Origin: a virus
Lineage: Duplodnaviria; Caudoviricetes
DNA: 50,880 bases
Virus record (IMG/VR): IMGVR_UViG_3300044878_000188
Location: 1-50,880 of that record
Reading direction: 5' to 3' (one strand)
Part shown: piece by piece, positions 1 to 50,880 of the stretch
Position numbering within the stretch: the first letter of the stretch is position 1
Layout: the number at the start of each line of letters is the position of its first letter
Program-made: the position numbers and the translations under genes
Notes under the pieces: generated by a model
Seen by the model: the letters and a program-made list of their open reading frames with translations, nothing else
What the model was told of the DNA's origin: nothing
Database searches by the model: none

Positions 1-283
1 CGCCGATTTGCTGCGAGCCGCGGTGCTCCATCAGCAGCGGCGCGCCCGAGCGCAAACGCGCCAGATCGACCGCATCTGCCGAGTGATCGAGCACCTCGTA
101 GCCGAAGTAACGACGCACGGGGTACTCACTAGAAACTGCAACCTCGACGGTGCGGGCCTCCAGGTTGATGGTCGACAGGTCGACCGCGAGCGCACGCTCG
201 AGGAGCTTTCCCGCGATCGTGCGCAGCACCGGCAACGGCGCAGGCTTACTCGTCGTCGTCGACGGGATCGTGCTTACGGTCAT
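1..283 (-). CDS. Prohead protease-major capsid fusion, 5' part (runs off the window)
   Basis: Near-identical to the start of 38074-39963 (MTVSTIPS...); ATG at 283 overlaps the portal 3' end. Confidence 0.8.
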   Translation of the reverse strand, partial: MTVSTIPSTTTSKPAPLPVLRTIAGKLLERALAVDLSTINLEARTVEVAVSSEYPVRRYFGYEVLDHSADAVDLARLRSGAPLLMEHRGSQQIG

Positions 284-1763
284 TGGTGTTTTCCGTGTTG
301 GTTGATGGGTCCGGCAGCAGCCCTTTTTTGCGCAGCAGCGCTTCCTCGGCCTCGATCTCGTCAAAGATCTGCTCGGGGTCGTCGCCGTTGGCTCGGATGT
401 ACTCGGAACGTGATTTGGTGCGGTTGGCGATGCTCTCGCTGGCTGCTTTTGCGTCCTTGAGAGGGTCGACCCAGTCCCAGCCACGGGCCTGCCAGGCCTG
501 CTCGCTGCAGCGCTCCATATCGCGCGGCGCGATTTTCAGAGCGCCTTTCAGCACAGCGCAGTCGAACCAGGTCGGGCCGATACGCTCGAGCAGGTCGCTG
601 ATAGCCATTTCTTGCGCGCACTTGTAAAAGTCGCGCTCGTCCAGTTCGCCAGATCGAAGCGAGGAGAAATTCACCCCCTCGAGATCGTTCGCCAGCCGGT
701 TGTAGCTGGGGCCGAGGCCACCGGCCGAACTGCGCTGGTTGTCCTTCACAAACGGCGCGTAGTCGCTACCAGGCGAGGCCGTCTGGTGCTGCTTGTAGCT
801 CAAGCCATACGGCAGCAAACGCGCAGTGCCGGCCTCGACGGTTTCGTAAACCTCCTCGTCAGTGCCTTCGTCTGGCGGGTCCAGCCACTCGGGGTTTTGC
901 TCGAAAAAGCCAGTGATCTTGGCCGACTGCTCAGCCTTTACCCGCGTAGCGCTTCGGAACTCCTCCAGGTGATGGATATCGAGAGCCGCCGCATGCGTCC
1001 AGGTGAACCCGCGCGCCTGGTGCGCTCGCCAGTTATCGAAGCTATGCACCAGGTCAGCGGCGGGGATTCGCTCGTATTTTTCCTCGGGGGTCTGGTAGAC
1101 GTCGCCGGGGTGACTGCGCAGGAGCCAATAAGCGATCGGGCGCTCGTATTGATCGAGCTCGACGCCCATTCGAATACGGTTGCCGTTGGTCAACATGGTG
1201 TTGAGGTTCAAGTCGAGGCGATCGGCCTCGAGGATCTGCACCGCAAAGCCCCACTTGTTCGGCCAGTTGCGATGGAGCCGCACCAGCACCTCACCGTCAC
1301 GCGCGAGCGTCTCGACCCACAGCCATAGAAAACTGACGTAGGAGTATCGCCCGGTGACGTCAAAGCTCCCCTTTTTGGTGAACTTGCCCCATTCCTTCTC
1401 GATCAGGCGCCGCACAATGCGATCGGGCGTGCCGTCTTTCAGCACCGCTTTCGACTGCAGGCGAATACCGTAGGGGCCGATTACGTTCTGTCGCAGCAGC
1501 CGATAAAAGCGCTTGAGCAACGAGGTATTGATCGACTGCTCGCGCGCCCTCTGGCGCAGCGTCTCGTGATCGCCGTAAATCTCCTGGTTGGCATCTGCGC
1601 CGCTCGACCTGGCCGACCAGCTGCTCGTCAGGCGGCCTTTGCCGGCCATCTTGAAGCCGCGACGACCGACAGTAGGTTCGCGACGCCCGGCGCCGGCGTC
1701 GAGCGCAGGCGTGCGCTTGCCGCCCAGGCCGAACCAGGACAACGCGCGTTTGAGCGGTTTCAT
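246..1763 (-). CDS. Portal protein, lambda family
   Basis: 505 aa; NFSSLRSG and WDWVDPLKD motifs; lies between adaptor and protease/capsid. Confidence 0.9.
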   Translation of the reverse strand: MKPLKRALSWFGLGGKRTPALDAGAGRREPTVGRRGFKMAGKGRLTSSWSARSSGADANQEIYGDHETLRQRAREQSINTSLLKRFYRLLRQNVIGPYGIRLQSKAVLKDGTPDRIVRRLIEKEWGKFTKKGSFDVTGRYSYVSFLWLWVETLARDGEVLVRLHRNWPNKWGFAVQILEADRLDLNLNTMLTNGNRIRMGVELDQYERPIAYWLLRSHPGDVYQTPEEKYERIPAADLVHSFDNWRAHQARGFTWTHAAALDIHHLEEFRSATRVKAEQSAKITGFFEQNPEWLDPPDEGTDEEVYETVEAGTARLLPYGLSYKQHQTASPGSDYAPFVKDNQRSSAGGLGPSYNRLANDLEGVNFSSLRSGELDERDFYKCAQEMAISDLLERIGPTWFDCAVLKGALKIAPRDMERCSEQAWQARGWDWVDPLKDAKAASESIANRTKSRSEYIRANGDDPEQIFDEIEAEEALLRKKGLLPDPSTNTENTNDRKHDPVDDDE

Positions 1764-1767
1764 AGGG

Positions 1768-2283
1768 CTATCTCAGTCGGAATTTAACGTGGCGGCCGCA
1801 GGGCCAGCGGCTTGATTTGGCCCGCTGAATCTCGCGCTGATACTTCGTTCGCAGTGTGTCCAGACGCTCGATCGGAATCCGGTCGAGGCGCATGCCGTCG
1901 ATTTCGTAGCTCTGCTGATCTTTCGGGATGCGCTTCTCGAGCGCAGCCTCGATCAGGCCGAGCATTTTCTGCGCGTGGGTCCGTGCGTCTGTCGGCTCGG
2001 CCGTCTCAAGGTTGGCCGAGACGTCCAGGGTGCCGGTGGCCACCGTCAGGCGCTGATCGCCTCGAAAGGCCAGAGCGACCCAGCGATAAAGGCCTGGCTG
2101 CCAGTTGGCAGTAGTCTCGGCGCTAACTTCGACCTGGTAAGGGGTTGTCTGCAGCGCCTCGACGACTTGGCGATCGGGACCGCTGAACACGTAGCGCAGC
2201 CCCCAACCGGCAGAAGCCGGGCGATCGGGCACGTCACGCGACCAGGCGGCAGAGTCGCCGGCATGAATTTGTGTCGGTTCCAT
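1768..2283 (-). CDS. Head-tail adaptor (gpW-like C-terminus)
   Basis: QSYEIDGMRL motif; lies between terL and portal; start trimmed to ATG 2283. Confidence 0.65.
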   Translation of the reverse strand: MEPTQIHAGDSAAWSRDVPDRPASAGWGLRYVFSGPDRQVVEALQTTPYQVEVSAETTANWQPGLYRWVALAFRGDQRLTVATGTLDVSANLETAEPTDARTHAQKMLGLIEAALEKRIPKDQQSYEIDGMRLDRIPIERLDTLRTKYQREIQRAKSSRWPCGRHVKFRLR

Positions 2284-2320
2284 TGGATTCACTCGACGCC
2301 GGCAGGCGGCGCCGACGGCG

Positions 2321-4360
2321 CTACCTGGTCGGCTTTTTAATGATTTTGAAACGACCACCACGGGCCTTGGCTGGCGGGGCGTCGGCCTTGCGTTGCCGGG
2401 CGGCAGGCTTAGCCGTTACTGGCGGCGGTCGCGGCGCTACAGGTGCCGGCGCCGTTTCTGGCTCGTCCTCCTGCAGATCCTCGTCGCCCTCCTCCCGCAC
2501 CGGCCCGGCCTTGATGGCAGGCATAAGCTCGACACGGGTCAGGGCGCCCAACTTGCGGCGCTGCAGCTTGTCGCGCAGCGCCATGATGTATTGCATCGCC
2601 TCGCAGTCGAGGGCGTGGTTTTCGCCAACCTGGACGAAAATCCCCTCGGCCTCGCGCCATTCCTCGCCGACAATCTCTTTGCAGTAACCCTCGGTTACTT
2701 GCTGGTGCAGCAGCCACCAGCCCGTGCGGGTGTCCTCGCGATTGAAGCGCCCGTGAACCCAGCGTTTCGCAAATGGGGAGTCGAACGCCCAGCGGGCGTC
2801 TCCACGCTTGCGCGTCTTACCCTTCTTGTCGACCTCGACGACCTCCTTTCGGAAAGGCTTATCGAGTCGGTCGCGACCACGCAGGGCAATCACCCGGTTT
2901 TTGTTGCCGTCGTTGATAAAGCGATAGACCTGGTCATCGCGATAACCAATGTCGATGCCGGTCATGCTGATTGAATGGCCGTCGTACTCAGTGTCGATTA
3001 GATCACTGAGCTGATCCCATACGCCGTCCTGGTCCGTTTCGCCCCATAGCTCGCCATGCTCCAGGAGCATCGAGCCCATACCGGCAAACCAGGCGCGCAC
3101 AACGTAGACAAGGCGTCGTTTCTGGACGTCAACCGTGCAGTAGATTTTCAGCGGCTCGAGCAGCAGCTCGCCCGCTTTGTATCCCCAGCACATAGACCTG
3201 ACTTGCTCCCAGGTCGGAACGTCGCCGGCCTGCGCGTAGCACTCGCCAAAACCCGTGTTATAGACGGCCAAAAGGTCTGCCGGATCGCCTGACAGCTGAG
3301 CCGCCAATAGATCCTTGGCCAACGCGCCATAGGTCTTTTTCGAGGAGAACGAGCACAAGCCCGACGCCGCGAAAGAGAAGTGAGTCGAGCCGGCCGTATC
3401 CGCGACGCCTGTTACCTCGCCGTCGCGGCTGATCGATTGACCAGGTGCAACGGCGCGGCCGCGCTCGTTCATCCAGGGGCGCCACTTGCTTTCGATCTGG
3501 CAGCCACTGGCGCCGCAGGTCAGCCGGGCGCCGCGCTGAGCTTCGTCAGGCGTACATTCGTTTTCCGATCCCTTGCCTGGCCACCAGAGCAGCCCCGACC
3601 AGGGAATAAAATACTCGCCGCACTCAGGGCACGGGACCGCCCACTCGTGACGGGTGCCGGACTGCCAGAGCTTCCAGACCGCAGAGCCGAGCGTCTTTAC
3701 TGAGGCGACGTCCCAATGCTCGAGACCCGACTTTTCGTGCCTCCGCTTGCTCACTCGGCCGTGCGTTGGCGTGGCCGTGTAGCCGATTTTCGACCCGTCG
3801 TAGGCGTCGCCTCGACGCTCGACCAGGCTCACCGTCGAGCCCTCGCCCGTGTTAACGATCCGATCGACCTCGTCGACCATAATCAGGCCGGCAGAGTCGG
3901 CCGACAGGCCAGAAGGCGAGCCCGCCCAAACGAAACGCAGCTTTGTGCCGGCGATCCATTTCACGAACGTTGTCGATTTTCGAACGTCCAGTTTTTTGGT
4001 CAACGACTCGCATTCGGCGATCATGTCGTCGAACTTCGGAACCACCGCATCTTTCAGCAGCGGCGCCGTCGGCGCGATGTACATGATCGGCGTCGGATCT
4101 TCGTCCATCCGGTGGCCAATGATGTTTTCCATCGTGACCGACTTGCCCATCTGCGTGGCCGTGATGAATGTCACCCGGTCAAAACAAGGCTGAGCAAAGG
4201 CCCACGAGACGGGGCGCATGTACGGGTTTACGTCAGGATTGAACGGGCCGGGCCGGGGCGAGCTGGGGGGCATGATGCGCTTGTCGCGCGCCCATTCGTC
4301 AGCTGTCCTCGGCGGCGGCGCCTGAACCAGGTTCGAGACGTAATGAATCGAGGCGATCAA
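2321..4360 (-). CDS. terL: Terminase large subunit, lambda GpA family
   Basis: Walker A TQMGKS, Walker B MVDEVD, CPEC motif, VDVQ nuclease motif, NHALDC; start uncertain (TTG 4360 or ATG 4465). Confidence 0.92.
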   Translation of the reverse strand: MIASIHYVSNLVQAPPPRTADEWARDKRIMPPSSPRPGPFNPDVNPYMRPVSWAFAQPCFDRVTFITATQMGKSVTMENIIGHRMDEDPTPIMYIAPTAPLLKDAVVPKFDDMIAECESLTKKLDVRKSTTFVKWIAGTKLRFVWAGSPSGLSADSAGLIMVDEVDRIVNTGEGSTVSLVERRGDAYDGSKIGYTATPTHGRVSKRRHEKSGLEHWDVASVKTLGSAVWKLWQSGTRHEWAVPCPECGEYFIPWSGLLWWPGKGSENECTPDEAQRGARLTCGASGCQIESKWRPWMNERGRAVAPGQSISRDGEVTGVADTAGSTHFSFAASGLCSFSSKKTYGALAKDLLAAQLSGDPADLLAVYNTGFGECYAQAGDVPTWEQVRSMCWGYKAGELLLEPLKIYCTVDVQKRRLVYVVRAWFAGMGSMLLEHGELWGETDQDGVWDQLSDLIDTEYDGHSISMTGIDIGYRDDQVYRFINDGNKNRVIALRGRDRLDKPFRKEVVEVDKKGKTRKRGDARWAFDSPFAKRWVHGRFNREDTRTGWWLLHQQVTEGYCKEIVGEEWREAEGIFVQVGENHALDCEAMQYIMALRDKLQRRKLGALTRVELMPAIKAGPVREEGDEDLQEDEPETAPAPVAPRPPPVTAKPAARQRKADAPPAKARGGRFKIIKKPTR

Positions 4361-4871
4361 CGTCCGCAGAGAGCTCACGTGATCGATGTTCGAGGCGCTC
4401 GGCAGTAGCTGCGCGGATTCGCCTCGTTTCTTCAAATAGTCGAGCTCGGATAAGGGCAGGGTCATCGATAATCGCCAGATCGGCAGCACACCGGCTCGGC
4501 AGCGCGTCGAGCTGCGTTGCGTACACTGCCGCGATGCTGGTGTTAAGGGTGACAAACGTCTCGTTCGGGATCAGTCGGCCGCGCACCTGGTCAATTTCGA
4601 GCTGTAGCTTTTCGCGCCTTGCACGCTTGAGCAACCGATCCTCAGTTGACGCAGAGCTGAGCCCCTCCTCGTCGTCGCCATCGTCGCCCATTTCCCGGCG
4701 CACTTCGCGCAGGATCAGCCATTCGATAGCGGCCTGACTGTCGATCTGGACGGCGACCCCTCGGCCCCCTCCCCCAGCGACTGGCAAACCTTCGTCGATC
4801 AACTTTGAGATCCAGCGCTCTGACTTACCCAGGAGATCGGCAAGGTCTTTTTTGCTGATCGTTTTGCCCAT
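4299..4871 (-). CDS. terS: Terminase small subunit (Nu1-like)
   Basis: N-terminal wHTH (SKKDLADLLGKSERWI..EGLP) followed by a coiled coil; lies between cos and terL. Confidence 0.85.
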   Translation of the reverse strand: MGKTISKKDLADLLGKSERWISKLIDEGLPVAGGGGRGVAVQIDSQAAIEWLILREVRREMGDDGDDEEGLSSASTEDRLLKRARREKLQLEIDQVRGRLIPNETFVTLNTSIAAVYATQLDALPSRCAADLAIIDDPALIRARLFEETRRIRAATAERLEHRSRELSADVDRLDSLRLEPGSGAAAEDS

Positions 4872-4875
4872 GGGA

Positions 4876-4947
4876 GAAAGGACCAAAAGAGAAAAAGTAT
4901 AAAAGTACAAAGGTACAAAAGTCCTTTCTGACCTTTGTCCTTTGTGC
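4876..4947. repeat. 8-bp-period array (CAAAGGTA/TACCTTTG family), two opposed blocks
   Basis: gaaaggac caaaagag aaaaagta taaaagta caaaggta caaaagtc, then ctttctga cctttgtc ctttgtgc. Confidence 0.75.
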
Positions 4948-5068
4948 TTTCGGAAAATTGGGTTGAGGCCCCGTCGTACCTGGCCGAGCGGTCAGGCTGG
5001 CGATGCAGGGCGGGGGGCCTCAAGTTCGGAAGTACGGACCCGACACGCGGGAAGTGACACGCGCGAAG

Positions 5069-5115
5069 CCCGCGAGTTAGTCACCCGTGAAGGGGGAGGG
5101 TCCGGGGGAGGACCC
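5069..5115 (-). other. cos site (cosQ plus cosN-like)
   Basis: Minus strand GGGTCCT-N17-TTCAC GGGTGACTAACT CGCGG resembles lambda GGGTCCT...TTACG GGGCGGCGACCT CGCGG; directly upstream of terS. Confidence 0.75.
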
Positions 5116-5133
5116 AAAATGCAGGGCGCACCA

Positions 5134-5604
5134 TCATGGTGCAGGGCGAGCGACCGCGGCCAGCTTGGCCCCATCGATCGACGCGACGCAGCAGCCTGTA
5201 GCGAAGTCGCCGACGAACATCTGGTCAGCGGCCACGCCGTCGCGCTTGTAGACCTCGAGGCCTGCGATCAATCCAACGCGCGCGGCCTGATGCAGGTTCT
5301 GCTTGAGTCGGTAGCCTTCGAGCTTCCAGAGCTCATCGGCGGCCAGCGCCTTGGCCTTGGATATAGCGGCGTCACGACCGAGCACCTCGCGGAAGTTCTC
5401 TGGACTCACGCACGCCGAAGTGCCCAACGCCACTACGAAGCCTGTCGCGTCGATGGCAGCCGCGACCGTTGTAGTCGTGCCTGGAATCACATACGTGTGA
5501 AAGCTCAGCTCTTTAGTAAGCGCCTCGATCTGCGCGAAGGCGATGCGGGGAGCGGTCAAACCGAGGGCCGTGATTTGCTGCTCGAGCGATTGATCGTTGC
5601 TCAT
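5134..5604 (-). CDS. N4 Gp49/Sf6 gp66-family protein (candidate Acb4-like nucleotide sponge)
   Basis: TAPRI..., GF.V.G.SACVSPENF...G, LWKLEGYRLK family motifs. Confidence 0.75.
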   Translation of the reverse strand: MSNDQSLEQQITALGLTAPRIAFAQIEALTKELSFHTYVIPGTTTTVAAAIDATGFVVALGTSACVSPENFREVLGRDAAISKAKALAADELWKLEGYRLKQNLHQAARVGLIAGLEVYKRDGVAADQMFVGDFATGCCVASIDGAKLAAVARPAP

Positions 5605-5645
5605 AGAAACCTTTCCAGGTGATAGGGGTAGACGCTGCCCAGGTC

Positions 5646-5673
5646 GTTATAACGGGCAAGTTCGGCATTTCAA
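5646..5673 (-). promoter_or_regulatory. Putative sigma70 promoter for the Gp49-family gene
   Basis: TTGAAA-N16-TATAAC on the minus strand, about 40 bp before the ATG. Confidence 0.45.
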
Positions 5674-5682
5674 GGGGAGGCC

Positions 5683-6201
5683 TTACGGCGGCGCCTGGCC
5701 ACCCTTGGCCGCGACTGCCTGGTATTGCTGCAACAGGCTCTGCAGCTTCGTCAGGCGCTCGGCGTTGACGTTGCACCTGGTGTAGTTTTCGGCGGTTGTT
5801 GCGGCGACGGTAGAGAGCGCAACTCCTGAGGGGGCTGCATCAGCGTCGCCGGCAGGATCAGGGGCTGGCAGAGGTCTGGCGGCGGCGGCGAGATCGTGCA
5901 CCCGCACAAAACCAGCGTTAACAGTGCAAGCGGCGTCAGCCTTAGCAGAGACATAAACCGGAACCTCTTTAATGATCGTGGCGCCGCGCTCCTTAATTAC
6001 CTGGACGCGATCGACGTATTCAGTGACGACGTTATCGCGCACCGTGCCCAACGCCTGGCCCTGCTCGAAAGCCTTGCTTAGGCGATCTAGCTCAGCCTGC
6101 GTTGCCTGGCCCTGCTCGTGATCGCCGCGCGCCATCCAGCCGAGGCCGAACAGCAGCGCACCGATCAGTGCCAGGCCAGCCAAACCGTAAAGACGACTCA
6201 T
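5683..6201 (-). CDS. rz: i-spanin
   Basis: N-terminal TM helix, periplasmic coiled coil with Cys residues, follows the endolysin. Confidence 0.85.
   Translation of the reverse strand: MSRLYGLAGLALIGALLFGLGWMARGDHEQGQATQAELDRLSKAFEQGQALGTVRDNVVTEYVDRVQVIKERGATIIKEVPVYVSAKADAACTVNAGFVRVHDLAAAARPLPAPDPAGDADAAPSGVALSTVAATTAENYTRCNVNAERLTKLQSLLQQYQAVAAKGGQAPP
5751..5954 (-). CDS. rz1: o-spanin lipoprotein embedded in rz
   Basis: Signal peptide with lipobox LCGC and a Pro-rich mature part; conserved in the second copy (45785-45982). Confidence 0.85.
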   Translation of the reverse strand: MSLLRLTPLALLTLVLCGCTISPPPPDLCQPLILPATLMQPPQELRSLPSPQQPPKTTPGATSTPSA

Positions 6202-6746
6202 AGGCCCACCCTGCAGAGTTCACGTTGTATTGAGCGGCGCACAACGATGCCGCCGCAGTCATTCGCCGCGATGCGGCAATCTTTGCCACCGACGTACACC
6301 CAGCGACCGAACTGCTCAGCGGTGCCGACCTGGTCGCCGGCATTGGCCCGGCGCAGAAGCGTGGACTTGGCCACCGCCCCGTGCCCGACGTTGTAGTGCA
6401 TGTCGGCGATAGCGATTTTGCAGAACAGCCCGACCGGGCCTGCTCGCTCCTGGACGAAATCGACGGAGTCGCCGAGGTCGCTCTGCAGGTACGCGGCGCA
6501 CTCCGGCTCAGTAGCCAGATCGCCGCGCCTTACTCCGGCCGTGTGGCCGGTGCAGATCGTCCAGACGCCGCCAGTGTCCGGGTACGCCTTGAATCGCGTC
6601 CCTTCCATTTCCGGCGTCAGCACCAGGAGGCCAGCAAAGATCGCCGCGCGCTCAACCGGCGCCGGCAAGCCTGTCTGATTGACCGTGAAACCGGCAGCAG
6701 CGAGCGAGAGCGTCACAGCAGCGACGATGCGCTGCAGGAGGGTCAT
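6198..6746 (-). CDS. Endolysin, GH24 lysozyme with hydrophobic (SAR-like) N-terminus
   Basis: E-x8-D-x5-T triad (EGTRFKAYPDTGGVWT), YNVG, STLLR and RW motifs. Confidence 0.9.
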   Translation of the reverse strand: MTLLQRIVAAVTLSLAAAGFTVNQTGLPAPVERAAIFAGLLVLTPEMEGTRFKAYPDTGGVWTICTGHTAGVRRGDLATEPECAAYLQSDLGDSVDFVQERAGPVGLFCKIAIADMHYNVGHGAVAKSTLLRRANAGDQVGTAEQFGRWVYVGGKDCRIAANDCGGIVVRRSIQRELCRVGL

Positions 6747-6994
6747 TGCTGGCCCCCTGAATCTCCCGGCACCTGGTCGCGCTTTCGAAGGCGAGCCCAG
6801 GCGAATTTAACGATCGGGTAAACCCAGCGACGGCCGACGCCGTCGAGCACCAGGAACACGGCATAAAACGCCATCAGGCGAATCGTCCATTCCTGATAGG
6901 TCAGGCCATAAATAAGCAGGCCGCCGCCCATGGGCGCGACCTTCGCCGCCTCGACCTTGGCCAGGCCGAGCAGGGAGATTTTTCCGTCATCCAC
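6743..6994 (-). CDS. Putative holin
   Basis: About 83 aa, hydrophobic segments, basic C-terminal tail, overlaps the endolysin start; GTG start inferred. Confidence 0.65.
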   Translation of the reverse strand: MDDGKISLLGLAKVEAAKVAPMGGGLLIYGLTYQEWTIRLMAFYAVFLVLDGVGRRWVYPIVKFAWARLRKRDQVPGDSGGQQ

Positions 6995-7014
6995 GAAAGG
7001 CGCACCCACAAAGT

Positions 7015-7036
7015 AAAAAGCCCGCACAGGGCGGGC
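7015..7036 (-). terminator. Intrinsic terminator upstream of the holin
   Basis: GCCCGC-loop-GCGGGC followed by T5 on the minus strand. Confidence 0.6.
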
Positions 7037-7072
7037 AAGGGAGGGAATAGGCCGAGGCCAGAAAGCAGGCGA

Positions 7073-7408
7073 TTACGACAGCAGCGCGTATGCCCGACCG
7101 AGGGTAATTCGAAGGTCGTACCCGTTTGCCAGGGCCGCCGCGCAGAAAGTGCGATTGCCTGGCGTGAACTCCAATTGACGCCGGTACGCCTCAACCTCGG
7201 ATCGCAGCCGATAGGCCCGCGAAAAACGGTAAAGCAGCCCATGAAGCCCGAACGTCCGCCAGAACTGGCGAACATGCACGCGCTCATGCTCGAGCAACCC
7301 CTGATCGCCTTTGAATTGCGGGCGAATGAATATGAATGGGCCGCGCGCAGCGCCCGCAAACGCTTTTCCAACCAGGCGATTGGTGTAAAACACAATAGAA
7401 GGAGGCAT
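7073..7408 (-). CDS. Small HExxH zincin-like protein
   Basis: 111 aa; LLEHERVHVRQ and a downstream EVEAY motif; conserved in the second copy. Confidence 0.7.
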   Translation of the reverse strand: MPPSIVFYTNRLVGKAFAGAARGPFIFIRPQFKGDQGLLEHERVHVRQFWRTFGLHGLLYRFSRAYRLRSEVEAYRRQLEFTPGNRTFCAAALANGYDLRITLGRAYALLS

Positions 7409-7532
7409 AGACAGAAGTCCTGCGAGTGCGGGAGGGCAGGCGAGCGCCTGCGCATTAAGAAGTGGCCGCGCATAGTGCGCGGCCGGGGCGGGCTTATTAA
7501 TTGCCGCCAAGATCAGCGAACGCCAGAAACGC

Positions 7533-7558
7533 AAAAGCCCGCTCAGGTGGCGGGCTTT
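7533..7558 (-). terminator. tR'-like terminator after the late promoter
   Basis: AAAGCCCGC-loop-GCGGGCTTTT; conserved at 47545-47570 with a different loop. Confidence 0.75.
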
Positions 7559-7581
7559 GTCGTATGTATCGCAGAGTGGAT

Positions 7582-7611
7582 AAAGTACCCTTTTTCGCGT
7601 TACTTTTGCAA
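7582..7611 (-). promoter_or_regulatory. pR'-like Q-dependent late promoter
   Basis: TTGCAA-N18-TACTTT, then a terminator; lies downstream of Q and upstream of lysis; conserved at 47594-47623. Confidence 0.65.
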
Positions 7612-7613
7612 GG

Positions 7614-7670
7614 GGTCTTTTTACCTTTTGCGCTTTTTTACTTTTGTACTTTTGGCCTTTTGGGCTTTTG
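7614..7670. repeat. 8-bp-period array adjoining the late promoter
   Basis: tacctttt gcgctttt ... tacttttg tacttttg gccttttg ggcttttg. Confidence 0.7.
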
Positions 7671-7869
7671 CCCAGTTCAAAATTCCAACCGGCTGCACGC
7701 CATCATCAACGACGCAGGCATCAGCCTTGCGCACAATGTTCACATATCCGGCCGGCTCTCTGCTGAGGTAGCAATCGTGCTCCTCTCGCAGGAATGGCAC
7801 CTCCTCGCCGACCAGGCCCGCGTACCACATCAATCTGTCACTACAGCCGGTAATTATTAGCCTGAGCAT
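7621..7869 (-). CDS. Hypothetical phage protein (absent from the second copy)
   Basis: 82 aa; ATG overlaps the stop of the upstream gene. Confidence 0.6.
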   Translation of the reverse strand: MLRLIITGCSDRLMWYAGLVGEEVPFLREEHDCYLSREPAGYVNIVRKADACVVDDGVQPVGILNWAKAQKAKSTKVKKRKR

Positions 7870-8189
7870 TATGACCTCACTGCACGAGCCCAGCCGGCTC
7901 GCGCTCCCTCGATAGTGGCGTAACCTTCGTCGACAAAGTCGCAGCAAGGGCAACGAGAGCCCCAGCGAGCCGACCGGATAAAGAACCGAGCAACCCCTTT
8001 CCCCTTGCACGTATGCGGCGGCAGATCTGGATCATTGACCAGGTGCCAGCTGGCGAGCGCCCTGACCTCGCTCGGATGCACCTCGCCCCTATTACTGCAG
8101 ATAGTGCAGACCCACAAAAATAGGCCAGAGCCAGGCTGGTGGCGTCGCTCAGGAGCTGCACCACAGTGCAGGCAGACAGGGGCGGTCAT
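7869..8189 (-). CDS. Double zinc-ribbon protein, Lar-like
   Basis: CLHCG..CTIC..A..SW, followed by a second C..CPCC..A..GW module. Confidence 0.6.
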   Translation of the reverse strand: MTAPVCLHCGAAPERRHQPGSGLFLWVCTICSNRGEVHPSEVRALASWHLVNDPDLPPHTCKGKGVARFFIRSARWGSRCPCCDFVDEGYATIEGARAGWARAVRS

Positions 8190-8191
8190 CG

Positions 8192-8605
8192 TCAGTAGCT
8201 CGACGAGGAGTCGGAGCTGCTCGAGCTGCTGCCCGAGTCATAGCTGCTTGAGCTTCCAGAGTCATAGCTCGAGCTGCTGCAGCCGTAGTCGGAACCACTC
8301 GAGCTCGAACGGCTCCAGGAGTCATCCGAGGCGGACGGCGAGCAATGACTGCGCGTCGGCTCGGGGCCGTGCCGATGCGACGAATAGGATTCGGCCTGGC
8401 TTACCTGGCTGAATGGCGATAGCGGATTGAGCGGGCTCAGCGGGTCATTCATTGGCGAATAGGCGTGGCTGCTCGAGCGCGAGCTGCTGTGCTGCAGTGC
8501 CGAGGCAGGCGCCACGCGATCGCGCAGGCGCTTGCGCTGAGCCTCGATCTCGGCCTCGCGGGCCAGGCGGCGGCGCTTGATTCCAAAAGGGTCGAATCCG
8601 AACAT
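8192..8605 (-). CDS. Ser-rich low-complexity phage protein
   Basis: PLSPLNPLSP motif and SSSYDSG repeats; orthologue at 48032-48400. Confidence 0.7.
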   Translation of the reverse strand: MFGFDPFGIKRRRLAREAEIEAQRKRLRDRVAPASALQHSSSRSSSHAYSPMNDPLSPLNPLSPFSQVSQAESYSSHRHGPEPTRSHCSPSASDDSWSRSSSSGSDYGCSSSSYDSGSSSSYDSGSSSSSSDSSSSY

Positions 8606-8608
8606 GAT

Positions 8609-8767
8609 CTATCCCTGCTTTTTCCCGACCAGGAGCACCGCCAACAGAAGGGCGACGATAACCAGGTCAGCACACATCGAAAGGAGCCGACTCGCCGAGT
8701 CGACCAGGACGACACCACCGGCCAGCCCGAAGGCTGCCCAGCGACGCAAAGGAGAGAGCAGACTCAA
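8609..8767 (-). CDS. Small membrane protein (52 aa, not in the ORF track)
   Basis: TTG start overlaps the terB stop; MSLLSPLRRWAAFGLAGGVVLVDSASRLLSMCADLVIVALLLAVLLVGKKQG. Confidence 0.6.
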   Translation of the reverse strand: MSLLSPLRRWAAFGLAGGVVLVDSASRLLSMCADLVIVALLLAVLLVGKKQG

Positions 8768-9201
8768 GCCGCGAGGCCGAAGTCTTTCAGGCGCAGGCCC
8801 AGCTCGACGGCGATCTCGTCGAGCACTTTCATTTCTTCGGGACTGATACTCCCGTCGCCCTCGGCCACGGTCAGCATGTTTACGAGCACCTCCTCGGCGT
8901 CGGCCGGGTTGTTCTTGATGTCGCGGATCTCGCGCATGATGTTCATGCGGCCCAGGCGGAAACCGGCCTGCAGCTGCTCAGTGAACAGATTTACGGTTTT
9001 GGTGATCTCGACGCCGAAGTGCTCCAGGGCCTTGTTAGCGCGGATCTGGATATCGATCTGCGCCGCTTCGTTCTTGCTGATCTCGCCGTCTGCCGCCGCA
9101 ACCAGCAGGCAACCGCCGACGATAGCCTGCATCAGGTCGCGGTTTTCCAGCTTCTTGATAGAGCGACCGGCGCCGAACAGCTTCTTTTTCAATCCGAACA
9201 T
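8764..9201 (-). CDS. terB: TerB-family protein
   Basis: Two ADG-x-I-x-x-x-E-type motifs (VAAADGEISKNE, VAEGDGSISPEE) and a C-terminal IA.ELGL. Confidence 0.85.
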   Translation of the reverse strand: MFGLKKKLFGAGRSIKKLENRDLMQAIVGGCLLVAAADGEISKNEAAQIDIQIRANKALEHFGVEITKTVNLFTEQLQAGFRLGRMNIMREIRDIKNNPADAEEVLVNMLTVAEGDGSISPEEMKVLDEIAVELGLRLKDFGLAA

Positions 9202-9230
9202 AGCGTTTCCCTCGTGGTTTTTTGGTTTGG

Positions 9231-10073
9231 TTAAAGCTTTTTCCAGAGCGTCTCGAGCGCCCCGGTATCGAGTTCGTCCAGGACGCTTTGCATGGCATCC
9301 CAGCGGGCGCGCCAGTGCTGGCGGTAGTTCACGTCGCTGACGCCCAGGAGCAGCGCCAAGTGCGGACCGTCGTAACGGCTCGCCCCGGCGTTCTTCAAAT
9401 GCTTGTGATGTTGCACAGCCAGGTGCGCCAGGCCCTTGGCGCGCTGCAGAGTCTTTCCCTGCATCTTGCCGAGCCGTGGCGCAACGCGAGCCCACAGCGT
9501 CACCACGCAGCCGGCCTCGTCATCCCACACCAGCGAATCGGCGTAGGCGTAACGAATCCAGCGGCTTTGCTCAGCGGCCAGCGTGGCCACCGTCCGCACC
9601 AGGTGCGCGTCTTCGAATGCCGTAGGACCCAACGGAATGGCGCTTTTTTTCTTTTTCCGCGTCTCGCTGCAGGTCACTCGAGTGGTATCCCTGGCCAGGC
9701 TGGCCACGTAGTCGAGGGGCAGCTTTTTTATTTCGTCGGCACCATCGAGCGGGCACTCGGCCAGGTCGTTGGCGCGATGGCGGGGGAACGCGTCGCGCAG
9801 ACGGGTCGTCTCGATTACACCAACGCCGTCAGGCTCGTCCGGGCGTTCCGTCTCGCGGTAATCAGTCGGCGCCAAGTAGGCGAACAGCAGCCATTCTCGA
9901 AGCCAAACCAGATCCTGCGCAATTGGCGCAGAACCTGATCGACCACGGCGGATCTGGACCCGCGCAGGTGGCACCGGGAGAATTTCGAGGTGCTGTAAAG
10001 CCCAGCTTTCGACGGACTCAACAGGTGGCGGCGTGTGGCGGATCTCAAGCGAGAAATTAGGGCGGGCCGTCAT
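9231..10073 (-). CDS. Q: Late antiterminator Q (phage 82/N15-like)
   Basis: WIRYAY motif, C-terminal HTH LALLLGVSDVNYRQHW; lies upstream of the pR'-like promoter and lysis genes. Confidence 0.75.
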   Translation of the reverse strand: MTARPNFSLEIRHTPPPVESVESWALQHLEILPVPPARVQIRRGRSGSAPIAQDLVWLREWLLFAYLAPTDYRETERPDEPDGVGVIETTRLRDAFPRHRANDLAECPLDGADEIKKLPLDYVASLARDTTRVTCSETRKKKKSAIPLGPTAFEDAHLVRTVATLAAEQSRWIRYAYADSLVWDDEAGCVVTLWARVAPRLGKMQGKTLQRAKGLAHLAVQHHKHLKNAGASRYDGPHLALLLGVSDVNYRQHWRARWDAMQSVLDELDTGALETLWKKL

Positions 10074-10075
10074 GC

Positions 10076-10291
10076 TCAACGTCTCCGCGCCAGAGTGATG
10101 TAGTCAACGCAGAACGAGCAGCGAGTCGCACGCGGCAGCCTGGCCAGGCGACCGGCCTCGATCGGGTTGCCGCAAGCCAGGCAAAAACGCTGCAGAACCA
10201 AACCGGCCTGCAGACACTCCTCAGCCATCAAGGCCCGAGCGACCGCGTCGTCTTGGCGCAGCTCGAGGCCGCTGGATACGTCATTGAACAC
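10076..10291 (-). CDS. TraR/DksA C4 zinc-finger protein
   Basis: CLACGNPIEAGRLARLPRATRCSFC. Confidence 0.85.
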   Translation of the reverse strand: MFNDVSSGLELRQDDAVARALMAEECLQAGLVLQRFCLACGNPIEAGRLARLPRATRCSFCVDYITLARRR

Positions 10292-10526
10292 TGGCGCCGC
10301 CTCCCTGACTTAGCAGGCTGGCCACGGCATAGCCGGCGCTCCGCTGATTGAACGACTGCACAAAGTAGGCGCAGGCGGCCGACTCGTTGAAATGGAGTTT
10401 ATGCACCTGGCTCTGCGCAGCAGCCCTCACCACGACCCGAGCCTCTGAGAGGCCGCGACGGCGAGGGAGCTCGAGCACCAGGACGGACTGACCACCAGCA
10501 ACGCGAAACAAACGAACCGACTTCAT
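10281..10526 (-). CDS. Hypothetical early protein
   Basis: Translationally coupled ORF; orthologue at 49475-49720. Confidence 0.7.
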   Translation of the reverse strand: MKSVRLFRVAGGQSVLVLELPRRRGLSEARVVVRAAAQSQVHKLHFNESAACAYFVQSFNQRSAGYAVASLLSQGGGASVQ

Positions 10527-10987
10527 TCGTCGGCCCCTTTGCGTGACGGTGGCGCGATCAATTGCGCGAAAGCGTGACTGTCACGCTTTGCAAGATCCGC
10601 CCCGGCGATCGCCAGAGCAGCGAGGACCGGCGCGAACAACGCGGCGAAAGCCTCAGGGTCTTTTTTGGCCAGAGCGGCCGAGCCATGCGCCAGCAGGGTC
10701 AGCGCCTCGGCCGACTCCTCGAATCCGCCAGCCTTACAGACGTCGGCCATGGCCTGCACGGTGCCGCCGTAGAGGGTCATTGCCGGCAGGTGCAAAGCCC
10801 CGGCTTTCAACTTGGCCTGAGCCTCGCGCAGGCGCTTTTTTTGCTGACGCTCGCGGTTCTGACGCTTGACCTTTTCGGCCTTTGTTTCACCAGGCGCAGC
10901 GGCAAAACGCTCGGCCAGCACCTCTTTATCGGTCGGAATTACGTCAGACTTCGAAATCGAGCTGACCAGGCGCAGGGCGGCACTCAT
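10523..10987 (-). CDS. Hypothetical early protein with a basic helix
   Basis: Translationally coupled ORF; orthologue at 49717-50181. Confidence 0.7.
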   Translation of the reverse strand: MSAALRLVSSISKSDVIPTDKEVLAERFAAAPGETKAEKVKRQNRERQQKKRLREAQAKLKAGALHLPAMTLYGGTVQAMADVCKAGGFEESAEALTLLAHGSAALAKKDPEAFAALFAPVLAALAIAGADLAKRDSHAFAQLIAPPSRKGADE

Positions 10988-11583
10988 AGCGGCTCGCCTT
11001 TCAGGTTGGCCAGCATCATCAGCGGGAGCGGGCGACCGGTGCCAGTCGACAGGGCCACCAGCTCGTTAAACATTGCCGAAATAGCTTCGGTGCCTTCGAT
11101 CAACATCCGGTCGACGTCTTCGGGGCTGTCGGTATGGTCGTATAAACCGTCATGCGCCGGGGCGCTGGCGGCCAGGAATTCGCCGATCGCCTGCGTCACC
11201 TCTCCCAGCTGCGCACGAGCAGCAGGGACACCAACCAGGCCAACAAGCGCAGGGATTCGCACGTCAAAGCAACCGGCCATAGCCAGGAGCTCAGAACGAG
11301 CAGAACGCTGGTAGTCCTCAGGCAGGCAAGAAAGCCAGGCCCATTTCCATTCGAGCGGGAAAGGTTGTGTAGAGTGAAAAATTCTCGTTACGCGCTGCGA
11401 CCAAGCTTTGCGGGTTTTCTGATACGTCTCGACGTCTACAGGTTCCTCGAGCTCGATCAGGCCAGCAGCAGAAAGCGCGACAGCCAGGCGCTCGCTGGCG
11501 AAACGTTCGAGCGACCACTCCGAATGGGCAAACCATCGGCTAGTCTGATCGACAATCACATCCCTTTCCGTCCGCGTGGCCAT
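10984..11583 (-). CDS. First early gene, CII/YdaT-like regulator (tentative)
   Basis: Divergent from cI; QRVTRIF...WLSCLP and HDG motifs recall CII/YdaT-type proteins; orthologue at 50178-50780. Confidence 0.5.
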   Translation of the reverse strand: MATRTERDVIVDQTSRWFAHSEWSLERFASERLAVALSAAGLIELEEPVDVETYQKTRKAWSQRVTRIFHSTQPFPLEWKWAWLSCLPEDYQRSARSELLAMAGCFDVRIPALVGLVGVPAARAQLGEVTQAIGEFLAASAPAHDGLYDHTDSPEDVDRMLIEGTEAISAMFNELVALSTGTGRPLPLMMLANLKGEPL

Positions 11584-11610
11584 AGCACCTTTCCCTGAAA
11601 TGTTGGTCGC

Positions 11611-11674
11611 ATGTAGCTCTACCTACATTCTCTATATATCGAGCAAGATTGCAACTAAATTTCTAAATAACGAG
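11611..11674. promoter_or_regulatory. OR-like operator region
   Basis: ATGTAG-N6-CTACAT palindrome (11611-28); 14-mers CTCTATATATCGAG (11630-43) and TTCTAAATAACGAG (11661-74). Confidence 0.6.
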
Positions 11675-11729
11675 TGGTGCCACTGTGCATCTAGAAGGGA
11701 CAATAATTGCGAAAAAAGGAGAGGGAACA

Positions 11730-12395
11730 ATGCAACGCGACTACACAATCGGCACCGCAATACGGATGCGGCGGCAAGCCCTTGGATGGTCGTTACAGCG
11801 CTTGATCGATGCCTCGCATATCGAGATGTCGACAGGGCACTTGGCGACCCTAGAAACGAAGAACGTAGCGCCTAGCGTCTACGTCGCCGACGCACTCGCG
11901 AAGGGGCTCGGAACAACGATCGACGTTTTGCTGAGAGAAGCGGCCGACCCTGTCGGATTCAGCGCCCCCAGCGAACACGCTCAACGCGTGCCTGTTATTC
12001 CGTGGAATATGGCAACTGAATGGGCTCGAAACCCTGATCCTAGAGGGCTTCCTGCCGGTACGGTGTGGGTGATGCCACCAGAGACGCCACCAGGCAAAAT
12101 TTTTGCTATGACCGTGCGTGATGAGCTGATGCAAGCCCCGAGCGGTATCAGCTTCCCCGTGGGTTACACCATCTTTGTAGACCCTGGCCGAAAGGCTGGG
12201 GCAAATGACTTTATAGTCGGACACCTCGGCGACGTAGCCGCGCCTGTATTCAAGAAATTGACCCTGGATGGCTCGGCGTACTACCTGCGCGCCTTGAATC
12301 CACAGTTTCCCGTACAGCAGGTGGGTGATACATTCGAGGTTATTGGTGTCGTCGTCGGGCTTAGCGCGACGTTCGACAAAGGGGGGATTCTATAA
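11730..12395 (+). CDS. cI: CI-like repressor (HTH plus degenerate S24 domain)
   Basis: N-terminal XRE HTH; C-terminal FKKL..LRALNPQFP..VIGVV; AGGAG SD before ATG 11730; catalytic Ser and Ala-Gly site absent. Confidence 0.88.
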   Translation: MQRDYTIGTAIRMRRQALGWSLQRLIDASHIEMSTGHLATLETKNVAPSVYVADALAKGLGTTIDVLLREAADPVGFSAPSEHAQRVPVIPWNMATEWARNPDPRGLPAGTVWVMPPETPPGKIFAMTVRDELMQAPSGISFPVGYTIFVDPGRKAGANDFIVGHLGDVAAPVFKKLTLDGSAYYLRALNPQFPVQQVGDTFEVIGVVVGLSATFDKGGIL

Positions 12396-12425
12396 AAAGA
12401 GCGCGCCAGTCTTCTAAATATAGAG
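12388..12425. promoter_or_regulatory. OL-like operators upstream of repA
   Basis: TTCTATAAAAAGAG (12388-401) and TTCTAAATATAGAG (12412-25) match the 14-mers on the other side of cI. Confidence 0.6.
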
Positions 12426-12650
12426 TGGACGACGTAAAGTAGCGGGGCTACCCGCTAACGAGCTATTTTTTTTCAAAGGCCAGAAAGGACAAAGGCCGGG
12501 GGCTTTAGCACCCCCGGCCTTCGCGATAGACGCACACCTTGCGGTGTTTACTGAGCAATCGGTTATCTGTTTTAGCGGGCAGGTAACACGACGTAACACT
12601 CGAACTTTGCCGTTCAGTGCTCAGTTTAGACCCGTGTAAACGGACGTCAA

Positions 12651-12715
12651 TCGTTTGTACTTTTTCACCTTTGTACTTTTGACCAAAGGGACAAAATGAC
12701 AAACGTACAAAAGAG
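12651..12715. repeat. 8-bp-period array overlapping the repA start
   Basis: tacttttt cacctttg tacttttg, then inverted caaaggga caaaatga caaacgta caaaagag. Confidence 0.75.
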
Positions 12716-15700
12716 CACCGGGCTAGGAGCCTTTTACGCGGAGCGTTTCAACTCCGATCCGTACAGCCTGCTTGACCATTTCGAGGCAGATATCTCTGCC
12801 GCAGCGGCTGACGCATCCGTCAAATGGTCGTCGGTCAGCGATCAAGTGCGCCTCAACGGCAAGCGCCTCAAAACCTACTCAAAAGCGAAAATTGTCGCCA
12901 CCGACGACCGCTATACCGGCAAGGTCATGGTATGGGGCGAGCTCAAGCGACTTGAAGGCAAGGCCGCCACGGCCACGCGGGCCGAGCTCGCTGCAATCGA
13001 ATACCCTTACCTGACGTTCAGCAACAACGTTACCGGCGCCTCGACCTGGTCTGGTTTAGAGGCGCTGCTCGACCTGTACAAAAATGAGCGCGGCGTCGAG
13101 TCCAGCGAACGCGATCGCGAGCGGTTAGCGAAGCAGGAAGCCAAACGCCTCGAGCGGGCCGCCCGTCAAGAAGCCGAGGAGGCCGCCGAGCGCGACCGCG
13201 AGGCGCGTATTCAAGGCGAATTTTCTGCCTATGCGCACGCCTGGTTGACCGGCGAGCGAGGCGAATTCGAATACGAAGGCAAGCGGAAAGGCGGCGACAC
13301 CTTTATCGCCCGCAGCTTTGTCGAAGTCCTCGGGGCTGAGGACGGCAGCGCCCCTTACCTGCAGAAAAAGCAAATTGGCGCGATCGCGTCACGCTTCAAA
13401 ATGAAACGTATGCGTGACAGTCACGGTGTTTTCACTGGCGTTCCTTTGCTCAATATCCACGGCCAATTTCTTGGCCTGCAGCGCCTGTACGACGACAAAA
13501 AGCTGCAGGGTACGGGCGTCAAGATGGACGGCGCCCACTGCATTTTCGGCGACATCGAAACCGCCGAGGTGCGGATCGCTGTCGAGGGTTTCGCTACCGG
13601 CGCCAGCGTCTACCTGGCCGAGCTCGAGGCCGGCCGCAATGTCGCGGTAATCGTCGCGTTCAACGTCGACAACCTGGTCAAGGTGCTGCGCATCTATGAC
13701 AAGTTCTACCCCGGCTGGCGCTTTCTGAATGCCGCAGACAACGACCAATGGAAAGACGCCGGCAATGCTGGCCTGCTCGCTGCGCTTGAGATTCATCGCG
13801 ACTTGCAGCACCTAGCCACCGTGCCGACCTTTGAATCGATGAGCCTGGCCGAAGTGTCCGAGGCCCGCGCCACCGGCAAGGGACCGACCGACTGGAACGA
13901 CTACCACTGTCGCTACGGTTTGAAGTCGACCGCCAAAGCGCTGCACGCCCGCGACAGCATGTACCGCGCCGAAAAGGACTGGTTTAGCTACTGCCTGCAG
14001 CGCGTCTCCCACAGCGGCAGCAAAACAAAAATCGAGAAGGCGGCGAAAATGGCCGTCAACGCAGGGTTGCTCCTGGTGCCGATCAAATACAGCGTCGACG
14101 AGGTTGTCAGCCGCGTGATCGAGAGCATGCACCCAGCCACCCCCGACGCCGTTCGCGCCAAAGCTCGCAGCCTGGCCCGCTGGATTGCCCGGCAAAAGGT
14201 CAACCAGGCCCAGCAACTCCGGGGCTTTTCGGTGTCGGCGCTGGCCAAACCAAATGTTCAATACATGAAAATCGAGGGCGTGCGCGCTGAGCACGGCGGT
14301 ATCGAGCTGCCGGCACACATGGCCGACCTGGTCGAAAGCCTCGAGGGGATCGTCATTGTTCGGGCGCCGATGGGTTCAGGTAAAACCGAGAAGCTGATCG
14401 CTCCACTGATGAAGGCCTCGACCAAAGCGGCCTACATCGCGCATCGAATCTCGCTCCTAGACGACGCCGCGGCTCGCCTCAATGTCGAGCATTACCAGCA
14501 GGTTTACGCCCGCCAAATGCCGTGGGTTTCGCACTTAGCTTGCTGCGTCAACAGCCTGACCGCGCCGAAGTTCTACAACGCCGAGGAGCGCAGCTGGTTT
14601 ACCACCCTCGAGACACTCTGCATTGACGAGGCCTCTCAGGTCATCCGCCACACCACGACCGGACCGGTCGAGGGCCGCGTCAAGGTTATGGATGCACTGA
14701 TCGAGGCCGTCTCGGCCGCCAAGCGTGTTTTGCTTTGCGATGCCGACGCTAACGACGGCGTGATCGAGTTCTGCGAGCTCGCCCGCCCTGGCCAGGTCAT
14801 CACCGTTCTGGACGTCGTCGGGACGACTGACCATATCCGCGTTGACCATGGCGACGATGAAACCGTGTGGCAGTTGGCGATCGACCAGATCTGCGCCGGC
14901 CGCCGCGTCCTGGTCGCGAATGACTCTGCAGAGTCGGCCAAGAAAATGGCCGCCCTGATCGAGGCCAAGGTCGACGCCGAGGAAATCGGCCCGGTTCGCA
15001 TGCTCCTGGTTCACGCCGACAGTAAGGCAGATCCTGACGTCGAGGCCTTTTTGTGCAACCCCAACGAGGAGGCCACCAAATACGACGTCCTGATCTACTC
15101 GCCCGCGATCAGCTCTGGCGTGTCCATGACTACGCCGCATTTCGAGCGTCATTTCGGCCTGTTCAGTGGTAACACCGTTGGCCCTTCTGACGCGGTCCAG
15201 ATGCTGCGCCGCGATCGTACGGCACGGCACTACATTGTCGGCATTGGCCACACCTCAGGCCAACGCGAAACCGACCCTGAAACCCTCTATCGCGGCCTGC
15301 TGGTCGCCGAGAATCTGGTCTGCCAGTTCGAGGAAACGCCAGACGAGTATCGGCTCACCCGCAAAAAAACCGCCTTCGACAAGGTCTGGCTTTCCGCTGT
15401 CACCTCTGAAAACAAGGCGCGCAACAGCTTCGCCAATAACCTTTTGCTGATGCTTTACGGCGAGGGCTACCAGGTGCAGCGCTTGGCGATCGACGCCCAG
15501 GACGCCGAGGAACTGACCGACCTTTCTCGGAAAAACCGCAAGTTCGCAGGCGAGCTCGTGTTCTCTAAGCGTATGGACCTGATCGACAGCGTCGAGACAC
15601 CGACCGAGGAAGCTTTTCTCAAGCTCAACCGTCAGGAGGTCCGCAGCGAGGCGGAAAGCGCCCAAGTCGACCGCTACCACATTGAGCACCAGCTCGGCGT

Positions 15701-16541
15701 CGACGAGATCCGCGCCGACGACGTTTCGTTCTACGACGATCGCGGTATCGCCAAGGTTGTGGCGCTCGAGCTCCTGCAGGCCGACGAGGCGCAGGCAAAG
15801 GCCTACGACATGGCTCAGCGCAAAGCACGCGTAGTTCTCACTCAGCATCGTTTTAAAGCCCCTGCACGGGCCTTGCTGGCGCAGATCTTTGAAACCCTCA
15901 CTCTCGATCGCGAAACAGGCGAGGGCGAGTTCAGCAGCCTGCAGTGCCGTCAGGCGCTGGATCTAATCAAGCGCGACCAGGACACACTGGACCTTTACAA
16001 CGCGTTGAAGCTCGGGCGCCACGTTGCGAGCCTTACCGCAAAAGCCTGCGCGACTACGGTCGTTAAATCGATCCTCGAGCGCCTCGGCCAGGTCACGAAA
16101 AAACGTAAGACGAACGGACAGGTTCTTTTTGAGCTCAACAGGGATAATTGGACGTTCGTAATGGGCTACGTAGAGCGCCGTGCAGCCAAAAACACCCACT
16201 CCCTGACCACCCATGACCACGAATCGACGCATCAGCCCCTGCTGGCCCCTGAGGAGCTCGCAGCGGCCCCGTCTAATCTGGTCGCGGCGGAAAGTGACAC
16301 TTTGCAGGTAGGGGATGTAAGCACAGTTGAAAAGTATCCCTTGGACGTAGCAGAACGCGCATTTGCCTTTGCTTCGCTTTGCGACCTCCCAGCCGGTACG
16401 CCAGTTGTGCAGCTGGTGCGGGATCTGGAACCGGGCATGGTGCAGCGGATGGCCAATCCTGGGGAGGAGGTCAGCAGCTTGAAATGGATGCTTGGCTATG
16501 CGGCGGCCCTATTGAAGGCTCCGGCGAGGTATACTGTTTAA
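12696..16541 (+). CDS. repA: RepA primase-helicase replication protein (N15-like)
   Basis: 1281 aa; TOPRIM motifs EGFATG, AADND and DWND; helicase motifs APMGSGKT and CIDEASQ. Confidence 0.9.
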   Translation: MTNVQKSTGLGAFYAERFNSDPYSLLDHFEADISAAAADASVKWSSVSDQVRLNGKRLKTYSKAKIVATDDRYTGKVMVWGELKRLEGKAATATRAELAAIEYPYLTFSNNVTGASTWSGLEALLDLYKNERGVESSERDRERLAKQEAKRLERAARQEAEEAAERDREARIQGEFSAYAHAWLTGERGEFEYEGKRKGGDTFIARSFVEVLGAEDGSAPYLQKKQIGAIASRFKMKRMRDSHGVFTGVPLLNIHGQFLGLQRLYDDKKLQGTGVKMDGAHCIFGDIETAEVRIAVEGFATGASVYLAELEAGRNVAVIVAFNVDNLVKVLRIYDKFYPGWRFLNAADNDQWKDAGNAGLLAALEIHRDLQHLATVPTFESMSLAEVSEARATGKGPTDWNDYHCRYGLKSTAKALHARDSMYRAEKDWFSYCLQRVSHSGSKTKIEKAAKMAVNAGLLLVPIKYSVDEVVSRVIESMHPATPDAVRAKARSLARWIARQKVNQAQQLRGFSVSALAKPNVQYMKIEGVRAEHGGIELPAHMADLVESLEGIVIVRAPMGSGKTEKLIAPLMKASTKAAYIAHRISLLDDAAARLNVEHYQQVYARQMPWVSHLACCVNSLTAPKFYNAEERSWFTTLETLCIDEASQVIRHTTTGPVEGRVKVMDALIEAVSAAKRVLLCDADANDGVIEFCELARPGQVITVLDVVGTTDHIRVDHGDDETVWQLAIDQICAGRRVLVANDSAESAKKMAALIEAKVDAEEIGPVRMLLVHADSKADPDVEAFLCNPNEEATKYDVLIYSPAISSGVSMTTPHFERHFGLFSGNTVGPSDAVQMLRRDRTARHYIVGIGHTSGQRETDPETLYRGLLVAENLVCQFEETPDEYRLTRKKTAFDKVWLSAVTSENKARNSFANNLLLMLYGEGYQVQRLAIDAQDAEELTDLSRKNRKFAGELVFSKRMDLIDSVETPTEEAFLKLNRQEVRSEAESAQVDRYHIEHQLGVDEIRADDVSFYDDRGIAKVVALELLQADEAQAKAYDMAQRKARVVLTQHRFKAPARALLAQIFETLTLDRETGEGEFSSLQCRQALDLIKRDQDTLDLYNALKLGRHVASLTAKACATTVVKSILERLGQVTKKRKTNGQVLFELNRDNWTFVMGYVERRAAKNTHSLTTHDHESTHQPLLAPEELAAAPSNLVAAESDTLQVGDVSTVEKYPLDVAERAFAFASLCDLPAGTPVVQLVRDLEPGMVQRMANPGEEVSSLKWMLGYAAALLKAPARYTV

Positions 16542-16551
16542 ATAGACAGTG
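16532..16551. promoter_or_regulatory. LexA (SOS) box
   Basis: TACTGTTTAAATAGACAGTG fits CTGT-N8-ACAG with an AT-rich spacer; overlaps a TATACT hexamer and the repA stop. Confidence 0.8.
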
Positions 16552-16594
16552 GTGGCAAAACAATATCTATAGGACAAAAGGGGAGGGATTCACC

Positions 16595-16867
16595 TTGCAG
16601 TGCCAGGAAAAAATGGACAGAGCGTCCGCCAAACTCAGCCGCGCAAAATCAGCGCTAAGCATGGCCACGAAGGCCGGAATGGAAGCAACAAGAGGGGAGC
16701 TGCTCGACATGATTGCGACAGCGCTCGAACAGATAGAGGAGGCCGAGGCGGAGCTCAGAGAGGGGGAAAATCGAAATGTACTGCCGGGGCGCTTGGCCCC
16801 GGCCGGTGATTTGACGCCGTGTCAGGCGCTGGTTTTGCCACTAGCGGCGGCGAACAAAGCCCTTTGA
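16595..16867 (+). CDS. Small helical protein, candidate SOS-induced antirepressor
   Basis: GGGAGG SD before TTG 16595 (alternative ATG 16613); directly downstream of the LexA box. Confidence 0.55.
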   Translation: MQCQEKMDRASAKLSRAKSALSMATKAGMEATRGELLDMIATALEQIEEAEAELREGENRNVLPGRLAPAGDLTPCQALVLPLAAANKAL

Positions 16868-18501
16868 GCCTCCTCCTTGCTGTCACCTTCGGCGCTGGCA
16901 ATCTCGACGCCATTTAGCTTGGCGACAGCAACAAAACGACCGTCCGAGATCTCACGTACAGAGATCCTCGGCCGAGCATTCGCCACCTCTGCCGGCACTT
17001 CCGGCGCCACTGCCTCAAGCGGGCGGTTGGCGGTGGCCAGGGCCTCGCTGGCCAGCTCCAGATACTCTTTAATCAGTGGCCGATAACTTCCCACATTTAA
17101 CGAGATCGCTTTCTGCGAGATCTTCACGTCAGGCGAGGCTTTGACCGTCTCTTTCACCCAGCGGTGAATTTTCCCCATCGCTTCGCGCCCGGCAATTTTC
17201 TCGTGATCGTCCAGGGCGATCAGCGCCTCGAGGCGGCTGGCGTATTTGCTGGCCGGCGCCTCTGATGCCACTGCCGTATAGCTGATCTTGAACGCCTTGT
17301 AACTCTCCTGCGTGTCCATGTCCTCGTGCCCGAGCATTTCGCGCCAGAACACCGACTCGTTTACGGTTTTCCAGCGCTGATCTCGGCTGAAATACAGCTC
17401 GAACACTACCCGCGCCCACAGCGCCCGGCTGTCTTTGAACACGCGCGCTTCGCTGCCGAGCACTCGCTTTGCGACCGTGTTCAATGTCTTCGCCACCCGG
17501 CGATTTACTTCCGTGTTGTCCAGGTGCTGCAGCTCGAGCACCTCAGGCATGGCGCGCATTTTGGCGAACGCCTCGAGCACCAGGTCGGCTTTTATCAGGG
17601 TGTAGATCCGGTAGCTTTCGCCGTAGTCGACACCGCCACGGCGCTTGGCCTGGCCGCTGAATTCGAGCTCGAACTCGCCGACCTTCTCGAATCGGGCCAT
17701 TTTGAGAATCTCGATCTCGCGTCGGCCGGTCGCCAGTGACAGGCCGAGCGCCAGCGACGAAAAGTTCTGTTTTGGGGCGCCGTCGTGGCCGATTTCAGCC
17801 TCGGTCAGCAGCTTATGGATCGTCTCAATCAGCCAGTGGTAATTGACCTCGACAGTGTTCGTCGCGCGAACCTCGAGCGTTTCGACCGCATCGGCGGCCA
17901 GCTGCGCCGCTGTCGCTGCCGGCAACGTCAGGTGACGCATGATTTCGTGATCGAGTTTCATCGAGCGAAACGCCTCATACGCTGAGTCGTCGCGGTCTTG
18001 GCGAGCGCGCAGGAGAAGGTCGCGATGCGCCATCCGCAGCGCCGTAATGTCGACCAGGTCGGCCATGTCGAGCAGCTGCTCGGCGTAGCGCGGATGATGC
18101 TTGGCCAGGCTGTGCAGGGCCTGCTCGATCGAGTGGTGCCGCCAGTTCTGAGCCGTGACGGCCTTGCGGATGGTCGTCAGGTAGCGGCGATAGCTCGACG
18201 CCTTGAGCTTGTCGTCTTCCTTGCGGCGTTTGTCCTCGTACAGCTTTACCTTGAGGCTGTCAGCCAGGCGGCCGATCCGTTTCGTTTTCTCGCTGCGACT
18301 GAGGCTATCGTCGCCGTCAATTTTGACGACGTCAGCGATCAGCTTATCGATCAGCGGCTGCAGCTCGATTTTCTGACGCGTGGCGCCGCCATAGTTGCCG
18401 AAGCTGACGCGCTCCTGCTGATCGATGGCCGCGACCTCGTTCAACGCCTGAGCCGCGTCGAGCACCTTGTCTGCACCTTTAACGCCCTTCTTTGCTGCCA
18501 T
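16822..18501 (-). CDS. telN: Protelomerase (telomere resolvase)
   Basis: TGRR..E, FSGQAK.R, FKDSR and LGH...TQ.SY catalytic motifs; GAGGTG SD; adjacent to the telRL palindrome. Confidence 0.93.
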   Translation of the reverse strand: MAAKKGVKGADKVLDAAQALNEVAAIDQQERVSFGNYGGATRQKIELQPLIDKLIADVVKIDGDDSLSRSEKTKRIGRLADSLKVKLYEDKRRKEDDKLKASSYRRYLTTIRKAVTAQNWRHHSIEQALHSLAKHHPRYAEQLLDMADLVDITALRMAHRDLLLRARQDRDDSAYEAFRSMKLDHEIMRHLTLPAATAAQLAADAVETLEVRATNTVEVNYHWLIETIHKLLTEAEIGHDGAPKQNFSSLALGLSLATGRREIEILKMARFEKVGEFELEFSGQAKRRGGVDYGESYRIYTLIKADLVLEAFAKMRAMPEVLELQHLDNTEVNRRVAKTLNTVAKRVLGSEARVFKDSRALWARVVFELYFSRDQRWKTVNESVFWREMLGHEDMDTQESYKAFKISYTAVASEAPASKYASRLEALIALDDHEKIAGREAMGKIHRWVKETVKASPDVKISQKAISLNVGSYRPLIKEYLELASEALATANRPLEAVAPEVPAEVANARPRISVREISDGRFVAVAKLNGVEIASAEGDSKEEAQRALFAAASGKTSA

Positions 18502-18521
18502 GATTTCCACCTCGCAAAAGT

Positions 18522-18680
18522 CATACACCCTTAACCGCTGCAGCAACTATAGACCCGAGCAACATACACCGCAAGCCCTGAAACCAAACTATCGCCACCC
18601 GCCAACATATACACCCAAACCCAGCCACAACATACACCCGCAAACCAATCCCCAATAACATACACCCAAAGCCCAATCCC
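18522..18680 (+). repeat. AACATACACCC-like direct repeats left of the telomere
   Basis: Copies near 18522, 18561, 18604, 18629 and 18657; inverted copies at about 18798-18860. Confidence 0.7.
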
Positions 18681-18708
18681 TAACATTATTTTGATAGGGG
18701 ATCGGTTC

Positions 18709-18772
18709 ATGGGTGTATACACCTATTCCCCATTCTATACGTATAGAATGGGGAATCGGTGTATACACCCAT
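18709..18772. repeat. telRL protelomerase target palindrome
   Basis: 64-bp inverted repeat centred on 18740/18741 (CTATAC|GTATAG) with one mismatch (18724/18757); upstream of telN. Confidence 0.92.
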
Positions 18773-18932
18773 AACCCTGATTTAATGTAGGGGCGTTGGT
18801 GTATGTTGGTATTGGTTTATGGATGTATTGGGGAATGGGTTGTGGGTGTATTGCATACACTCATTGCCCTATGTCAATAAGGTATAAATAAGAATGTCTG
18901 ACGAGTGACGCCTTAGCGTGAAAAGCAAGCTA

Positions 18933-19121
18933 GTCAGGACGACATGTCAGCAAGAGGCAGAAAGGAAGGCATGCACCATAAGGACGGTAAGCAGTCCTTA
19001 CCTCTCAGCCAGGACGGGAAAGCCACGCAACACAAGGGCTACAGGCGCAGCGAGAAAGGACGGGCAAAAGCGCAGAGACAGAGTCTCTGTAAAGGATGGC
19101 GCTTCGCGCCCGTTTGTTTTG
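18933..19121 (+). ncRNA. Candidate Csr/Rsm-type GGA-repeat sRNA
   Basis: Six AGGA(C/A/T)G motifs, several in short stem-loops; ends in a GGCGC-TTC-GCGCC hairpin and a T-rich run. Confidence 0.45.
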
Positions 19122-19169
19122 TACCTTTGCCCTTATGGCCTATTGTACAAAGGTACATTTGTACGTATA
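19114..19169. repeat. 8-bp-period array upstream of parA (candidate parS/operator)
   Basis: ttgttttg tacctttg cccttatg gcctattg tacaaagg tacatttg tacgtata. Confidence 0.7.
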
Positions 19170-19201
19170 TTTAGGCCTCACCCAATCGCGAGGCCTTCAA
19201 A

Positions 19202-19849
19202 ATGGCTGCAAGAATCTGGACCATACAGAACCAAAAAGGCGGCACAACAAAGACGACGACCGCGACGAACGTCGCCTGCTGCCTGGCCGACAAGCACGGT
19301 AAAAGCGTGCTTCTGGTCGACCTCGACGGCCGCCAAGGCTCGGCGACTGACTGGGCAACCTCCCGTGCTGACGACGCGACATTGATCCCCTGCGTCATCA
19401 TGCGGGAAACGCTAAAGCGCGACTTGCCGCGAATCTCGAGCGGTTACGACTACGTGATCATTGACGGGATACCGCAGATCAGCACCCTGACGTCGGACGC
19501 GGTCAAGGCCTCGCACCTGGTCATCATTCCGGTACAGCCGAGCCAGTACGATATATGGGCAACCGCCGACATGGTTACGCTGGTAAAGGACCGTCAGGAG
19601 GTCACAGGCGGCACACCTAAGGCCGTGCTAATGATCGCCAGAGCCATCGCCGGGACCATTCTCGAGCGCGACGCACAGCAGGCCCTGCTCAACTACGAGC
19701 TACCGCTCACCGAAACCCAAACGCACCAGCGCGTCGCTTATGGGAAAGGCATTGCACAAGGGAACAGCGTAATGGACCTGGCACCGGGCGATGATGCGCG
19801 ACTCGAGATCGAGGCCCTGACGGCAGAACTCCTGGAGTTTGATAAATGA
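19202..19849 (+). CDS. parA: ParA/ParF-type partition ATPase (short, type Ib)
   Basis: Deviant Walker A NQKGGTTKTT, LLVDLD, YVIID and PVQPS motifs. Confidence 0.92.
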   Translation: MAARIWTIQNQKGGTTKTTTATNVACCLADKHGKSVLLVDLDGRQGSATDWATSRADDATLIPCVIMRETLKRDLPRISSGYDYVIIDGIPQISTLTSDAVKASHLVIIPVQPSQYDIWATADMVTLVKDRQEVTGGTPKAVLMIARAIAGTILERDAQQALLNYELPLTETQTHQRVAYGKGIAQGNSVMDLAPGDDARLEIEALTAELLEFDK

Positions 19850-20157
19850 CCAGCACAAAGCTCAGCACCGAGCGCCCAAGCCGCGCCGCAGCAGCTCAAA
19901 TCGAACCGCACGTCGAGAAGGCGCGCCGGGCAGTAGTGACCGATTCGGCCGAGGAGAAGCAGCTCAAGGCGATTGTGCCGGTCAAGTACCACAGGGGCAC
20001 CAACGACATCAAAAGCATGTCGGCCGACAACGTCCCGGTTAAATATCTGATCATTGAAGCGCTCGACGATCTGTTCAAAAAGTACGAGCAAGGAAAGGGG
20101 CATTACAACGTCGAAGATCAGGCAGAGCTTAAGCGCCGCCTGGAATCATTGAAGTGA
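19846..20157 (+). CDS. Small partition partner (ParG/RHH-like centromere-binding protein)
   Basis: Coupled to parA; flexible N-terminus, then a beta-helix-helix pattern ending IIEALDDLFKKY. Confidence 0.65.
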   Translation: MTSTKLSTERPSRAAAAQIEPHVEKARRAVVTDSAEEKQLKAIVPVKYHRGTNDIKSMSADNVPVKYLIIEALDDLFKKYEQGKGHYNVEDQAELKRRLESLK

Positions 20158-20222
20158 AAAAAGGACGCCTGGTAGCGGTTGCACCCGCCACCAGGCAAGA
20201 CAGATAACCTAGGGGGTTAACC

Positions 20223-20378
20223 ATGTCCAAAATCGACTATACCACAGCGCGGAGCCTCTCCCTGCGCGAAGCTGCAGACCCAGCCAACCGCGCCAAGGTG
20301 CGCGCCTACCTCGAGCAAGAATGCTGCCTGATCGCCTGGCACGGGTTCCTGCGCATGATCGGGGAGGCGGCCAAATGA
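20223..20378 (+). CDS. 51-aa hypothetical protein (not in the ORF track)
   Basis: AGGGGG SD; MSKIDYTTARSLSLREAADP...GEAAK; stop overlaps the next ATG. Confidence 0.6.
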   Translation: MSKIDYTTARSLSLREAADPANRAKVRAYLEQECCLIAWHGFLRMIGEAAK

Positions 20379-20527
20379 AACGCAGCGACGACCCTACCGG
20401 GCTGCAACTCCTCTTTTCTGGCGCAGTGGCGATCGCCATCGCACTGCACGTCATAGGCATGTTTATTTACCGTGTTTACACCCAGCGCACGGACGCCAAA
20501 ACCATCGACCAGGACGAGCAAGCATGA
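20375..20527 (+). CDS. 50-aa single-TM protein
   Basis: GGAGG SD, ATGA overlaps at both ends, one hydrophobic helix. Confidence 0.6.
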   Translation: MKRSDDPTGLQLLFSGAVAIAIALHVIGMFIYRVYTQRTDAKTIDQDEQA

Positions 20528-20880
20528 CGACCCTTAAAATCGGCGGGCTCCTGCTCGCCCTCGCGATTGCTGGCGCTTTCCAGCCTGCAGCCGCCCGTAA
20601 CTGCGACGTCGACGACGACGGACGAACTGACGCAACATGCGGCGGGCCAGACCGGGATCTAGACAACGACGGACGCACCGACGCGACATTCGGCGGCCCC
20701 GATCGCGATCTCGACAACGACGGACGCACCGACGCGCAATTCCGAGGCAGCGATCGAGATCTCGACGGCGACGGGCGCACCGACGCAACATTCGGCGGCC
20801 CCGATCGGGATCTCGATAACGACGGCCGCACCGACGCAGAGTTCGACGGCCCCGATCGCGACGTCAAAAAGAGGTGGTAG
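20524..20880 (+). CDS. Secreted acidic repeat protein (5 x 17 aa, DxDxDG motif)
   Basis: Sec signal peptide ending AAA; repeats of DLDNDGRTDATFGGPDR. Confidence 0.8.
   Translation: MTTLKIGGLLLALAIAGAFQPAAARNCDVDDDGRTDATCGGPDRDLDNDGRTDATFGGPDRDLDNDGRTDAQFRGSDRDLDGDGRTDATFGGPDRDLDNDGRTDAEFDGPDRDVKKRW
20605..20859 (+). repeat. 51-bp coding tandem repeat, 5 copies
   Basis: In-frame repeats with synonymous variation. Confidence 0.85.
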
Positions 20881-20882
20881 CA

Positions 20883-21116
20883 ATGAGCAACTGGCAGCTT
20901 TTCCGACGCTCACTGGCCAACCATCCCGGCCTAACGCTTGGCTACGGCTGGCCGCTACTGGTCGCTGCCGCAATGCTCATGCGACACGACGGCCCGCCGC
21001 CCCTGATCTTCTGGCTAGCCATTTACCCTGTCGTCTGCACGCTCCCATGGGCGCCCATCCTTTGGACTGCCTGGACATTACGCACTCAATACGCCGAAAA
21101 GGATAACGACCAATGA
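20883..21116 (+). CDS. Small two-TM membrane protein
   Basis: GAGGT SD, two hydrophobic segments, coupled to the next gene. Confidence 0.65.
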   Translation: MSNWQLFRRSLANHPGLTLGYGWPLLVAAAMLMRHDGPPPLIFWLAIYPVVCTLPWAPILWTAWTLRTQYAEKDNDQ

Positions 21117-21517
21117 CCGATATCAAGCGCTACACCGTTAATCACGAATGGCACGACCACACCATCACCCTTGAAGTCGACCACTCGCGCCTGACCGCCG
21201 AGAACGCCGCGCTTTACTTGACTTTCTGGACCGGCGGCGACGAGTTCGCCGAAGACGAGGGCGGCGACCCAGTGCGCGGCCTGGTGCGGTACTTCGGAGC
21301 CGTTGCCATACGCCAAATACTGGCCGAATACGGCTCAGCCTTCGGCGAAAACAACGCAGAAGCAGCACGCATTTGGTCCGCACAGATCCGCAATACGGAA
21401 GGTTTCGGCGGCGAGGATGGATCGCCGTTTGGCAGCATCGGTATCAGGATATTGGCCGCCGACATTGAAGCGCCAGGCTTCGACGACGTCGTACTTAAAG
21501 AATTGTCGGCCGCATAG
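21113..21517 (+). CDS. Conserved phage protein (DUF2528-like)
   Basis: KRYTV..W...I.LEVDH, FW.G, EG and GIRI pattern recalled from the family. Confidence 0.65.
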   Translation: MTDIKRYTVNHEWHDHTITLEVDHSRLTAENAALYLTFWTGGDEFAEDEGGDPVRGLVRYFGAVAIRQILAEYGSAFGENNAEAARIWSAQIRNTEGFGGEDGSPFGSIGIRILAADIEAPGFDDVVLKELSAA

Positions 21518-21540
21518 GCGCCCGATGTAGCCAGCCCCAC

Positions 21541-21566
21541 AAGCCCGCCCACTCGGCGGGCTTTTT
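21541..21566 (+). terminator. Intrinsic terminator of the accessory operon
   Basis: AAGCCCGCC-loop-GGCGGGC followed by T5. Confidence 0.8.
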
Positions 21567-21606
21567 GTTACCCTGCGCGCATCAACCAAATGGAGATCCG
21601 CGCAGC

Positions 21607-21963
21607 ATGAAAGCAAAGCCCATCATTATTGGCGTCGGCGCCGTCGCCCTGGTGGCGATCCTGGTTAACGACCTGGTCAAAAAGAACGACCACGCGCTCG
21701 AGCGCGTCAGCGCGCGGGCTGGTCTAGCGGTCAACTGCAAGATCCTCAAACAGGACGGCAGCAGCTGGGGCGTCTGCAAGTACAAAAACGGCGCGCCGGC
21801 CAGCGTCTGGCTCGAGCGCCAAGGGACATGGGTCGCCGCCAATGGAAACGCGATCGACGTCGTCGACAAGCTGGCCAACGTCCAGAACCTGCAGAACCTG
21901 CCGCCCGTCATTCGCGACTATCAGTCGCCGCCGACCATGCCCGGCGCCCTGCTCGATCAGTAA
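21607..21963 (+). CDS. Membrane-anchored periplasmic protein (moron-like)
   Basis: GGAG SD, N-terminal TM helix, two Cys; isolated between two terminators. Confidence 0.7.
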   Translation: MKAKPIIIGVGAVALVAILVNDLVKKNDHALERVSARAGLAVNCKILKQDGSSWGVCKYKNGAPASVWLERQGTWVAANGNAIDVVDKLANVQNLQNLPPVIRDYQSPPTMPGALLDQ

Positions 21964-21976
21964 CGCCAGAAACGAG

Positions 21977-22014
21977 AAAAGCCCCCACCGCCGTTAGGCA
22001 GTGGGGGCTTTTTT
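21977..22014. terminator. Bidirectional terminator
   Basis: AAAA-GCCCCCAC...GTGGGGGC-TTTTTT between convergent genes. Confidence 0.85.
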
Positions 22015-23023
22015 ATGCTGCAGGTATTGTTGCAGTCAGCGAGCAGCGGTAACTCTGCTGTCGACTGCCGTTTGCCGTCACCTGGTCAATTGACCACTGA
22101 CCGCGCATGAATGACGGCCAGGTGTCGTCGAGCTCGATCAGCCCCTCGGCCGCGAGATCTGGATTACCGGGGCAATCGATCTGTATTTTCATTTCCTCGC
22201 GCTTGATTTTCCGCAACGCCCCCTCGCCCGCCGCCTTCGCGTCGGCCTCGTTCTGGTAACGCTGCGTCACCTTCTTGAACGGCTTCGAGCCCGTCTCTAC
22301 CACGCACTCTTTGCCGGTCGCGCCGTCCCACCAAACCGTTTTGCAACCCTGAAACTTGACGCGACTTTCTTCATCAAGCGTGGCGTTGATAAACGACCGG
22401 TCGTTCGGCGAATTCCCTTTCGTGACCGACAAGGTCACGACCGGCAACGCCTTGCCCGACAGCGATTTGACCTGGCCTTTCAGGGCCATGACGTAGAGCT
22501 CGTTAACCGGCTTCGTGACGGCGTCGTACTTGCGCGAGATCCGCGTCAGAAACCCCATGTCAGTTTCATTCGACTGGTCGACATGGTCGATAACCTCTGC
22601 GTCCAGCTTGGGCGATATCCGAGGCGAAAACCCGTGGCGCGTGGTCAGCTCCCGAAAAATCGCGCCGAGCGTAGTCGGCCCGAAACTGGCCGACTTTCGC
22701 TCTTTGAATGCCGTCTCGTCGGCTACCTTGAAAGGAACTGCAGTGGCGACGATTTTCAGCAGTGGCGGGAACAACTGAGGCCGGCACCGCGTGATATTGA
22801 ACTCGCCTTTATCAACGAGCCCCGTCTCGAGGTAGCCGACCTTTAGCCCGATTTTTCCGTCAAAGCTGGGCAAACCCTCGAGGTCATCGACCCGAACCGT
22901 CAGGTTCAACGTGTCCGACTTCACACCCGAGGCGTCGACGTGCTCCCAATCGACCAAGCGAGCGTTAATCAGCGCCGCATTCGCGCCCGTGATCTCGACT
23001 GCCGGCGTAAATCCAAGCGCCAT
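22013..23023 (-). CDS. Baseplate hub, P2 gpD-like
   Basis: DQSNETDMGFLTRI motif; last late gene. Confidence 0.85.
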   Translation of the reverse strand: MALGFTPAVEITGANAALINARLVDWEHVDASGVKSDTLNLTVRVDDLEGLPSFDGKIGLKVGYLETGLVDKGEFNITRCRPQLFPPLLKIVATAVPFKVADETAFKERKSASFGPTTLGAIFRELTTRHGFSPRISPKLDAEVIDHVDQSNETDMGFLTRISRKYDAVTKPVNELYVMALKGQVKSLSGKALPVVTLSVTKGNSPNDRSFINATLDEESRVKFQGCKTVWWDGATGKECVVETGSKPFKKVTQRYQNEADAKAAGEGALRKIKREEMKIQIDCPGNPDLAAEGLIELDDTWPSFMRGQWSIDQVTANGSRQQSYRCSLTATIPAA

Positions 23024-23034
23024 AACCTATCCCC

Positions 23035-23247
23035 TCAGTCCCACGCCGAAATCGGCTTCTCTGCAGCCGCCTTCGCGGCCAACTCGGGCAAAAACACCCA
23101 CATATCACCAGGCAAGGCCGGGCCATGCTCAGCCAGCCCCGGATTTACCAGCCATAACGCCTCCTCGGCCGCGTCGTCAGACCGGCCGAGCTCGCGATAA
23201 AGCAACAGGTTCGCCGTGTCGCCCGCAACCGTTCGCACTCTGCGCAT
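23035..23247 (-). CDS. Tail protein X (LysM-like)
   Basis: GDT..LL.YR.LG...NPGLA..GP.LP; C-terminal WD. Confidence 0.85.
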   Translation of the reverse strand: MRRVRTVAGDTANLLLYRELGRSDDAAEEALWLVNPGLAEHGPALPGDMWVFLPELAAKAAAEKPISAWD

Positions 23248-23624
23248 TAGAAGAACTCCGAAAGATCGAGCGACCACTCCAGGAGCGTCGTCGTACCGTC
23301 ATCGAGCACGCGTTTTTGCCCCTCGTTGACGCCGTCAATCCGCCAGCGGCCCCACACGCGGCCGACACCGTCGACCAGGACATAAGGCACGCGGGCGTCG
23401 GCCATGGCGCGCAGCTCGTCGAGCTTGGCCATGCCGGCCGCAAACTGAGCCTTACCGTTGAGCCTGAGCTCCTCGAGCCCCTGGCCCGTCTGGTGCGACC
23501 GAGGCTTACTGCTGACTATGTCCAGGCTGACCCAGCCGCCCGACGTCTTGCGATCGAGCGTTTCATAAGGGAAGCCACTCGAGAGCCCGAAAACGAACTC
23601 CCCGAGCGCCATTTGCTGCGCCAT
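23247..23624 (-). CDS. Tail protein, P2 gpU-like
   Basis: MALGEFVF and LVDGVGRVWGRW motifs. Confidence 0.85.
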   Translation of the reverse strand: MAQQMALGEFVFGLSSGFPYETLDRKTSGGWVSLDIVSSKPRSHQTGQGLEELRLNGKAQFAAGMAKLDELRAMADARVPYVLVDGVGRVWGRWRIDGVNEGQKRVLDDGTTTLLEWSLDLSEFF

Positions 23625-23626
23625 CG

Positions 23627-26395
23627 TCAATCACTCCCATCAGTCAAAGACGCGCCACGACGCTGTGCCAGCGGATCGCTGGCCATCATCATTGGCATCA
23701 TTTCCCCTTTCAGCCGAGCGAGGATCTGGTCAGTTAGGCGCTTGTCATACGCAGGGTCGCCAGTTGGCGACATGGTGATCGTTGGCGAAAAAACCATTGG
23801 CGTAGGCGGCACAGCAGCCTTTACGACATCCTTTGCGACGTCGCTTGGCGCGCTGAGTCTGTCAAGAATCGCGGCCAACTTTTCGCCCAACCATTCGCCG
23901 GCACTACTGCCGGCAAGACTCCCGCCAATGCCGCCGACAGCGCCACCGATCGCAGTCCCCACGCCTGGAAAAATCATCGTGCCGATCGCGGCGCCAGTAG
24001 CGGCGCCGGCCCAGCCCCCGGCCATGCTGCCAGCCATCCCACCAACCGCTCCGCCAACTTGCCCGGCGTCACCATTGGCGAGGCCGTCCGCAGCTGCCAG
24101 GCCACCGCTGATAAGCATCATCGGAACAGCCGCCCGGCCAGCGAGTTTCGTGGCAGTGCTAAGCCCTTTCCCACCCATTGCCGCAGCCTTGCCGAGCGCA
24201 CTTGGCGCTCCCTCAGCTGCTGCAGCAGCGGCCACCAGCGTGGGAGCCGAACCTAGAGCCCTTCCAGCGGCGGCGCCGCCTGCAGTCGACAAAAACGGCG
24301 CGCGCGGAATCGCCGTACCAGGCTTAACAGGCGACAGCTTTCCGCCCTTACCACCCTTACCGCCTTTACCTCCCGAGCCAATACCGCCAGAAGCGCCCAG
24401 GCGCCCCATGGTGGCGTTTAAGCGCGCCACCGCGAGATCCGCCTGTGTTGCGGTGCGCGCGGTGCTGGCATCGAGCTTGGCGCGAGCCAGGGCACCACGG
24501 TTGGCCCCCTGCCCAAGCATCAAGCCGACATATTTCAGAGCCAGCGCGCCGCCCTTCAGCAGCGTCATGCCGCCAGCAGCCACAGCAAGCGCGGCCGTGA
24601 TGTTTGGGAATTTCTCGGCAGCGTCGCCCAGGTAATTGACCATCGAGCCCAGCGGGCCGAGGACGTAATTCAGCGCCGGCAGCATGGCCGTACCGATGAG
24701 CGTCGACAGGCGAGTCAGCGACGCAGTAAACGAGTTCCAACCGGTTCTCGAGGTATTGGCCACCCCGGCCGCCTCCTGCATCATCGAGCCATTTTCACCG
24801 AGCACCGATGTTGCGTATTTGGACTTATCACTCACCAGGTCAAAGGCGCGCTGCACCTCGCCAAGGTTCAACAGCAGCGGCTGGATCGCGCCGATCGACT
24901 CCGATCCGAAAAGCTGCGTGGCCAAGGCCGATTGCTTTTCTTGCGGCTGAGCCTTGAGCGCCTCGAGGACGGTCATAATCGTTTTTGGCGCGTCCTGCTG
25001 CATCTTCGCGGCCAGATCCTCAGGATCGAAACCGAGCTCCTCCCACGTCTCTTTCTGGCCCTTCGTCGCCGCCTCGCCCTTCGTCATAGCGCTGAGGAAG
25101 TTTTTAAATCCAGTACCGGCGATTTCCTTCTCAGTGCCAGGGTTCAAAAGAGCCGCCGACAATGCCGCCGTTTGCTCGGGCTTCAGGCCCGACGCCGAAC
25201 CAACGGCCCCGTAACGCTTCACTACCGACGCAATGTCTGCAGAGGAGGCGTTGAAGTTGTTCCCGAGGTAGTTCGTCGAGTCCGCAAGGTCGAGCGTCTG
25301 CTCGCGGTTGAGCATCATCGACGCACGCCAGCCGGCCATAATTTCGCCGGATTCCTGCGAGCTCACGTCGAACGCCGAACCCATGATCGCCGCGTCGCGC
25401 GTAAATTCCATGATCGCTTTTTGTTTCGCGACCTGGTCTACCTTGCCCGACGCGTCTTTCTGGTCGTTACCGATACCCGACTGCCCCGCCGCGTACTCGA
25501 TTTTTGCGAGGTCAACGCCGGTCATTCCGCTCGAGGCGATCAGGCGATCGCTTGCAAGCTTGAGGTTCGCCGACGCCATCGCCTCACGCTGACCAGGTGC
25601 GAAATCAATCACCTTGCCAACGTCGGCCATGGCGGTTTCCATGTCCATGGCCTGGTTGATCGGACGGCTGGCCACGTATGCCATTGCCGCCGTCTCGACC
25701 ATCTGCCCGCGCAGATCCGCACGCTGGCCACGGTTGGTGTCCATGCGCGCCTGCGCGCTGCCTACCGCCTCCAGGCGAGCCCGTTGGGCCGCCAATGCCG
25801 CGTTAGCCGACTTGGTCGACTCCTCGAGGCGCTTCTGCTCGCTGGCCAGCTTGCCGGTGTCAACGCCGGCCGCCGTCAGCTCAGTTTGCAAGCGCTTAAG
25901 TTCGTTCCGCTCGCCACGCTGAGCGGCTGTCAGCGTGCGCAAACTCGCTGTCGCCTTGTCCTGCGACGTGTCGAGCTTTCGGACCTCCGCGCTGGCGCTA
26001 TTGAGCTCGCGCTGCAGCCTGGTCGTCTCTGCACGGGCCGCACGCATTTGCGCAGCCGTGGTGCCGGTGGCTGACTCTAGCGCCTTGAGTGCCGTCGACG
26101 CCTGCTCAAACTCCTGTTTCAGCTTTTCGACCCGTTCGGCCGCTGCCTTGTGCTCGCGACCGAGACGGACCTGCTCGACGCGAGCCGCCTGCAGCGCCGT
26201 CGTCGTCTTCTCGACCTTGGCCGTCAGCGACGCATAACCGTCTGCCGATCTAGCCGTGCGATTGAGCTTGTCGAGCTCGGCTCGCTGAGACTTGATCCCC
26301 GCCTCGATCGCGCCGGCTTTCTTCTTGAAGTCGCCGAACGTACTCGAGTACGCATCATGCGCAGCAAGGCGTAACGAAAATTTCGACTCAGCCAT
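23627..26395 (-). CDS. Tape measure protein
   Basis: 922 aa, Ala/Gly-rich, TP901-type core (METAMADVGKV..., LFGSE). Confidence 0.9.
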   Translation of the reverse strand: MAESKFSLRLAAHDAYSSTFGDFKKKAGAIEAGIKSQRAELDKLNRTARSADGYASLTAKVEKTTTALQAARVEQVRLGREHKAAAERVEKLKQEFEQASTALKALESATGTTAAQMRAARAETTRLQRELNSASAEVRKLDTSQDKATASLRTLTAAQRGERNELKRLQTELTAAGVDTGKLASEQKRLEESTKSANAALAAQRARLEAVGSAQARMDTNRGQRADLRGQMVETAAMAYVASRPINQAMDMETAMADVGKVIDFAPGQREAMASANLKLASDRLIASSGMTGVDLAKIEYAAGQSGIGNDQKDASGKVDQVAKQKAIMEFTRDAAIMGSAFDVSSQESGEIMAGWRASMMLNREQTLDLADSTNYLGNNFNASSADIASVVKRYGAVGSASGLKPEQTAALSAALLNPGTEKEIAGTGFKNFLSAMTKGEAATKGQKETWEELGFDPEDLAAKMQQDAPKTIMTVLEALKAQPQEKQSALATQLFGSESIGAIQPLLLNLGEVQRAFDLVSDKSKYATSVLGENGSMMQEAAGVANTSRTGWNSFTASLTRLSTLIGTAMLPALNYVLGPLGSMVNYLGDAAEKFPNITAALAVAAGGMTLLKGGALALKYVGLMLGQGANRGALARAKLDASTARTATQADLAVARLNATMGRLGASGGIGSGGKGGKGGKGGKLSPVKPGTAIPRAPFLSTAGGAAAGRALGSAPTLVAAAAAAEGAPSALGKAAAMGGKGLSTATKLAGRAAVPMMLISGGLAAADGLANGDAGQVGGAVGGMAGSMAGGWAGAATGAAIGTMIFPGVGTAIGGAVGGIGGSLAGSSAGEWLGEKLAAILDRLSAPSDVAKDVVKAAVPPTPMVFSPTITMSPTGDPAYDKRLTDQILARLKGEMMPMMMASDPLAQRRGASLTDGSD

Positions 26396-26398
26396 GCC

Positions 26399-26569
26399 CT
26401 ACCCCTTTTTCGCGCCCAGGCGCGCGATCGCTAACTCGTAGCGACGCATGCCCTTGCCGGCGTCCCATTCCAGAATTTCCGCCTCGGATACGTGGTAAAC
26501 GAGGGGCACAACGTCGAGGATTACGTCGACGTCTCGCTCCGAAAGAAGGCAGCCGGACGATTCAAAAAA
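26399..26569 (-). CDS. -1 frameshift extension of the tail assembly chaperone (E+E'-like)
   Basis: Slippery TTTTTTG at 26569-26563; the -1 frame is open to TAG 26399 (...VYHVSEAEILEWD...). Confidence 0.75.
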   Translation of the reverse strand, partial: FFESSGCLLSERDVDVILDVVPLVYHVSEAEILEWDAGKGMRRYELAIARLGAKKG

Positions 26570-27108
26570 TCGCTAAGACGCTCCTGCAGCTGCGTCCAGT
26601 CGGGCAGGCTCAGACTCTGCACCTCAGGCACCGACAGGCCGACGCAGTGGGCGCTTACGAAGTCCGCGCGCTCGTTTGGCGTCTTGAGCTTGCGCATAGC
26701 CTTCGAGACTTTCATCGCCGGCACCTGGATCTGCAGACGCTCGACAACGCGACCGCCAAAAGCCTTGATCGGCACGAGCAGCGGGAAGTCGTCGGGGCTT
26801 TCAGGCTTGCAGCCGGTGAAGTACGTACCAGGCAACTTGATGTAGTCGTGAATCAGGTCGACCAGGGCCACATAATCTGGCTGCTTGATCTGCTCGAGCA
26901 CGCTCGCCGGCAGGCCGCTGGCAACCACGAGGATCTGCTCGAACTGGTCGTCGTTGTCCTTCCCCGCCTTCACAATGGCCGCCCGGTGCTCTGCGACATT
27001 GATCGGACGCAGCGGGATCTCGCCAAGGGAGTCGCCATTCTCGAGGGAGATCGGGAAAAGCAACGGATACGACGGCATAACCCAATTTACTGGCTGTTCT
27101 TCTTGCAT
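26521..27108 (-). CDS. Tail assembly chaperone (duplicated gpE-like domain)
   Basis: Two PLL.PI...PD(Y/W) modules; lies between tube and tape measure. Confidence 0.8.
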   Translation of the reverse strand: MQEEQPVNWVMPSYPLLFPISLENGDSLGEIPLRPINVAEHRAAIVKAGKDNDDQFEQILVVASGLPASVLEQIKQPDYVALVDLIHDYIKLPGTYFTGCKPESPDDFPLLVPIKAFGGRVVERLQIQVPAMKVSKAMRKLKTPNERADFVSAHCVGLSVPEVQSLSLPDWTQLQERLSDFLNRPAAFFRSETST

Positions 27109-27170
27109 TTTTTACTTTCCTTCGAGCAACAAAAAACCGCCCGGAGGCGGCTATTTGAGTAGAGAGAGGG

Positions 27171-27677
27171 TTAAGGCATCAGAGCCAGGCGGCGGGCGCC
27201 TTTCAGGTAGTCGACACCGTTGATTACGCACTTCTGCGTGCGAGTGTCGATATCGATTACCGGCACGCCCATTTCAAGGCGCTGGTAGCTGCGCAGGGAG
27301 ATCTCGAGGATCGTTACCGGCTTGTCGCCCATCTTGATCGTTTTTTCTTCCTGCTTTTTCAACTTGCCGCAGCAGACGTGATAGGCAAACCATTCGTTGC
27401 CCTCCTGGTCCTCGCCAGCCTCCTGCACGCTGAGCAGGATCTCGTTACCGCCAGACACGCCCATGGCGAGAAAGATCGGCAAACCAACGCCCTGCAGAGT
27501 CAGCTTTGACGACAGTGCTTTCATGCCAACCGCCATTTCCTCCTCAATGAAACGGCCGCCGCGCATCGCTTCCTGATCGAACTCGATCGGCGGCGGGTCG
27601 AAATCTTCAATCGTGGCCATCAACGGCAGACCTTGCAGGGTCGCCGTAATCATCTGCCTTACGCGGTTAGTGAACAT
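27171..27677 (-). CDS. Tail tube protein (FII-like)
   Basis: 168 aa, follows the sheath; IDID...INGVDYL motif. Confidence 0.88.
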   Translation of the reverse strand: MFTNRVRQMITATLQGLPLMATIEDFDPPPIEFDQEAMRGGRFIEEEMAVGMKALSSKLTLQGVGLPIFLAMGVSGGNEILLSVQEAGEDQEGNEWFAYHVCCGKLKKQEEKTIKMGDKPVTILEISLRSYQRLEMGVPVIDIDTRTQKCVINGVDYLKGARRLALMP

Positions 27678-28843
27678 TAGAGAACATCCTCCAGGAATTC
27701 TTCGATGATGGCGTCGCTGGCGTTGAGCTGGTAGATCATGTGCTCGTTGGGTGCGTAGCGGCCGTAGTCAATGCACAGATACCAAGTGCCGTTTTTGTAC
27801 TTCTCGACGCTGTTCAATTCCGGGTGCAAGTAGACCTTGCCGCCAGGGATCGTCTCGTCGGCGACCAGGTCCTGCATAAACAGGTTGATCCGCGTTACTT
27901 CCTGCTCCATCGCGCGCTTGGTCAGGTTCTTAGACATGACCTTTTGCGCCGCCTTGATGAGCTTGCGCGAGATGGCGTCCTCGAGGCCGACGTAACTGAT
28001 GAATTTGCCGGTGATCGAGCGGTTTCCGATCAGCGAGAAGCCGCCGAGGATGGTTCGGGCGTAGTAGCTGACGCCGTAACGGTTGAGCAGATCCCCGTCG
28101 GTCGACTTGTCCAGGATGTTGTATTCGACCGTCCGCGAGACGTCAGCCGCATACGTGACCTGGTTGCCGGGGCTTTCCCACTGCTTGACGCTGGCCAGCG
28201 CAGCAATGGCCAGGCTCGACGGTGGCAAAAAGACGTTTGCCTTGGCCGCCTTCGAGTAAACCGCTGGCATCTGGTGAACCATGTAGCAGCGGTCGTAACC
28301 CAGCGCGGCGCCGCCGATCGACTGGCTGTTCAACACCTGGCCGGCGACGGTGACGTCTTTGCCGTCCAGAACCACGCGGGCGCGCATGCGCTGACCCAGC
28401 GACGCGAGCTCGCTATGCACCGACTGCTCGGACGAGAAGCCTGGCGCGCCGAGGATGGTCGGATCTTCGAGGCAGGTCGTCAGCGCCGCCATACCCTGCA
28501 GCTGGCCAGACTCGACATCAACGCCACCAATAACGTTATTGATCGTATCGGCCGGGGTTGCTCCCGCCTCGACAACAACGACGTAGATTGGAACCTTGAC
28601 GACCTTGAGGATCTGCTTGACCGTCAAAAACAGCGTGCCTTCCTCGTCACCGGTCGGGTCCAGCATGTCGGCCTGCAGCTGGCCGCTAATGCGGAAAGGA
28701 GCATTGAGCGGGATGCCCAAAGCGCGGTTTGGCGCGGTGCCGACGAGGCCGATTACGTTATCGCCAATCCCGCCCATCGACTCGGGCGGCTCGTTCGATT
28801 CGATCGAAACGCCGTTGTGTTCAAAATTCAGTACTTCAGCCAT
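27677..28843 (-). CDS. Tail sheath protein (FI-like)
   Basis: HNGV, VIGLVGTAP, ILGAPGFS, WESPGN and GNR motifs. Confidence 0.9.
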   Translation of the reverse strand: MAEVLNFEHNGVSIESNEPPESMGGIGDNVIGLVGTAPNRALGIPLNAPFRISGQLQADMLDPTGDEEGTLFLTVKQILKVVKVPIYVVVVEAGATPADTINNVIGGVDVESGQLQGMAALTTCLEDPTILGAPGFSSEQSVHSELASLGQRMRARVVLDGKDVTVAGQVLNSQSIGGAALGYDRCYMVHQMPAVYSKAAKANVFLPPSSLAIAALASVKQWESPGNQVTYAADVSRTVEYNILDKSTDGDLLNRYGVSYYARTILGGFSLIGNRSITGKFISYVGLEDAISRKLIKAAQKVMSKNLTKRAMEQEVTRINLFMQDLVADETIPGGKVYLHPELNSVEKYKNGTWYLCIDYGRYAPNEHMIYQLNASDAIIEEFLEDVL

Positions 28844-28845
28844 GT

Positions 28846-29058
28846 TTACTCAGCCTTCGCAGTGGTTTTCTTTGCCGCTGGCGCCTGAGCAGCCGCTGCG
28901 GCTGCCTCGGCTTCGATCAGGGCGGTTTGTTTGATGCGGCCTGCCGTTTCCAGCGCGTGGGCCTGCACGTCCATCAGATCGACCGTGGAGCCCTTGGCGG
29001 CGTAGTGGCCGCCCCCGGTGGGGAACGGGATCAGCACGGTGTAGTTTTTGCGGGACAT
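28846..29058 (-). CDS. Small protein upstream of the sheath
   Basis: GGAG SD, 70 aa, MSRKNYTVLIPFP... Confidence 0.65.
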   Translation of the reverse strand: MSRKNYTVLIPFPTGGGHYAAKGSTVDLMDVQAHALETAGRIKQTALIEAEAAAAAAQAPAAKKTTAKAE

Positions 29059-29116
29059 TCGAATTCTCCAGGCGAAAAAAAACCGCTTTCGCGGCTCGGA
29101 TGCTTGTCGGCATGAC

Positions 29117-30565
29117 TTACAGATGAATAACGGCCAGCAGGGCGACGTTTCGGCCTCGGCTCTCGCTTCCACCGCTCGCGTCGACAGTAATTGCGTGGCC
29201 GTGATTGGCGACGGAGTCGACAGTAATTGTGTGGCCATGATTGGCGACGGAGTCGACAGTAATTGTGTGGCCGTGATCGGCGACAGCATCGACAGTTACG
29301 GTGTGACTGTGATTGCCGACGGCGTCGACGGTGATGTTGTGAGCGTGCCCGCCTGCCGAAGTGGTGGTGGTTGCAACGGTAGGAGTTTCGGTCCCGTTTA
29401 GCGGGTTTCGCGGCTCGGCCGGAGTGCCAAGGTCAGAACCGTCCGGGGTTGTGTTGCCGTAGTGGACATTGTGGGTGTGCTCGCCCTGGCTATCAGACGA
29501 GGCCGTGTGCGCGTGGCCGCCTGCCGCGCCAGAAGAAGCCGTGTGCGCGTGGCCGCCTGCCGCGCCAGAAGAAGCCGTGTGCGCGTGGCCGCCTGCTGCG
29601 CCAGAAGAAGCCGTGTGCGCGTGACCGCCATTCTCGGCGCTGCTTGCCGTGTGTGCGTGCGACTTGTTTGCCGAATCCTGCCAGATACCAAACCCGCGAC
29701 CAACGTCAATCCCGCGAGCATCATCCCAAGCGCGCAAATGCTCGGCGCGCAGATCAGGCACCATGAATTGAGTCGCCGAGATCTCGGCATAAAACGGCGT
29801 GCCAGGCTGCCAGGAGACCAAAGGCACCACGACGCCGGCCTCTTGCGCCCATGACCACAAACCCGGCGCGACGACTTTATCCAGGATGACGCCATTCGCC
29901 TTGATCGTTCCGGGCTCCGGCGTCGGCCGTCCAATCAGGCTGATCCGGCCGCACTCCACCGACCGATACCAATCACCAAACCAGCGCATAATGCCCAGCG
30001 GCCAGACATAAATCAGGCTGCCGAGGTTTTGGGCGGGAACAACGTCGTAATAGCGGATAACTCCTGCCACCAACCCGTCGGTATATTGCCGCGAGGTTTC
30101 GGCGCTATTGTCCACGTATTGCCTGGTAGCCATGACGACCGCAGGATCTACCTTCAGCGTCACATTCTCGACACTTCCAACATCAACCATGATACGGATC
30201 AGCAAAACTCGACCCGTCCCGCTTGAGATTTTCGGCTTCCATGTCTTGGGATAATTAGAGATCGCCACCAAGTCGCCAGCGCTATCGTAGAGCCCGACCT
30301 CGTTTACCTCCCAATCTCCATCCTCTACCGGCACGGCCATTTCGACGATAACCACGCTCGGATCTTCCTCCGGCGAGTAAACCGTATTGACCTCACTCCG
30401 GTACTTCTCAGAAACCAGCACCGTTTCCGGGCCGGGCTCTGCACTCGCGGGGTTTCCATCGCCGAGGGCCGCATGAGTGATCGTTAGCGGCTGGCCAAGC
30501 AAACCGGCTTGGGCCAGTTTTCCGGCACCTACCGTCGTCAAGGTGCAGTAATACTCAGGCATCAT
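29117..30565 (-). CDS. Tail fibre (P2 gpH-like N-terminus, collar, HxH repeats)
   Basis: LTTVGAGKLA..., VDPAVVMATRQYV, PDLR...WD..RG.D.GR; C-terminal ESRGRNVALL. Confidence 0.88.
   Translation of the reverse strand: MMPEYYCTLTTVGAGKLAQAGLLGQPLTITHAALGDGNPASAEPGPETVLVSEKYRSEVNTVYSPEEDPSVVIVEMAVPVEDGDWEVNEVGLYDSAGDLVAISNYPKTWKPKISSGTGRVLLIRIMVDVGSVENVTLKVDPAVVMATRQYVDNSAETSRQYTDGLVAGVIRYYDVVPAQNLGSLIYVWPLGIMRWFGDWYRSVECGRISLIGRPTPEPGTIKANGVILDKVVAPGLWSWAQEAGVVVPLVSWQPGTPFYAEISATQFMVPDLRAEHLRAWDDARGIDVGRGFGIWQDSANKSHAHTASSAENGGHAHTASSGAAGGHAHTASSGAAGGHAHTASSGAAGGHAHTASSDSQGEHTHNVHYGNTTPDGSDLGTPAEPRNPLNGTETPTVATTTTSAGGHAHNITVDAVGNHSHTVTVDAVADHGHTITVDSVANHGHTITVDSVANHGHAITVDASGGSESRGRNVALLAVIHL
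29180..29660 (-). repeat. Two blocks of 36-bp coding repeats in the fibre tip
   Basis: HAHTASSGAAGG repeats (about 29502-29660) and HGHTITVDSVAN-type repeats (about 29180-29360). Confidence 0.85.
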
Positions 30566-30579
30566 TTAAATTCTCTCGG

Positions 30580-30604
30580 AAAAAGCCCGCAACTTGGCGG
30601 GCTT
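30580..30604 (-). terminator. Terminator after the tailspike module
   Basis: AAGCCCGC-loop-GCGGGC followed by T5 on the minus strand. Confidence 0.7.
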
Positions 30605-30624
30605 CCATTGAATTTTGCGGCGAG

Positions 30625-31371
30625 TCAGTAAACCGACTCTGCCAACATTGCCTCCAGCGACGCCAGTTCCGCGCCGACCAGCGCCTTTGAAAAGCCGATG
30701 GGGACGCGATAGGAGCCAATCCGCATTTGGGGTGTGCCGGCATTGATCTGCCCGAACATCAGTTCGTTTTTCACCACCATGGTTTTAAGTGCGGGATCGG
30801 CCAGCGTATCGACCAACACGCCGTTGATGCGCAAACGCAGCTCCCCGGCCGCGCGGTCATAGATGAACACCACCGCCGTCATTTTGGCGTTGTTCAACAG
30901 TGGGCCCGTGTAGCTGTCGTAGGTATTTCGCGCTGCAGTGCCCAGCCCAAAGCGAATTTTCCCTAGGGAACTGCTAACGAACCAAGTATCCCAAGGATTT
31001 CCCGCTGCACTAAAGGACCCACAGCCGACCTCCAGCCCCACCACGACCCCAATGGTGAAGCCGCCGGAGGCGGGGAACACCGCCTGCTTAAGCACCTGCT
31101 CCTGCGCATTGATCGAATAAGCAGGGTGGCCATCGGCAAAATTGATAAAGCGGCTAGCAACAGACGCCGCACCGGAAGTTGGGCACGCTACGTCAGTGAC
31201 ACGATCCCGGAAGCCAGTACCTGCCGGGTCGATGTCCCAGCTGAACAGCCCTGGCCAATACAGCAAGCTATCGATATTAGCCACCGCCAATTCGTTCGCA
31301 GTGATGTCCAACAGCGGCAGGCCCGGCACGGTCACGCTGCCTTCCAGTTGCAAAATTTGACGTACAGTCAT
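30625..31371 (-). CDS. LamG/concanavalin-like accessory protein of the tailspike
   Basis: Beta-rich; VVFIYD...LRLRINGVLV pattern; coupled to the tailspike gene. Confidence 0.55.
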   Translation of the reverse strand: MTVRQILQLEGSVTVPGLPLLDITANELAVANIDSLLYWPGLFSWDIDPAGTGFRDRVTDVACPTSGAASVASRFINFADGHPAYSINAQEQVLKQAVFPASGGFTIGVVVGLEVGCGSFSAAGNPWDTWFVSSSLGKIRFGLGTAARNTYDSYTGPLLNNAKMTAVVFIYDRAAGELRLRINGVLVDTLADPALKTMVVKNELMFGQINAGTPQMRIGSYRVPIGFSKALVGAELASLEAMLAESVY

Positions 31372-31374
31372 TGC

Positions 31375-33735
31375 TTAAATCCCTTCGATTGTTTTACGGA
31401 ACGAAACACACCAGTTGTACAGATAGGAATCATCAAACCGGGAACGGTCCCTGGTATCGGCGTCACGCAGGCAACCACGAGGGCCACCGCTAGGTTTGGA
31501 GCCAGCAGTCAACTGCATGGCGTATTCGAGCTGGGTGCCGGCCACCGGCGCCGCCGACAGCGCGAGCACCACGGAGTGGCCATCGGCAGCCAAGGCGACG
31601 CTGGTAATCGACACGGCCGGGTCGGTCAGGGCGAAGCCATAGTTGCCCGGGTTGATCACCGTGTGGTCATCCAGCACCAGCGCGCCAACCGGACCCGCCG
31701 TACTCGGCGCCCCGTCCGGGTTGTTGTTGAAGGTGACCGTCAACGTCGTGCCGGCCAGACTCACCGCCAGCGGGCGCAACGGCTGCCACTTGGCCCCGAG
31801 CAGGGCGAAGCGTTCGGCACGGGCCTCGATCTCGCCGATCTTGACGTAGCCTTCGGCGATGCTGTGCGACGAGTCCCAGTACGGGAACTGGTACTTTGGA
31901 CCGACCAGGCACAGCTGCTGATTGGTTTCATGGGCCAGCAACTGCCCCAGCGGAATCTCCTGCGTGGCTGAATAGATGGTGCTCATCTGCGACAGGAAAC
32001 CCTTCGGCGCGATGGTCTGCCCGGTAATGGCCATCACGTCAGCGCTGTAGTCAGACACCCACTCGGCCAGGTAGCCGGCATAGGCCGCCGCCGAGGTGGC
32101 CAGCTGCGACTCGCCATGAATGATCGAGATCGAGTGGACGATGTGCTCCCAGCCATTGGCCACGGCCAGGGTATGCGCGTTCTGCGTGGCGGTAATCGCC
32201 CCGGCATACGTGCTGGTCCCTTTTTTCAGGTTGGCATAGGGCACGCCGCCGCTGCCGTGCACGGTGGCCAGCAAGCGCAGGTCGGTGCGCGTGGCGCGGA
32301 CCGCCCAGCGGCGCAAGGCCAGTGCCCAGGACGAACTGATGGTTTCGCCGAGTACGCCGTTGGGGTATTCGCGGATCGGGATAAACGCCGGCGTCAACGC
32401 CATGTTCGGCCGTGGCCCGCCTTGCAGCGACAGGCAATAATCGCGCATGTCTTCCGGGATCGAGGTGGTGAATAGGTCACCAATGCCGGGGACGCCGTCG
32501 ATGCTGCCATTGACGCCCGGTTCAAACGCATACGCGCCGTTCTGATTGATGATGTAGCCACGCGAACCGAGGGACAACGACTGCCCGGTGATAATCTTCT
32601 GCAACAGCACCTTACCTTCGTGGAACTTGAAGCCACTGGGCAGGATGCTGTAGGGCTTGATCGCCCCGACCGCTTCGCGCAGGCAACGGACGATGTTGCC
32701 GGCAATGACCACCGGTGACAGCCAGTTGGCCCCGGCCGAGGTCAGCTGGCGGTAGGTCGCACCATCATGCACCATGATCTGCTGTTCCCCAGCCACGGTG
32801 ACTTCCCGGGCCAGCCACTGCGGCACTTCGGTAGCACCAGCGGTCGGTTGCGAGGCGGCGACCAGGTCCAGCCGCGCCGACAGCTCAACCGTGTCCGCAG
32901 CGACCTGGCTGACACTCTCGGTCAATGCCTCGACCTGCTGCTCCAGAAAGCCCTCATCCGCTTTAGAAGCCAACACTACCGAACCGCCCGCCACAATCAC
33001 CAGGGGCTGCTTGTAGTTCTGGCTACGTGGCCGCTTCTTCGTCGCATACAGGCTGGCCAAATCGGACTGAAGCGCCGCGATCTGCTGCCCGAAAAGTGAG
33101 CTATTCAGGTCGGCCGCCATCACCACCGAGCTACCCGAAACGACTACGAACGGCTGGCTGTAGCCCTGGCTGCGCGGACGCTTTTTTGGCTTTAGCTGGT
33201 CCGTCAGCGCAGCCTGCTTTACGTACTCTTGATGCTCGTGCTTTGAGTGAAATACCCCATCCCGATCCAGGTAAGCCAACAACTGATTGCCCAGAGTGAG
33301 CGCAAGGGTAGTGCCTGACATTCCTCTCGGCAGTCGGCGCGGCAGACGGGCCGACAATTTGGTAATAGCCACGGTGCTCGGATAGCGCTTGACCTCGGTC
33401 GCGCCCCCCGGATCGTTGCGGTACATGATCAGGAACTCGCTGGATTCAGGGCTCGGAACACTGAAAAAACCACCCGGCGAAGTGCCGGCCAGCCCCAGCG
33501 CAATCGTGCCGTACGTCAGCGCACCGGCCATCTGGCTGGCCACCTCCTCGAGTGAGGCCGTGACTTTCGCCTGAGCCTGCACCGCCTGCTTAGCTAGCGT
33601 CGGCACCGGGCCAGATTCCGTAATCACGTCGGTTACATCACTACCATTAACCACCTGATACAGCTTCTCAGTGGCAAGTTCAGCAATGGAGACCATGGCC
33701 TCTTCTCGCTCGGCAATAGTCTCGTTATTAGCCAT
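31375..33735 (-). CDS. Tailspike with an SGNH/carbohydrate-esterase domain
   Basis: Virion-attachment N-terminus (TESGPVPTLAK); GQSLS, IHGES and DSSH motifs. Confidence 0.7.
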   Translation of the reverse strand: MANNETIAEREEAMVSIAELATEKLYQVVNGSDVTDVITESGPVPTLAKQAVQAQAKVTASLEEVASQMAGALTYGTIALGLAGTSPGGFFSVPSPESSEFLIMYRNDPGGATEVKRYPSTVAITKLSARLPRRLPRGMSGTTLALTLGNQLLAYLDRDGVFHSKHEHQEYVKQAALTDQLKPKKRPRSQGYSQPFVVVSGSSVVMAADLNSSLFGQQIAALQSDLASLYATKKRPRSQNYKQPLVIVAGGSVVLASKADEGFLEQQVEALTESVSQVAADTVELSARLDLVAASQPTAGATEVPQWLAREVTVAGEQQIMVHDGATYRQLTSAGANWLSPVVIAGNIVRCLREAVGAIKPYSILPSGFKFHEGKVLLQKIITGQSLSLGSRGYIINQNGAYAFEPGVNGSIDGVPGIGDLFTTSIPEDMRDYCLSLQGGPRPNMALTPAFIPIREYPNGVLGETISSSWALALRRWAVRATRTDLRLLATVHGSGGVPYANLKKGTSTYAGAITATQNAHTLAVANGWEHIVHSISIIHGESQLATSAAAYAGYLAEWVSDYSADVMAITGQTIAPKGFLSQMSTIYSATQEIPLGQLLAHETNQQLCLVGPKYQFPYWDSSHSIAEGYVKIGEIEARAERFALLGAKWQPLRPLAVSLAGTTLTVTFNNNPDGAPSTAGPVGALVLDDHTVINPGNYGFALTDPAVSITSVALAADGHSVVLALSAAPVAGTQLEYAMQLTAGSKPSGGPRGCLRDADTRDRSRFDDSYLYNWCVSFRKTIEGI

Positions 33736-34372
33736 TGAATACCTCGGGCAAAGTTTTGTTTACAAAGGCGTGTAATCGACTGATCTGCCGCTCACGCGGC
33801 ACCAAATCCTTAACAAAACGCTTTGGATAGATCAGGTCGGCCGTGTCCGCGCTGACCACTGCAGCAGCTACCAGCGCGTCGCCATGAATATTTCGATAAA
33901 GGCGCAGCGTCAGCGTGTCGCGCTCAGCCTTCGCAGACTGCAAACGAGCCTCGAGCCGACCATCGCGCCGGGCGTCGTGTTCTTCTGTTAGCTCGCCGTC
34001 CAGAATCAACGAGTAAGGCGCACCGGGCGGCTCCTGCTCATGCCAGGCCGTAACCTTGGGGACGATATCGAGGGCCTCTAAGGCCAACGTCAGCGCCTTT
34101 TTTGTGCCTGCCAGGCGGTGTGTAGGCCAGGCAGCCGCTACGGTCGCACGCTTCTTTTGCTCACTGTCGGCGCTCGACCATTCCGGTGCGCCCCGATCGG
34201 CCGCCAAGTACGGCAGAAAATCCGCAGGCGTTTGCTGAGGGTCCATCAGCTCGGGGAATGGCGGGTCTATGCGCTCCAGGAGCCTGGCGAAACCGATATC
34301 AAGCGCCGCCTCGAGCGGTGAACGGTTAGCAGGCAGCAACGTATGTCGTACAGGCTCCAGGGATTCACTCAT
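33728..34372 (-). CDS. Baseplate protein, P2 gpI-like
   Basis: LLPAN.SPLE, FLPYLA and HRLAGT..AL motifs. Confidence 0.88.
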   Translation of the reverse strand: MSESLEPVRHTLLPANRSPLEAALDIGFARLLERIDPPFPELMDPQQTPADFLPYLAADRGAPEWSSADSEQKKRATVAAAWPTHRLAGTKKALTLALEALDIVPKVTAWHEQEPPGAPYSLILDGELTEEHDARRDGRLEARLQSAKAERDTLTLRLYRNIHGDALVAAAVVSADTADLIYPKRFVKDLVPRERQISRLHAFVNKTLPEVFNG

Positions 34373-35364
34373 AGCGTTCTGACCTCGAGCTCTACAGCCG
34401 TGCAATACGGGGCCTGTGACGCCGTCGTGGCGATCGGCGCAAGTGGCTCGAGGATCTCAAGCCGGACGGCACCAACGCTGTGCAGCGTGTAGTCGATCCA
34501 GCTCAGATCGACGCGGGCCTCGAGCCGGTGGCAATCGTCCGCATATTTGCGCAACTGAACCTCAGCCGCAGCCCCTGTCATCGCTGCGTCAGGCCCTGAA
34601 TTGATGTAAGCGACGGCGCGGATCTTGTAGTTGATGATCTGCGCGCCCTGGACGATCACCTGGTCGGTTTCCGGCCTTACATCTGGCCGCGCAAAGTGCG
34701 CGCGGGCGGCGCCGAGCAAACTCTCGGACGGCGTACCGTCACCCTCACGCGAGAGCACTGTCACCGTGACCTGACCCGGTGCCGTGCGGCGACCGTTGCC
34801 GTCCTTGACCTTGGCGGCGAAGCCGTCAGGGTCGAACGTGTACGTCACATTCACTACACCGGGCGAGACTGGATCAACCGAAACCCTCGGGCGCTCGCCA
34901 AGCGTCATCACCTCGCGCCGGTACTGCATTCGCGAGCCAGCCGCTGGGGCGTGAGGCGCCAGGTAATAGCGCAGCCTCGCGTCGGCGTCCGACTCCATAA
35001 CCGGCAACACCGGAGGGAATGCCGACGGGTCGCCTGGCGTGATTGTCTGGCGCTCTAGCCCCATGTCGCCGAGCCTGGCATCGAGGTTTGAACCATCGGC
35101 CCACCACGCAAGCATCTGCTTTATGCGGGCGTTGTATTTACGCGCCTGCGTCTGCAGGCGGAGGGTAAAAGCCTCGAGCGCCATGGTCAGCAGCTCGCTC
35201 TCGTTCTGCAGACTGACCTCGAGCTTTGCCGCGCTCTCAGGCGAGCGGGTAGCTACGTAATCGACCACGAACGTTTTGAATTCAGCCAGCAGCGCCTCGA
35301 ACTCCTCGACCTTGACGATCTCAGGCTCGGCCAGCTGGTTTTGACCGGGAATGAGCATGCTCAA
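34369..35364 (-). CDS. Baseplate protein J-like
   Basis: ESDADARLR, AGSR..Y and RP.TD.V.V motifs. Confidence 0.88.
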   Translation of the reverse strand: MSMLIPGQNQLAEPEIVKVEEFEALLAEFKTFVVDYVATRSPESAAKLEVSLQNESELLTMALEAFTLRLQTQARKYNARIKQMLAWWADGSNLDARLGDMGLERQTITPGDPSAFPPVLPVMESDADARLRYYLAPHAPAAGSRMQYRREVMTLGERPRVSVDPVSPGVVNVTYTFDPDGFAAKVKDGNGRRTAPGQVTVTVLSREGDGTPSESLLGAARAHFARPDVRPETDQVIVQGAQIINYKIRAVAYINSGPDAAMTGAAAEVQLRKYADDCHRLEARVDLSWIDYTLHSVGAVRLEILEPLAPIATTASQAPYCTAVELEVRTL

Positions 35365-35693
35365 GTGGCCACCTCAAAAAACATTTTTCGGTTATGCCAG
35401 ATGCCGGCTAGGCGCAGGCGCAGGCCTGATGCGCCGCGTGTGGCCACGACCGTTTCTGGCTTGAAGTCGTCGATTCCGTTCGCCTCGTTGTAAAAGGCCT
35501 CGACCGCGTAGCTCTGCGCCAGAATCAGCAGCCCGTCGCCCATGTTCTGGCTCTGCACCTGGTGCAATCTGCTGCCGTACAGGGGGCGTTTTTGGCGGGT
35601 TCCGAGCGGGGTTGTCAGCGCGCGCGTCGCGCGCTGCACAAATTGAGGCCAGTCGTCGACCGTGGCCCCGGTGTCTCTATCGATGCCGATCAT
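35361..35693 (-). CDS. Baseplate wedge protein (gpW/gp25-like)
   Basis: GIDRDTG and LTTPLGTR..RP.YGS motifs. Confidence 0.88.
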   Translation of the reverse strand: MIGIDRDTGATVDDWPQFVQRATRALTTPLGTRQKRPLYGSRLHQVQSQNMGDGLLILAQSYAVEAFYNEANGIDDFKPETVVATRGASGLRLRLAGIWHNRKMFFEVAT

Positions 35694-36307
35694 TGGGGAG
35701 GCCCTGAAAGCGCGCCTTGTTGCGGCTGCGTGTCTTTGTGCAAGTGGTCAAGGCCGATGTTGTGGCCGTCGTGATCGACCGTGCCGCCGATATGCTTGAA
35801 GCCTTCAGCAGTCACCTTGAAGCCGACCGCGCCGAGCATTACCTCGACGCCGTCCTGACTGGCCTTTACCGAAAGCGGCCCATTCGACCAGGCGAAGGCA
35901 TGGGCTACATGGTCATAACTGCTCTCAGTCCCGTCCGGGTACGTGCGGCGGTGCAATTCCGGCGCGGCCGACACTGCAGGGAACGCGTCAGAGTTCAAGC
36001 CACAGAGCGCGACTGATTGCGCGCTACCGTCGCCGCCGCCGTAGTTGATGAGCAAACACTGCTCGCCAACCGAGGGGATACGCGTTTCGCTGACCTCCCC
36101 GGCGCTGGGGTTCATGTACTTGATCCATGGCGTCTTTAGATCGCCGTGGCTGACCTGGCAACGGCCAGCGCCGGGATCGACGGTGGCAACGGTGCCGATT
36201 CGGTTGTGGTTCTCCGCACGGCGGCGCAGATCCTCGATCTCTGTTTCGATTTCGGCCAGCCGCTCGATCAGCGGCCCCAGCTGCTGACGGATAGCTGCCG
36301 CAAACAT
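35690..36307 (-). CDS. Baseplate spike gpV
   Basis: RIGTV, PSVGEQ, YPDG..YD and a C-terminal HxH. Confidence 0.88.
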   Translation of the reverse strand: MFAAAIRQQLGPLIERLAEIETEIEDLRRRAENHNRIGTVATVDPGAGRCQVSHGDLKTPWIKYMNPSAGEVSETRIPSVGEQCLLINYGGGDGSAQSVALCGLNSDAFPAVSAAPELHRRTYPDGTESSYDHVAHAFAWSNGPLSVKASQDGVEVMLGAVGFKVTAEGFKHIGGTVDHDGHNIGLDHLHKDTQPQQGALSGPPQ

Positions 36308-36309
36308 GA

Positions 36310-36858
36310 CTACACCTCGAGCGGTTTATGTTCCGAAGCGTCCGAGACGCCGAGGGTGTCGGGGTCGTCAGCCACGCGCCAGGCCACCGACGGCAGCGAG
36401 CCGATTACTGGATCTTCCGGCGTGCGGTCTGGACCGATGGCCAGGCCCTGCGTAAACGAACAGCCCCAAGCCTCGTACCCGTCGCGGCCCTTCTGAAAGA
36501 TCGAGGGGCAACAGTGGATATTGTCCGGCAAGTTGCATTGCCGGCCGGGAAGCTTCCAGCGGTTCGAGTCCGCCAGGCGAGCCAGGACCGTGGCCAGGTT
36601 CATCGCCTCGAGCGCTGGAAACTTGCGCCACCTGGCGACGACCGCGTGCAGCGTCACGGAAACGTTGTGAACGTGCCGGCCATCGTTCTGCTTGATACCC
36701 GGACTGGTGCGCTCGATCTCGATCAGCACCTCGGCGTCGCCGACCTCACCGCTGAATTCGTCGTAATTACTGACGACCACGCCCAAGCCCGCAGCGTGGA
36801 TCGCGTCGCCGATCGCAAAAAACAGATCGGAAACGTTATTAAGCTGGGGAGAAGACAT
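36310..36858 (-). CDS. Tail completion/terminator-like protein
   Basis: Position in the neck cluster; coupled ORF. Confidence 0.55.
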   Translation of the reverse strand: MSSPQLNNVSDLFFAIGDAIHAAGLGVVVSNYDEFSGEVGDAEVLIEIERTSPGIKQNDGRHVHNVSVTLHAVVARWRKFPALEAMNLATVLARLADSNRWKLPGRQCNLPDNIHCCPSIFQKGRDGYEAWGCSFTQGLAIGPDRTPEDPVIGSLPSVAWRVADDPDTLGVSDASEHKPLEV

Positions 36859-37363
36859 GGCGCGCCTCTTGTTCGAAAAGTTCTACAAATCGTTGCTCTG
36901 CCCGCTTTTCCCAGCGCTCGAGCGCCGTAACGCCCTCGCTGGCCCAGTCCTCGACCACCTTTTCCAGCGGCAGCCGCTCTCGCCCCTTTCGGCGCCAGAC
37001 CAATGGGTGTTTGGTTTTCATCGGCGAGATAAAAGCGTCTTCATACTCGCGATGGCCAACCGATACGCCGGTCGCGGTCTGCTTTGGCGTGCCCAGGTAA
37101 TGCACGCTGAGCGGCCGCAAGCCGACCCACAACTTGACCTCGCGAGAGGTTGCCTGGCTGAAAATGTCGAACCGATGGCGGATCGGGCTTTGCGCGATGC
37201 GCAGCTCTCGAGAGATCTCCCGGGAGCTGTGCGTGCGCAGCCACTGCGCCGTTTTTCGAAGCGCTCGAGCGGCGGCCAAGTCCAGCTTTTTGGCCGCCTG
37301 CCCGATCTCCATTTCGGCATGCCCCCAACCATCGACGGCAAAATCTAGCTGGAAACCTGCCAT
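36839..37363 (-). CDS. Minor tail protein (lambda gpZ-like)
   Basis: AARALRKTA.W..T and R.GRERLPL motifs. Confidence 0.7.
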   Translation of the reverse strand: MAGFQLDFAVDGWGHAEMEIGQAAKKLDLAAARALRKTAQWLRTHSSREISRELRIAQSPIRHRFDIFSQATSREVKLWVGLRPLSVHYLGTPKQTATGVSVGHREYEDAFISPMKTKHPLVWRRKGRERLPLEKVVEDWASEGVTALERWEKRAEQRFVELFEQEARHVFSPA

Positions 37364-37725
37364 TTCCCACGCTCTCCAGGTGCTGCAGTGCGATCGCCGA
37401 ACGGGGTCAGTGTCAGCAAGCTGCGCACGCGCCCCAGCGGCTCGACGTCGGCGATTGAATAGGTCGACCCGTCAGCGACGACTTTCGTCGTCTTCCAGGC
37501 TTCTGGCACCTCGCCGCGAGGCAACTGCAGGTGACGCTGCTTCGGCGCGGCGCGAACCTGTGAAGCACTTGGATCGACGCCGGCACGGTAAACGCCGCCC
37601 GATGTTTCCGGTTTGCCGAACATGCCGTCGACATCGCGCGGCGGTTGGCCTGGCTCGATCAGCTGCACCGTGCAGCCGAACTCGTCAGGGTCGAAAAACG
37701 ACGCGAAATCGTCGTCGCCTATCAC
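37345..37725 (-). CDS. Head-tail joining protein
   Basis: FFDPDEFG N-terminus, beta-rich; follows the capsid. Confidence 0.65.
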   Translation of the reverse strand: MIGDDDFASFFDPDEFGCTVQLIEPGQPPRDVDGMFGKPETSGGVYRAGVDPSASQVRAAPKQRHLQLPRGEVPEAWKTTKVVADGSTYSIADVEPLGRVRSLLTLTPFGDRTAAPGERGKWQVSS

Positions 37726-37994
37726 TTGCTGGCCTTCTTCGCCGGCACCTCGTCTGCTTTGGCCTGATCTTCTGCCGCTGCTGCCTGCTCTGCAGCCTCC
37801 TCGGCTTCCTCGGCGCGGAACTGCTCGAGCTCCTCGTCGGTAGCGTCGCGGGCCAGCTTCGAGCCGATCCAGTCATTACGCAGCGCGCGATCGACCGGCA
37901 CTGACGTGCCTTTTTCGACCAGGTCGCCGCCGACCCATAGGTCATCGAGCAGAACGACAACAAAGCCGCTCGGCAAATTGCTTGTAGCTGTCAT
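37722..37994 (-). CDS. Small head-associated protein
   Basis: Directly downstream of the capsid; acidic/Ala tail. Confidence 0.6.
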   Translation of the reverse strand: MTATSNLPSGFVVVLLDDLWVGGDLVEKGTSVPVDRALRNDWIGSKLARDATDEELEQFRAEEAEEAAEQAAAAEDQAKADEVPAKKASK

Positions 37995-38025
37995 GGGTGA
38001 CACCTATTCAGGGAAATACGGCAAT

Positions 38026-38049
38026 AAAAAAGGGGGCTTTCGCCCCCTC
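38026..38049 (-). terminator. Terminator after the capsid gene
   Basis: AGGGGGC-GAAA-GCCCCCT followed by a T run on the minus strand. Confidence 0.8.
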
Positions 38050-38073
38050 ACCTGCCCGCTATTTCAGGTTCGT

Positions 38074-39963
38074 TTACGCCGTTTTCTTGGCGATGCAGAA
38101 AGACTCTTTGCGACGGTTGACGACGTCGACGTCTTGGAACGCACGCAGCACCAGGCCGTCGCTCGCTGCCAACTTGGCCGCGTCGGCCTTGAGATCCAGA
38201 ACGCCCCACAGGCCGCAGATCAGTTGCGAGAAGTCGCCGAAAATCCAGGTATCCGCTGGAACCTGGTTGGTCGCTTCGGCGCGATGGCCGTTGACCTTGT
38301 CGTTTTCCCACAGGCAGCCACCGATACCCTCGAACTTCAGGGTTTGCATGGCTGCGCCGCGCTCGATGATGCCGCTCAGGTAGGCCAACGCGCCGCGATC
38401 GGCGTTGTAGGTGCCGATCTTGGTCAGCATGTCCACCAGCTTGCCGAAGGTGATGCCGGTCGACGGATAAGTCAGGCCAGGCACGCCGACATCATTCAGC
38501 AGCCCCAGCGGCGACTTATTGCCTGGACCGGCCAGCATGGCGTAGTCGATCGCGACGCCCATACCGTCGAGCAGGTCGGTGATGATCAGCGCCTCGATCG
38601 AACGCGACGCCTGCTTACGCAGCTTGCGAGTGACCGGGATCGCGCCTGCGATGGTTTTCGGCGTCATGTTCAGAGTGGTGAAGTCGAACGAGCTGTCTTG
38701 CGCGTCCTCACCCTCGCCCAGCCACACGAACGAGGAACCGCTCGTTTTCTTCGGCAGGTCGATATCGCCGTCAAGGCCGGTCAGCATTTGCATGCCGAGC
38801 TGCGCCATCACGGTTTTATTGCGCAACACGTCTGCGAACTGATCGAGCAACAGGTCGGTAGTGACCAGCTCGCCACCTTTGCCCGGCGTGCCCTTGGAAA
38901 GGCCGCGCATCAGAATGTCGTGCGGCACGTAGAAACCGCGCGCATCCTTTTTCATGGTGGTCGCGGCGGCGATGTTGATCTCGCGCTCGAGCCCGGCCTT
39001 GCTCCAGTCACCCGAGGCCGAAGCGTTGAGCGCACGAATCAAGGAATAGCGATCAGCCTCTTTATCGCTGACACCCAGGCCCCGAGCACTGACGTCATGC
39101 TGCAGGAAGCCCGGCAGATCGCGGTCGTTCTGCTTTGGCGTGGCCACCGAAGTGACAACAGGCTGCGCCGGCGCCTGGCGCTCGAGCAGAATGCCTCGGA
39201 ACTGCTCCAGGGACTGGCCGGCGGTGATGGCGGTTTGCGCCAGATCGCGCTGATTGAAACGCTCGCCCAGGGCGAGCAGATCCTCGACGCGGGTACGCTC
39301 GAGCATTACCGGATCGGTAACGTTGGCAACTGGCGGCACTTGGGTACGGGTGCCGTCGTTTTGGGTAGTTTCAGGGGGCATTGCGATACCTCGAATGTTG
39401 ATAGTGTTGGTTGTGTCGATGGAACGCCCCACCCCGACGGTCGGGTCTGCAGGCACGGAAACGAGAGAAACCTCGTAGGTTTCCCACGCAATAACGCGGT
39501 AGTGGTCGACCCCGTCCACGGTGCGTTCGAGCACCATGTCGTGAATCAAATAGCCGCAGGAAATGTTGCGGCGGACGCCGTCGACGACGTCCTGCCAGAG
39601 CGGCTCAACGGCCGGATCTCGGGAGAAGCGCACCCGAGCGCGCACCTTGCGATCGGCGTCAAGCCAGGCCTCCTCAACAACGCCGATTTGCTGCGAGCCG
39701 CGGTGCTCCATCAGCAGCGGCGCGCCCGAGCGCAAACGCGCCAGATCGACCGCATCTGCCGAGTGATCGAGCACCTCGTAGCCGAAGTAACGACGCACGG
39801 GGTACTCGCTGGAAACCGCGACCTCGACGGTGCGGTCCTCCAGGTTGATGGTCGACAGATCGACCGCGAGCGCACGCTCGAGGAGCTTTCCCTGGATCGT
39901 GCGCAGCACCGGCAACGGCGCAGGCTTACTCGTCGTCTTCGACGGGTTCGTGCTGACGGTCAT
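38074..39963 (-). CDS. Prohead protease-major capsid (HK97-fold) fusion
   Basis: Protease motifs LLMEH, ISCGY and EVSLVSVPAD; capsid motifs GGELV, WLGEG and FGDFS. Confidence 0.9.
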   Translation of the reverse strand: MTVSTNPSKTTSKPAPLPVLRTIQGKLLERALAVDLSTINLEDRTVEVAVSSEYPVRRYFGYEVLDHSADAVDLARLRSGAPLLMEHRGSQQIGVVEEAWLDADRKVRARVRFSRDPAVEPLWQDVVDGVRRNISCGYLIHDMVLERTVDGVDHYRVIAWETYEVSLVSVPADPTVGVGRSIDTTNTINIRGIAMPPETTQNDGTRTQVPPVANVTDPVMLERTRVEDLLALGERFNQRDLAQTAITAGQSLEQFRGILLERQAPAQPVVTSVATPKQNDRDLPGFLQHDVSARGLGVSDKEADRYSLIRALNASASGDWSKAGLEREINIAAATTMKKDARGFYVPHDILMRGLSKGTPGKGGELVTTDLLLDQFADVLRNKTVMAQLGMQMLTGLDGDIDLPKKTSGSSFVWLGEGEDAQDSSFDFTTLNMTPKTIAGAIPVTRKLRKQASRSIEALIITDLLDGMGVAIDYAMLAGPGNKSPLGLLNDVGVPGLTYPSTGITFGKLVDMLTKIGTYNADRGALAYLSGIIERGAAMQTLKFEGIGGCLWENDKVNGHRAEATNQVPADTWIFGDFSQLICGLWGVLDLKADAAKLAASDGLVLRAFQDVDVVNRRKESFCIAKKTA

Positions 39964-41443
39964 TGGTTTTTTCCGTGTTGGTAGATGGGTCCGGTAACAG
40001 CCCTTTTTTGCGCAGCAGCGCCTCCTCGGCCTCGATCTCGTCAAAGATTTGCTCGGGGTCGTCGCCGTTGGCTCGGATGTACTCAGATCGGGATTTGGTG
40101 CGGTTGGCGATACTCTCGCTGGCCGCTTTTGCGTCCTTGAGAGGATCGACCCAGTCCCAGCCACGGGCCTGCCAGGCCTGCTCGCTGCAGCGTTCCATAT
40201 CGCGCGGCGCGATTTTCAGAGCGCCTTTCAGCACGGCGCAGTCGAACCAGGTCGGGCCGATACGCTCGAGCAGATCGCTGATAGCCATTTCTTGCGCGGT
40301 CTTGTAGAAGTCGCGTTCATCCAGCTCGCCGGAGCGAAGCGAGGAGAAATTCACGCCCTCGAGATCGTTCGCCAGGCGGTTGTAGCTGGGGCCGAGGCCA
40401 CCGGCCGAGCTGCGCTGGTTGTCCTTCACAAACGGCGCGTAGTCGCTACCAGGCGAGGCCGTCTGGTGCTGCTTGTAGCTCAAGCCATACGGCAGCAAAC
40501 GCGCAGTGCCGGCCTCGACGGTTTCGAAAACCTCCTCGTCGGTGCCTTCGTCTGGCGGGTCCAACCACTCGGGGTTTTGCTCGAAAAAACCGGTGATCTT
40601 GGCCGACTGCTCAGCCTTCACCCGTGTAGCGCTTCGGAACTCCTCCAGGTGATGGATATCGAGCGCCGCCGCATGCGTCCAGGTGAACCCGCGCGCCTGG
40701 TGCGCTCGCCAGTTATCGAAGCTATGCACCAGGTCAGCGGCCGGGATTCGCTCGTATTTTTCCTCGGGGGTCTGGTAGACGTCGCCGGGGTGACTGCGCA
40801 GGAGCCAATAAGCGATCGGGCGCTCGTACTCGTCGAGCTCGACGCCCATTCGAATACGGTTGCCGTTGGTCAACATGGTGTTGAGGTGCAGGTCGAGGCG
40901 ATCGGCTTCGAGGATCTGCACCGCAAAGCCCCACTTGTTCGGCCAGTTGCGGTGAAGCCGCACCAAAACCTCACCGTCACGGGCCAGGGTTTCGATCCAA
41001 AGCCATAGAAAGCTGACGTAGGAGTAACGCCCGGTGACGTCAAAGCTCCCCTTTTTGGTGAACTTTCCCCATTCCTTCTCGATCAGGCGCCGCACAATGC
41101 GATCGGGCGTGCCATCTTTCAGCACCGCTTTCGACTGCAGGCGAATGCCGTAGGGGCCGATTACGTTCTGCCGCAGCAGCCTATAAAAGCGCTTGAGCAG
41201 CGAGGTATTGATCGACTGCTCGCGCGCCCGCTGGCGCAGCGTCTCGTGATCGCCGTAAATCTCCTGGTTTGCATCTGCGCCGCTCGATCTGGCCGACCAG
41301 CTGCTCGTCAGGCGTCCTTTTCCGGCCATCTTGAAGCCGCGACGACCGATAGTAGGTTCGCGACGCCCGGCGCCGGCATCGAGCGCAGGCGTGCGCTTGC
41401 CGCCCAGGCCGAACCAGGACAACGCGCGTTTGAGCGGTTTCAT
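39926..41443 (-). CDS. Portal protein, lambda family
   Basis: Same motifs as 246-1763. Confidence 0.9.
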   Translation of the reverse strand: MKPLKRALSWFGLGGKRTPALDAGAGRREPTIGRRGFKMAGKGRLTSSWSARSSGADANQEIYGDHETLRQRAREQSINTSLLKRFYRLLRQNVIGPYGIRLQSKAVLKDGTPDRIVRRLIEKEWGKFTKKGSFDVTGRYSYVSFLWLWIETLARDGEVLVRLHRNWPNKWGFAVQILEADRLDLHLNTMLTNGNRIRMGVELDEYERPIAYWLLRSHPGDVYQTPEEKYERIPAADLVHSFDNWRAHQARGFTWTHAAALDIHHLEEFRSATRVKAEQSAKITGFFEQNPEWLDPPDEGTDEEVFETVEAGTARLLPYGLSYKQHQTASPGSDYAPFVKDNQRSSAGGLGPSYNRLANDLEGVNFSSLRSGELDERDFYKTAQEMAISDLLERIGPTWFDCAVLKGALKIAPRDMERCSEQAWQARGWDWVDPLKDAKAASESIANRTKSRSEYIRANGDDPEQIFDEIEAEEALLRKKGLLPDPSTNTEKTNDRQHEPVEDDE

Positions 41444-41447
41444 AGGG

Positions 41448-41963
41448 CTATCTCAGTCGGAATTTAACGGGGCGGCCGCAGGGCCAGCGGCTTGATTTGG
41501 CCCGCTGAATCTCGCGCTGATACTTCGTTCGCAGGGTGTCCAGACGCTCGATCGGAATCCGGTCGAGGCGCATGCCGTCGATTTCGTAGCTCTGCTGATC
41601 TTTCGGGATGCGCTTCTCGAGCGCCGCCTCGATCAGGGCGAGCATTTTTTGCGCGTGGGTGCGGGCGTCGGTCGGCTCGGCCGTCTCAAGGTTGGCCGAG
41701 ACGTCCAGGGTGCCGGTGGCCACCGTCAGGCGCTGATCGCCTCGAAAGGCCAGAGCAACCCAGCGGTAAAGGCCGGGCTGCCAGTTGGCAGTAGTCTCGG
41801 CGCTGACTTCGACCTGGTAAGGGGTTGTCTGCAACGCCTCGACGACTTGGCGATCGGGACCGCTGAACACGTAGCGCAGACCCCAACCGGCAGTTGCCGG
41901 GCGATCGGGCACGTCACGCGACCAGGCAGCAGAGTCGCCGGCATGAATTTGTGTCGGTTCCAT
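41448..41963 (-). CDS. Head-tail adaptor (gpW-like C-terminus)
   Basis: Orthologue of 1768-2283. Confidence 0.65.
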   Translation of the reverse strand: MEPTQIHAGDSAAWSRDVPDRPATAGWGLRYVFSGPDRQVVEALQTTPYQVEVSAETTANWQPGLYRWVALAFRGDQRLTVATGTLDVSANLETAEPTDARTHAQKMLALIEAALEKRIPKDQQSYEIDGMRLDRIPIERLDTLRTKYQREIQRAKSSRWPCGRPVKFRLR

Positions 41964-42000
41964 AGGATTCACTCGACGCCAGCAGGTGGCGCCGAGGGCG

Positions 42001-44070
42001 CTACCTGGTCGGCTTTTTGATGATTTTGAAACGACCACCACGGGCCTTGGCTGGGGGGGCGTCGGCACGGCGCTGCCTGGTGGCAGGCTTGGCCGGGGCG
42101 GATGGCTTAGAAGGCAGTCGAGGTTGGGGCTCCGGGCTACAGACTGCGCAAGGGCAAGCCGGCAGGTGTGCATCCTCCTCATGCAGATCCTCGTCGACCT
42201 CCTCCCGCACCGGACCGGCCTTGATGGCAGGCATCAGCTCGACACGGGTCAGCGCGCCCAACTTGCGGCGCTGCAGTTTGTCGCGCAGCGCCATGATGTA
42301 TTGCATCGCCTCGCAGTCGAGGGCGTGGTTTTCGCCAACCTTGACGAAAATCCCCTCGGCCTCGCGCCACTCCTCGCCGACGATCTCTTTGCAGTAGCCC
42401 TCGGATACTTGCTGATGCAGCAGCCACCAGCCCGTGCGGGTGTCTTCGCGATTGAAGCGCCCGTGTACCCAGCGTTTCGCAAATGGGGAGTCGAACGCCC
42501 AGCGGGCGTCGCCACGCTTGCGCGTCTTACCCTTCTTGTCGACCTCGACGATCTCCTTTCGAAAAGGCTTATCGAGCTTGTCGCGACCACGCAGGGCAAT
42601 CACCCGGTTTTTGTTGCCGTCATTGATAAAGCGATAGACCTGGTCATCGCGATAACCAATGTCGATGCCGGTCATGCTGATTGAATGGCCGTCGTACTCA
42701 GTGTCGATTAGATCGCTGAGCTGATCCCATACGCCGTCCTGATCCGTTTCGCCCCATAGCTCGCCATGCTCCAGGAGCATTGAGCCCATACCGGCGAACC
42801 AGGCCCGGACCACGTAGACAAGGCGCCGTTTCTGGACGTCAACCGTGCAGTAGATTTTCAGTGGCTCGAGCAGCAGCTCGCCCGCCTTGTATCCCCAGCA
42901 CATAGACCTGACCTGCTCCCAGGTCGGCACGTCGCCGGCCTGCGCGTAGCACTCGCCAAAACCCGTGTTATGGACCGCCAACAGGTCGGCCGGGTCGCCT
43001 GACAGCTGAGCAGCCAATAGATCCTTGGCCAGCGCGCCGTAGGTTTTTTTCGAGGAGAACGAGCACAAGCCCGACGCCGCGAAAGAGAAGTGAGTCGAGC
43101 CGGCCGTATCCGCGACGCCTGTTACCTCGCCGTCGCGACTGATCGACTGACCAGGCGCAACCGCGCGGCCGCGCTCGTTCATCCAGGGGCGCCACTTGCT
43201 TTCGATCTGGCAGCCACTGGCGCCACAGGTCAGCCGTGCGCCGCGCTGAGCTTCGTCAGGAGTACATTCGTTCTCCGACCCCTTGCCTGGCCACCAGAGC
43301 AGCCCCGACCAGGGAATAAAATACTCGCCACACTCAGGGCACGGGACCGACCATTCGTGGCGTGTGCCCGATTGCCAAAGCTTCCAGACCGCAGAGCCGA
43401 GCGTCTTTACTGACGCGACGTCCCAATGCTCGAGGCCCGACTTTTCGTGCCGGCGCTTGCTAACCCGGCCATGCGTTGGCGTGGCCGTGTAGCCAATTTT
43501 CGACCCGTCGTAGGCGTCGCCGCGACGCTCGACCAGGCTCACCGTCGAGCCCTCGCCCGTGTTAACGATCCGATCGACCTCGTCGACCATGATCAGGCCT
43601 GCAGAGTCAGCCGACAGACCCGAAGGCGAGCCAGCCCAAACGAAACGCAGCTTTGTGCCGGCGATCCATTTCACGAACGTAGTCGATTTCCGAACGTCCA
43701 GTTTTTTGGTCAGAGACTCGCATTCGGCGATCATGTCGTCGAACTTCGGCACCACAGCATCTTTCAGCAGCGGCGCCGTCGGCGCGATGTACATGATCGG
43801 CGTCGGATCTTCGTCCATCCGGTGGCCAATGATGTTTTCCATCGTGACCGACTTGCCCATCTGAGTGGCCGTGATGAACGTCACCCGGTCAAAACAAGGC
43901 TGAGCAAAGGCCCACGAGACGGGGCGCATATACGGATTTACGTCAGGATTGAACGGGCCGGGCCGGGGCGAGCTGGGGGGCATGATCCGCTTGTCGCGAG
44001 CCCATTCGTCAGCTGTCCTCGGCGGCGGCGCCTGCACCAGGTTCGAGACGTAATGAATCGAGGCGATCAA
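42001..44070 (-). CDS. terL: Terminase large subunit, GpA family
   Basis: Orthologue of 2321-4360; start uncertain. Confidence 0.92.
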   Translation of the reverse strand: MIASIHYVSNLVQAPPPRTADEWARDKRIMPPSSPRPGPFNPDVNPYMRPVSWAFAQPCFDRVTFITATQMGKSVTMENIIGHRMDEDPTPIMYIAPTAPLLKDAVVPKFDDMIAECESLTKKLDVRKSTTFVKWIAGTKLRFVWAGSPSGLSADSAGLIMVDEVDRIVNTGEGSTVSLVERRGDAYDGSKIGYTATPTHGRVSKRRHEKSGLEHWDVASVKTLGSAVWKLWQSGTRHEWSVPCPECGEYFIPWSGLLWWPGKGSENECTPDEAQRGARLTCGASGCQIESKWRPWMNERGRAVAPGQSISRDGEVTGVADTAGSTHFSFAASGLCSFSSKKTYGALAKDLLAAQLSGDPADLLAVHNTGFGECYAQAGDVPTWEQVRSMCWGYKAGELLLEPLKIYCTVDVQKRRLVYVVRAWFAGMGSMLLEHGELWGETDQDGVWDQLSDLIDTEYDGHSISMTGIDIGYRDDQVYRFINDGNKNRVIALRGRDKLDKPFRKEIVEVDKKGKTRKRGDARWAFDSPFAKRWVHGRFNREDTRTGWWLLHQQVSEGYCKEIVGEEWREAEGIFVKVGENHALDCEAMQYIMALRDKLQRRKLGALTRVELMPAIKAGPVREEVDEDLHEEDAHLPACPCAVCSPEPQPRLPSKPSAPAKPATRQRRADAPPAKARGGRFKIIKKPTR

Positions 44071-44581
44071 CGTCCGCAGAGAGCTCGCGTGATCGATGTT
44101 CGAGGCGCTCGGCAGTAGCCGCGCGGATTCGCCTCGTTTCTTCAAATAGTCGAGCTCGGATAAGGGCAGGGTCATCGATAATCGCCAGGTCGGCAGCACA
44201 CCGGCTTGGCAGCGCGTCGAGCTGCGTTGCGTACACTGCCGCGATGCTAGTGTTAAGGGTGACGAACGTCTCGTTCGGGATCAGCCGGCCGCGCACCTGG
44301 TCAATTTCGAGCTGCAGCTTTTCGCGACGGGCGCGCTTTAGCAGCCGATCCTCGGTTGACGCAGAACTGAGCCCCTCCTCGTCGTCGCCGTCGTCGCCCA
44401 TTTCCCGGCGAACTTCGCGCAGGATCAGCCACTCGATCGCGGCCTGACTGTCGATCTGGACGGCGACCCCTCGGCCCCCTCCCCCAGCGACTGGCAAACC
44501 TTCGTCGATCAACTTCGAGATCCAGCGCTCGGACTTGCCAAGGAGATCGGCAAGGTCTTTTTTGCTGATCGTCTTGCCCAT
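44009..44581 (-). CDS. terS: Terminase small subunit
   Basis: One residue different from 4299-4871. Confidence 0.85.
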   Translation of the reverse strand: MGKTISKKDLADLLGKSERWISKLIDEGLPVAGGGGRGVAVQIDSQAAIEWLILREVRREMGDDGDDEEGLSSASTEDRLLKRARREKLQLEIDQVRGRLIPNETFVTLNTSIAAVYATQLDALPSRCAADLAIIDDPALIRARLFEETRRIRAATAERLEHRSRELSADVDRLDSLRLEPGAGAAAEDS

Positions 44582-44585
44582 GGGA

Positions 44586-44657
44586 GAAAGGACCAAAAGA
44601 GAAAAAGTATAAAAGTACAAAGGTACAAAAGTCCTTTCTGACCTTTGTCCTTTGTGC
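44586..44657. repeat. 8-bp-period array upstream of terS
   Basis: Identical to 4876-4947. Confidence 0.75.
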
Positions 44658-44778
44658 TTTCGGAAAATTGGGTTGAGGCCCCGTCGCACCTGGCCGAGCG
44701 GTCAGGCTGGCGATGCAGGGCGGGGGGCCTCAAGTTCGGAAGTACGGACCCGACACGCGGGAAGTGACACGCGCGAAG

Positions 44779-44825
44779 CCCGCAAGTTAACCACCCGTGA
44801 AGGGGGAGGGTCGGGGGGAGGACCC
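44779..44825 (-). other. cos site (cosQ plus cosN-like)
   Basis: GGGTCCT-N17-TTCAC GGGTGGTTAACT TGCGG. Confidence 0.75.
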
Positions 44826-44878
44826 AAATACCCAAGGCGCACCATTTTGGTGCGAGATCGGGCAAAATGACCGAACCC

Positions 44879-45358
44879 CTACCCCACCGGGGCCGGGCCG
44901 GGGCCGGCCGGGATGGCCTGGCTCGCATTGATCGAGGCAACGCAGAAGCCAGTAGCGACATCACCAACGAACATACGATCTTCGCCCACGCCGTCGTGCT
45001 GGTAGATCTCAAGGCCTGCGATCAATCCAACCTTTGAGGCCTGATAAATGTTCTGCTTGAGTCGGTAGGCCTCGAGCTTCCACAGCTCATTGCGCGCCGC
45101 CGTCTTGGCCTTGGCGATCGCATTGTTTCGGCCCACCGATTCGCTGAATTCAGCCGCAATGGAGACGTTCGCGCTCACGGTAGCAACCTCGAAACCTGCA
45201 GGATTCAGCGCAGAGGCGAGAGTCGTTGTTGTGCCAGGAATCAAGTAAGTGTGAAAGCTCAACTGCTCGACCAGAGCGTCGATCTGGTCTGGTGTGATAC
45301 GGGGCGCGGTCAAGCCGAGGGCCGTGATTTGCTGCTCGAGCGATTGGTCGTTGCTCAT
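44879..45358 (-). CDS. Gp49-family protein (divergent allele)
   Basis: Orthologue of 5134-5604 with a diverged core. Confidence 0.75.
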   Translation of the reverse strand: MSNDQSLEQQITALGLTAPRITPDQIDALVEQLSFHTYLIPGTTTTLASALNPAGFEVATVSANVSIAAEFSESVGRNNAIAKAKTAARNELWKLEAYRLKQNIYQASKVGLIAGLEIYQHDGVGEDRMFVGDVATGFCVASINASQAIPAGPGPAPVG

Positions 45359-45387
45359 AGAAACCTTTCCAGTCGAATGTTTGAGAA

Positions 45388-45741
45388 TCAGGCGAACTGC
45401 TCTACGCGCGTATTGATAATTCCCAGATACAGAACCATTGCGTCGGCCTGCATCTTCAGCAGCTGCCGCTCGTCATCCGGCAAGCCTGCAAATACTGGCG
45501 TGGACAGGAACGCCTCCAGCTTTTTGATGCGATCTGCGAGCTGCTCGCACTCACCAATCACGCGCTGCTGATGCGGCGGCAGGTGGCCGACATGCCCCAT
45601 GGACACATAGGCAGCCTCGAAAACATCCTTCGGGCTCCAACTGATGTAGCCATCCGAGTACTTCACCGCATAGCCGGGGACGCCTTCCTTGTCCTGCGGC
45701 CATGCCAAGACCTGCTTGGTGCCGATGTAGTGTTGGGTCAT
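45388..45741 (-). CDS. Two-domain protein: YIGTK..SWSPK domain plus crAss001_48-like helical hairpin
   Basis: YIGTK.V.A.P..GY.V.Y.DGY.SWSPK.VFE.AY, then HQQRV..E..QL..RI.KL..F...LL..Q..AM..Y..I...R. Confidence 0.7.
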   Translation of the reverse strand: MTQHYIGTKQVLAWPQDKEGVPGYAVKYSDGYISWSPKDVFEAAYVSMGHVGHLPPHQQRVIGECEQLADRIKKLEAFLSTPVFAGLPDDERQLLKMQADAMVLYLGIINTRVEQFA

Positions 45742-46229
45742 TGCCTGTACTCCTGGTATTCGCGAACGATTGTCTGCAGCTTGCTCAGCTGCTCAGCGTT
45801 GGCATTGCAGTCGGTGTAGTTGGCGGCCGTGGTAGCGGCGACGGTAGAGAGCGCAATTCCCGAGGGGGCTTCATCAGCAGCGCCGGAGGGCTCAGGGGCT
45901 GGCAGAGATCTGGCGCTTGCGTCATGCACCCGCACAAAGCCAGCGTTAACAGTGCAAGCGGCGTCAGCCTGAGCAGAGACATAAACCGGAACCTCTTTAA
46001 TGATGGTTGCGCCGCGTTCCTTGATCACCTGGACGCGGTCGACGTATTCAGTGACGACGTTGTCGCGCACCGTGCCCAGCTCCTGGCCTTGCTCGAAGGC
46101 TTTGCGCAACTGGTCGCGCTCGACCTGTACCGCGTCGGTTCTTTCGTACCAGGAGCCAAATAGGCAGCCAAAGCAGAACAGCAAAGCGCCGACGATGATC
46201 GCCGCCAGCCAGACGTTTGAACGACTCAT
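45738..46229 (-). CDS. rz: i-spanin
   Basis: Orthologue of 5683-6201 with a different TM segment. Confidence 0.85.
   Translation of the reverse strand: MSRSNVWLAAIIVGALLFCFGCLFGSWYERTDAVQVERDQLRKAFEQGQELGTVRDNVVTEYVDRVQVIKERGATIIKEVPVYVSAQADAACTVNAGFVRVHDASARSLPAPEPSGAADEAPSGIALSTVAATTAANYTDCNANAEQLSKLQTIVREYQEYRQ
45785..45982 (-). CDS. rz1: o-spanin embedded in rz
   Basis: Lipobox LCGC, Pro-rich. Confidence 0.85.
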   Translation of the reverse strand: MSLLRLTPLALLTLALCGCMTQAPDLCQPLSPPALLMKPPRELRSLPSPLPRPPTTPTAMPTLSS

Positions 46230-46774
46230 AAACGCACCAGATATACCTGTCGCTGAAGTTCGCGGCGCCTTGGAATCCCGCCGCAGTTGTTTTTGGCCAC
46301 TCGACAATCCATACCGGCAACGAACATCCAGCGCCCGAACTGCTGCGCCGCCAGCTCATGCAAGCCGGCCTTGGCGTACTGCAGCAATGTCGACCGGGCA
46401 AGGGCGCGAAGGCCGAGGTTGTAGGCGAAGTCGGCCAAGGCGATCTTGGCGAACAGCGGGGCGGCGGGAACCTCCCGCATGACGAAATCGACAGCCTGGC
46501 CGAGATCGGCACGCAGATATGCCTCGCACTGCTCAGGCCTGGCCACGTTTCCGCGCCTGACGCCAAGCGTGTGACCGGTGCAGATCGTCCAGACCCCCCC
46601 GGTATCGGGATAAGCCTCGTAGACCGTCCCTTCCATTTCCGGCGTCATCACCAGCAGCGCCGCCATGATGGCAGCACGCTCGACCGGCGCCGGCAGGCCT
46701 GTCTCGCTTACCGTAAAGCCGGCAGCGGCGAGCGAGAGCGTCACAGCAGCGACGATGCGCTGCAGGAGGGTCAT
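46226..46774 (-). CDS. Endolysin, GH24
   Basis: EGTVYEAYPDTGGVWT catalytic triad. Confidence 0.9.
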   Translation of the reverse strand: MTLLQRIVAAVTLSLAAAGFTVSETGLPAPVERAAIMAALLVMTPEMEGTVYEAYPDTGGVWTICTGHTLGVRRGNVARPEQCEAYLRADLGQAVDFVMREVPAAPLFAKIALADFAYNLGLRALARSTLLQYAKAGLHELAAQQFGRWMFVAGMDCRVAKNNCGGIPRRRELQRQVYLVRL

Positions 46775-47025
46775 TCGCCAGCTCCGGAAGCATCGCGGGC
46801 GGCACGTTTGTCGCGCAGCATTCGCCACAGCGGCAAAATCCATTTCCCCACAACGAAATGCAGGATCAGGATCACCGAGTAAATGCCGGCGAGGATGTAC
46901 GCCAAATCAAACGGAGTCAGGCCGCCGATGGTGAACGCGGCGGCGAGTGGAGCAAGCTTTGCTACCTCTGCGCCGGCGGAGACGTTCGCGACCGCCACTG
47001 TCGAAACGACTTCTTTGCCCACCAT
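46771..47025 (-). CDS. Putative holin
   Basis: GGAGG SD, hydrophobic, basic tail, coupled to the endolysin. Confidence 0.65.
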   Translation of the reverse strand: MVGKEVVSTVAVANVSAGAEVAKLAPLAAAFTIGGLTPFDLAYILAGIYSVILILHFVVGKWILPLWRMLRDKRAARDASGAGE

Positions 47026-47083
47026 AGGGCCTCCAGAAACGAAAAACCCCGCTGGATGGCGGGGCTCGGGTGAAATGAGGGTG

Positions 47084-47419
47084 TTACGCCAGCAGGGCGA
47101 AGGCCTTGGCGAGAGGAATGCCAAGATCGTATTTCAGATGAAGAAGCACCGCGAAGCGGCTACGACTGGCCGGATCGAACTCAAGCTGCCGACGATACGC
47201 CTCAACCTCTGAGCGGAGCCGGTAGGCACGCGAAAAGCGATAAAGGAAACCGTGGATCCCTAACGTCCTCCAGAACTGACGGACATGGACGCGCTCATGC
47301 TCAAGCAATCCACGATCGCCCTTGAACTCAGGGCGAATGAAAATGAAGGGGCCTCGCGCAGCGCCCGCAAAGTCCTTGCCCACCAAAAGATTGGTGTAAA
47401 ACACAATAGAGAGAGACAT
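47084..47419 (-). CDS. Small HExxH zincin-like protein
   Basis: Orthologue of 7073-7408. Confidence 0.7.
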   Translation of the reverse strand: MSLSIVFYTNLLVGKDFAGAARGPFIFIRPEFKGDRGLLEHERVHVRQFWRTLGIHGFLYRFSRAYRLRSEVEAYRRQLEFDPASRSRFAVLLHLKYDLGIPLAKAFALLA

Positions 47420-47544
47420 AGACAGAAGTCCTGCAAATGCGGGAAGACAGGCGAGCGCCTGCGCAAAAAGAAGTGACCGCGCATAGTGCGCGGCCGGGGA
47501 CGGGCTTATTAATTGCCGCCCCAATCAGCGAACGCCAGAAACGC

Positions 47545-47623
47545 AAAAGCCCGCTCAAATGGCGGGCTTTGTCGTATGTATCGCAGAGTGGATAAAGTAC
47601 CCTGTTTCGCGTTACTTTTGCAA
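47545..47623 (-). promoter_or_regulatory. pR'/tR'-like late promoter and terminator
   Basis: Matches 7533-7611. Confidence 0.65.
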
Positions 47624-47625
47624 GA

Positions 47626-47698
47626 GGTCTTTTTACCTTTTGCGCTTTTTCACCTTTGTACCTTTGTACCTTTGTACCTTTGTACTTTTTACCTTTTG
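47626..47698. repeat. 8-bp tandem array TACCTTTG
   Basis: cacctttg followed by three perfect tacctttg (47659-82) and variants. Confidence 0.85.
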
Positions 47699-47711
47699 GC
47701 TATTGGGCCAA

Positions 47712-48029
47712 TCACCTTGCAGCACGAGCCCAGCCGGCCCGCGCGCCTTCGATCGTGGCGTAACCTTCGTCGACAAAGTCGCAGGCGGGGCAACGAGAGC
47801 CCCAACGAGCAGACCTGATAAAGAACCGAGCAACCCCTTTCCCCTTGCACGTATGCGTCGACAACTCAGGATCGTTGACCAGGTGCCAGCTGGCCAGCGC
47901 CCTTGCTTCACTCGGATGCACCTCTCCCCGGTTATTACAGGCAGCGCAGACCCACAAAAAGCAACCAGAGGTCAGTTGCTGGCGGCGCTCAGGAGCCGCA
48001 CCACAGTGCAAACAGGCAGAGGCGGTCAT
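47712..48029 (-). CDS. Double zinc-ribbon Lar-like protein
   Basis: Orthologue of 7869-8189. Confidence 0.6.
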   Translation of the reverse strand: MTASACLHCGAAPERRQQLTSGCFLWVCAACNNRGEVHPSEARALASWHLVNDPELSTHTCKGKGVARFFIRSARWGSRCPACDFVDEGYATIEGARAGWARAAR

Positions 48030-48031
48030 CG

Positions 48032-48400
48032 TCAGTAACTCGAGGAGTCGGAGCTGCTCGAGCTGCTGCTCGAATCGGAACTGCTCGAGCTTCCAGAGTC
48101 ATAGCTCGGGCTGCAGCTGTAGCCGGAACCGCTAGAGCTCGAGCGACCCCAGGAGTCATCCGAGGCGGCCGGTGCGCAATGGCCGCGGCCCTGTTCGGGG
48201 TCGTGACGGGGCGGAGCATAAGCCTCGGCCTGACTAACCATACTCAGCGGCGAAAGCGGGTTCAACGGATTGAGCGAGTGCAACGGGTCGTGCATAGGCG
48301 AACGAAGCGTGATCGACGCCGCGCGATCACGCAGCCTTTGTCGATCGGCCTCAGCAGCAGCTTCACGGGCAAGACGGCGACGCTTGAAGAATCCGAACAT
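48032..48400 (-). CDS. Ser-rich phage protein
   Basis: Orthologue of 8192-8605. Confidence 0.7.
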   Translation of the reverse strand: MFGFFKRRRLAREAAAEADRQRLRDRAASITLRSPMHDPLHSLNPLNPLSPLSMVSQAEAYAPPRHDPEQGRGHCAPAASDDSWGRSSSSGSGYSCSPSYDSGSSSSSDSSSSSSSSDSSSY

Positions 48401-48424
48401 GATGCTTCCTCTTTTTTTTGATTG

Positions 48425-49267
48425 TTAAAGCTTTTTCCAGAGCGCCTCGAGCGCCCCGGTGTCGAGTTCGGCCAGAACGCTTTGCATGGCATCCCAGCGG
48501 GCGCGCCAGTGCTGGCGGTAGTTCACGTCGCTGACGCCCAGGAGCAGCGCCAGGTGCGGGCCGTCGTAACGACTTTTCCCTGCGTTCTTCAAATGCTTGT
48601 GATGCTGCACAGCCAAATGGGCCAGGCCCTTGGCGCGCTGCAGAGTCTTACCCTGCATTTTCCCTAGCTGGTCAGTTGCTCGAGCCCACAGCGTCACCAC
48701 GCAGCCGGCCTCGTCGTCCCACTCCAGCGAATCGGCGTAGGCGTAACGAATCCAGCGGCTTTGCTCAGTGGCGAGCGTGGCAACAGTCCTCACCAGGTGC
48801 GCGTCTTCGAAAGCCGTAGGGCCGAGCGGGATCGCGCTTTTTTTCTTCTTTCGCGTCTCGCTGCAGGTCACTCGCGTGGTATCCCTGGCCAAGCTGGCCA
48901 CGTAGTCGAGGGGGAGCTTTGTTACTTCGTCAGCACCTTCGAGCGGGCACTCGGCCAAGTCGTTGGCGCGATGGCGCGGGAAAGCGTCGCGCAGGCGAGC
49001 CGTCTCGATTACACCGACGCCGTCAGGTTCGGCCGGGCGATCTGTTTCGCGGTAGTCAGTCGGTGCCAAGTAGGCGAACAGCAGCCACTCGCGCAGCCAT
49101 ACCAGATCCTGCGCGATCGGCGCAGAGCCTGATCGACCACGGCGAATCTGAACCGGTGCAGGTGGCATAGGGATAACGTCGAGCACGCGCAGAGCCCAGC
49201 TTTCTACGGACTCAACAGGTGGCGGCGTGTGGCGGATCTCAAGCGAAAAGTTCGGGCGTGTGGTCAT
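48425..49267 (-). CDS. Q: Antiterminator Q
   Basis: Orthologue of 9231-10073, same length. Confidence 0.75.
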   Translation of the reverse strand: MTTRPNFSLEIRHTPPPVESVESWALRVLDVIPMPPAPVQIRRGRSGSAPIAQDLVWLREWLLFAYLAPTDYRETDRPAEPDGVGVIETARLRDAFPRHRANDLAECPLEGADEVTKLPLDYVASLARDTTRVTCSETRKKKKSAIPLGPTAFEDAHLVRTVATLATEQSRWIRYAYADSLEWDDEAGCVVTLWARATDQLGKMQGKTLQRAKGLAHLAVQHHKHLKNAGKSRYDGPHLALLLGVSDVNYRQHWRARWDAMQSVLAELDTGALEALWKKL

Positions 49268-49269
49268 GC

Positions 49270-49485
49270 TCAACGTCTCCGCGCCAGGGTCACATACTCG
49301 ACACACATCGAGCAGCGAGTTGCACGCGGAAACATGGCCAGCCGGCCGGCGCTGATCGGGTAGCCACAGGCCAGACAAAAGCGCTGGACCATCAGGCCGG
49401 CGTGCAGCACCTCATCAGCCATTAAGGCCTGAGCGACTGCGTCGTCTTGGCGCAGCTCGAGGCCGCTGGAAACGTCAGCGAACAT
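49270..49485 (-). CDS. TraR/DksA C4 zinc-finger protein
   Basis: CLACG...RCSMC. Confidence 0.85.
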   Translation of the reverse strand: MFADVSSGLELRQDDAVAQALMADEVLHAGLMVQRFCLACGYPISAGRLAMFPRATRCSMCVEYVTLARRR

Positions 49486-49720
49486 TGGCCGCCCCCTTCT
49501 GGCTGAGCAGGCCAGCAACGGCATAGCCGGCGCTTTTCTGATTGAACGACTGCACAAAGTCAGCACAGGCGGCCGACTCGTTGAAAAGGAGGTTATGCAC
49601 CTGGCTTTGCGTCGCAGCCTTTACCACGACACGCGCCTCAGAGAGGCCACGGCGACGAGGCAGCTCGAGCACCAGGACAGACTGACCACCCGCGACACTG
49701 AACAACCGAACCGACTTCAT
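49475..49720 (-). CDS. Hypothetical early protein
   Basis: Orthologue of 10281-10526. Confidence 0.7.
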   Translation of the reverse strand: MKSVRLFSVAGGQSVLVLELPRRRGLSEARVVVKAATQSQVHNLLFNESAACADFVQSFNQKSAGYAVAGLLSQKGAANVR

Positions 49721-50181
49721 TCGTCGGCCCCTTTGCGTGACGGCGGCGTAATCAATTGCGCGAAAGCGTGACTGTCACGCTTTGCGAGATCCGCCCCGGC
49801 GATCGCCAGAGCAGCAAAAACAGGAGCAAACAGGGCTTGGAAAGCCTCAGGGTCTTTTTTGGCCAGGTCAGACGAGCCATGCGCCAACAGGGTCAACGCC
49901 TCGGCCGACTCCTCGAATCCGCCAGCCTTGCAGACGTCGATCATGGCCTGCACGGTGCCGCCGTAGAGGGTCATCGCAGGCAGGTGGAAAGCCTCGGCTT
50001 TCAACTTGGCCTGAGCCTCGCGCAGGCGCTTCTTTTGCTGACGTTCCCGGTTCTGCCGCTTGACCTTCTCGGCCTTTGTTTCACCAGGCGCGGCGCCGAA
50101 ACGCTCGGCCAGTACCTCTTTATCGGTCGGAATGACGTCAGACTGTGCGATCGAGCTGACCAGGCGCAGGGCGGCACTCAT
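49717..50181 (-). CDS. Hypothetical early protein
   Basis: Orthologue of 10523-10987. Confidence 0.7.
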   Translation of the reverse strand: MSAALRLVSSIAQSDVIPTDKEVLAERFGAAPGETKAEKVKRQNRERQQKKRLREAQAKLKAEAFHLPAMTLYGGTVQAMIDVCKAGGFEESAEALTLLAHGSSDLAKKDPEAFQALFAPVFAALAIAGADLAKRDSHAFAQLITPPSRKGADE

Positions 50182-50780
50182 AGCGTCTCGCCTTTCATAT
50201 GCGCCAGAAGCAGCATAGGGAGCGGTCGGCCGGTGCCCGTAGACAGGGCCATCATTTCGTTAAACATGGCCGAAATCGCCTCGGCGCCTTCGGTCAGCAT
50301 CTTGTCGACCTCTGCCGGATCGTCGCTGACGTCGTATTTGCCGTCGTGTGCTGGGGCGCTTGCAGCCAGGAAATCACCGATAGACTTCGTAACCTCGCCC
50401 AGGTTGGACAAGGCCGAGGACGGGCCTACCAGGCCGACTAACTGAGGGATACGAACGTCGAAGCAGCCAGCCATTGCCAGAAGCTCGTGACGGGCGGCCT
50501 GCTGATACTCAGGCGGGAGGCAGGACAACCAAACCCATTTCCATTCGAGAGGGAAAGGCTGCGTTTCGTGAAAGACGCGCCCGACGCGAGTCGCCCAGGT
50601 CTTGCGGGTACGTTGATACGTCTCAACGTCCTCCGGGATCTCTAGGGGCTCAATAAGCCGAGCAGCGGCCAGAGCAGGCGCCAGACGATCGCTGGCGAAA
50701 CGTTCGATCGACCAATCCGAATGGGCAAACCATCGGCTAGTCTGTTCGACAACTACATCTCTTTCCGTCCGCGTAGTCAT
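50178..50780 (-). CDS. CII/YdaT-like early regulator (tentative)
   Basis: Orthologue of 10984-11583. Confidence 0.5.
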   Translation of the reverse strand: MTTRTERDVVVEQTSRWFAHSDWSIERFASDRLAPALAAARLIEPLEIPEDVETYQRTRKTWATRVGRVFHETQPFPLEWKWVWLSCLPPEYQQAARHELLAMAGCFDVRIPQLVGLVGPSSALSNLGEVTKSIGDFLAASAPAHDGKYDVSDDPAEVDKMLTEGAEAISAMFNEMMALSTGTGRPLPMLLLAHMKGETL

Positions 50781-50807
50781 AGCACCTTTCCCTGTTTTAT
50801 AGGTCGC

Positions 50808-50871
50808 ATGTAGCCATGACTACATTCTCTATATTTAGAGCAAAAATGCAAATAAATTTCTTTATACCGAG
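50808..50871. promoter_or_regulatory. OR-like operator region of the second copy
   Basis: ATGTAG-N6-CTACAT (50808-25), CTCTATATTTAGAG (50827-40), TTCTTTATACCGAG (50858-71). Confidence 0.6.
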
Positions 50872-50880
50872 TGGTGCCGC

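Follow-up and report, generated by a model that had tools for sequence, protein, structure and literature searches.

The window analysed here is a stretch of 50,880 bp whose source record is a single contig, and the runs that contain it are metagenomes. Its features are collected in Table 1, with gene coordinates taken from an ORF list in which several starts are probably over-extended. The tail and packaging genes match a P2-type contractile tail (sheath phrog_23, tube PF04985, gpU, gpD, baseplate J/I/W/V) and lambda-type packaging, the latter with the Pfam profiles GpA_ATPase plus GpA_nuclease, Phage_Nu1 and Phage_portal_2. No integrase family was found among 45 ORFs searched with Pfam and PHROGs and 18 further ORFs searched with PHROGs only, in agreement with the absence of an integrase noted in the preliminary description of this DNA, and no tRNA was found in the window.

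Table 1. Features of the 50,880-bp window, with the blocks of its internal repeat.
Feature	Coordinates	Strand	Basis
Strain 1, the dominant PhiHAP-1-like telomere phage: a single full unit of 39,680 bp, made up of copy A and the middle region S	1..39680		unit length, PhiHAP-1 colinearity, X1 contigs
Copy B (strain 2, a minor variant that co-occurs): 11.1 kb with portal, terminase, cos, lysis and early genes to the immunity-region spacer	39808..50880		X1 depth, L010
Duplicated exact 127-mer, first copy (putative graph vertex V); contig start coincides	1..127		k-mer count
Duplicated exact 127-mer, second copy; the proposed walk exits the closed strain-1 circle into strain 2 (copy B)	39681..39807		k-mer count, X1 record 4
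Copy A packaging genes: portal 246-1763, head-tail joining 1768-2361, TerL 2321-4555, Nu1-like TerS 4299-4910	246..4910	-	Pfam, PHROGs
Conserved non-coding block upstream of TerS, presumed cos; copy B counterpart ~44621-44828	4911..5118		A/B comparison
Copy A lysis and early-right genes: gp49/66-like, signal-peptide protein, endolysin, Lar-like, TerB-domain, Q, cII-like	5134..11583	-	Pfam, PHROGs
CI-like repressor, HTH and S24 peptidase domains	11685..12395	+	Pfam, PHROGs
RepA-like primase-helicase replication protein	12696..16541	+	phrog_4913 E 2.4e-290; 51% identical to PhiHAP-1 ORF36
Protelomerase, 5' start probably over-extended	16822..18546	-	Pfam ResT-TelK_cat (PF16684) E 8.9e-30, TelK_stirrup E 1.2e-7
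telRL palindrome, predicted protelomerase target, centre 18740/18741, flanked by ATACACCC-type repeats	18704..18777		palindrome analysis
ParA partition ATPase	19202..19849	+	phrog_164 E 1.8e-46, Pfam AAA_31
P2-type contractile tail module: gpD, gpU, tape measure, chaperone, tube, sheath, fibres, baseplate I/J/W/V, neck	22013..37363	-	Pfam, PHROGs
Prohead protease and major capsid protein fusion, overlapping the 127-mer vertex	38074..40164	-	phrog_617 E 2.1e-146; Pfam Phage_capsid, Peptidase_S78
Copy B packaging genes: portal 39926-41443, head-tail joining 41448-42182, TerL 42001-44199, TerS 44009-44689	39926..44689	-	PHROGs, A/B protein comparison
Copy B lysis and early-right genes: order as in A, without the TerB-domain gene, one extra ORF (45388-45741)	44879..50780	-	A/B comparison, PHROGs
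Repeat block 1, 92.2% identity	1-5618 vs 39681-45372		self-BLAST
Repeat block 2, 74.5% identity	5739-6747 vs 45773-46775		self-BLAST
Repeat block 3, 86.2% identity	7166-7670 vs 47177-47682		self-BLAST
Repeat block 4, 80.8% identity	7871-8459 vs 47711-48302		self-BLAST
Repeat block 5, 84.4% identity	9191-11681 vs 48390-50878		self-BLAST

Bases 1-11681 (copy A) recur at 39681-50878 (copy B) with 74-92% identity, in five colinear blocks whose offset at the start is 39,680. Both copies carry the portal, terminase, lysis and early genes of a myoviral telomere phage of the PhiHAP-1/VP882 type. The gene order reported to repeat at about 39.7 kb, with a portal at 246 and again at 39926, is thereby confirmed: the portal ORFs span 246-1763 and 39926-41443, the first matches Pfam Phage_portal_2 (E 8.5e-86) and both match phrog_21. 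The same holds for the description of the head genes as near-identical and of the lysis and early genes as diverged and different in content. More precisely, the head and packaging proteins of A and B are 96.4-99.5% identical (portal 98.0%, TerL 96.8%, TerS 99.5%, head-tail joining 96.4%), whereas those of the lysis and early regions are only 63.9-91.8% identical (endolysin 65.9%, gp49/66-like 63.9%, cII-like 74.4%, Q 91.8%). The TerB-domain gene (8764-9495) lies within a stretch present only in A, where 8610-9210 is a gap relative to B, and the ORF at 45388-45741, which matches phrog_32732, lies at the site of extra DNA in B.

The middle region holds what identifies a telomere phage, i.e., a ResT/TelK catalytic domain, a tel palindrome beside the tel gene, and a RepA-type protein together with ParA. 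The protelomerase also has a TelK_N match (E 2.6e-4) that falls below the Pfam gathering score. A telRL palindrome had been placed at 18740, and we find it there, with arms of 37 nt each (18704-18740 and 18741-18777) that are 92% complementary and have no spacer, about 160-200 nt upstream of the protelomerase gene. Its core, CTATACGTATAG, also occurs in the annotated repeat region of PhiHAP-1. The window contig spans telRL. The preliminary description speaks of an 'unresolved telRL', in which we see no anomaly: the record of PhiHAP-1 itself and 8 other related loci also have the intact palindrome in an internal position, and an intact telRL is the normal virion or replicative form. For linear prophages with closed hairpin ends, the evidence is indirect and comes from relatives: three contigs (those behind L005, L019 and L001) stop 6-15 nt beyond the tel centre, and the one behind L016/L017 folds back on itself as a palindrome around that centre. 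Each phage in the window is almost certainly an ordinary monomeric telomere phage of the PhiHAP-1 type (Hapunavirus-like), which packages at cos with a lambda-type terminase and has a contractile tail of the P2 type. In an infected cell, the protelomerase would cut telRL (18704-18777), and the resulting linear plasmid prophage with hairpin ends would be maintained by RepA and ParA.

Positions 5115 and 44825, proposed as the cos sites of the two copies, are homologous and mark the end of a non-coding block of ~250 nt upstream of TerS that is near-identical in A and B, and the identity between the copies collapses just past it. The correspondence of the two positions stands, and the block is the presumed cos region.

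The start of the contig has a peculiarity that bears directly on its origin. Its first 127 nt are exactly those of 39681-39807, and the first mismatch comes at position 128, which would happen by chance with a probability of ~1.5e-4 given the local mismatch rate of 4.4%. A k-mer count over the contig returned exactly one duplicated 127-mer and no duplicated 128-mer; the longest exact run shared by A and B is thus 127 nt, and the next longest is 117. For SPAdes and MEGAHIT, 127 is a common largest k. A contig that starts at an exact word recurring once inside, with no longer shared word, has the form expected of a de Bruijn chimera, and the single duplicated 127-mer at its start would be the mark of a vertex of a k=127 graph that was visited twice. 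A point against this reading is that at the 3' end no second k-mer shared with copy A was found that would account for the stop of the walk at 50880. Sequence changes from A-type to B-type at 39.7-39.8 kb, where the capsid and portal genes overlap, some 5 kb away from cos.

Depth and phasing were assessed on Logan contigs, which drop rare variants, rather than on raw reads, over positions 30881-50880 only, and mainly in X1, the run that matches the window best and that may not be its source sample. In X1, the contigs that cover 30881-39937 are identical to the window as far as 39807, with depths of 190-245. One of them (record 4, 38050-39937, depth 245.5) crosses the 127-mer and differs from the window at 8 places; at all 8 of the A/B differences in 39808-39937 it carries A's letter. 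Two B-specific contigs (45975-46673 and 46746-47436) match the window without differences at a depth of about 33, and the depth bins of the B region range from 18 to 41. Hence, the segments are not equally abundant in X1, with S at 190-245 and B-specific sequence at 18-41, a ~6-7-fold difference between S and B (copy A itself lies outside the covered range). The coverage and phasing check proposed in the preliminary description could thus be made at contig level in X1, where it gave continuity from S to A at 8/8 positions and unequal depths. Along these contigs, depth steps from 190 at 30.9-34.6 kb to 245 at 37.4-39.9 kb, which would fit minor variants that share the capsid region. The head region of B (40.2-44.2 kb) has almost zero depth in X1, which may be attributed to variant popping. 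A loose-end consensus lies at 40007 in X1. Beyond 44.7 kb, among the 32 X1 'other letter' positions listed (with 432 more beyond the listing), only 6 carry A's letter, and the X1 contigs there that match neither A nor B probably represent a third variant. Runs X2-X4 left stretches of 30881-50880 uncovered, and neither these gaps nor the B head region in X1 are read as absence. L010, a contig of B type from another source, matches 49374-50880 at 95.9% identity and runs past the end of the window into its own CI/RepA/Tel region, which is 76% identical to 10182-18417. Since this replication and tel region is only 76% identical to S, B-type genomes have a backbone of their own.

Taken together, depths and phasing imply that 1-39680 is one closed phage genome and 39808-50880 a minor co-occurring variant. 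We consider it highly likely (probability of about 0.9) that the tandem is the assembler's walk round one complete 39.7-kb phage genome and then into a rarer related phage of the same sample. The contig would be a path through the k=127 de Bruijn graph of a metagenome with several related telomere phages, where we infer both the behaviour of the assembler and the value of k. The dominant strain 1 (copy A plus S, 39,680 bp) would give a circular graph, because the sequenced DNA would include molecules that run across cos, from prophages or concatemers, as well as molecules that run across tel, from virions or replicative forms. Strain 2 would be identical to strain 1 over part of the capsid/neck region and diverge right after 39681-39807. 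Starting at the 127-mer vertex, the assembler would walk copy A, then S, and return to the vertex; the A branch being already used, it would enter the B branch and follow it until the graph ends in the variable immunity spacer. The size of the unit fits those of relatives: PhiHAP-1 has 39,245 bp, the contigs of isolates measure 36.3-39.6 kb in 6 of 8 cases, and none of the 21 IMG/VR loci of relatives lies on a contig longer than 40,964 bp.

The preliminary description left three options open, a cointegrate, a tandem array or an assembly chimera, and the 127-mer, the path from S to A and the unequal depths favour the last over a physical head-to-tail heterodimer. The assembler would be correct if two heteroimmune, co-replicating phages had recombined in their identical capsid segment to give a physical A-S-B-S' molecule. 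Strains 1 and 2, both present in X1, are indeed identical over at least about 2.4 kb (37.4-39.8 kb), a stretch on which homologous recombination could act, and the depth of 245 there resembles the sum of variants. Lambda-type cos phages do make concatemers. Yet the sole positive evidence for a recombinational cointegrate or hetero-concatemer is the path of the contig, which starts exactly at the one duplicated 127-mer, and the dominant continuation of S is A at all 8 differences, with B ~6-7 times below S in depth. Furthermore, the contigs of relatives never exceed one unit, and with two cos sites 39.7 kb apart the terminase would cut the molecule into monomers. We therefore regard this origin of the contig as very unlikely. 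Also very unlikely, though rare molecules could escape contigs that drop rare variants, is that a small fraction of the molecules are genuine hetero-concatemers, made when two heteroimmune PhiHAP-1-like phages co-infected one Pseudomonas-like cell and recombined in the identical capsid/neck segment during concatemeric replication. If true, the contig would be an intermediate of inter-phage recombination, with head genes exchanged against lysis and immunity modules, caught in the act.

Taken as written, the contig could also be a single phage genome of at least 50.9 kb whose ends carry a true but diverged 11-kb duplication, or a set of prophages in stable tandem within one host. This is highly improbable given the unit size of relatives (36.3-41.0 kb), a duplication in which portal, terminase and cos are all present a second time, the unequal depths with S continuing into A in X1, and contig ends that lie at neither tel nor cos. 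The near-identical presumed cos block of about 250 nt in both copies would provide compatible cohesive ends, at which linear virion genomes of different strains might have annealed or been ligated. Such a cos-joined heterodimer, another form put forward in the preliminary description, should switch strain at cos, but the switch lies some 5 kb away, where capsid and portal overlap (~39.7-39.8 kb); A-type flanks lie on both sides of the block at 5.1 kb and B-type flanks on both sides of that at 44.8 kb. In addition, the contig's cos-to-cos unit (A early genes, S, B head genes) is not dominant in X1, where S leads into A-type head genes. The cos-joined form is thus contradicted, and we give it the least credence of all.

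A real heterodimer would have challenged the view of telomere prophages as strictly monomeric, and the evidence points to an assembly artefact instead. What does stand is the claim of two related telomere phages in one sample, which the X1 contigs bear out: at least two and probably three heteroimmune variants of a Hapunavirus-like telomere phage of the Pseudomonas type occur together in the sample. Their identical capsid segment and differing fibres, lysis and immunity modules are ordinary phage mosaicism. Before the record enters statistics of genome size, completeness or gene count, it should be trimmed to the 39,680-bp genome and a separate 11.1-kb fragment. A single exact word of length k at the start of a contig that recurs inside it is a quick diagnostic for strain chimeras of this kind.

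The closest protelomerases are in Pseudomonas genomes (73-75% identity), versus 54-57% in Halomonas, and the host is probably Pseudomonas on this protein-level comparison. Identity to the window's protelomerase is 75% in Pseudomonas sp. HS-2, 73% in P. frederiksbergensis, and 63% in Stutzerimonas kunmingensis and P. cuatrocienegasensis. These Pseudomonas and Stutzerimonas relatives lie on contigs of 36.7-39.6 kb, except for that of HS-2, which is on a gapped scaffold of 95.8 kb (L001). The latter was considered as another multi-copy case and rejected as a scaffold artefact with N runs and exactly duplicated pieces. Telomere phages related to VP882 and PhiHAP-1 are identified in Pseudomonas and Stutzerimonas in a recent paper (Sci Adv 2025, PMC12042878). 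The phages of the window are metagenomic and distinct from the prophages of these genera at about 75% protein identity, and are new within an already known group of telomere phages.

A megablast of 11700-36000 against a phage collection gave no match, because the relatives are too diverged at the DNA level. At the protein level, the Halomonas phage PhiHAP-1 (Hapunavirus HAP1, NC_010342), close to the window's 39,680 bp in unit size, matches 26 of 41 window proteins, colinearly and at 29-61% identity. It shares with the window the tel palindrome core and the gene order: TerS, TerL, head-tail joining, portal, protease-capsid fusion, neck, P2-type baseplate, fibres, sheath, tube, tape measure, gpU, gpD, accessory genes, ParA, tel repeat, protelomerase, RepA, repressor, cII-like, Q, Lar and endolysin. 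However, protein identity is only about 30-60% (55.8% for the protelomerase), the other 15 of the 41 proteins (tail fibres, most lysis genes, and the accessory genes TerB-domain and DUF2528) have no PhiHAP-1 match, and the DNA methyltransferase of PhiHAP-1 has no counterpart among the window ORFs scanned. With a DNA identity too low for megablast, the window phage is not of the same species as PhiHAP-1, and probably not of the same genus. Vibrio phage VP882, which carries a quorum-sensing receptor, belongs to the same myoviral telomere-phage group and is more distant from the window, with a protelomerase 48.1% identical over 87% of its length.

Coliphage N15 resembles the window phage in having a protelomerase with a telRL palindrome next to its gene, a RepA-type replication protein, partition functions and cos packaging of the lambda type, but it is a siphovirus with SopAB partition and low sequence similarity. 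In N15 the virion map is a circular permutation of the prophage map, and a mix of reads from both forms therefore yields a circle on assembly. The protelomerases of siphoviral telomere phages such as PY54 show about 32% identity over 64% of the protein. As an assembly, the window differs from a clean direct terminal repeat in having the repeated word at one end only, which is why routine circularity and terminal-repeat checks would miss chimeras of this type. Its likeness is rather to the over-length de Bruijn contigs of strain mixtures, which are longer than one unit and have a start word of length k repeated inside, diverged copies and unequal depths.

The window covers the entire record, a single contig of 50,880 bp with 60.7% G+C. 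Self-BLAST showed that positions 39681-50878 repeat 1-11681 as five colinear blocks, 74-92% identical, starting at an offset of 39,680. We call these regions copy B and copy A, and the middle region S. The four packaging proteins are 96-99.5% identical between the copies, the confidently paired lysis and early proteins 64-93%, and copy B carries an additional ORF (45388-45741). The preliminary description, which had reported a repeated gene order with diverged lysis and early genes of differing content, was thus accurate in all parts. The TerB-domain ('tellurite resistance') moron at 8764-9495 occurs only in copy A, where 8610-9210 is a gap against copy B. The identity between the copies drops from ~96-100% to ~60-75% at 5118/44828, where the conserved presumed cos block ends, and hence the mosaic boundary coincides with the virion genome end.

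The gene assignments are based on 45 ORFs scanned with Pfam and PHROGs, plus 18 further ORFs, and the predicted gene set is that of a complete myoviral telomere phage.

Main features of the window (genes assigned with Pfam/PHROGs)
Feature	Position	Region
Lambda-type portal	246-1763	Packaging/head, copy A
Head-tail joining protein		Packaging/head, copy A
gpA-type TerL	2321-4555	Copy A
Nu1-type TerS	4299-4910	Copy A
Lysis/early-right arm: gp49/66-like, signal-peptide protein, endolysin, Lar-like, TerB-domain, Q, cII-like	5134-11583	
CI-like S24 repressor	11685-12395	
RepA-type replication protein, 1281 aa	12696-16541	
Protelomerase	16822-18546	
ParA	19202-19849	
P2-type contractile tail module	22013-37363	
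Protease-capsid fusion	38074-40164	
Second portal, TerL, TerS, lysis and early set	39926-50780	Copy B
GTACAAAGGTAC-type boxes	4897-4924, 7638-7649, 12665-12676, 19121-19164	
GTACAAAGGTAC-type boxes	44607-44634, 47650-47685	Copy B

Several smaller repeats accompany these genes. The tail-fibre gene (29117-30565) contains two arrays of 36-nt tandem repeats, at 29180-29347 (4.7 copies) and 29494-29629 (3.8 copies), which probably encode a fibre shaft built of repeated 12-residue units. A 51-nt tandem repeat at 20609-20858 (4.9 copies, 81% match) lies within the ORF at 20524-20880, downstream of parA and orf19846, and could either encode a repetitive protein or be an array of the centromere or iteron type. 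Finally, the GTACAAAGGTAC-type boxes, phased by 8 nt, have 15 matches with at most 2 mismatches for 1.19 expected. They cluster on the TerS start/cos side, immediately upstream of both repA and parA (at parA partly as inverted repeats) and in the lysis/Q spacer. N15 has dispersed sopC-like sites, and by analogy these boxes may serve as scattered sites for partition (centromeres) or for a regulator.

The first bases of the contig suggest how the two copies came to lie on it. Positions 1-127 are exactly those of 39681-39807 and the first mismatch occurs at base 128, which has a probability of ~1.5e-4 given the local mismatch rate of 4.4%. In a k-mer census of the whole contig, a single 127-mer occurs twice (at 1 and 39681) and no 128-mer does; all the remaining exact runs between the copies are at most 117 nt long. 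In a de Bruijn graph with k=127, a usual largest k of SPAdes and MEGAHIT, this 127-mer would be one vertex visited twice by the path, and the contig would start at exactly that vertex. At its 3' end (50880, in the cII-like/CI spacer) we found no shared k-mer.

The window sequence occurs in metagenomic runs from sediment, soil and wastewater. The search matched part of 36001-46000 in 20 entries, the best being run X1 with 0.61 of the sampled words. Depth and path were taken from the Logan contigs of four runs (X1-X4) placed on 30881-50880, X1 being possibly other than the source sample. Over 30881-39937, the X1 contigs show no difference from the window as far as 39807. The one at 38050-39937, which spans the 127-mer, then has eight differences from 39808 to 39894, and carries the letter of copy A at 8 of the 8 sites of the interval where the copies differ. 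Hence, the abundant molecule goes from S to A, closing a unit of 39,680 bp. The depth of X1 is 190.3 at 30.9-34.6 kb, 217 at 35.0-36.5 kb and 245.5 at 37.4-39.9 kb; this rise toward the capsid gene may roughly correspond to the contribution of minor variants, if they are identical there. Bins of the B region have depths of 18-41, and the B-specific contigs at 45975-46673 and 46746-47436 match the window without differences at a depth of ~33. Other X1 contigs at 44715-48527 (depth ~18-33) match neither copy, with A's letter at 6 of 32 sites among the differences listed, and a third related telomere-phage variant is likely present in the same sample.

We conclude that the contig is very probably (about 0.9) an assembly chimera of co-occurring variants. 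The physical head-to-tail tandem of two telomere phages that headed the preliminary description, which also listed an assembly chimera, is not supported in view of the dominant S-to-A path in X1, the low depth of B and the start of the contig at the duplicated 127-mer, although Logan contigs omit rare variants, such that a rare real S-to-B molecule could escape. A dimer of the two strains joined at cos is ruled out, because A-type sequence flanks the cos block at 5.1 kb and B-type sequence that at 44.8 kb, which places the switch from A to B away from cos. L010, a contig that resembles copy B but comes from a different data set, is 95.9% identical across 49374-50880. It extends beyond the window end, where it has a repressor, RepA and protelomerase region of its own with only 76% identity to 10182-18417. 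This diverged continuation indicates that B-type phages own a separate backbone. The genome of PhiHAP-1 has 39,245 bp, close to the unit of 39,680 bp; six of the eight related isolate contigs have 36.3-39.6 kb, the other two being a 95.8-kb scaffold with gaps and a fragment of 5 kb. The source contigs of the 21 IMG/VR loci are all at most 40,964 bp long, and 10 of the loci are on contigs of 36.7-41.0 kb. Judging from these lengths, one unit (~39.7 kb) is the normal size for such phages.

The palindrome at 18740 is present (arms 18704-18740 and 18741-18777), but its description as an unresolved telRL does not point to an anomaly, since an intact palindrome is expected in an assembled telomere-phage genome. 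N15 virions have cos ends and an intact telRL; in the prophage, cos is the intact site and the ends are tel hairpins. As the two forms are cut at different sites, mixed reads yield a circular map. In the PhiHAP-1 record the palindrome is also internal: the annotated repeat region at 26850-26948, between ParA and the protelomerase, is a palindrome with 51-nt arms and the same core as the window, CTATACGTATAG. Nine of the related loci examined (L003, L007, L008, L009, L010, L013, L020, L024, L026) have an internal palindrome around this core. Three others stop 6-15 nt past the tel centre (L001, 1-20; L005, 1-12; L019, 1-25), as expected of monomeric linear prophages. The 31,688-bp IMG/VR contig behind L016/L017 forms a very large palindrome centred on the tel core, whose arm covers at least 2.8 kb and runs to the locus end; it reads as an assembly that folded back over a hairpin telomere, and so as direct sequence evidence that a relative has a prophage with hairpin ends. 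Both kinds of contig have the appearance that such prophages take in assemblies. L005 is listed under a culture of the cyanobacterium Spirulina subsalsa, and is therefore probably from an associated heterotroph. L001, the 95.8-kb scaffold of Pseudomonas sp. HS-2, has four N runs in its first 20 kb (11,914 N in total) and exactly duplicated pieces there, among them the protelomerase 5' region in two copies; this scaffold is apparently an artefact built around a telomere prophage.

The nearest protelomerases are those of Pseudomonas sp. HS-2 (75%) and P. frederiksbergensis (73%), followed by Stutzerimonas kunmingensis and P. cuatrocienegasensis (both 63%), which, together with the G+C content, suggests a Pseudomonas-like host. 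Among known phages, PhiHAP-1 is the closest: 26 of 41 window proteins match it at 29-61% identity, with full synteny, and its protelomerase is 55.8% identical to that of the window, compared with 48.1% for VP882. Telomere phages related to VP882 and PhiHAP-1 have been identified in Pseudomonas and Stutzerimonas (PMC12042878). Hence, the window phages are new members of a group that is already known.

Follow-up and report, generated by a model that had tools for sequence, protein, structure and literature searches.

A 90-residue open reading frame (ORF) lying between the replication gene repA and the protelomerase gene telN is, at a probability of roughly 0.6, a LexA-repressed antirepressor that would follow the logic of N15 CB and AntC in the slot occupied by Qtip in phage VP882. 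The stretch of DNA analysed, a window of 50,880 bases, is a linear-plasmid prophage of the hapunavirus-like (phiHAP-1/VP882) type, whose host is probably a Pseudomonas. As its cI repressor appears unable to cleave itself and a small gene with the marks of LexA control, without a phage TF, occupies the repA-telN slot, a probable SOS antirepressor is at hand. The small protein most likely constitutes a new protein family, a DNA-damage-induced antirepressor working by a known logic. The features to which the text refers are as follows.

9231..10079, minus strand: Q-like antiterminator gene (phrog_304, E 4.7e-38)
10984..11583, minus strand: cII-like activator gene, opening the operon divergent from cI (phrog_4834, E 3.5e-50)
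11730..12395, plus strand: cI repressor, 221 aa, ATG start, HTH and degenerate Peptidase_S24 (Pfam; phrog_4; structures of the lambda cI C-terminal domain)
12003..12023, plus strand: WNMATEW, with Ala-Thr opposite the Ala-Gly at which VP882 cI is cleaved (alignment)
12126..12128, plus strand: CTG codon for Leu133, where lambda cI and VP882 cI carry their catalytic Ser (alignments)
12252..12254, plus strand: Lys175, first K of FKKL (12249-12260), kept and aligned to the general-base Lys of lambda and VP882 cI (alignment)
12696..16541, plus strand: repA, primase/helicase-type replication protein (similarity to phiHAP-1 and VP882 RepA)
16530..16535, plus strand: TATACT, inferred -10-like hexamer over the left arm of the LexA box (read from the sequence)
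16532..16551, no strand assigned: predicted LexA (SOS) box TACTGTTTAAATAGACAGTG (motif scan; conserved in relatives)
16580..16587, plus strand: Shine-Dalgarno (SD) sequence GGGGAGGG, 7 nt ahead of the TTG start (read from the sequence)
16595..16867, plus strand: small ORF, 90 aa, TTG start, candidate LexA-repressed antirepressor (homologues, codon constraint)
16822..18546, minus strand: telN protelomerase, convergent with the small ORF (PF16684 at E 8.9e-30, PF20818, PF22853)

Catalytic site of the cI repressor

The cI repressor combines HTH_31/HTH_3 with a PF00717 Peptidase_S24 domain (E 7.7e-11; 42.2 bits, cut-off 23.3) and aligns to the solved lambda cI C-terminal domains 2ho0, 1kca, 1f39 and 3bdn (E 5e-10 to 4e-9), whereby VRDELM is matched to lambda VEGNSM and FKKL to lambda FKKL. 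The counterparts in VP882 cI are VRGDSM, FKQL and, opposite WNMATEW, WVQAGLW. A reading made from the sequence alone had placed the CTG codon of VRDELM at the catalytic Ser, which the alignments to both lambda and VP882 cI confirm, and its reading of WNMATEW at the cleavage site with the Lys of FKKL retained is equally borne out by the sequence and the alignments. Besides the loss of the Ser, the Gly of the motif is replaced by Asp131, so that a G-x-S-M nucleophile motif is absent. In the available text on VP882 cI, S130A and K172A serve as catalytic-site mutants and an Ala-Gly bond is cleaved (10.1101/2019.12.16.877910). With Ser changed to Leu, the motif Gly to Asp and no Ala-Gly bond, RecA* would not be able to make this cI cut itself; the protein is predicted to be a pseudo-protease which has kept a lambda-cI-like C-terminal fold, presumably for dimerisation.

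Among 46 cI family members, each at least 47% identical, the position of the nucleophile is taken by Ser (14), Gly (14), Leu (12), Ala (3), Thr (2) or Gln (1), with both TCG and AGC in use as Ser codons, while the Asp, Met and Lys around it are each fixed in 46 of 46. The cleavage-site pair is AA in 33 members, AS in seven, AT and AG in two each, and VS and AV in one each. Ser together with Lys is retained in 14 of the 46 and Thr is present in two, and some of these relatives may possess residual self-cleavage.

The small gene at the repA-telN junction

The predicted LexA box lies 44 nt ahead of the SD-led ORF, outside the immunity region at 4.2 kb from cI, and includes the repA stop codon TAA (16539-41). 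It is the sole CTGT-N8-ACAG and the sole TACTG-N10-CAG within the 50,880 bases, with 0.50 and 0.59 occurrences respectively expected per window by chance and at least one found in 41 and 43 of 100 shuffles; taken alone, the box is not beyond chance in the window, and it is the conservation in relatives that makes it more than chance. The description of the box as near-consensus stands in so far as the site is present and conserved with perfect arms, but falls short in its four mismatches to the 20-mer SOS consensus of E. coli. A scan with this 20-mer allowing up to three mismatches gave no match, since the box carries four.

The TATACT hexamer over the left arm of the box recurs as (T/G/A)ATACT in all small-ORF families. 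No consensus sigma-70 promoter was detected in a scan of 16300-17000, where two terminator-like sites were found against 1.1 expected, and a -35 element at proper spacing is absent for TATACT, with TTGAAG only 12 nt away from it. The gap from the repA stop to the telN stop, about 280 bp, is occupied by the small ORF, the last 46 nt of which overlap the 3' end of telN, and a divergent phage TF gene is absent from this gap.

The proposed helical ORF of 84 to 90 residues with a strong SD is recovered with both starts located, TTG giving 90 residues and an alternative ATG at 16613 giving 84. TTG is the supported start judging from its presence in 17 of 17 aligned rows and from the conservation of QCQEK ahead of the internal Met, and the GGGAGGG of the SD is invariant in a 10-sequence alignment. 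The product is predicted to form a helical hairpin (residues 2-26 and 33-55) followed by a disordered tail. The ORF had been termed orphan and unannotated, both mistakenly, as 36 homologues exist and Pseudomonas records list two of these as 'hypothetical protein'. With a pN/pS of 0.33 in frame versus 1.61 and 1.30 in the shifted frames, it is a real gene, purifying selection being evident in this frame and in neither of the other two, and the N-terminal 45 residues are nearly invariant among the homologues. Two sister families are recognised by hhalign (E 1e-10 and 4e-10). The family is narrow, since a profile search of 1.84 billion representatives retrieved only four clusters at E <= 0.001. 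No Pfam or PHROG family matches the product, the AF2 model has no fold match in BFVD at E <= 0.001 (Foldseek), and the best score in the ESM Atlas, 0.75, is under the lead threshold.

Each of the 17 close loci, on 16 contigs, has box, SD and TTG-started ORF together between repA and telN, as does phiHAP-1; box, SD and ORF are likewise found at this junction in all 30 TelN-related loci with a short gap (229-330 bp), phiHAP-1 included. Every aligned box has the arms TACTGT and CAG, in contrast to the spacer and the intergenic DNA further downstream, which differ between sequences and contain indels. Throughout 411 kb of TelN-related loci, 39 of 48 TACTG-N10-CAG occurrences are located at the junction, a count in which the loci are related and palindromes count twice. 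The junction is paired with a distinct type of repressor: G-x-S-M is absent from cI, with Asp at the Gly position, in all 28 short-gap loci with visible cI, in which the Ser position is held by Thr (17), Ser (6), Gly (3) or Leu (2), five of the six Ser forms having Arg for the Lys. GDSM and FKQL are present in both long-gap loci with visible cI, L050 and the VP882-like L053. The data suggest that, in all loci examined, LexA wiring and loss of the cI protease occur together. The distant telomere phages Valp1 and HY01, with canonical cI motifs, have no such box in their 17-kb loci. The L050 locus, with canonical cI and a gap of 1.14 kb, has CTGTCTGCATAAACAG 56 nt past the repA stop, within a minus-strand ORF of 54 residues, and no plus-strand ORF follows it.

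In the genome of Pseudomonas frederiksbergensis, host of a relative, CTGTATATAATCCCAG and CTGTATAAAAAGACAG are found ahead of lexA and CTGGCTACTTATACAG ahead of recA, boxes of the CTG(T)-N-CAG type as in the window. Strict TACTGT-N8-ACAG has nine matches in that genome versus four in the control, one of the nine being the prophage itself, and no classical SOS genes are among the genes examined beside these matches.

Related induction systems

N15, likewise a linear-plasmid prophage, has a CB repressor of HTH and PF00717 without catalytic Ser or Lys, which section 5 of PMC10432266 reports as non-proteolytic and which, in the available text of two further papers, is countered by antC, an SOS-regulon antirepressor gene controlled by LexA (PMC4488713; PMC3121763). 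In the N15 record, a CTGTGTTTATATACAG box precedes an ORF of 79 residues, which would be AntC. Different from the window, box and ORF are placed near 39.6 kb in the right arm, the repA-telN interval holds genes 30-36, and TelN is only about 31% identical. Homology of the two small proteins was considered and dismissed, as there is no sequence similarity between them, profile comparison included. To our knowledge, the LexA-repressed antirepressors of the Tum, AntC and GfoA kind are not one homologous family.

VP882 shares with the window the order of cII-like gene, cI (38% identical), repA and a small ORF convergent with telN, the small proteins of both having about 80-90 residues and that of the window being predicted helical. 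Qtip, the proven antirepressor of VP882, keeps cI off DNA by binding its N-terminal domain and also inactivates similar non-cognate repressors, as stated in the available text (10.1101/2019.12.16.877910). While VP882 possesses a TF gene in a gap of 1.06 kb, no LexA box and a self-cleaving cI (GDSM, FKQL, Ala-Gly), the window has a LexA box and no TF in its 280-bp gap, and the catalytic site of its cI is dead. Homology of the ORF to Qtip was rejected, because neither the single-sequence hhalign comparison (P 0.035-0.15) nor the one with a 5-row Qtip profile, built from the four homologues found (P 0.11-0.75), beats shuffled controls. TF-smORF modules such as VqmAPhi-Qtip and TF72-smORF72 provide an SOS-independent input beside a self-cleaving cI, according to section 5 of PMC10432266; the window has in common with them a small ORF between repA and convergent telN, but its input, judging from the LexA box and the degenerate cI, would not be of the SOS-independent kind.

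A similar arrangement is seen in phiHAP-1, where ORF35, a hypothetical protein of 95 residues, occupies this slot and has the same orientation; it is preceded at a distance of 45 nt by TACTGTATACTTGAACAGTA and has a GGGGGG SD and a readable plausible -35, TTGACC, 16 nt from AATACT. The phiHAP-1 cI is likewise non-canonical, Ser being kept, Lys changed to Arg and Ala-Gly absent. The similarity of ORF35 to the window family is only marginal (hhalign P 0.03-0.04), beating 40 of 40 column shuffles. According to a survey of 2025, TF-smORF modules are lacking in HAP-1-like phages, and its available text contains no mention of ORF35 or the box (PMC12802170). The terms Halomonas, Pseudomonas, NC_010342 and EU399241 are absent from 12 of the 19 supplement files of PMC10432266. 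Small LexA-controlled binders of non-cleavable repressors, some of which hit non-cognate ones, are also described for phage 186 (Tum) and the Gifsy phages (GfoA/GftA), unrelated phages with different repressor families which the available text does not describe as S24 pseudo-proteases (PMC3121763).

Proposed target and role of the small protein

With the cI protease dead, the SOS input to the prophage would be supplied in trans. We infer LexA binding, SOS induction of the ORF, cI as its target and the mode of action as follows. In the lysogen, host LexA bound to the box at 16532-51, over the repA stop and TATACT, would silence the 90-residue gene; upon DNA damage LexA would be cleaved and the small helical-hairpin protein made, which would bind cI and take it off its operators, releasing the divergent cII/Q lytic operon. 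The Q-like antiterminator gene is part of this operon, which cI should repress. The inference of an SOS antirepressor, already drawn in the sequence-only reading, is partly supported by the conserved box, the perfect association with degenerate S24 motifs and the purifying selection on the ORF: uncleavable cI, LexA-controlled gene and absence of a phage TF agree with the clade-wide comparison, and the antirepressor role is that of a candidate.

That the ORF is LexA-controlled with a product acting elsewhere, on RecA/LexA (DinI- or GIL01 gp7-like), on TelN/RepA in a transition from plasmid to lytic replication or on host division, is rather unlikely, and would leave cI to be inactivated by another, unseen route. 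The phiHAP-1 group speaks for such a target, in that a nearly identical small protein is paired there with cI proteins only 49% (N-terminal) and 37% (C-terminal) identical, so that the small protein would either recognise a conserved surface or have a target other than cI. Moreover, the gene sits between replication and telomere genes, overlapping them, and its product has no similarity to any known antirepressor (Pfam, PHROG, Qtip and the N15 ORF compared). Distances do not single out cI either: in a mirror-tree comparison of 13 rows, the small ORF correlates with the N- and C-terminal parts of cI and with the 400 residues at either end of RepA at r 0.69-0.77 throughout, tracking cI no better than RepA, which renders this comparison uninformative. 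Against a target elsewhere, the junction of box and ORF accompanies a degenerate cI in 28 of 28 short-gap versus 0 of 2 long-gap loci, as expected if the ORF replaces self-cleavage, and Qtip, in the same slot, is described as acting on the conserved N-terminal domain of a homologous cI and on non-cognate repressors. No other antirepressor-annotated or ImmA-like gene, and no other induction device, was found among the window proteins scanned (six of one set of eight and all 48 of another against PHROGs; 13 against Pfam).

Other readings give the ORF a lesser role. The box could control transcription itself, as a roadblock to repA read-through or by a damage-induced promoter antisense into telN, with the ORF product secondary; its overlap with the repA stop, the convergent 46-nt overlap of the 3' ends of ORF and telN and the lack of a clear -35 would fit, but purifying selection confined to the frame of the ORF, a strong conserved SD, the TTG start in every row, the nearly invariant N terminus and the recognisable sister families render this improbable. 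Still less probable is a cI cut in a RecA-dependent manner, by use of a different nucleophile or through a Ser-bearing relative acting in trans, with the ORF as an accessory SOS gene. Conservation of Lys175 and of most of the S24 core, and persistence of Ser or Thr in the relatives counted above, would favour it. Against it, the nucleophile is replaced by Leu, the motif Gly by Asp and the Gly of the cleavage site by Thr, the nucleophile position drifts among S/G/L/A/T/Q in close relatives, unlike a working nucleophile, and S130 is treated as catalytic in VP882 cI in the text available. Although one CTGT-N8-ACAG per 50.9 kb arises in about four of ten shuffles, a chance juxtaposition of box and ORF is next to inconceivable, contradicted by comparative data: all short-gap relatives conserve box and ORF at this junction, although their ORFs belong to four diverged families.

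Returning to the LexA-repressed antirepressor, a wider joint reading is offered tentatively, in which the repA-telN junction would be a swappable induction-input cassette co-evolving with the repressor protease. The majority of lineages, those of Pseudomonas and Halomonas type with all 30 short-gap loci, might receive the SOS signal in trans via a LexA-boxed helical-hairpin antirepressor, their S24 site having decayed (S/G/L/T/A/Q), and VP882-type phages might have kept a live protease and swapped the LexA-boxed gene for TF-smORF modules sensing other cues. Given that cI identity falls to 37-49% among phages whose small proteins are nearly identical, the small protein may be a broad-spectrum antirepressor, perhaps inducing related co-resident prophages together, much as the sequence-only reading had suggested for the co-resident phage. 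Phages whose repressors are non-proteolytic were left aside in the work that defined TF-smORF modules (PMC10432266, section 5); the present data suggest that such HAP-1-like phages do use the repA-telN slot, for a LexA-wired small gene. The logic is already known, extending the paradigm of N15, 186 and Gifsy, and is not a new principle. If confirmed, this wiring would explain how linear-plasmid prophages of Pseudomonas and Halomonas, in sizeable number, respond to DNA damage, and would provide a natural series of S24 pseudo-proteases and, at a single locus, a tractable example of how regulatory inputs are swapped.

The window itself contains, at 39926-50880, a second, partial phage copy, 74-92% identical to 246-11681, which stops 100 nt beyond its cII-like gene, so that its cI is outside the record. 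In RNA-labelled sequencing runs, 0.07-0.12 of the sampled words were present, and more than half only in the probable source sample.

The repressor and its family

The window, an IMG/VR virus record in full (60.7% G+C over 50,880 bases), has phiHAP-1 of Halomonas and VP882 of Vibrio as closest isolated phages, with ~66% DNA identity in parts of repA-telN, and the gene order round the cI-telN region is the same in all three. The features concerned are the following.

Genes round the cI-telN region of the window
9231-10079, minus strand, Q-like antiterminator
10984-11583, minus strand, cII-like activator
11730-12395, plus strand, cI (lambda-like repressor)
12696-16541, plus strand, repA (replication)
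16595-16867, plus strand, small ORF
16822-18546, minus strand, telN (protelomerase)
19202-19849, plus strand, parA

Pseudomonas (P. frederiksbergensis, P. syringae, P. aeruginosa, Pseudomonas sp.) supplies nearly all the homologues of cI and the small ORF that have a named source, apart from two labelled as Afipia and Specibacter metagenome bins, and the contigs that carry these homologues are mostly 36-39 kb long.

The cI product of 221 aa combines an HTH with a Peptidase_S24 domain, the latter above the Pfam cut-off, and its residues 112-210 align by phmmer to the lambda cI C-terminal domain of solved structures (2ho0, 1kca, 1f39, 3bdn; E 5e-10 to 4e-9), with VRDELM against lambda VEGNSM and FKKL against lambda FKKL. 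Because the VP882 cI alignment gives the identical register (counterparts VRGDSM, FKQL and WVQAGLW), the residues can be assigned: Leu133 (CTG, 12126-28) stands in the position of the nucleophile Ser, the motif Gly has become Asp131, Ala-Gly has become Ala-Thr and Lys175 is retained. The sequence-only reading, which had proposed a degenerate S24 active site with Lys kept and a replaced W.QAG cleavage site, is thus upheld on both counts. For VP882 cI, the available text of a preprint (10.1101/2019.12.16.877910) treats S130 and K172 as catalytic and places cleavage at Ala-Gly.

Among 46 cI sequences, the window's family at a threshold of at least 47% identity to its cI, the nucleophile position is occupied by S (14), G (14), L (12), A (3), T (2) or Q (1), with the Asp and Met neighbours and the Lys invariant, and the cleavage-site dipeptide is AA in 33, AS in 7, AT and AG in 2 each, and VS and AV in 1 each. 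The window's repressor family is a predicted pseudo-protease family. At the nucleophile position one lineage uses TCG for Ser and another AGC, and the codons for Gly (GGT/GGC) and Leu (CTG/CTC) vary likewise, so that this position has changed repeatedly.

A wider set of 34 loci was fetched via TelN (46-81% identical), of which 30 have repA and telN stops 229-330 bp apart (short-gap), three have gaps of 1.06-1.18 kb (long-gap) and one is without the repA side. Where cI is visible (28 short-gap and 2 long-gap loci), every short-gap repressor has Asp at the motif Gly, and its Ser position reads T in 17, S in 6, G in 3 and L in 2, five of the six Ser forms, those five being the phiHAP-1 group, having Arg for Lys. 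Both long-gap repressors (L050 and the VP882-like L053) read V.GDSM and FKQL. The phiHAP-1 repressor itself (ORF37, 1380-2084 of the fetched locus L001) has the Ser (LDDDSM), an Arg at the general-base Lys position (FRQL) and no Ala-Gly, and falls under the Pfam S24 cut-off (19.1 vs 23.3 bits).

The small gene and its LexA box

The small ORF runs for 90 codons from a TTG at 16595, or for 84 residues from an ATG at 16613. It had been taken for an orphan, a description that no longer stands, as 36 homologues at 54-95% identity were found in a search of 5.8 billion proteins. The TTG, 7 nt downstream of GGAGGG, is the start in 17/17 rows (16 contigs and the window), residues 1-45 are nearly invariant, including QCQEK ahead of the internal Met, and pN/pS is 0.33 in frame vs 1.61 and 1.30 in two shifted frames (codons 2-62, 16 distinct sequences). 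These patterns show that the small ORF is a gene. The helical character proposed earlier agrees with an AlphaFold2 model on the family alignment, which predicts helices at 2-26 and 33-55 and a disordered tail (mean pLDDT 67.5).

The family is narrowly distributed in the searches made: no Pfam or PHROG family was found, 50,697 phage records gave no match, BFVD gave no fold match at E <= 0.001 and the ESM Atlas no usable match, and a profile search of 1.84 billion representatives returned 4 clusters only. Family A, that of the window, is homologous to family B (ORFs of loci L025-L034 and L044; E 1.1e-10), and B to family C (L046-L054; E 3.6e-10); the similarity of A to family D, the phiHAP-1 group, is marginal (P 0.03-0.04), beating 40/40 column-shuffled controls. 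The VP882 antirepressor Qtip was considered as a homologue and rejected, with no signal above shuffles, whether one sequence or a 5-row profile was compared; so was a 79-aa ORF behind a LexA box in N15, which has no similarity.

Upstream of the small ORF, the box TACTGTTTAAATAGACAGTG occupies 16532-51 with the repA stop codon inside, and GGGGAGGG lies 3' of it at 16580-87; the coordinates first assigned to box, SD and ORF are all correct. As a single site within the window the box is not significant, at least one match occurring in 41/100 and 43/100 shuffles in two motif searches. The close-relative set comprises 17 loci encoding the small-ORF family (14 viral, two of them one contig in both directions, and 3 genomic), and CTG-N10-CAG lies 51-65 nt upstream of the TTG in all of them, as TACTGT...CAG in 15; an alignment of 10 sequences shows no change in TACTGT or CAG, the spacer and the box-SD stretch being variable, with indels. 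All 30 short-gap loci, 6 of which are contigs of the close-relative set and one of which (L045) was assigned by eye, have TACTGT-N8-(A/C)CAG at the stop codon of repA and, behind it, an SD and an ORF of 84-100 aa, and in the phiHAP-1 genome TACTGTATACTTGAACAGTA lies 45 nt upstream of its small ORF, ORF35. Across 411 kb of TelN loci, 39 of 48 TACTG-N10-CAG matches fall at the junction, a count over related loci with palindromic sites scored on both strands.

The genome carrying the relative L018 has CTGTATATAATCCCAG and CTGTATAAAAAGACAG upstream of lexA and CTGGCTACTTATACAG upstream of recA, and the phage box therefore appears to be of the same type as the SOS boxes of that host. That the small gene is under LexA control is, in our estimate, very probable. 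A consensus promoter at the box was not found in a promoter scan; a -10-like (T/G/A)ATACT overlapping the left arm of the box is kept in all families, and a good -35 (TTGACC, 16 nt from the -10-like hexamer) is readable in the phiHAP-1 group only. No such box occurs in 17 kb round telN of Valp1 and HY01, distant telomere phages with canonical cI motifs.

Some relatives show further variation. L050, whose cI shows the canonical GDSM and whose repA-telN gap is 1.14 kb, has CTGTCTGCATAAACAG at 6900-6915 of the reverse-complemented locus, 56 nt past the repA stop, within a minus-strand ORF of 54 aa and with no plus-strand ORF behind. L013 and L014 are one IMG/VR contig matched both ways over overlapping ranges (10711-21548 reversed; 10141-20978), which looks like an inverted duplication, perhaps from assembly through a hairpin telomere, and within its box region two CTGT...ACAG-like elements overlap. 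In a relative's host, a second LexA-like gene (L066; genome G001, contig 43) is preceded by AGTACAAATGTACT, a palindrome unlike CTGT-N8-ACAG, which points to a second regulon of SOS type in that Pseudomonas.

A candidate antirepressor

The logic of N15, 186 and Gifsy is the most economical reading of this cI together with a LexA-boxed small gene: cI would be incapable of self-cleavage, the small gene would be kept silent by LexA, LexA would be lost on DNA damage and the small protein would then inactivate cI. To the full statement, a LexA-controlled small gene acting as antirepressor of a non-self-cleaving cI, we assign a probability of about 0.6. The N15 repressor CB also joins an HTH to an S24 domain and lacks both Ser and Lys; the window's cI lacks the catalytic Ser and keeps Lys175. 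CB is reported as non-proteolytic in section 5 of PMC10432266, and as countered by antC in the accessible parts of PMC4488713 and PMC3121763. In the N15 record, CTGTGTTTATATACAG and, behind it, a TTG-started ORF of 79 aa that RefSeq leaves unannotated lie at 39564-39831 (17565-17832 of L055), in the interval of genes 47-48; this ORF is presumably antC. The slot of the small ORF is also that of Qtip, which, according to the available preprint text (10.1101/2019.12.16.877910), binds the N-terminal domain of VP882 cI, a homologue of the window's cI, and also inactivates similar repressors.

Two observations either speak against the antirepressor step or are neutral: in the phiHAP-1 group a near-unchanged ORF35 accompanies cI proteins only 49% (N-terminal part) and 37% (C-terminal part) identical, and pairwise distances of the small ORF track cI no better than RepA. 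A conserved N-terminal cI surface could reconcile the antirepressor reading with both the near-constant ORF35 beside a diverged cI and the uninformative distances.

The regulatory logic (N15/186/Gifsy) and the slot (TF-smORF modules) are known; the small-protein family that carries the logic is new, and it comes with a clade-wide link to cI protease decay. The literature searched gave no description of a LexA box at the junction of repA and telN, and an earlier mention is possible in the subscription journals beyond its reach, including the original phiHAP-1 genome paper. In their accessible text, Silpe et al. 2023 (PMC10432266) leave non-proteolytic repressors out of their screen, and a 2025 mBio survey (PMC12802170) describes HAP-1-like phages as being without a TF-smORF module.

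A partial second copy and other features

Positions 39926-50880 repeat 246-11681 at 74-92% identity (portal, head-tail joining, terminase, lysis, Q-like, DksA-like and cII-like genes), and the repeat stops 100 nt beyond the second cII-like gene, just ahead of the expected second cI start, so that a second cI and a second repA-telN junction are absent from the record. With ~1.28 unit lengths and two variants joined, the record could come from an assembly of mixed strains or represent two related elements.

A possible moron (8764-9495, minus strand), situated between the lysis and Q-like genes, codes for a TerB-like 'tellurite resistance' protein (phrog_632, E 7.8e-53). A DksA-like zinc-finger protein (10076-10291, minus strand; phrog_54, E 6e-7) belongs to the early lytic operon, immediately downstream of the neighbours of the Q-like gene, with a second copy at 49270-49566. 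In the telN-parA interval, several overlapping ORFs at 18467-18860 would encode repetitive peptides, which hints at repeated DNA that may represent the telomere-resolution site or centromere-like repeats.

Follow-up and report, generated by a model that had tools for sequence, protein, structure and literature searches.

Does a linear phage-plasmid of Pseudomonas make a small RNA beside its telomere, and could such an RNA be a ligand of the CsrA-family proteins of its host? The question is raised by a purine-rich tract of 189 nt (18933..19121, + strand; the candidate non-coding RNA body with its 3′ end) in a viral record of 50,880 nt, hereafter the window. An earlier note, made from the letters alone, had read this tract as a candidate phage-encoded sponge for CsrA/RsmA.

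The tract lies between a telomere and a partition operon

The window represents an N15-like telomere phage-plasmid of Pseudomonas with a linear replicon, an assignment made because a protelomerase, a telRL site, a ParA and a RepA-like replication protein are present. More specifically, the hallmarks of N15-like phage-plasmids were all found, namely the protelomerase, the palindromic telRL, a primase-helicase RepA, and a partition operon adjoining the telomere, and the gene order runs from the protelomerase through the telRL palindrome, the tract, and the parA promoter-operator to parAB. The protelomerase gene (telN-like; 16822..18546, − strand) matches Pfam PF16684 (E 8.9e-30), with further matches to the TelK stirrup (1.2e-7) and TelK_N (2.6e-4), and it likely starts at the ATG at 18503, which is preceded by GAGGTGG. 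The telomere-resolution site telRL (18704..18777, centre 18740/18741), kept in the relatives, consists of two directly adjoining arms (0 nt apart) of 37 nt each with 92% complementarity; it is flanked on its right arm by GGTGTAT-type repeats (18798..18862), which have mirror counterparts at 18523-18666 on the left arm. At the boundary of these repeats, alignments reveal a short inverted repeat (18871..18885, + strand) that occurs once in the window and whose sequence varies by lineage while its self-complementarity is kept, the versions being ATACC-N5-GGTAT, ATGGCAT-G-ATGCCAT, ACCAA-GA-TTGGT, CCAGAT-TGTT-ATCTGG, and GTACC-N5-GGTAC. It may act either as an operator or as a stem-loop at the 5′ end of the candidate RNA.

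On the other side of the tract lie parA (19202..19849, + strand), coding for a small ParA ATPase (Pfam AAA_31 2.9e-24, CbiA 1.6e-10), and a small partner gene of 103 aa (19846..20157, + strand; phrog_15913, with function unassigned in PHROG). The partner is presumed to bind the centromere and the operator; its 30 homologues are every one of about 100 aa, a weak ribbon-helix-helix match (E 0.016) stays under the cut-off, and the monomer model (pLDDT 55, pTM 0.24) is uninformative. No csrA gene was found in the window.

The tract constitutes the larger part of a conserved non-coding module of ~250 bp that fills the space from telRL to the parA promoter. The module is present in 33 distinct relatives, which fall into two subfamilies: family 1, comprising 18 distinct close relatives, and family 2, comprising a further 15-16 whose par operator differs. 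These relatives are contigs of 36-40 kb or plasmid records that start or end at the palindrome, many of the contigs starting 320-500 bp upstream of parA. The module of the prophage lies within about 110-380 bp of a hairpin end, the site at which the plasmid records end. The identified hosts are all Pseudomonas, and the element group has members in plant-associated Pseudomonas as well as in clinical P. aeruginosa. Of 401 Pseudomonas species genomes sampled, 2 carried the element, blastn against the phage collection gave no match, and a metagenome pattern scan recovered seven loci, of which four were new and two of those four were fragments. An extra match from a relaxed viral pattern scan was discarded as a chance coding match.

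A one-stranded motif bias and two invariant GGA sites

The motifs that the earlier note had listed are all present in the tract: there are four copies of AGGACG (starts 18936, 18981, 19011, and 19057), AGGAAG (18963), AGGATG (19093) and GGGAA (19017) occur once each, and ACC-ATAAGGAC-GGT spans 18975-18988. In total there are seven GGA (starts 18937, 18964, 18982, 19012, 19017, 19058, and 19094), six AGGA and four A-N-GGA sites, and 6/6 of the AGGA fit AGGA(C/A/T)G. Against 5000 dinucleotide-preserving shuffles of the 189-nt tract, the count of GGA is unremarkable (7, shuffle mean 4.30, P 0.075); the corresponding values are 6 against 1.72 for AGGA (P 0.0024), 4 against 0.37 for AGGAC (P 0.0006), and 6 against 0.33 for AGGA[CTA]G, a count reached in 0 of the 5000 shuffles. 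Among the 189-nt stretches on either strand of the 50.9-kb record, just 0.04% contain at least six AGGA, and the AT skew attains its maximum of +0.65 across 18960-19079. The stability of the whole-tract fold is ordinary (z = −1.36, with 14 of 200 shuffles equal or better).

The purine richness of the + strand, as the note had described it, is borne out across family 1 by a bias confined to that strand, with 2-7 AGGA against 0-1 TCCT in 18/18 relatives. AGGA is over-represented (P<0.05) in 17/18 family-1 and 8/16 family-2 sequences, while the number of GGA ranges from 2 to 9 per family-1 sequence (n=18) and from 6 to 11 per family-2 sequence (n=16), relative L013 holding only two.

Two motifs of the type A(A/G)GGAC carry GGA in 33/33 sequences. 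They are spaced 74-76 nt apart, from AAGGAC to AAGGAC, in both families, and the sequence that intervenes is unrelated between the subfamilies. The second of them, GAGAAAGGAC (19052..19061, + strand; conserved GGA number 2), is conserved better than any other motif of the module, its GGAC being invariant in all 33. GGA number 3 belongs to the AAAGGAT (19091..19097, + strand) of the linker that immediately precedes the terminator hairpin; among the 18 family-1 sequences it is present in 12, displaced in four and lost in two, and the segment is missing from family 2. Only three of the seven GGA of the window recur at the same place in at least 12 of 18 close relatives; the other four recur in 1 to 7 of the 18 family-1 sequences. 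CGGGAAA is kept in 23/33. For the conservation of GGA loops, which the earlier note had named as a check on its reading, the picture is mixed, as a GGA stands at two sites in every relative and the other sites recur less often. The sequence of the GTC-AGGAC-GAC stem-loop is indeed present at 18933-18943, but its loop is not conserved.

The 5′ part of the module is variable, being poorly conserved and non-alignable, and we treated it by pooling 27 lineages (2291 nt) against 1000 shuffles. There, AGGA (35 against 22.0 expected, reached in 0/1000 shuffles) and AAGG (37 against 21.5) are in excess, the composition-matched AGAG, GAAG, and GAGA are under expectation, and TCC is depleted (5 against 17.8). 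GGA itself is not enriched (74 against 67.7), and 7 of the 27 lineages are without any AGGA. In this variable part, the position of the AGGA motifs turns over and their number is maintained.

Hairpins and a terminator-like 3′ end

The hairpin H1 (TAAGGAC-N8-GTCCTTA; 18979..19000, + strand, with arms 18979-18985 and 18994-19000) holds conserved GGA number 1, the best-conserved 5′ GGA. The caveat of the earlier note that one GGA can pair in this stem was well placed, as the stem exists and GGA number 1 is buried in a stem in most lineages. A hairpin stands at the H1 place in 32/33 sequences with non-homologous stems, family 2 having CAGCGC/GCGCTG or CGGCGC/GCGCCG, followed by a U-rich tail; such hairpins, alike in place and unrelated in stem, point to a single-stranded structure. 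Further downstream, CGGGAAAGCC (19015..19024, + strand) aligns with the loop region of hairpin B of family 2, GGCGCGGG-AAA-CCCGCGCC, an 8-9-bp hairpin present in 16/16 family-2 sequences, two of them with a compensatory change of one pair from GC to UA. Hairpin H2 (CAGAGAC-AGA-GTCTCTG; 19073..19089, + strand) is specific to family 1, where it is helix 3 of the model given below with 79.5% of its cells paired; it is absent from the L002 group, L013, L177, L085, and family 2.

The tract closes with an intrinsic-terminator-like hairpin, GGCGC-TTC-GCGCC followed by CGTTTGTTTT (19098..19120, + strand; stem 19098-19110). The GC hairpin and T-run that the earlier note had seen just before the par array are thus confirmed, listed as terminator-like on the + strand, and combine the GC-rich hairpin and the U-run directly after it by which an intrinsic terminator is recognised from sequence. 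The stem is short in the window (5 bp), and a hairpin with a T-rich tail precedes the par operator in 32/33 relatives in 17 distinct stem versions. Its pairs are GC 15, AU 1, and CG 1 at stem position 4, GC 10, GU 5, and CG 1 at position 5, and UG 6, UA 1, and GC 3 at position 6; the compensatory changes are few and lie at these positions, the inner three pairs never varying. The G·U variants pair on the + strand only, because the opposite strand has A·C in their place. As exceptions, L240 is without the hairpin and the stem of L006 contains a C·A mismatch; in family 2, two terminator-like hairpins follow one another. Since the T-run is continuous with the T-rich unit that opens the par array, the terminator signature could partly be conservation at the DNA level.

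A four-helix model over 18 sequences pairs 82.6% of cells, against 22-41% with the partners slid, and has 6 pairs changed on both sides, against 2.8 in shuffles; covariation is thin, with RNAalifold covariation terms of −0.19 and −0.04 kcal/mol. A long-range helix, ACGGGC/GCCCGU, that would compete with the terminator was rejected as inconsistent across lineages.

A terminated RNA, a DNA element or a gene

What was observed directly is that the tract is non-coding and conserved, that it has hairpins and the signature of a terminator, and that it is biased both in its motifs and in strand; that it is transcribed, where it would start and any protein ligand are inferred. A terminated + strand small RNA or untranslated leader is, on balance, the probable product. 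Rightward transcription would yield a purine-rich, UCC-poor RNA or leader of roughly 150-250 nt, predicted to fold into two or three hairpins and to stop at the terminator (19098-19120) directly ahead of the par operator; this terminator would also shield the parA promoter from transcription of the tract. Such an RNA would bear the two GGA motifs found in 33/33 relatives, ~75 nt apart, together with lineage-specific AGGA. The leading ligand for ANGGA in Pseudomonas would be a CsrA-family protein (RsmA/E/N), which the RNA might titrate or by which it might be controlled.

As for where such transcription would begin, a consensus promoter scan of the + strand found the parA promoter alone, and a rough sigma-70 PWM gave weak, inconsistently placed candidates only, 245-295 bp upstream of the operator. 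An extended −10-like TGTCATAAT is seen in the L007 group alone, and inspection by eye saw no mirror image of the telN promoter in the right arm. The earlier note had reported no GacA box, rightly so, for nothing resembling one lies near the tract; across the whole window, three sites with three mismatches were found against 6.5 expected, none of them near it.

Of the sequencing runs listed for the element, none is on record as a source of RNA. Contigs of the relatives also occur in four wastewater runs labelled RNA-Seq that are probably DNA (six such wastewater runs, small shares of 0.06-0.19); their depth is even over telN, tract, and parA, and they are uninformative on expression. An antisense pairing of the half-site CAUGCACC/UAUACACCC with GGGUGUAU, adjoining the telN start, was set aside, the pairing being trivial from the repeat.

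Two open reading frames overlap the tract, an ATG-initiated one of 76 aa (18944-19174) and one of 68 aa (19096-19302), so that a small protein gene has to be weighed, as does a mere chance stretch of purines. Either is hardly credible. Neither frame is kept, the relatives having one- and two-base indels between the conserved blocks; the 76-aa frame belongs to no Pfam family; a start at AGGATG would leave zero spacing from the SD-like AGGA to the ATG; and chance is excluded by the conservation over 33 sequences and by the shuffles. With no open reading frame on either strand kept among 15 relatives, the tract is non-coding, as had been surmised. A more serious competitor, which we still regard as rather unlikely, is a spacer or insulator that acts as DNA at the end of the linear plasmid, without a trans-acting RNA. 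It would consist of an outlying telRL-type half-site, isolated par-iteron-like boxes, and a fixed distance between telomere and operator, its GC hairpins and T-runs only stopping stray transcription from the telomere side and thereby keeping the ParB-controlled parA promoter autonomous. The distances are indeed constrained: the centre of telRL lies 402-404 bp from the operator in 8 of the 10 lineages that contain telRL as well as the operator (411 and 413 in the others), and the spacing of the AAGGAC pair amounts to ~7 helical turns despite the unrelated sequence between. Directly before the first AAGGAC, moreover, CATGCACC (18970..18977; TATACACC in many relatives) matches half of the inner palindrome of telRL in either orientation, its own orientation being flipped in L013 and L177. 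GAGAAAGGAC also opens an 8-bp-phased iteron array at 4873-4882, upstream of the small-terminase gene, among the units of which are GGAC/GTCC boxes, and both the consecutive terminator-like hairpins of family 2 and the lack of a tract promoter in the scans fit a DNA-level role.

The par operator itself tells against reading the tract motifs as its outliers. It is an 8-bp-phased array of GTAC boxes (19113..19171, + strand) that overlaps the parA promoter TTGTAC-17-TATATT and is nearly invariant in family 1, its TGTAC array starting at ~19117. The motifs at 19055, 19066, and 19091 lie 94, 83, and 58 bp away from the 19149 unit, distances not divisible by 8, and the AAGGAC motifs are out of its register. 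Arrays of AAAGGTAC/GTACCTTT occur at 4877-4950, 7580-7665, 12650-12720, and 19113-19170, with second copies, and 8-bp-phased arrays are found at several promoters, namely those at parA, the repA start, the small-terminase gene, and one more site. The idea that AAAGGAC is a degenerate iteron of par was rejected as the main reading because family 2 keeps the motif unchanged while the operator unit goes from GTACCTTT to GTTCTTTT; we retain it within the DNA-level account. That account is further weakened by the strongly one-stranded motif bias, which double-stranded binding sites do not need; by the terminator, which implies that transcription reaches it from inside the terminal ~380 bp of the replicon; and by the place-conserved hairpins with unrelated stems.

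Could the RNA be a ligand of RsmA-family proteins?

Overall, binding of a tract RNA by an RsmA-family protein is doubtful, and the stronger proposal of a phage-borne Rsm sponge is improbable. In the latter, a multi-GGA RNA would sequester RsmA/RsmE dimers and shift the Gac/Rsm regulon of the host without GacA. The outputs of the regulon in this model are biofilm, T6SS, motility, and secondary metabolites. The motif content is of the sort found in sponge RNAs, with 7 GGA, 6 AGGA, and 4 A-N-GGA in 189 nt, every AGGA of the window fitting AGGA(C/A/T)G; three of the four ANGGA sites are the best-conserved ones, and two of these, 19056 and 19092, lie 36 nt apart. The linker GGA before the terminator (number 3) has a predicted unpaired probability of 0.99 in the window, the number of AGGA is maintained despite positional turnover, and UCC is depleted. 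The identified hosts being all Pseudomonas also agrees with the proposal; csrA alleles are known on Pseudomonas phages and plasmids (on 9 of 185 phages), and RsmV offers a precedent for low-density sponges.

Against this stand several features of the tract. The search with Csr/Rsm models that the earlier note had suggested went against it: with Rfam 15 under permissive filters, 18400-19400 gave 18 matches at E up to 10 and three relatives gave 19 at E up to 1, with 0 from Csr/Rsm families in either set, while, as a positive control, the RsmY and RsmZ models recovered their own genes in two host genomes. The tract has 3.6 GGA per 100 nt, compared with 6.2-6.9 in the RsmY and RsmZ of those hosts; the full CANGGAYG is matched by none of its motifs, nor is any of them placed in a conserved hexaloop. 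Across its GGAs, the predicted unpaired probability runs from 0.02 to 0.99 with a mean of 0.59 (controls: RsmY 0.58-0.59, RsmZ 0.86-0.89), GGA number 1 being in a stem in most lineages. The absence of AGGA from the variable part of 7/27 lineages, the mere two GGA of L013, and the want of enrichment of GGA as such likewise speak against a sponge. Moreover, binding would not equal sequestration: SPA0079 binds RsmA/N without sequestering it.

At its most ambitious, the tract would represent a telomere-proximal sRNA family that binds RsmA/E/N via the invariant AAGGAC pair and an evolving set of AGGA, by which a plasmid prophage might tune or sense Gac/Rsm without GacA; we think this combination quite unlikely. 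In the sensing variant, the Gac/Rsm state would set the partition and telomere functions of the prophage itself. Such a family would be the RNA-side counterpart of the csrA genes on Pseudomonas phages and plasmids; a limited literature search turned up no phage-encoded Rsm/Csr sponge RNA.

Significance

Were the RNA real, it would constitute an unannotated non-coding RNA family without an Rfam model, specific to a group of linear phage-plasmids and unusually located in the last few hundred bp before a hairpin telomere. If RsmA-family binding were also true, temperate phages would have a direct means of influencing, at the post-transcriptional level, whether the lifestyle is motile/acute or biofilm/chronic. 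If, instead, the tract were only an insulator or spacer, it would still document a tightly fixed distance from telomere to par and a par promoter shielded by terminators, which bears on how the ends of such replicons are organised.

Relation to known systems

The tos-sop region of coliphage N15 has the same gene order, with the partition operon reading away from the telomere in both elements. The start of sopA lies about 460-490 bp from the telRL centre in N15, and the equivalent distance for parA is 461 bp here. However, the telRL-sopA spacer of N15 is AT-rich, without an AGGA cluster and without a GC hairpin plus T-run on the sopA-sense strand; its partition system is SopAB (type Ia), in contrast to the small ParA with a ~100-aa partner of the window.

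Small-ParA systems use arrays of iterons as operators and centromeres, as seen for omega of pSM19035 and ParG/parH of TP228. The phased short-box arrays of the window, with GGAC/GTCC inside one of them, resemble these, whereas the AAGGAC motifs seen in the tract stand alone, out of register, and are unchanged when the operator unit changes.

With RsmY and RsmZ (RF00195, RF00166) and the CsrB-type RNAs, the tract shares a repeated A/C-AGGA-N-G, CAGGACG occurring in both; like RsmY and RsmZ, it has almost no UCC (0-1 in these controls) and a GGA, predicted to be single-stranded, ahead of a putative rho-independent terminator. It differs from them in its GGA density, about half of theirs, and in having neither a covariance-model match nor a GacA box, and the mean unpaired probability of its GGAs is near that of RsmY and under that of RsmZ. 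There is also a likeness to RsmV and RsmW, GacA-independent RNAs of P. aeruginosa that sequester RsmA/RsmF. RsmV has 192 nt and six GGA, against 189-240 nt and seven GGA for the tract, with GGA at about the same density; it is not controlled by GacA, the tract having no GacA-box-like site nearby, and its architecture ends in a terminator, as that of the tract is predicted to do. Four CANGGAYG of RsmV lie in stem-loops, each shown to matter, whereas the tract has no full CANGGAYG, no conserved display in loops, and no sequence homology to RsmV. RsmV and RsmW are, furthermore, chromosomal, while the tract sits at the end of a linear phage-plasmid.

Genomic context of the tract

The complete 50,880-bp virus record carries, in order, a gene for a RepA-like primase/helicase (12696–16541, + strand; phrog_4913, E 2.4e-290), a protelomerase gene (16822–18546, − strand; PF16684, E 8.9e-30), a 74-bp telRL palindrome (18704–18777) with GGTGTAT/ATACACC repeats on both flanks, the tract considered here (18933–19121, + strand), a GTAC-box array (19113–19171) that overlaps a promoter, TTGTAC-17-TATATT, the small parA gene (19202–19849) and a partner gene encoding 103 aa (19846–20157). 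This order is that of an N15-like linear plasmid-prophage. By DNA similarity the window comes closest to plasmids of Pseudomonas, namely of P. corrugata (86%), P. monteilii (72%) and P. aeruginosa; a search of the phage collection gave no matching record. Since a number of plasmid records, and viral contigs in large number, start or end at the palindrome, the tract in the prophage lies within the last few hundred bp of a hairpin-ended replicon.

The ends of the record are themselves homologous without being identical (1–11681 against 39681–50878 in a self-comparison; 94.7% over 5.1 kb, then 75–87% piecewise), and its relatives measure 36–40 kb, so that the 50.9-kb record looks like about 1.3 genome lengths and is perhaps an assembly joining two related phage-plasmids. 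Three relatives, pF010_1 (NZ_CP115281.1), L001 and L008, are plasmid records of ~75–79 kb labelled circular, in which parA and its neighbours are mirrored on both sides of telRL; these look like dimers joined head to head, or fold-back assemblies, of linear replicons that have hairpin ends and a length of ~38 kb. Downstream of the partner gene, a 118-aa ORF (20524–20880, + strand) combines a signal-peptide-like N-terminus with about five tandem ~17-aa units (DGRTDATFGGPDRDLDN), whose DNA repeats are visible in the window self-comparison.

A conserved non-coding module beside the telomere

Searches with ParA, an invariant operator string and blastn recovered 18 distinct full-length homologues (family 1), with only two of 401 sampled Pseudomonas species genomes carrying the element. 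A second family of 15–16 sequences, reached via the more distant plasmid pF010_1, has ParA proteins 62–70% identical to that of pF010_1 and operator units of the form GTTCTTTT as against GTACCTTT in family 1; the two families can be aligned across the entire module, the ~250-bp stretch between telRL and the parA promoter-operator. The earlier description of the tract as non-coding extends to this whole module, in which neither strand has a conserved ORF and the conserved blocks are parted by one- or two-base indels.

From the telomere side, the module opens, at the border of the tel repeats, with a short inverted repeat, variable in sequence between lineages with its self-complementarity kept, followed by ~90 bp that can hardly be aligned and a telRL-type palindrome half-site (CATGCACC or TATACACC). 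Then comes an AAGGAC-type motif, the first of two. In 32 of the 33 sequences of both families a hairpin lies there or immediately downstream: in family 1 it is formed by pairing of the motif with GTCCTT, and in family 2 by a GC stem of unrelated sequence that comes after the motif and has a U-rich tail. Next is CGGGAAA, which in all 16 family 2 sequences forms the loop region of an 8–9-bp hairpin, two of them showing a compensatory GC-to-UA change; then GAGAAAGGAC, its GGAC invariant (33/33); a family-specific segment, namely a 7-bp hairpin plus AAAGGATG in family 1 and GCGGACAAGG in family 2; and finally a GC hairpin with a T-run behind it (32/33).

This last hairpin and its T-run, at 19098–19120 in the window, constitute one of two terminator-like sites within 18400–19400, and as shuffles average 1.2 such sites, they mean little in a single sequence taken alone. 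Across relatives the hairpin occurs in 17 versions with the inner three pairs constant; positions 4–6 show a few compensatory changes (GGACGC/GCGTCC, GGGCGC/GCGCCC, GCCGC/GCGGC) and many G·U pairs, a pairing possible only with the + strand as RNA. Formal covariation is weak (RNAalifold terms of −0.19 and −0.04 kcal/mol), and the fold energy of the whole tract is ordinary (z −1.36). A four-helix model built on the window sequence has 82.6% of its cells paired against 22–41% with slid partners, and six pairs changed on both sides against 2.8 in shuffles, figures to be read with the caveat that the structure was drawn from one of the tested sequences.

Strand-specific motif bias

The earlier note, quoting the CsrB repeat consensus CAGGA(U/C/A)G, had proposed that the tract encodes a CsrA/RsmA-sponging sRNA, and the motifs and coordinates that it listed are all correct. 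Against dinucleotide shuffles, the seven GGA are unremarkable (4.3 expected, P 0.075); the six AGGA (1.72, P 0.0024) and four AGGAC (0.37) are remarkable, as are the six AGGA[CTA]G (0.33), a number reached in 0 of 5000 shuffles. Only 0.04% of same-length windows of the record attain six AGGA. The enrichment (P<0.05) recurs in 17 of the 18 family 1 sequences, the exception being relative L013 with two GGA, and AGGA outnumbers its complement TCCT in all 18 (2–7 against 0–1). In family 2 the AGGA enrichment reaches significance in 8 of 16 sequences, and the excess of GGA (6–11) over TCC (0–2) is, by hand arithmetic, largely explained by base composition.

The most telling test excluded all conserved blocks and counted words in the variable 5′ part, 2291 nt from 27 lineages. 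Here AGGA occurs 35 times against 22.0 expected (0/1000 shuffles, counts that are not probabilities because the lineages share kinship), and AAGG 37 times against 21.5. The composition-matched AGAG, GAAG and GAGA fall below expectation, TCC is found 5 times against 17.8, and GGA as such is not enriched (74 against 67.7); seven of the 27 lack AGGA in this part altogether. Overall, this points to selection on one strand, for A-AGGA words and against their complement, as would be expected if the motifs worked single-stranded in an RNA. The RsmY and RsmZ genes of two host genomes resemble the module in their scarcity of UCC (0–1).

RNA, DNA spacer or Rsm sponge

The module would most economically be either a gene for a small + strand RNA or a terminated leader, because this reading accommodates jointly the conserved non-coding body, the one-strand motif bias, the hairpins whose position is kept and whose sequence is not, and the terminator-like hairpin placed directly before an independent promoter. 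Judging from these sequence features, we lean towards a terminated + strand RNA; its weakest point is that promoter scans, one of them with a rough sigma-70 matrix, found no promoter for it. The main rival holds that the module acts at the DNA level, as a spacer and insulator at the end of the plasmid, with terminators that do no more than shield the par promoter. Several DNA-level features must be accommodated by every explanation: telRL centre and operator are 402–404 bp apart in eight lineages (411 bp and 413 bp in the remaining two); the spacing between the two AAGGAC motifs is 74–76 bp in both families, across unrelated intervening sequence; the tel-type half-site adjoins the first of them, with its orientation flipped in two lineages; and GAGAAAGGAC recurs as the first element of an array of 8-bp-phased iterons that precedes the small-terminase gene. 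We hold this rival to be less likely than the RNA. The AAGGAC motifs were also considered as outlying par iterons, and this was dropped: the operator unit differs in family 2 with AAAGGAC unchanged, and the motifs are out of register with the array.

Given an RNA, the best candidate ligand for ANGGA motifs in Pseudomonas is a CsrA-family protein. The accepted recognition element is ANGGA in a loop, with a SELEX optimum of CANGGAYG in a hexaloop, and RsmV is a GacA-independent RNA of 192 nt with six GGA that can sequester RsmA/RsmF. In favour of a sponge, besides this precedent, the three best-conserved GGA sites fit A-N-GGA-Y-G, and the last of them is predicted to be unpaired directly before the terminator. 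Against it stand a density of 3.6 GGA per 100 nt, compared with 6.2–6.9 in RsmY/Z, and a predicted mean GGA exposure (0.59) that is like that of RsmY (0.58–0.59) but below that of RsmZ (0.86–0.89). Permissive Rfam searches of the window and three relatives returned no Csr/Rsm family; the RsmY and RsmZ models do recover their genes in two host genomes. No GacA-box-like site lies near the tract, as the earlier note had it. The phage encodes no CsrA. Conservation of the GGA sites divides: two of the seven persist in 33/33, a third in 12 of 18 (family 1 only) and the other four in 1–7 of 18, and the GTC-AGGAC-GAC loop, present in the window, is not preserved, even in the nearest relative. The first conserved GGA, for which the earlier note allowed pairing in a stem, is mostly stem-paired across lineages. 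Overall, binding of a CsrA-family protein by the candidate RNA seems unlikely to us, and a sponge of consequence to the host distinctly improbable. At least one sRNA binds RsmA/N without sequestering it, and hence binding, if found, would not yet be proof of a sponge.

Relation to N15 and to iteron systems

The equally long telRL–sopA spacer of N15 is without a counterpart of the module, and Rfam holds no family for it; it is therefore, at minimum, a new family of non-coding elements in these phage-plasmids. The palindrome is flanked by telRL-type half-site repeats (window 18520–18980), which run out ~220–235 bp from its centre in both directions and on the left enter the 5′ region of telN. 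The last repeat, GGGTGTAT, immediately adjoins the telN ATG in L005, L009 and L012, three of the relatives, and a binder of these repeats could thus control telN. One contig from a wastewater sequencing run (X4) links window positions 18712 and 19074 on opposite strands, and may come from a relative whose end is built differently or reflect an assembly fold-back at the telomere.

Each genome unit has four arrays built of units phased at 8 bp (AAAGGTAC/GTACCTTT and variants): one in front of the small-terminase gene (4877–4950; second copy 44587–44660), one at a second intergenic site (7580–7665; second copy 47620–47700), one spanning the start codon of repA, directly behind a CI-like repressor gene (12650–12720), and one at the parA promoter (19113–19170). 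The same four-site pattern occurs in pPHPALO418, and it looks like one small DNA-binding protein linking partition, replication and late genes. N15 has dispersed centromeres linked to late-gene expression, and one type of iteron operator is that of ParG and of omega, the repressor of pSM19035; the four-site pattern recalls both the N15 centromeres and omega.
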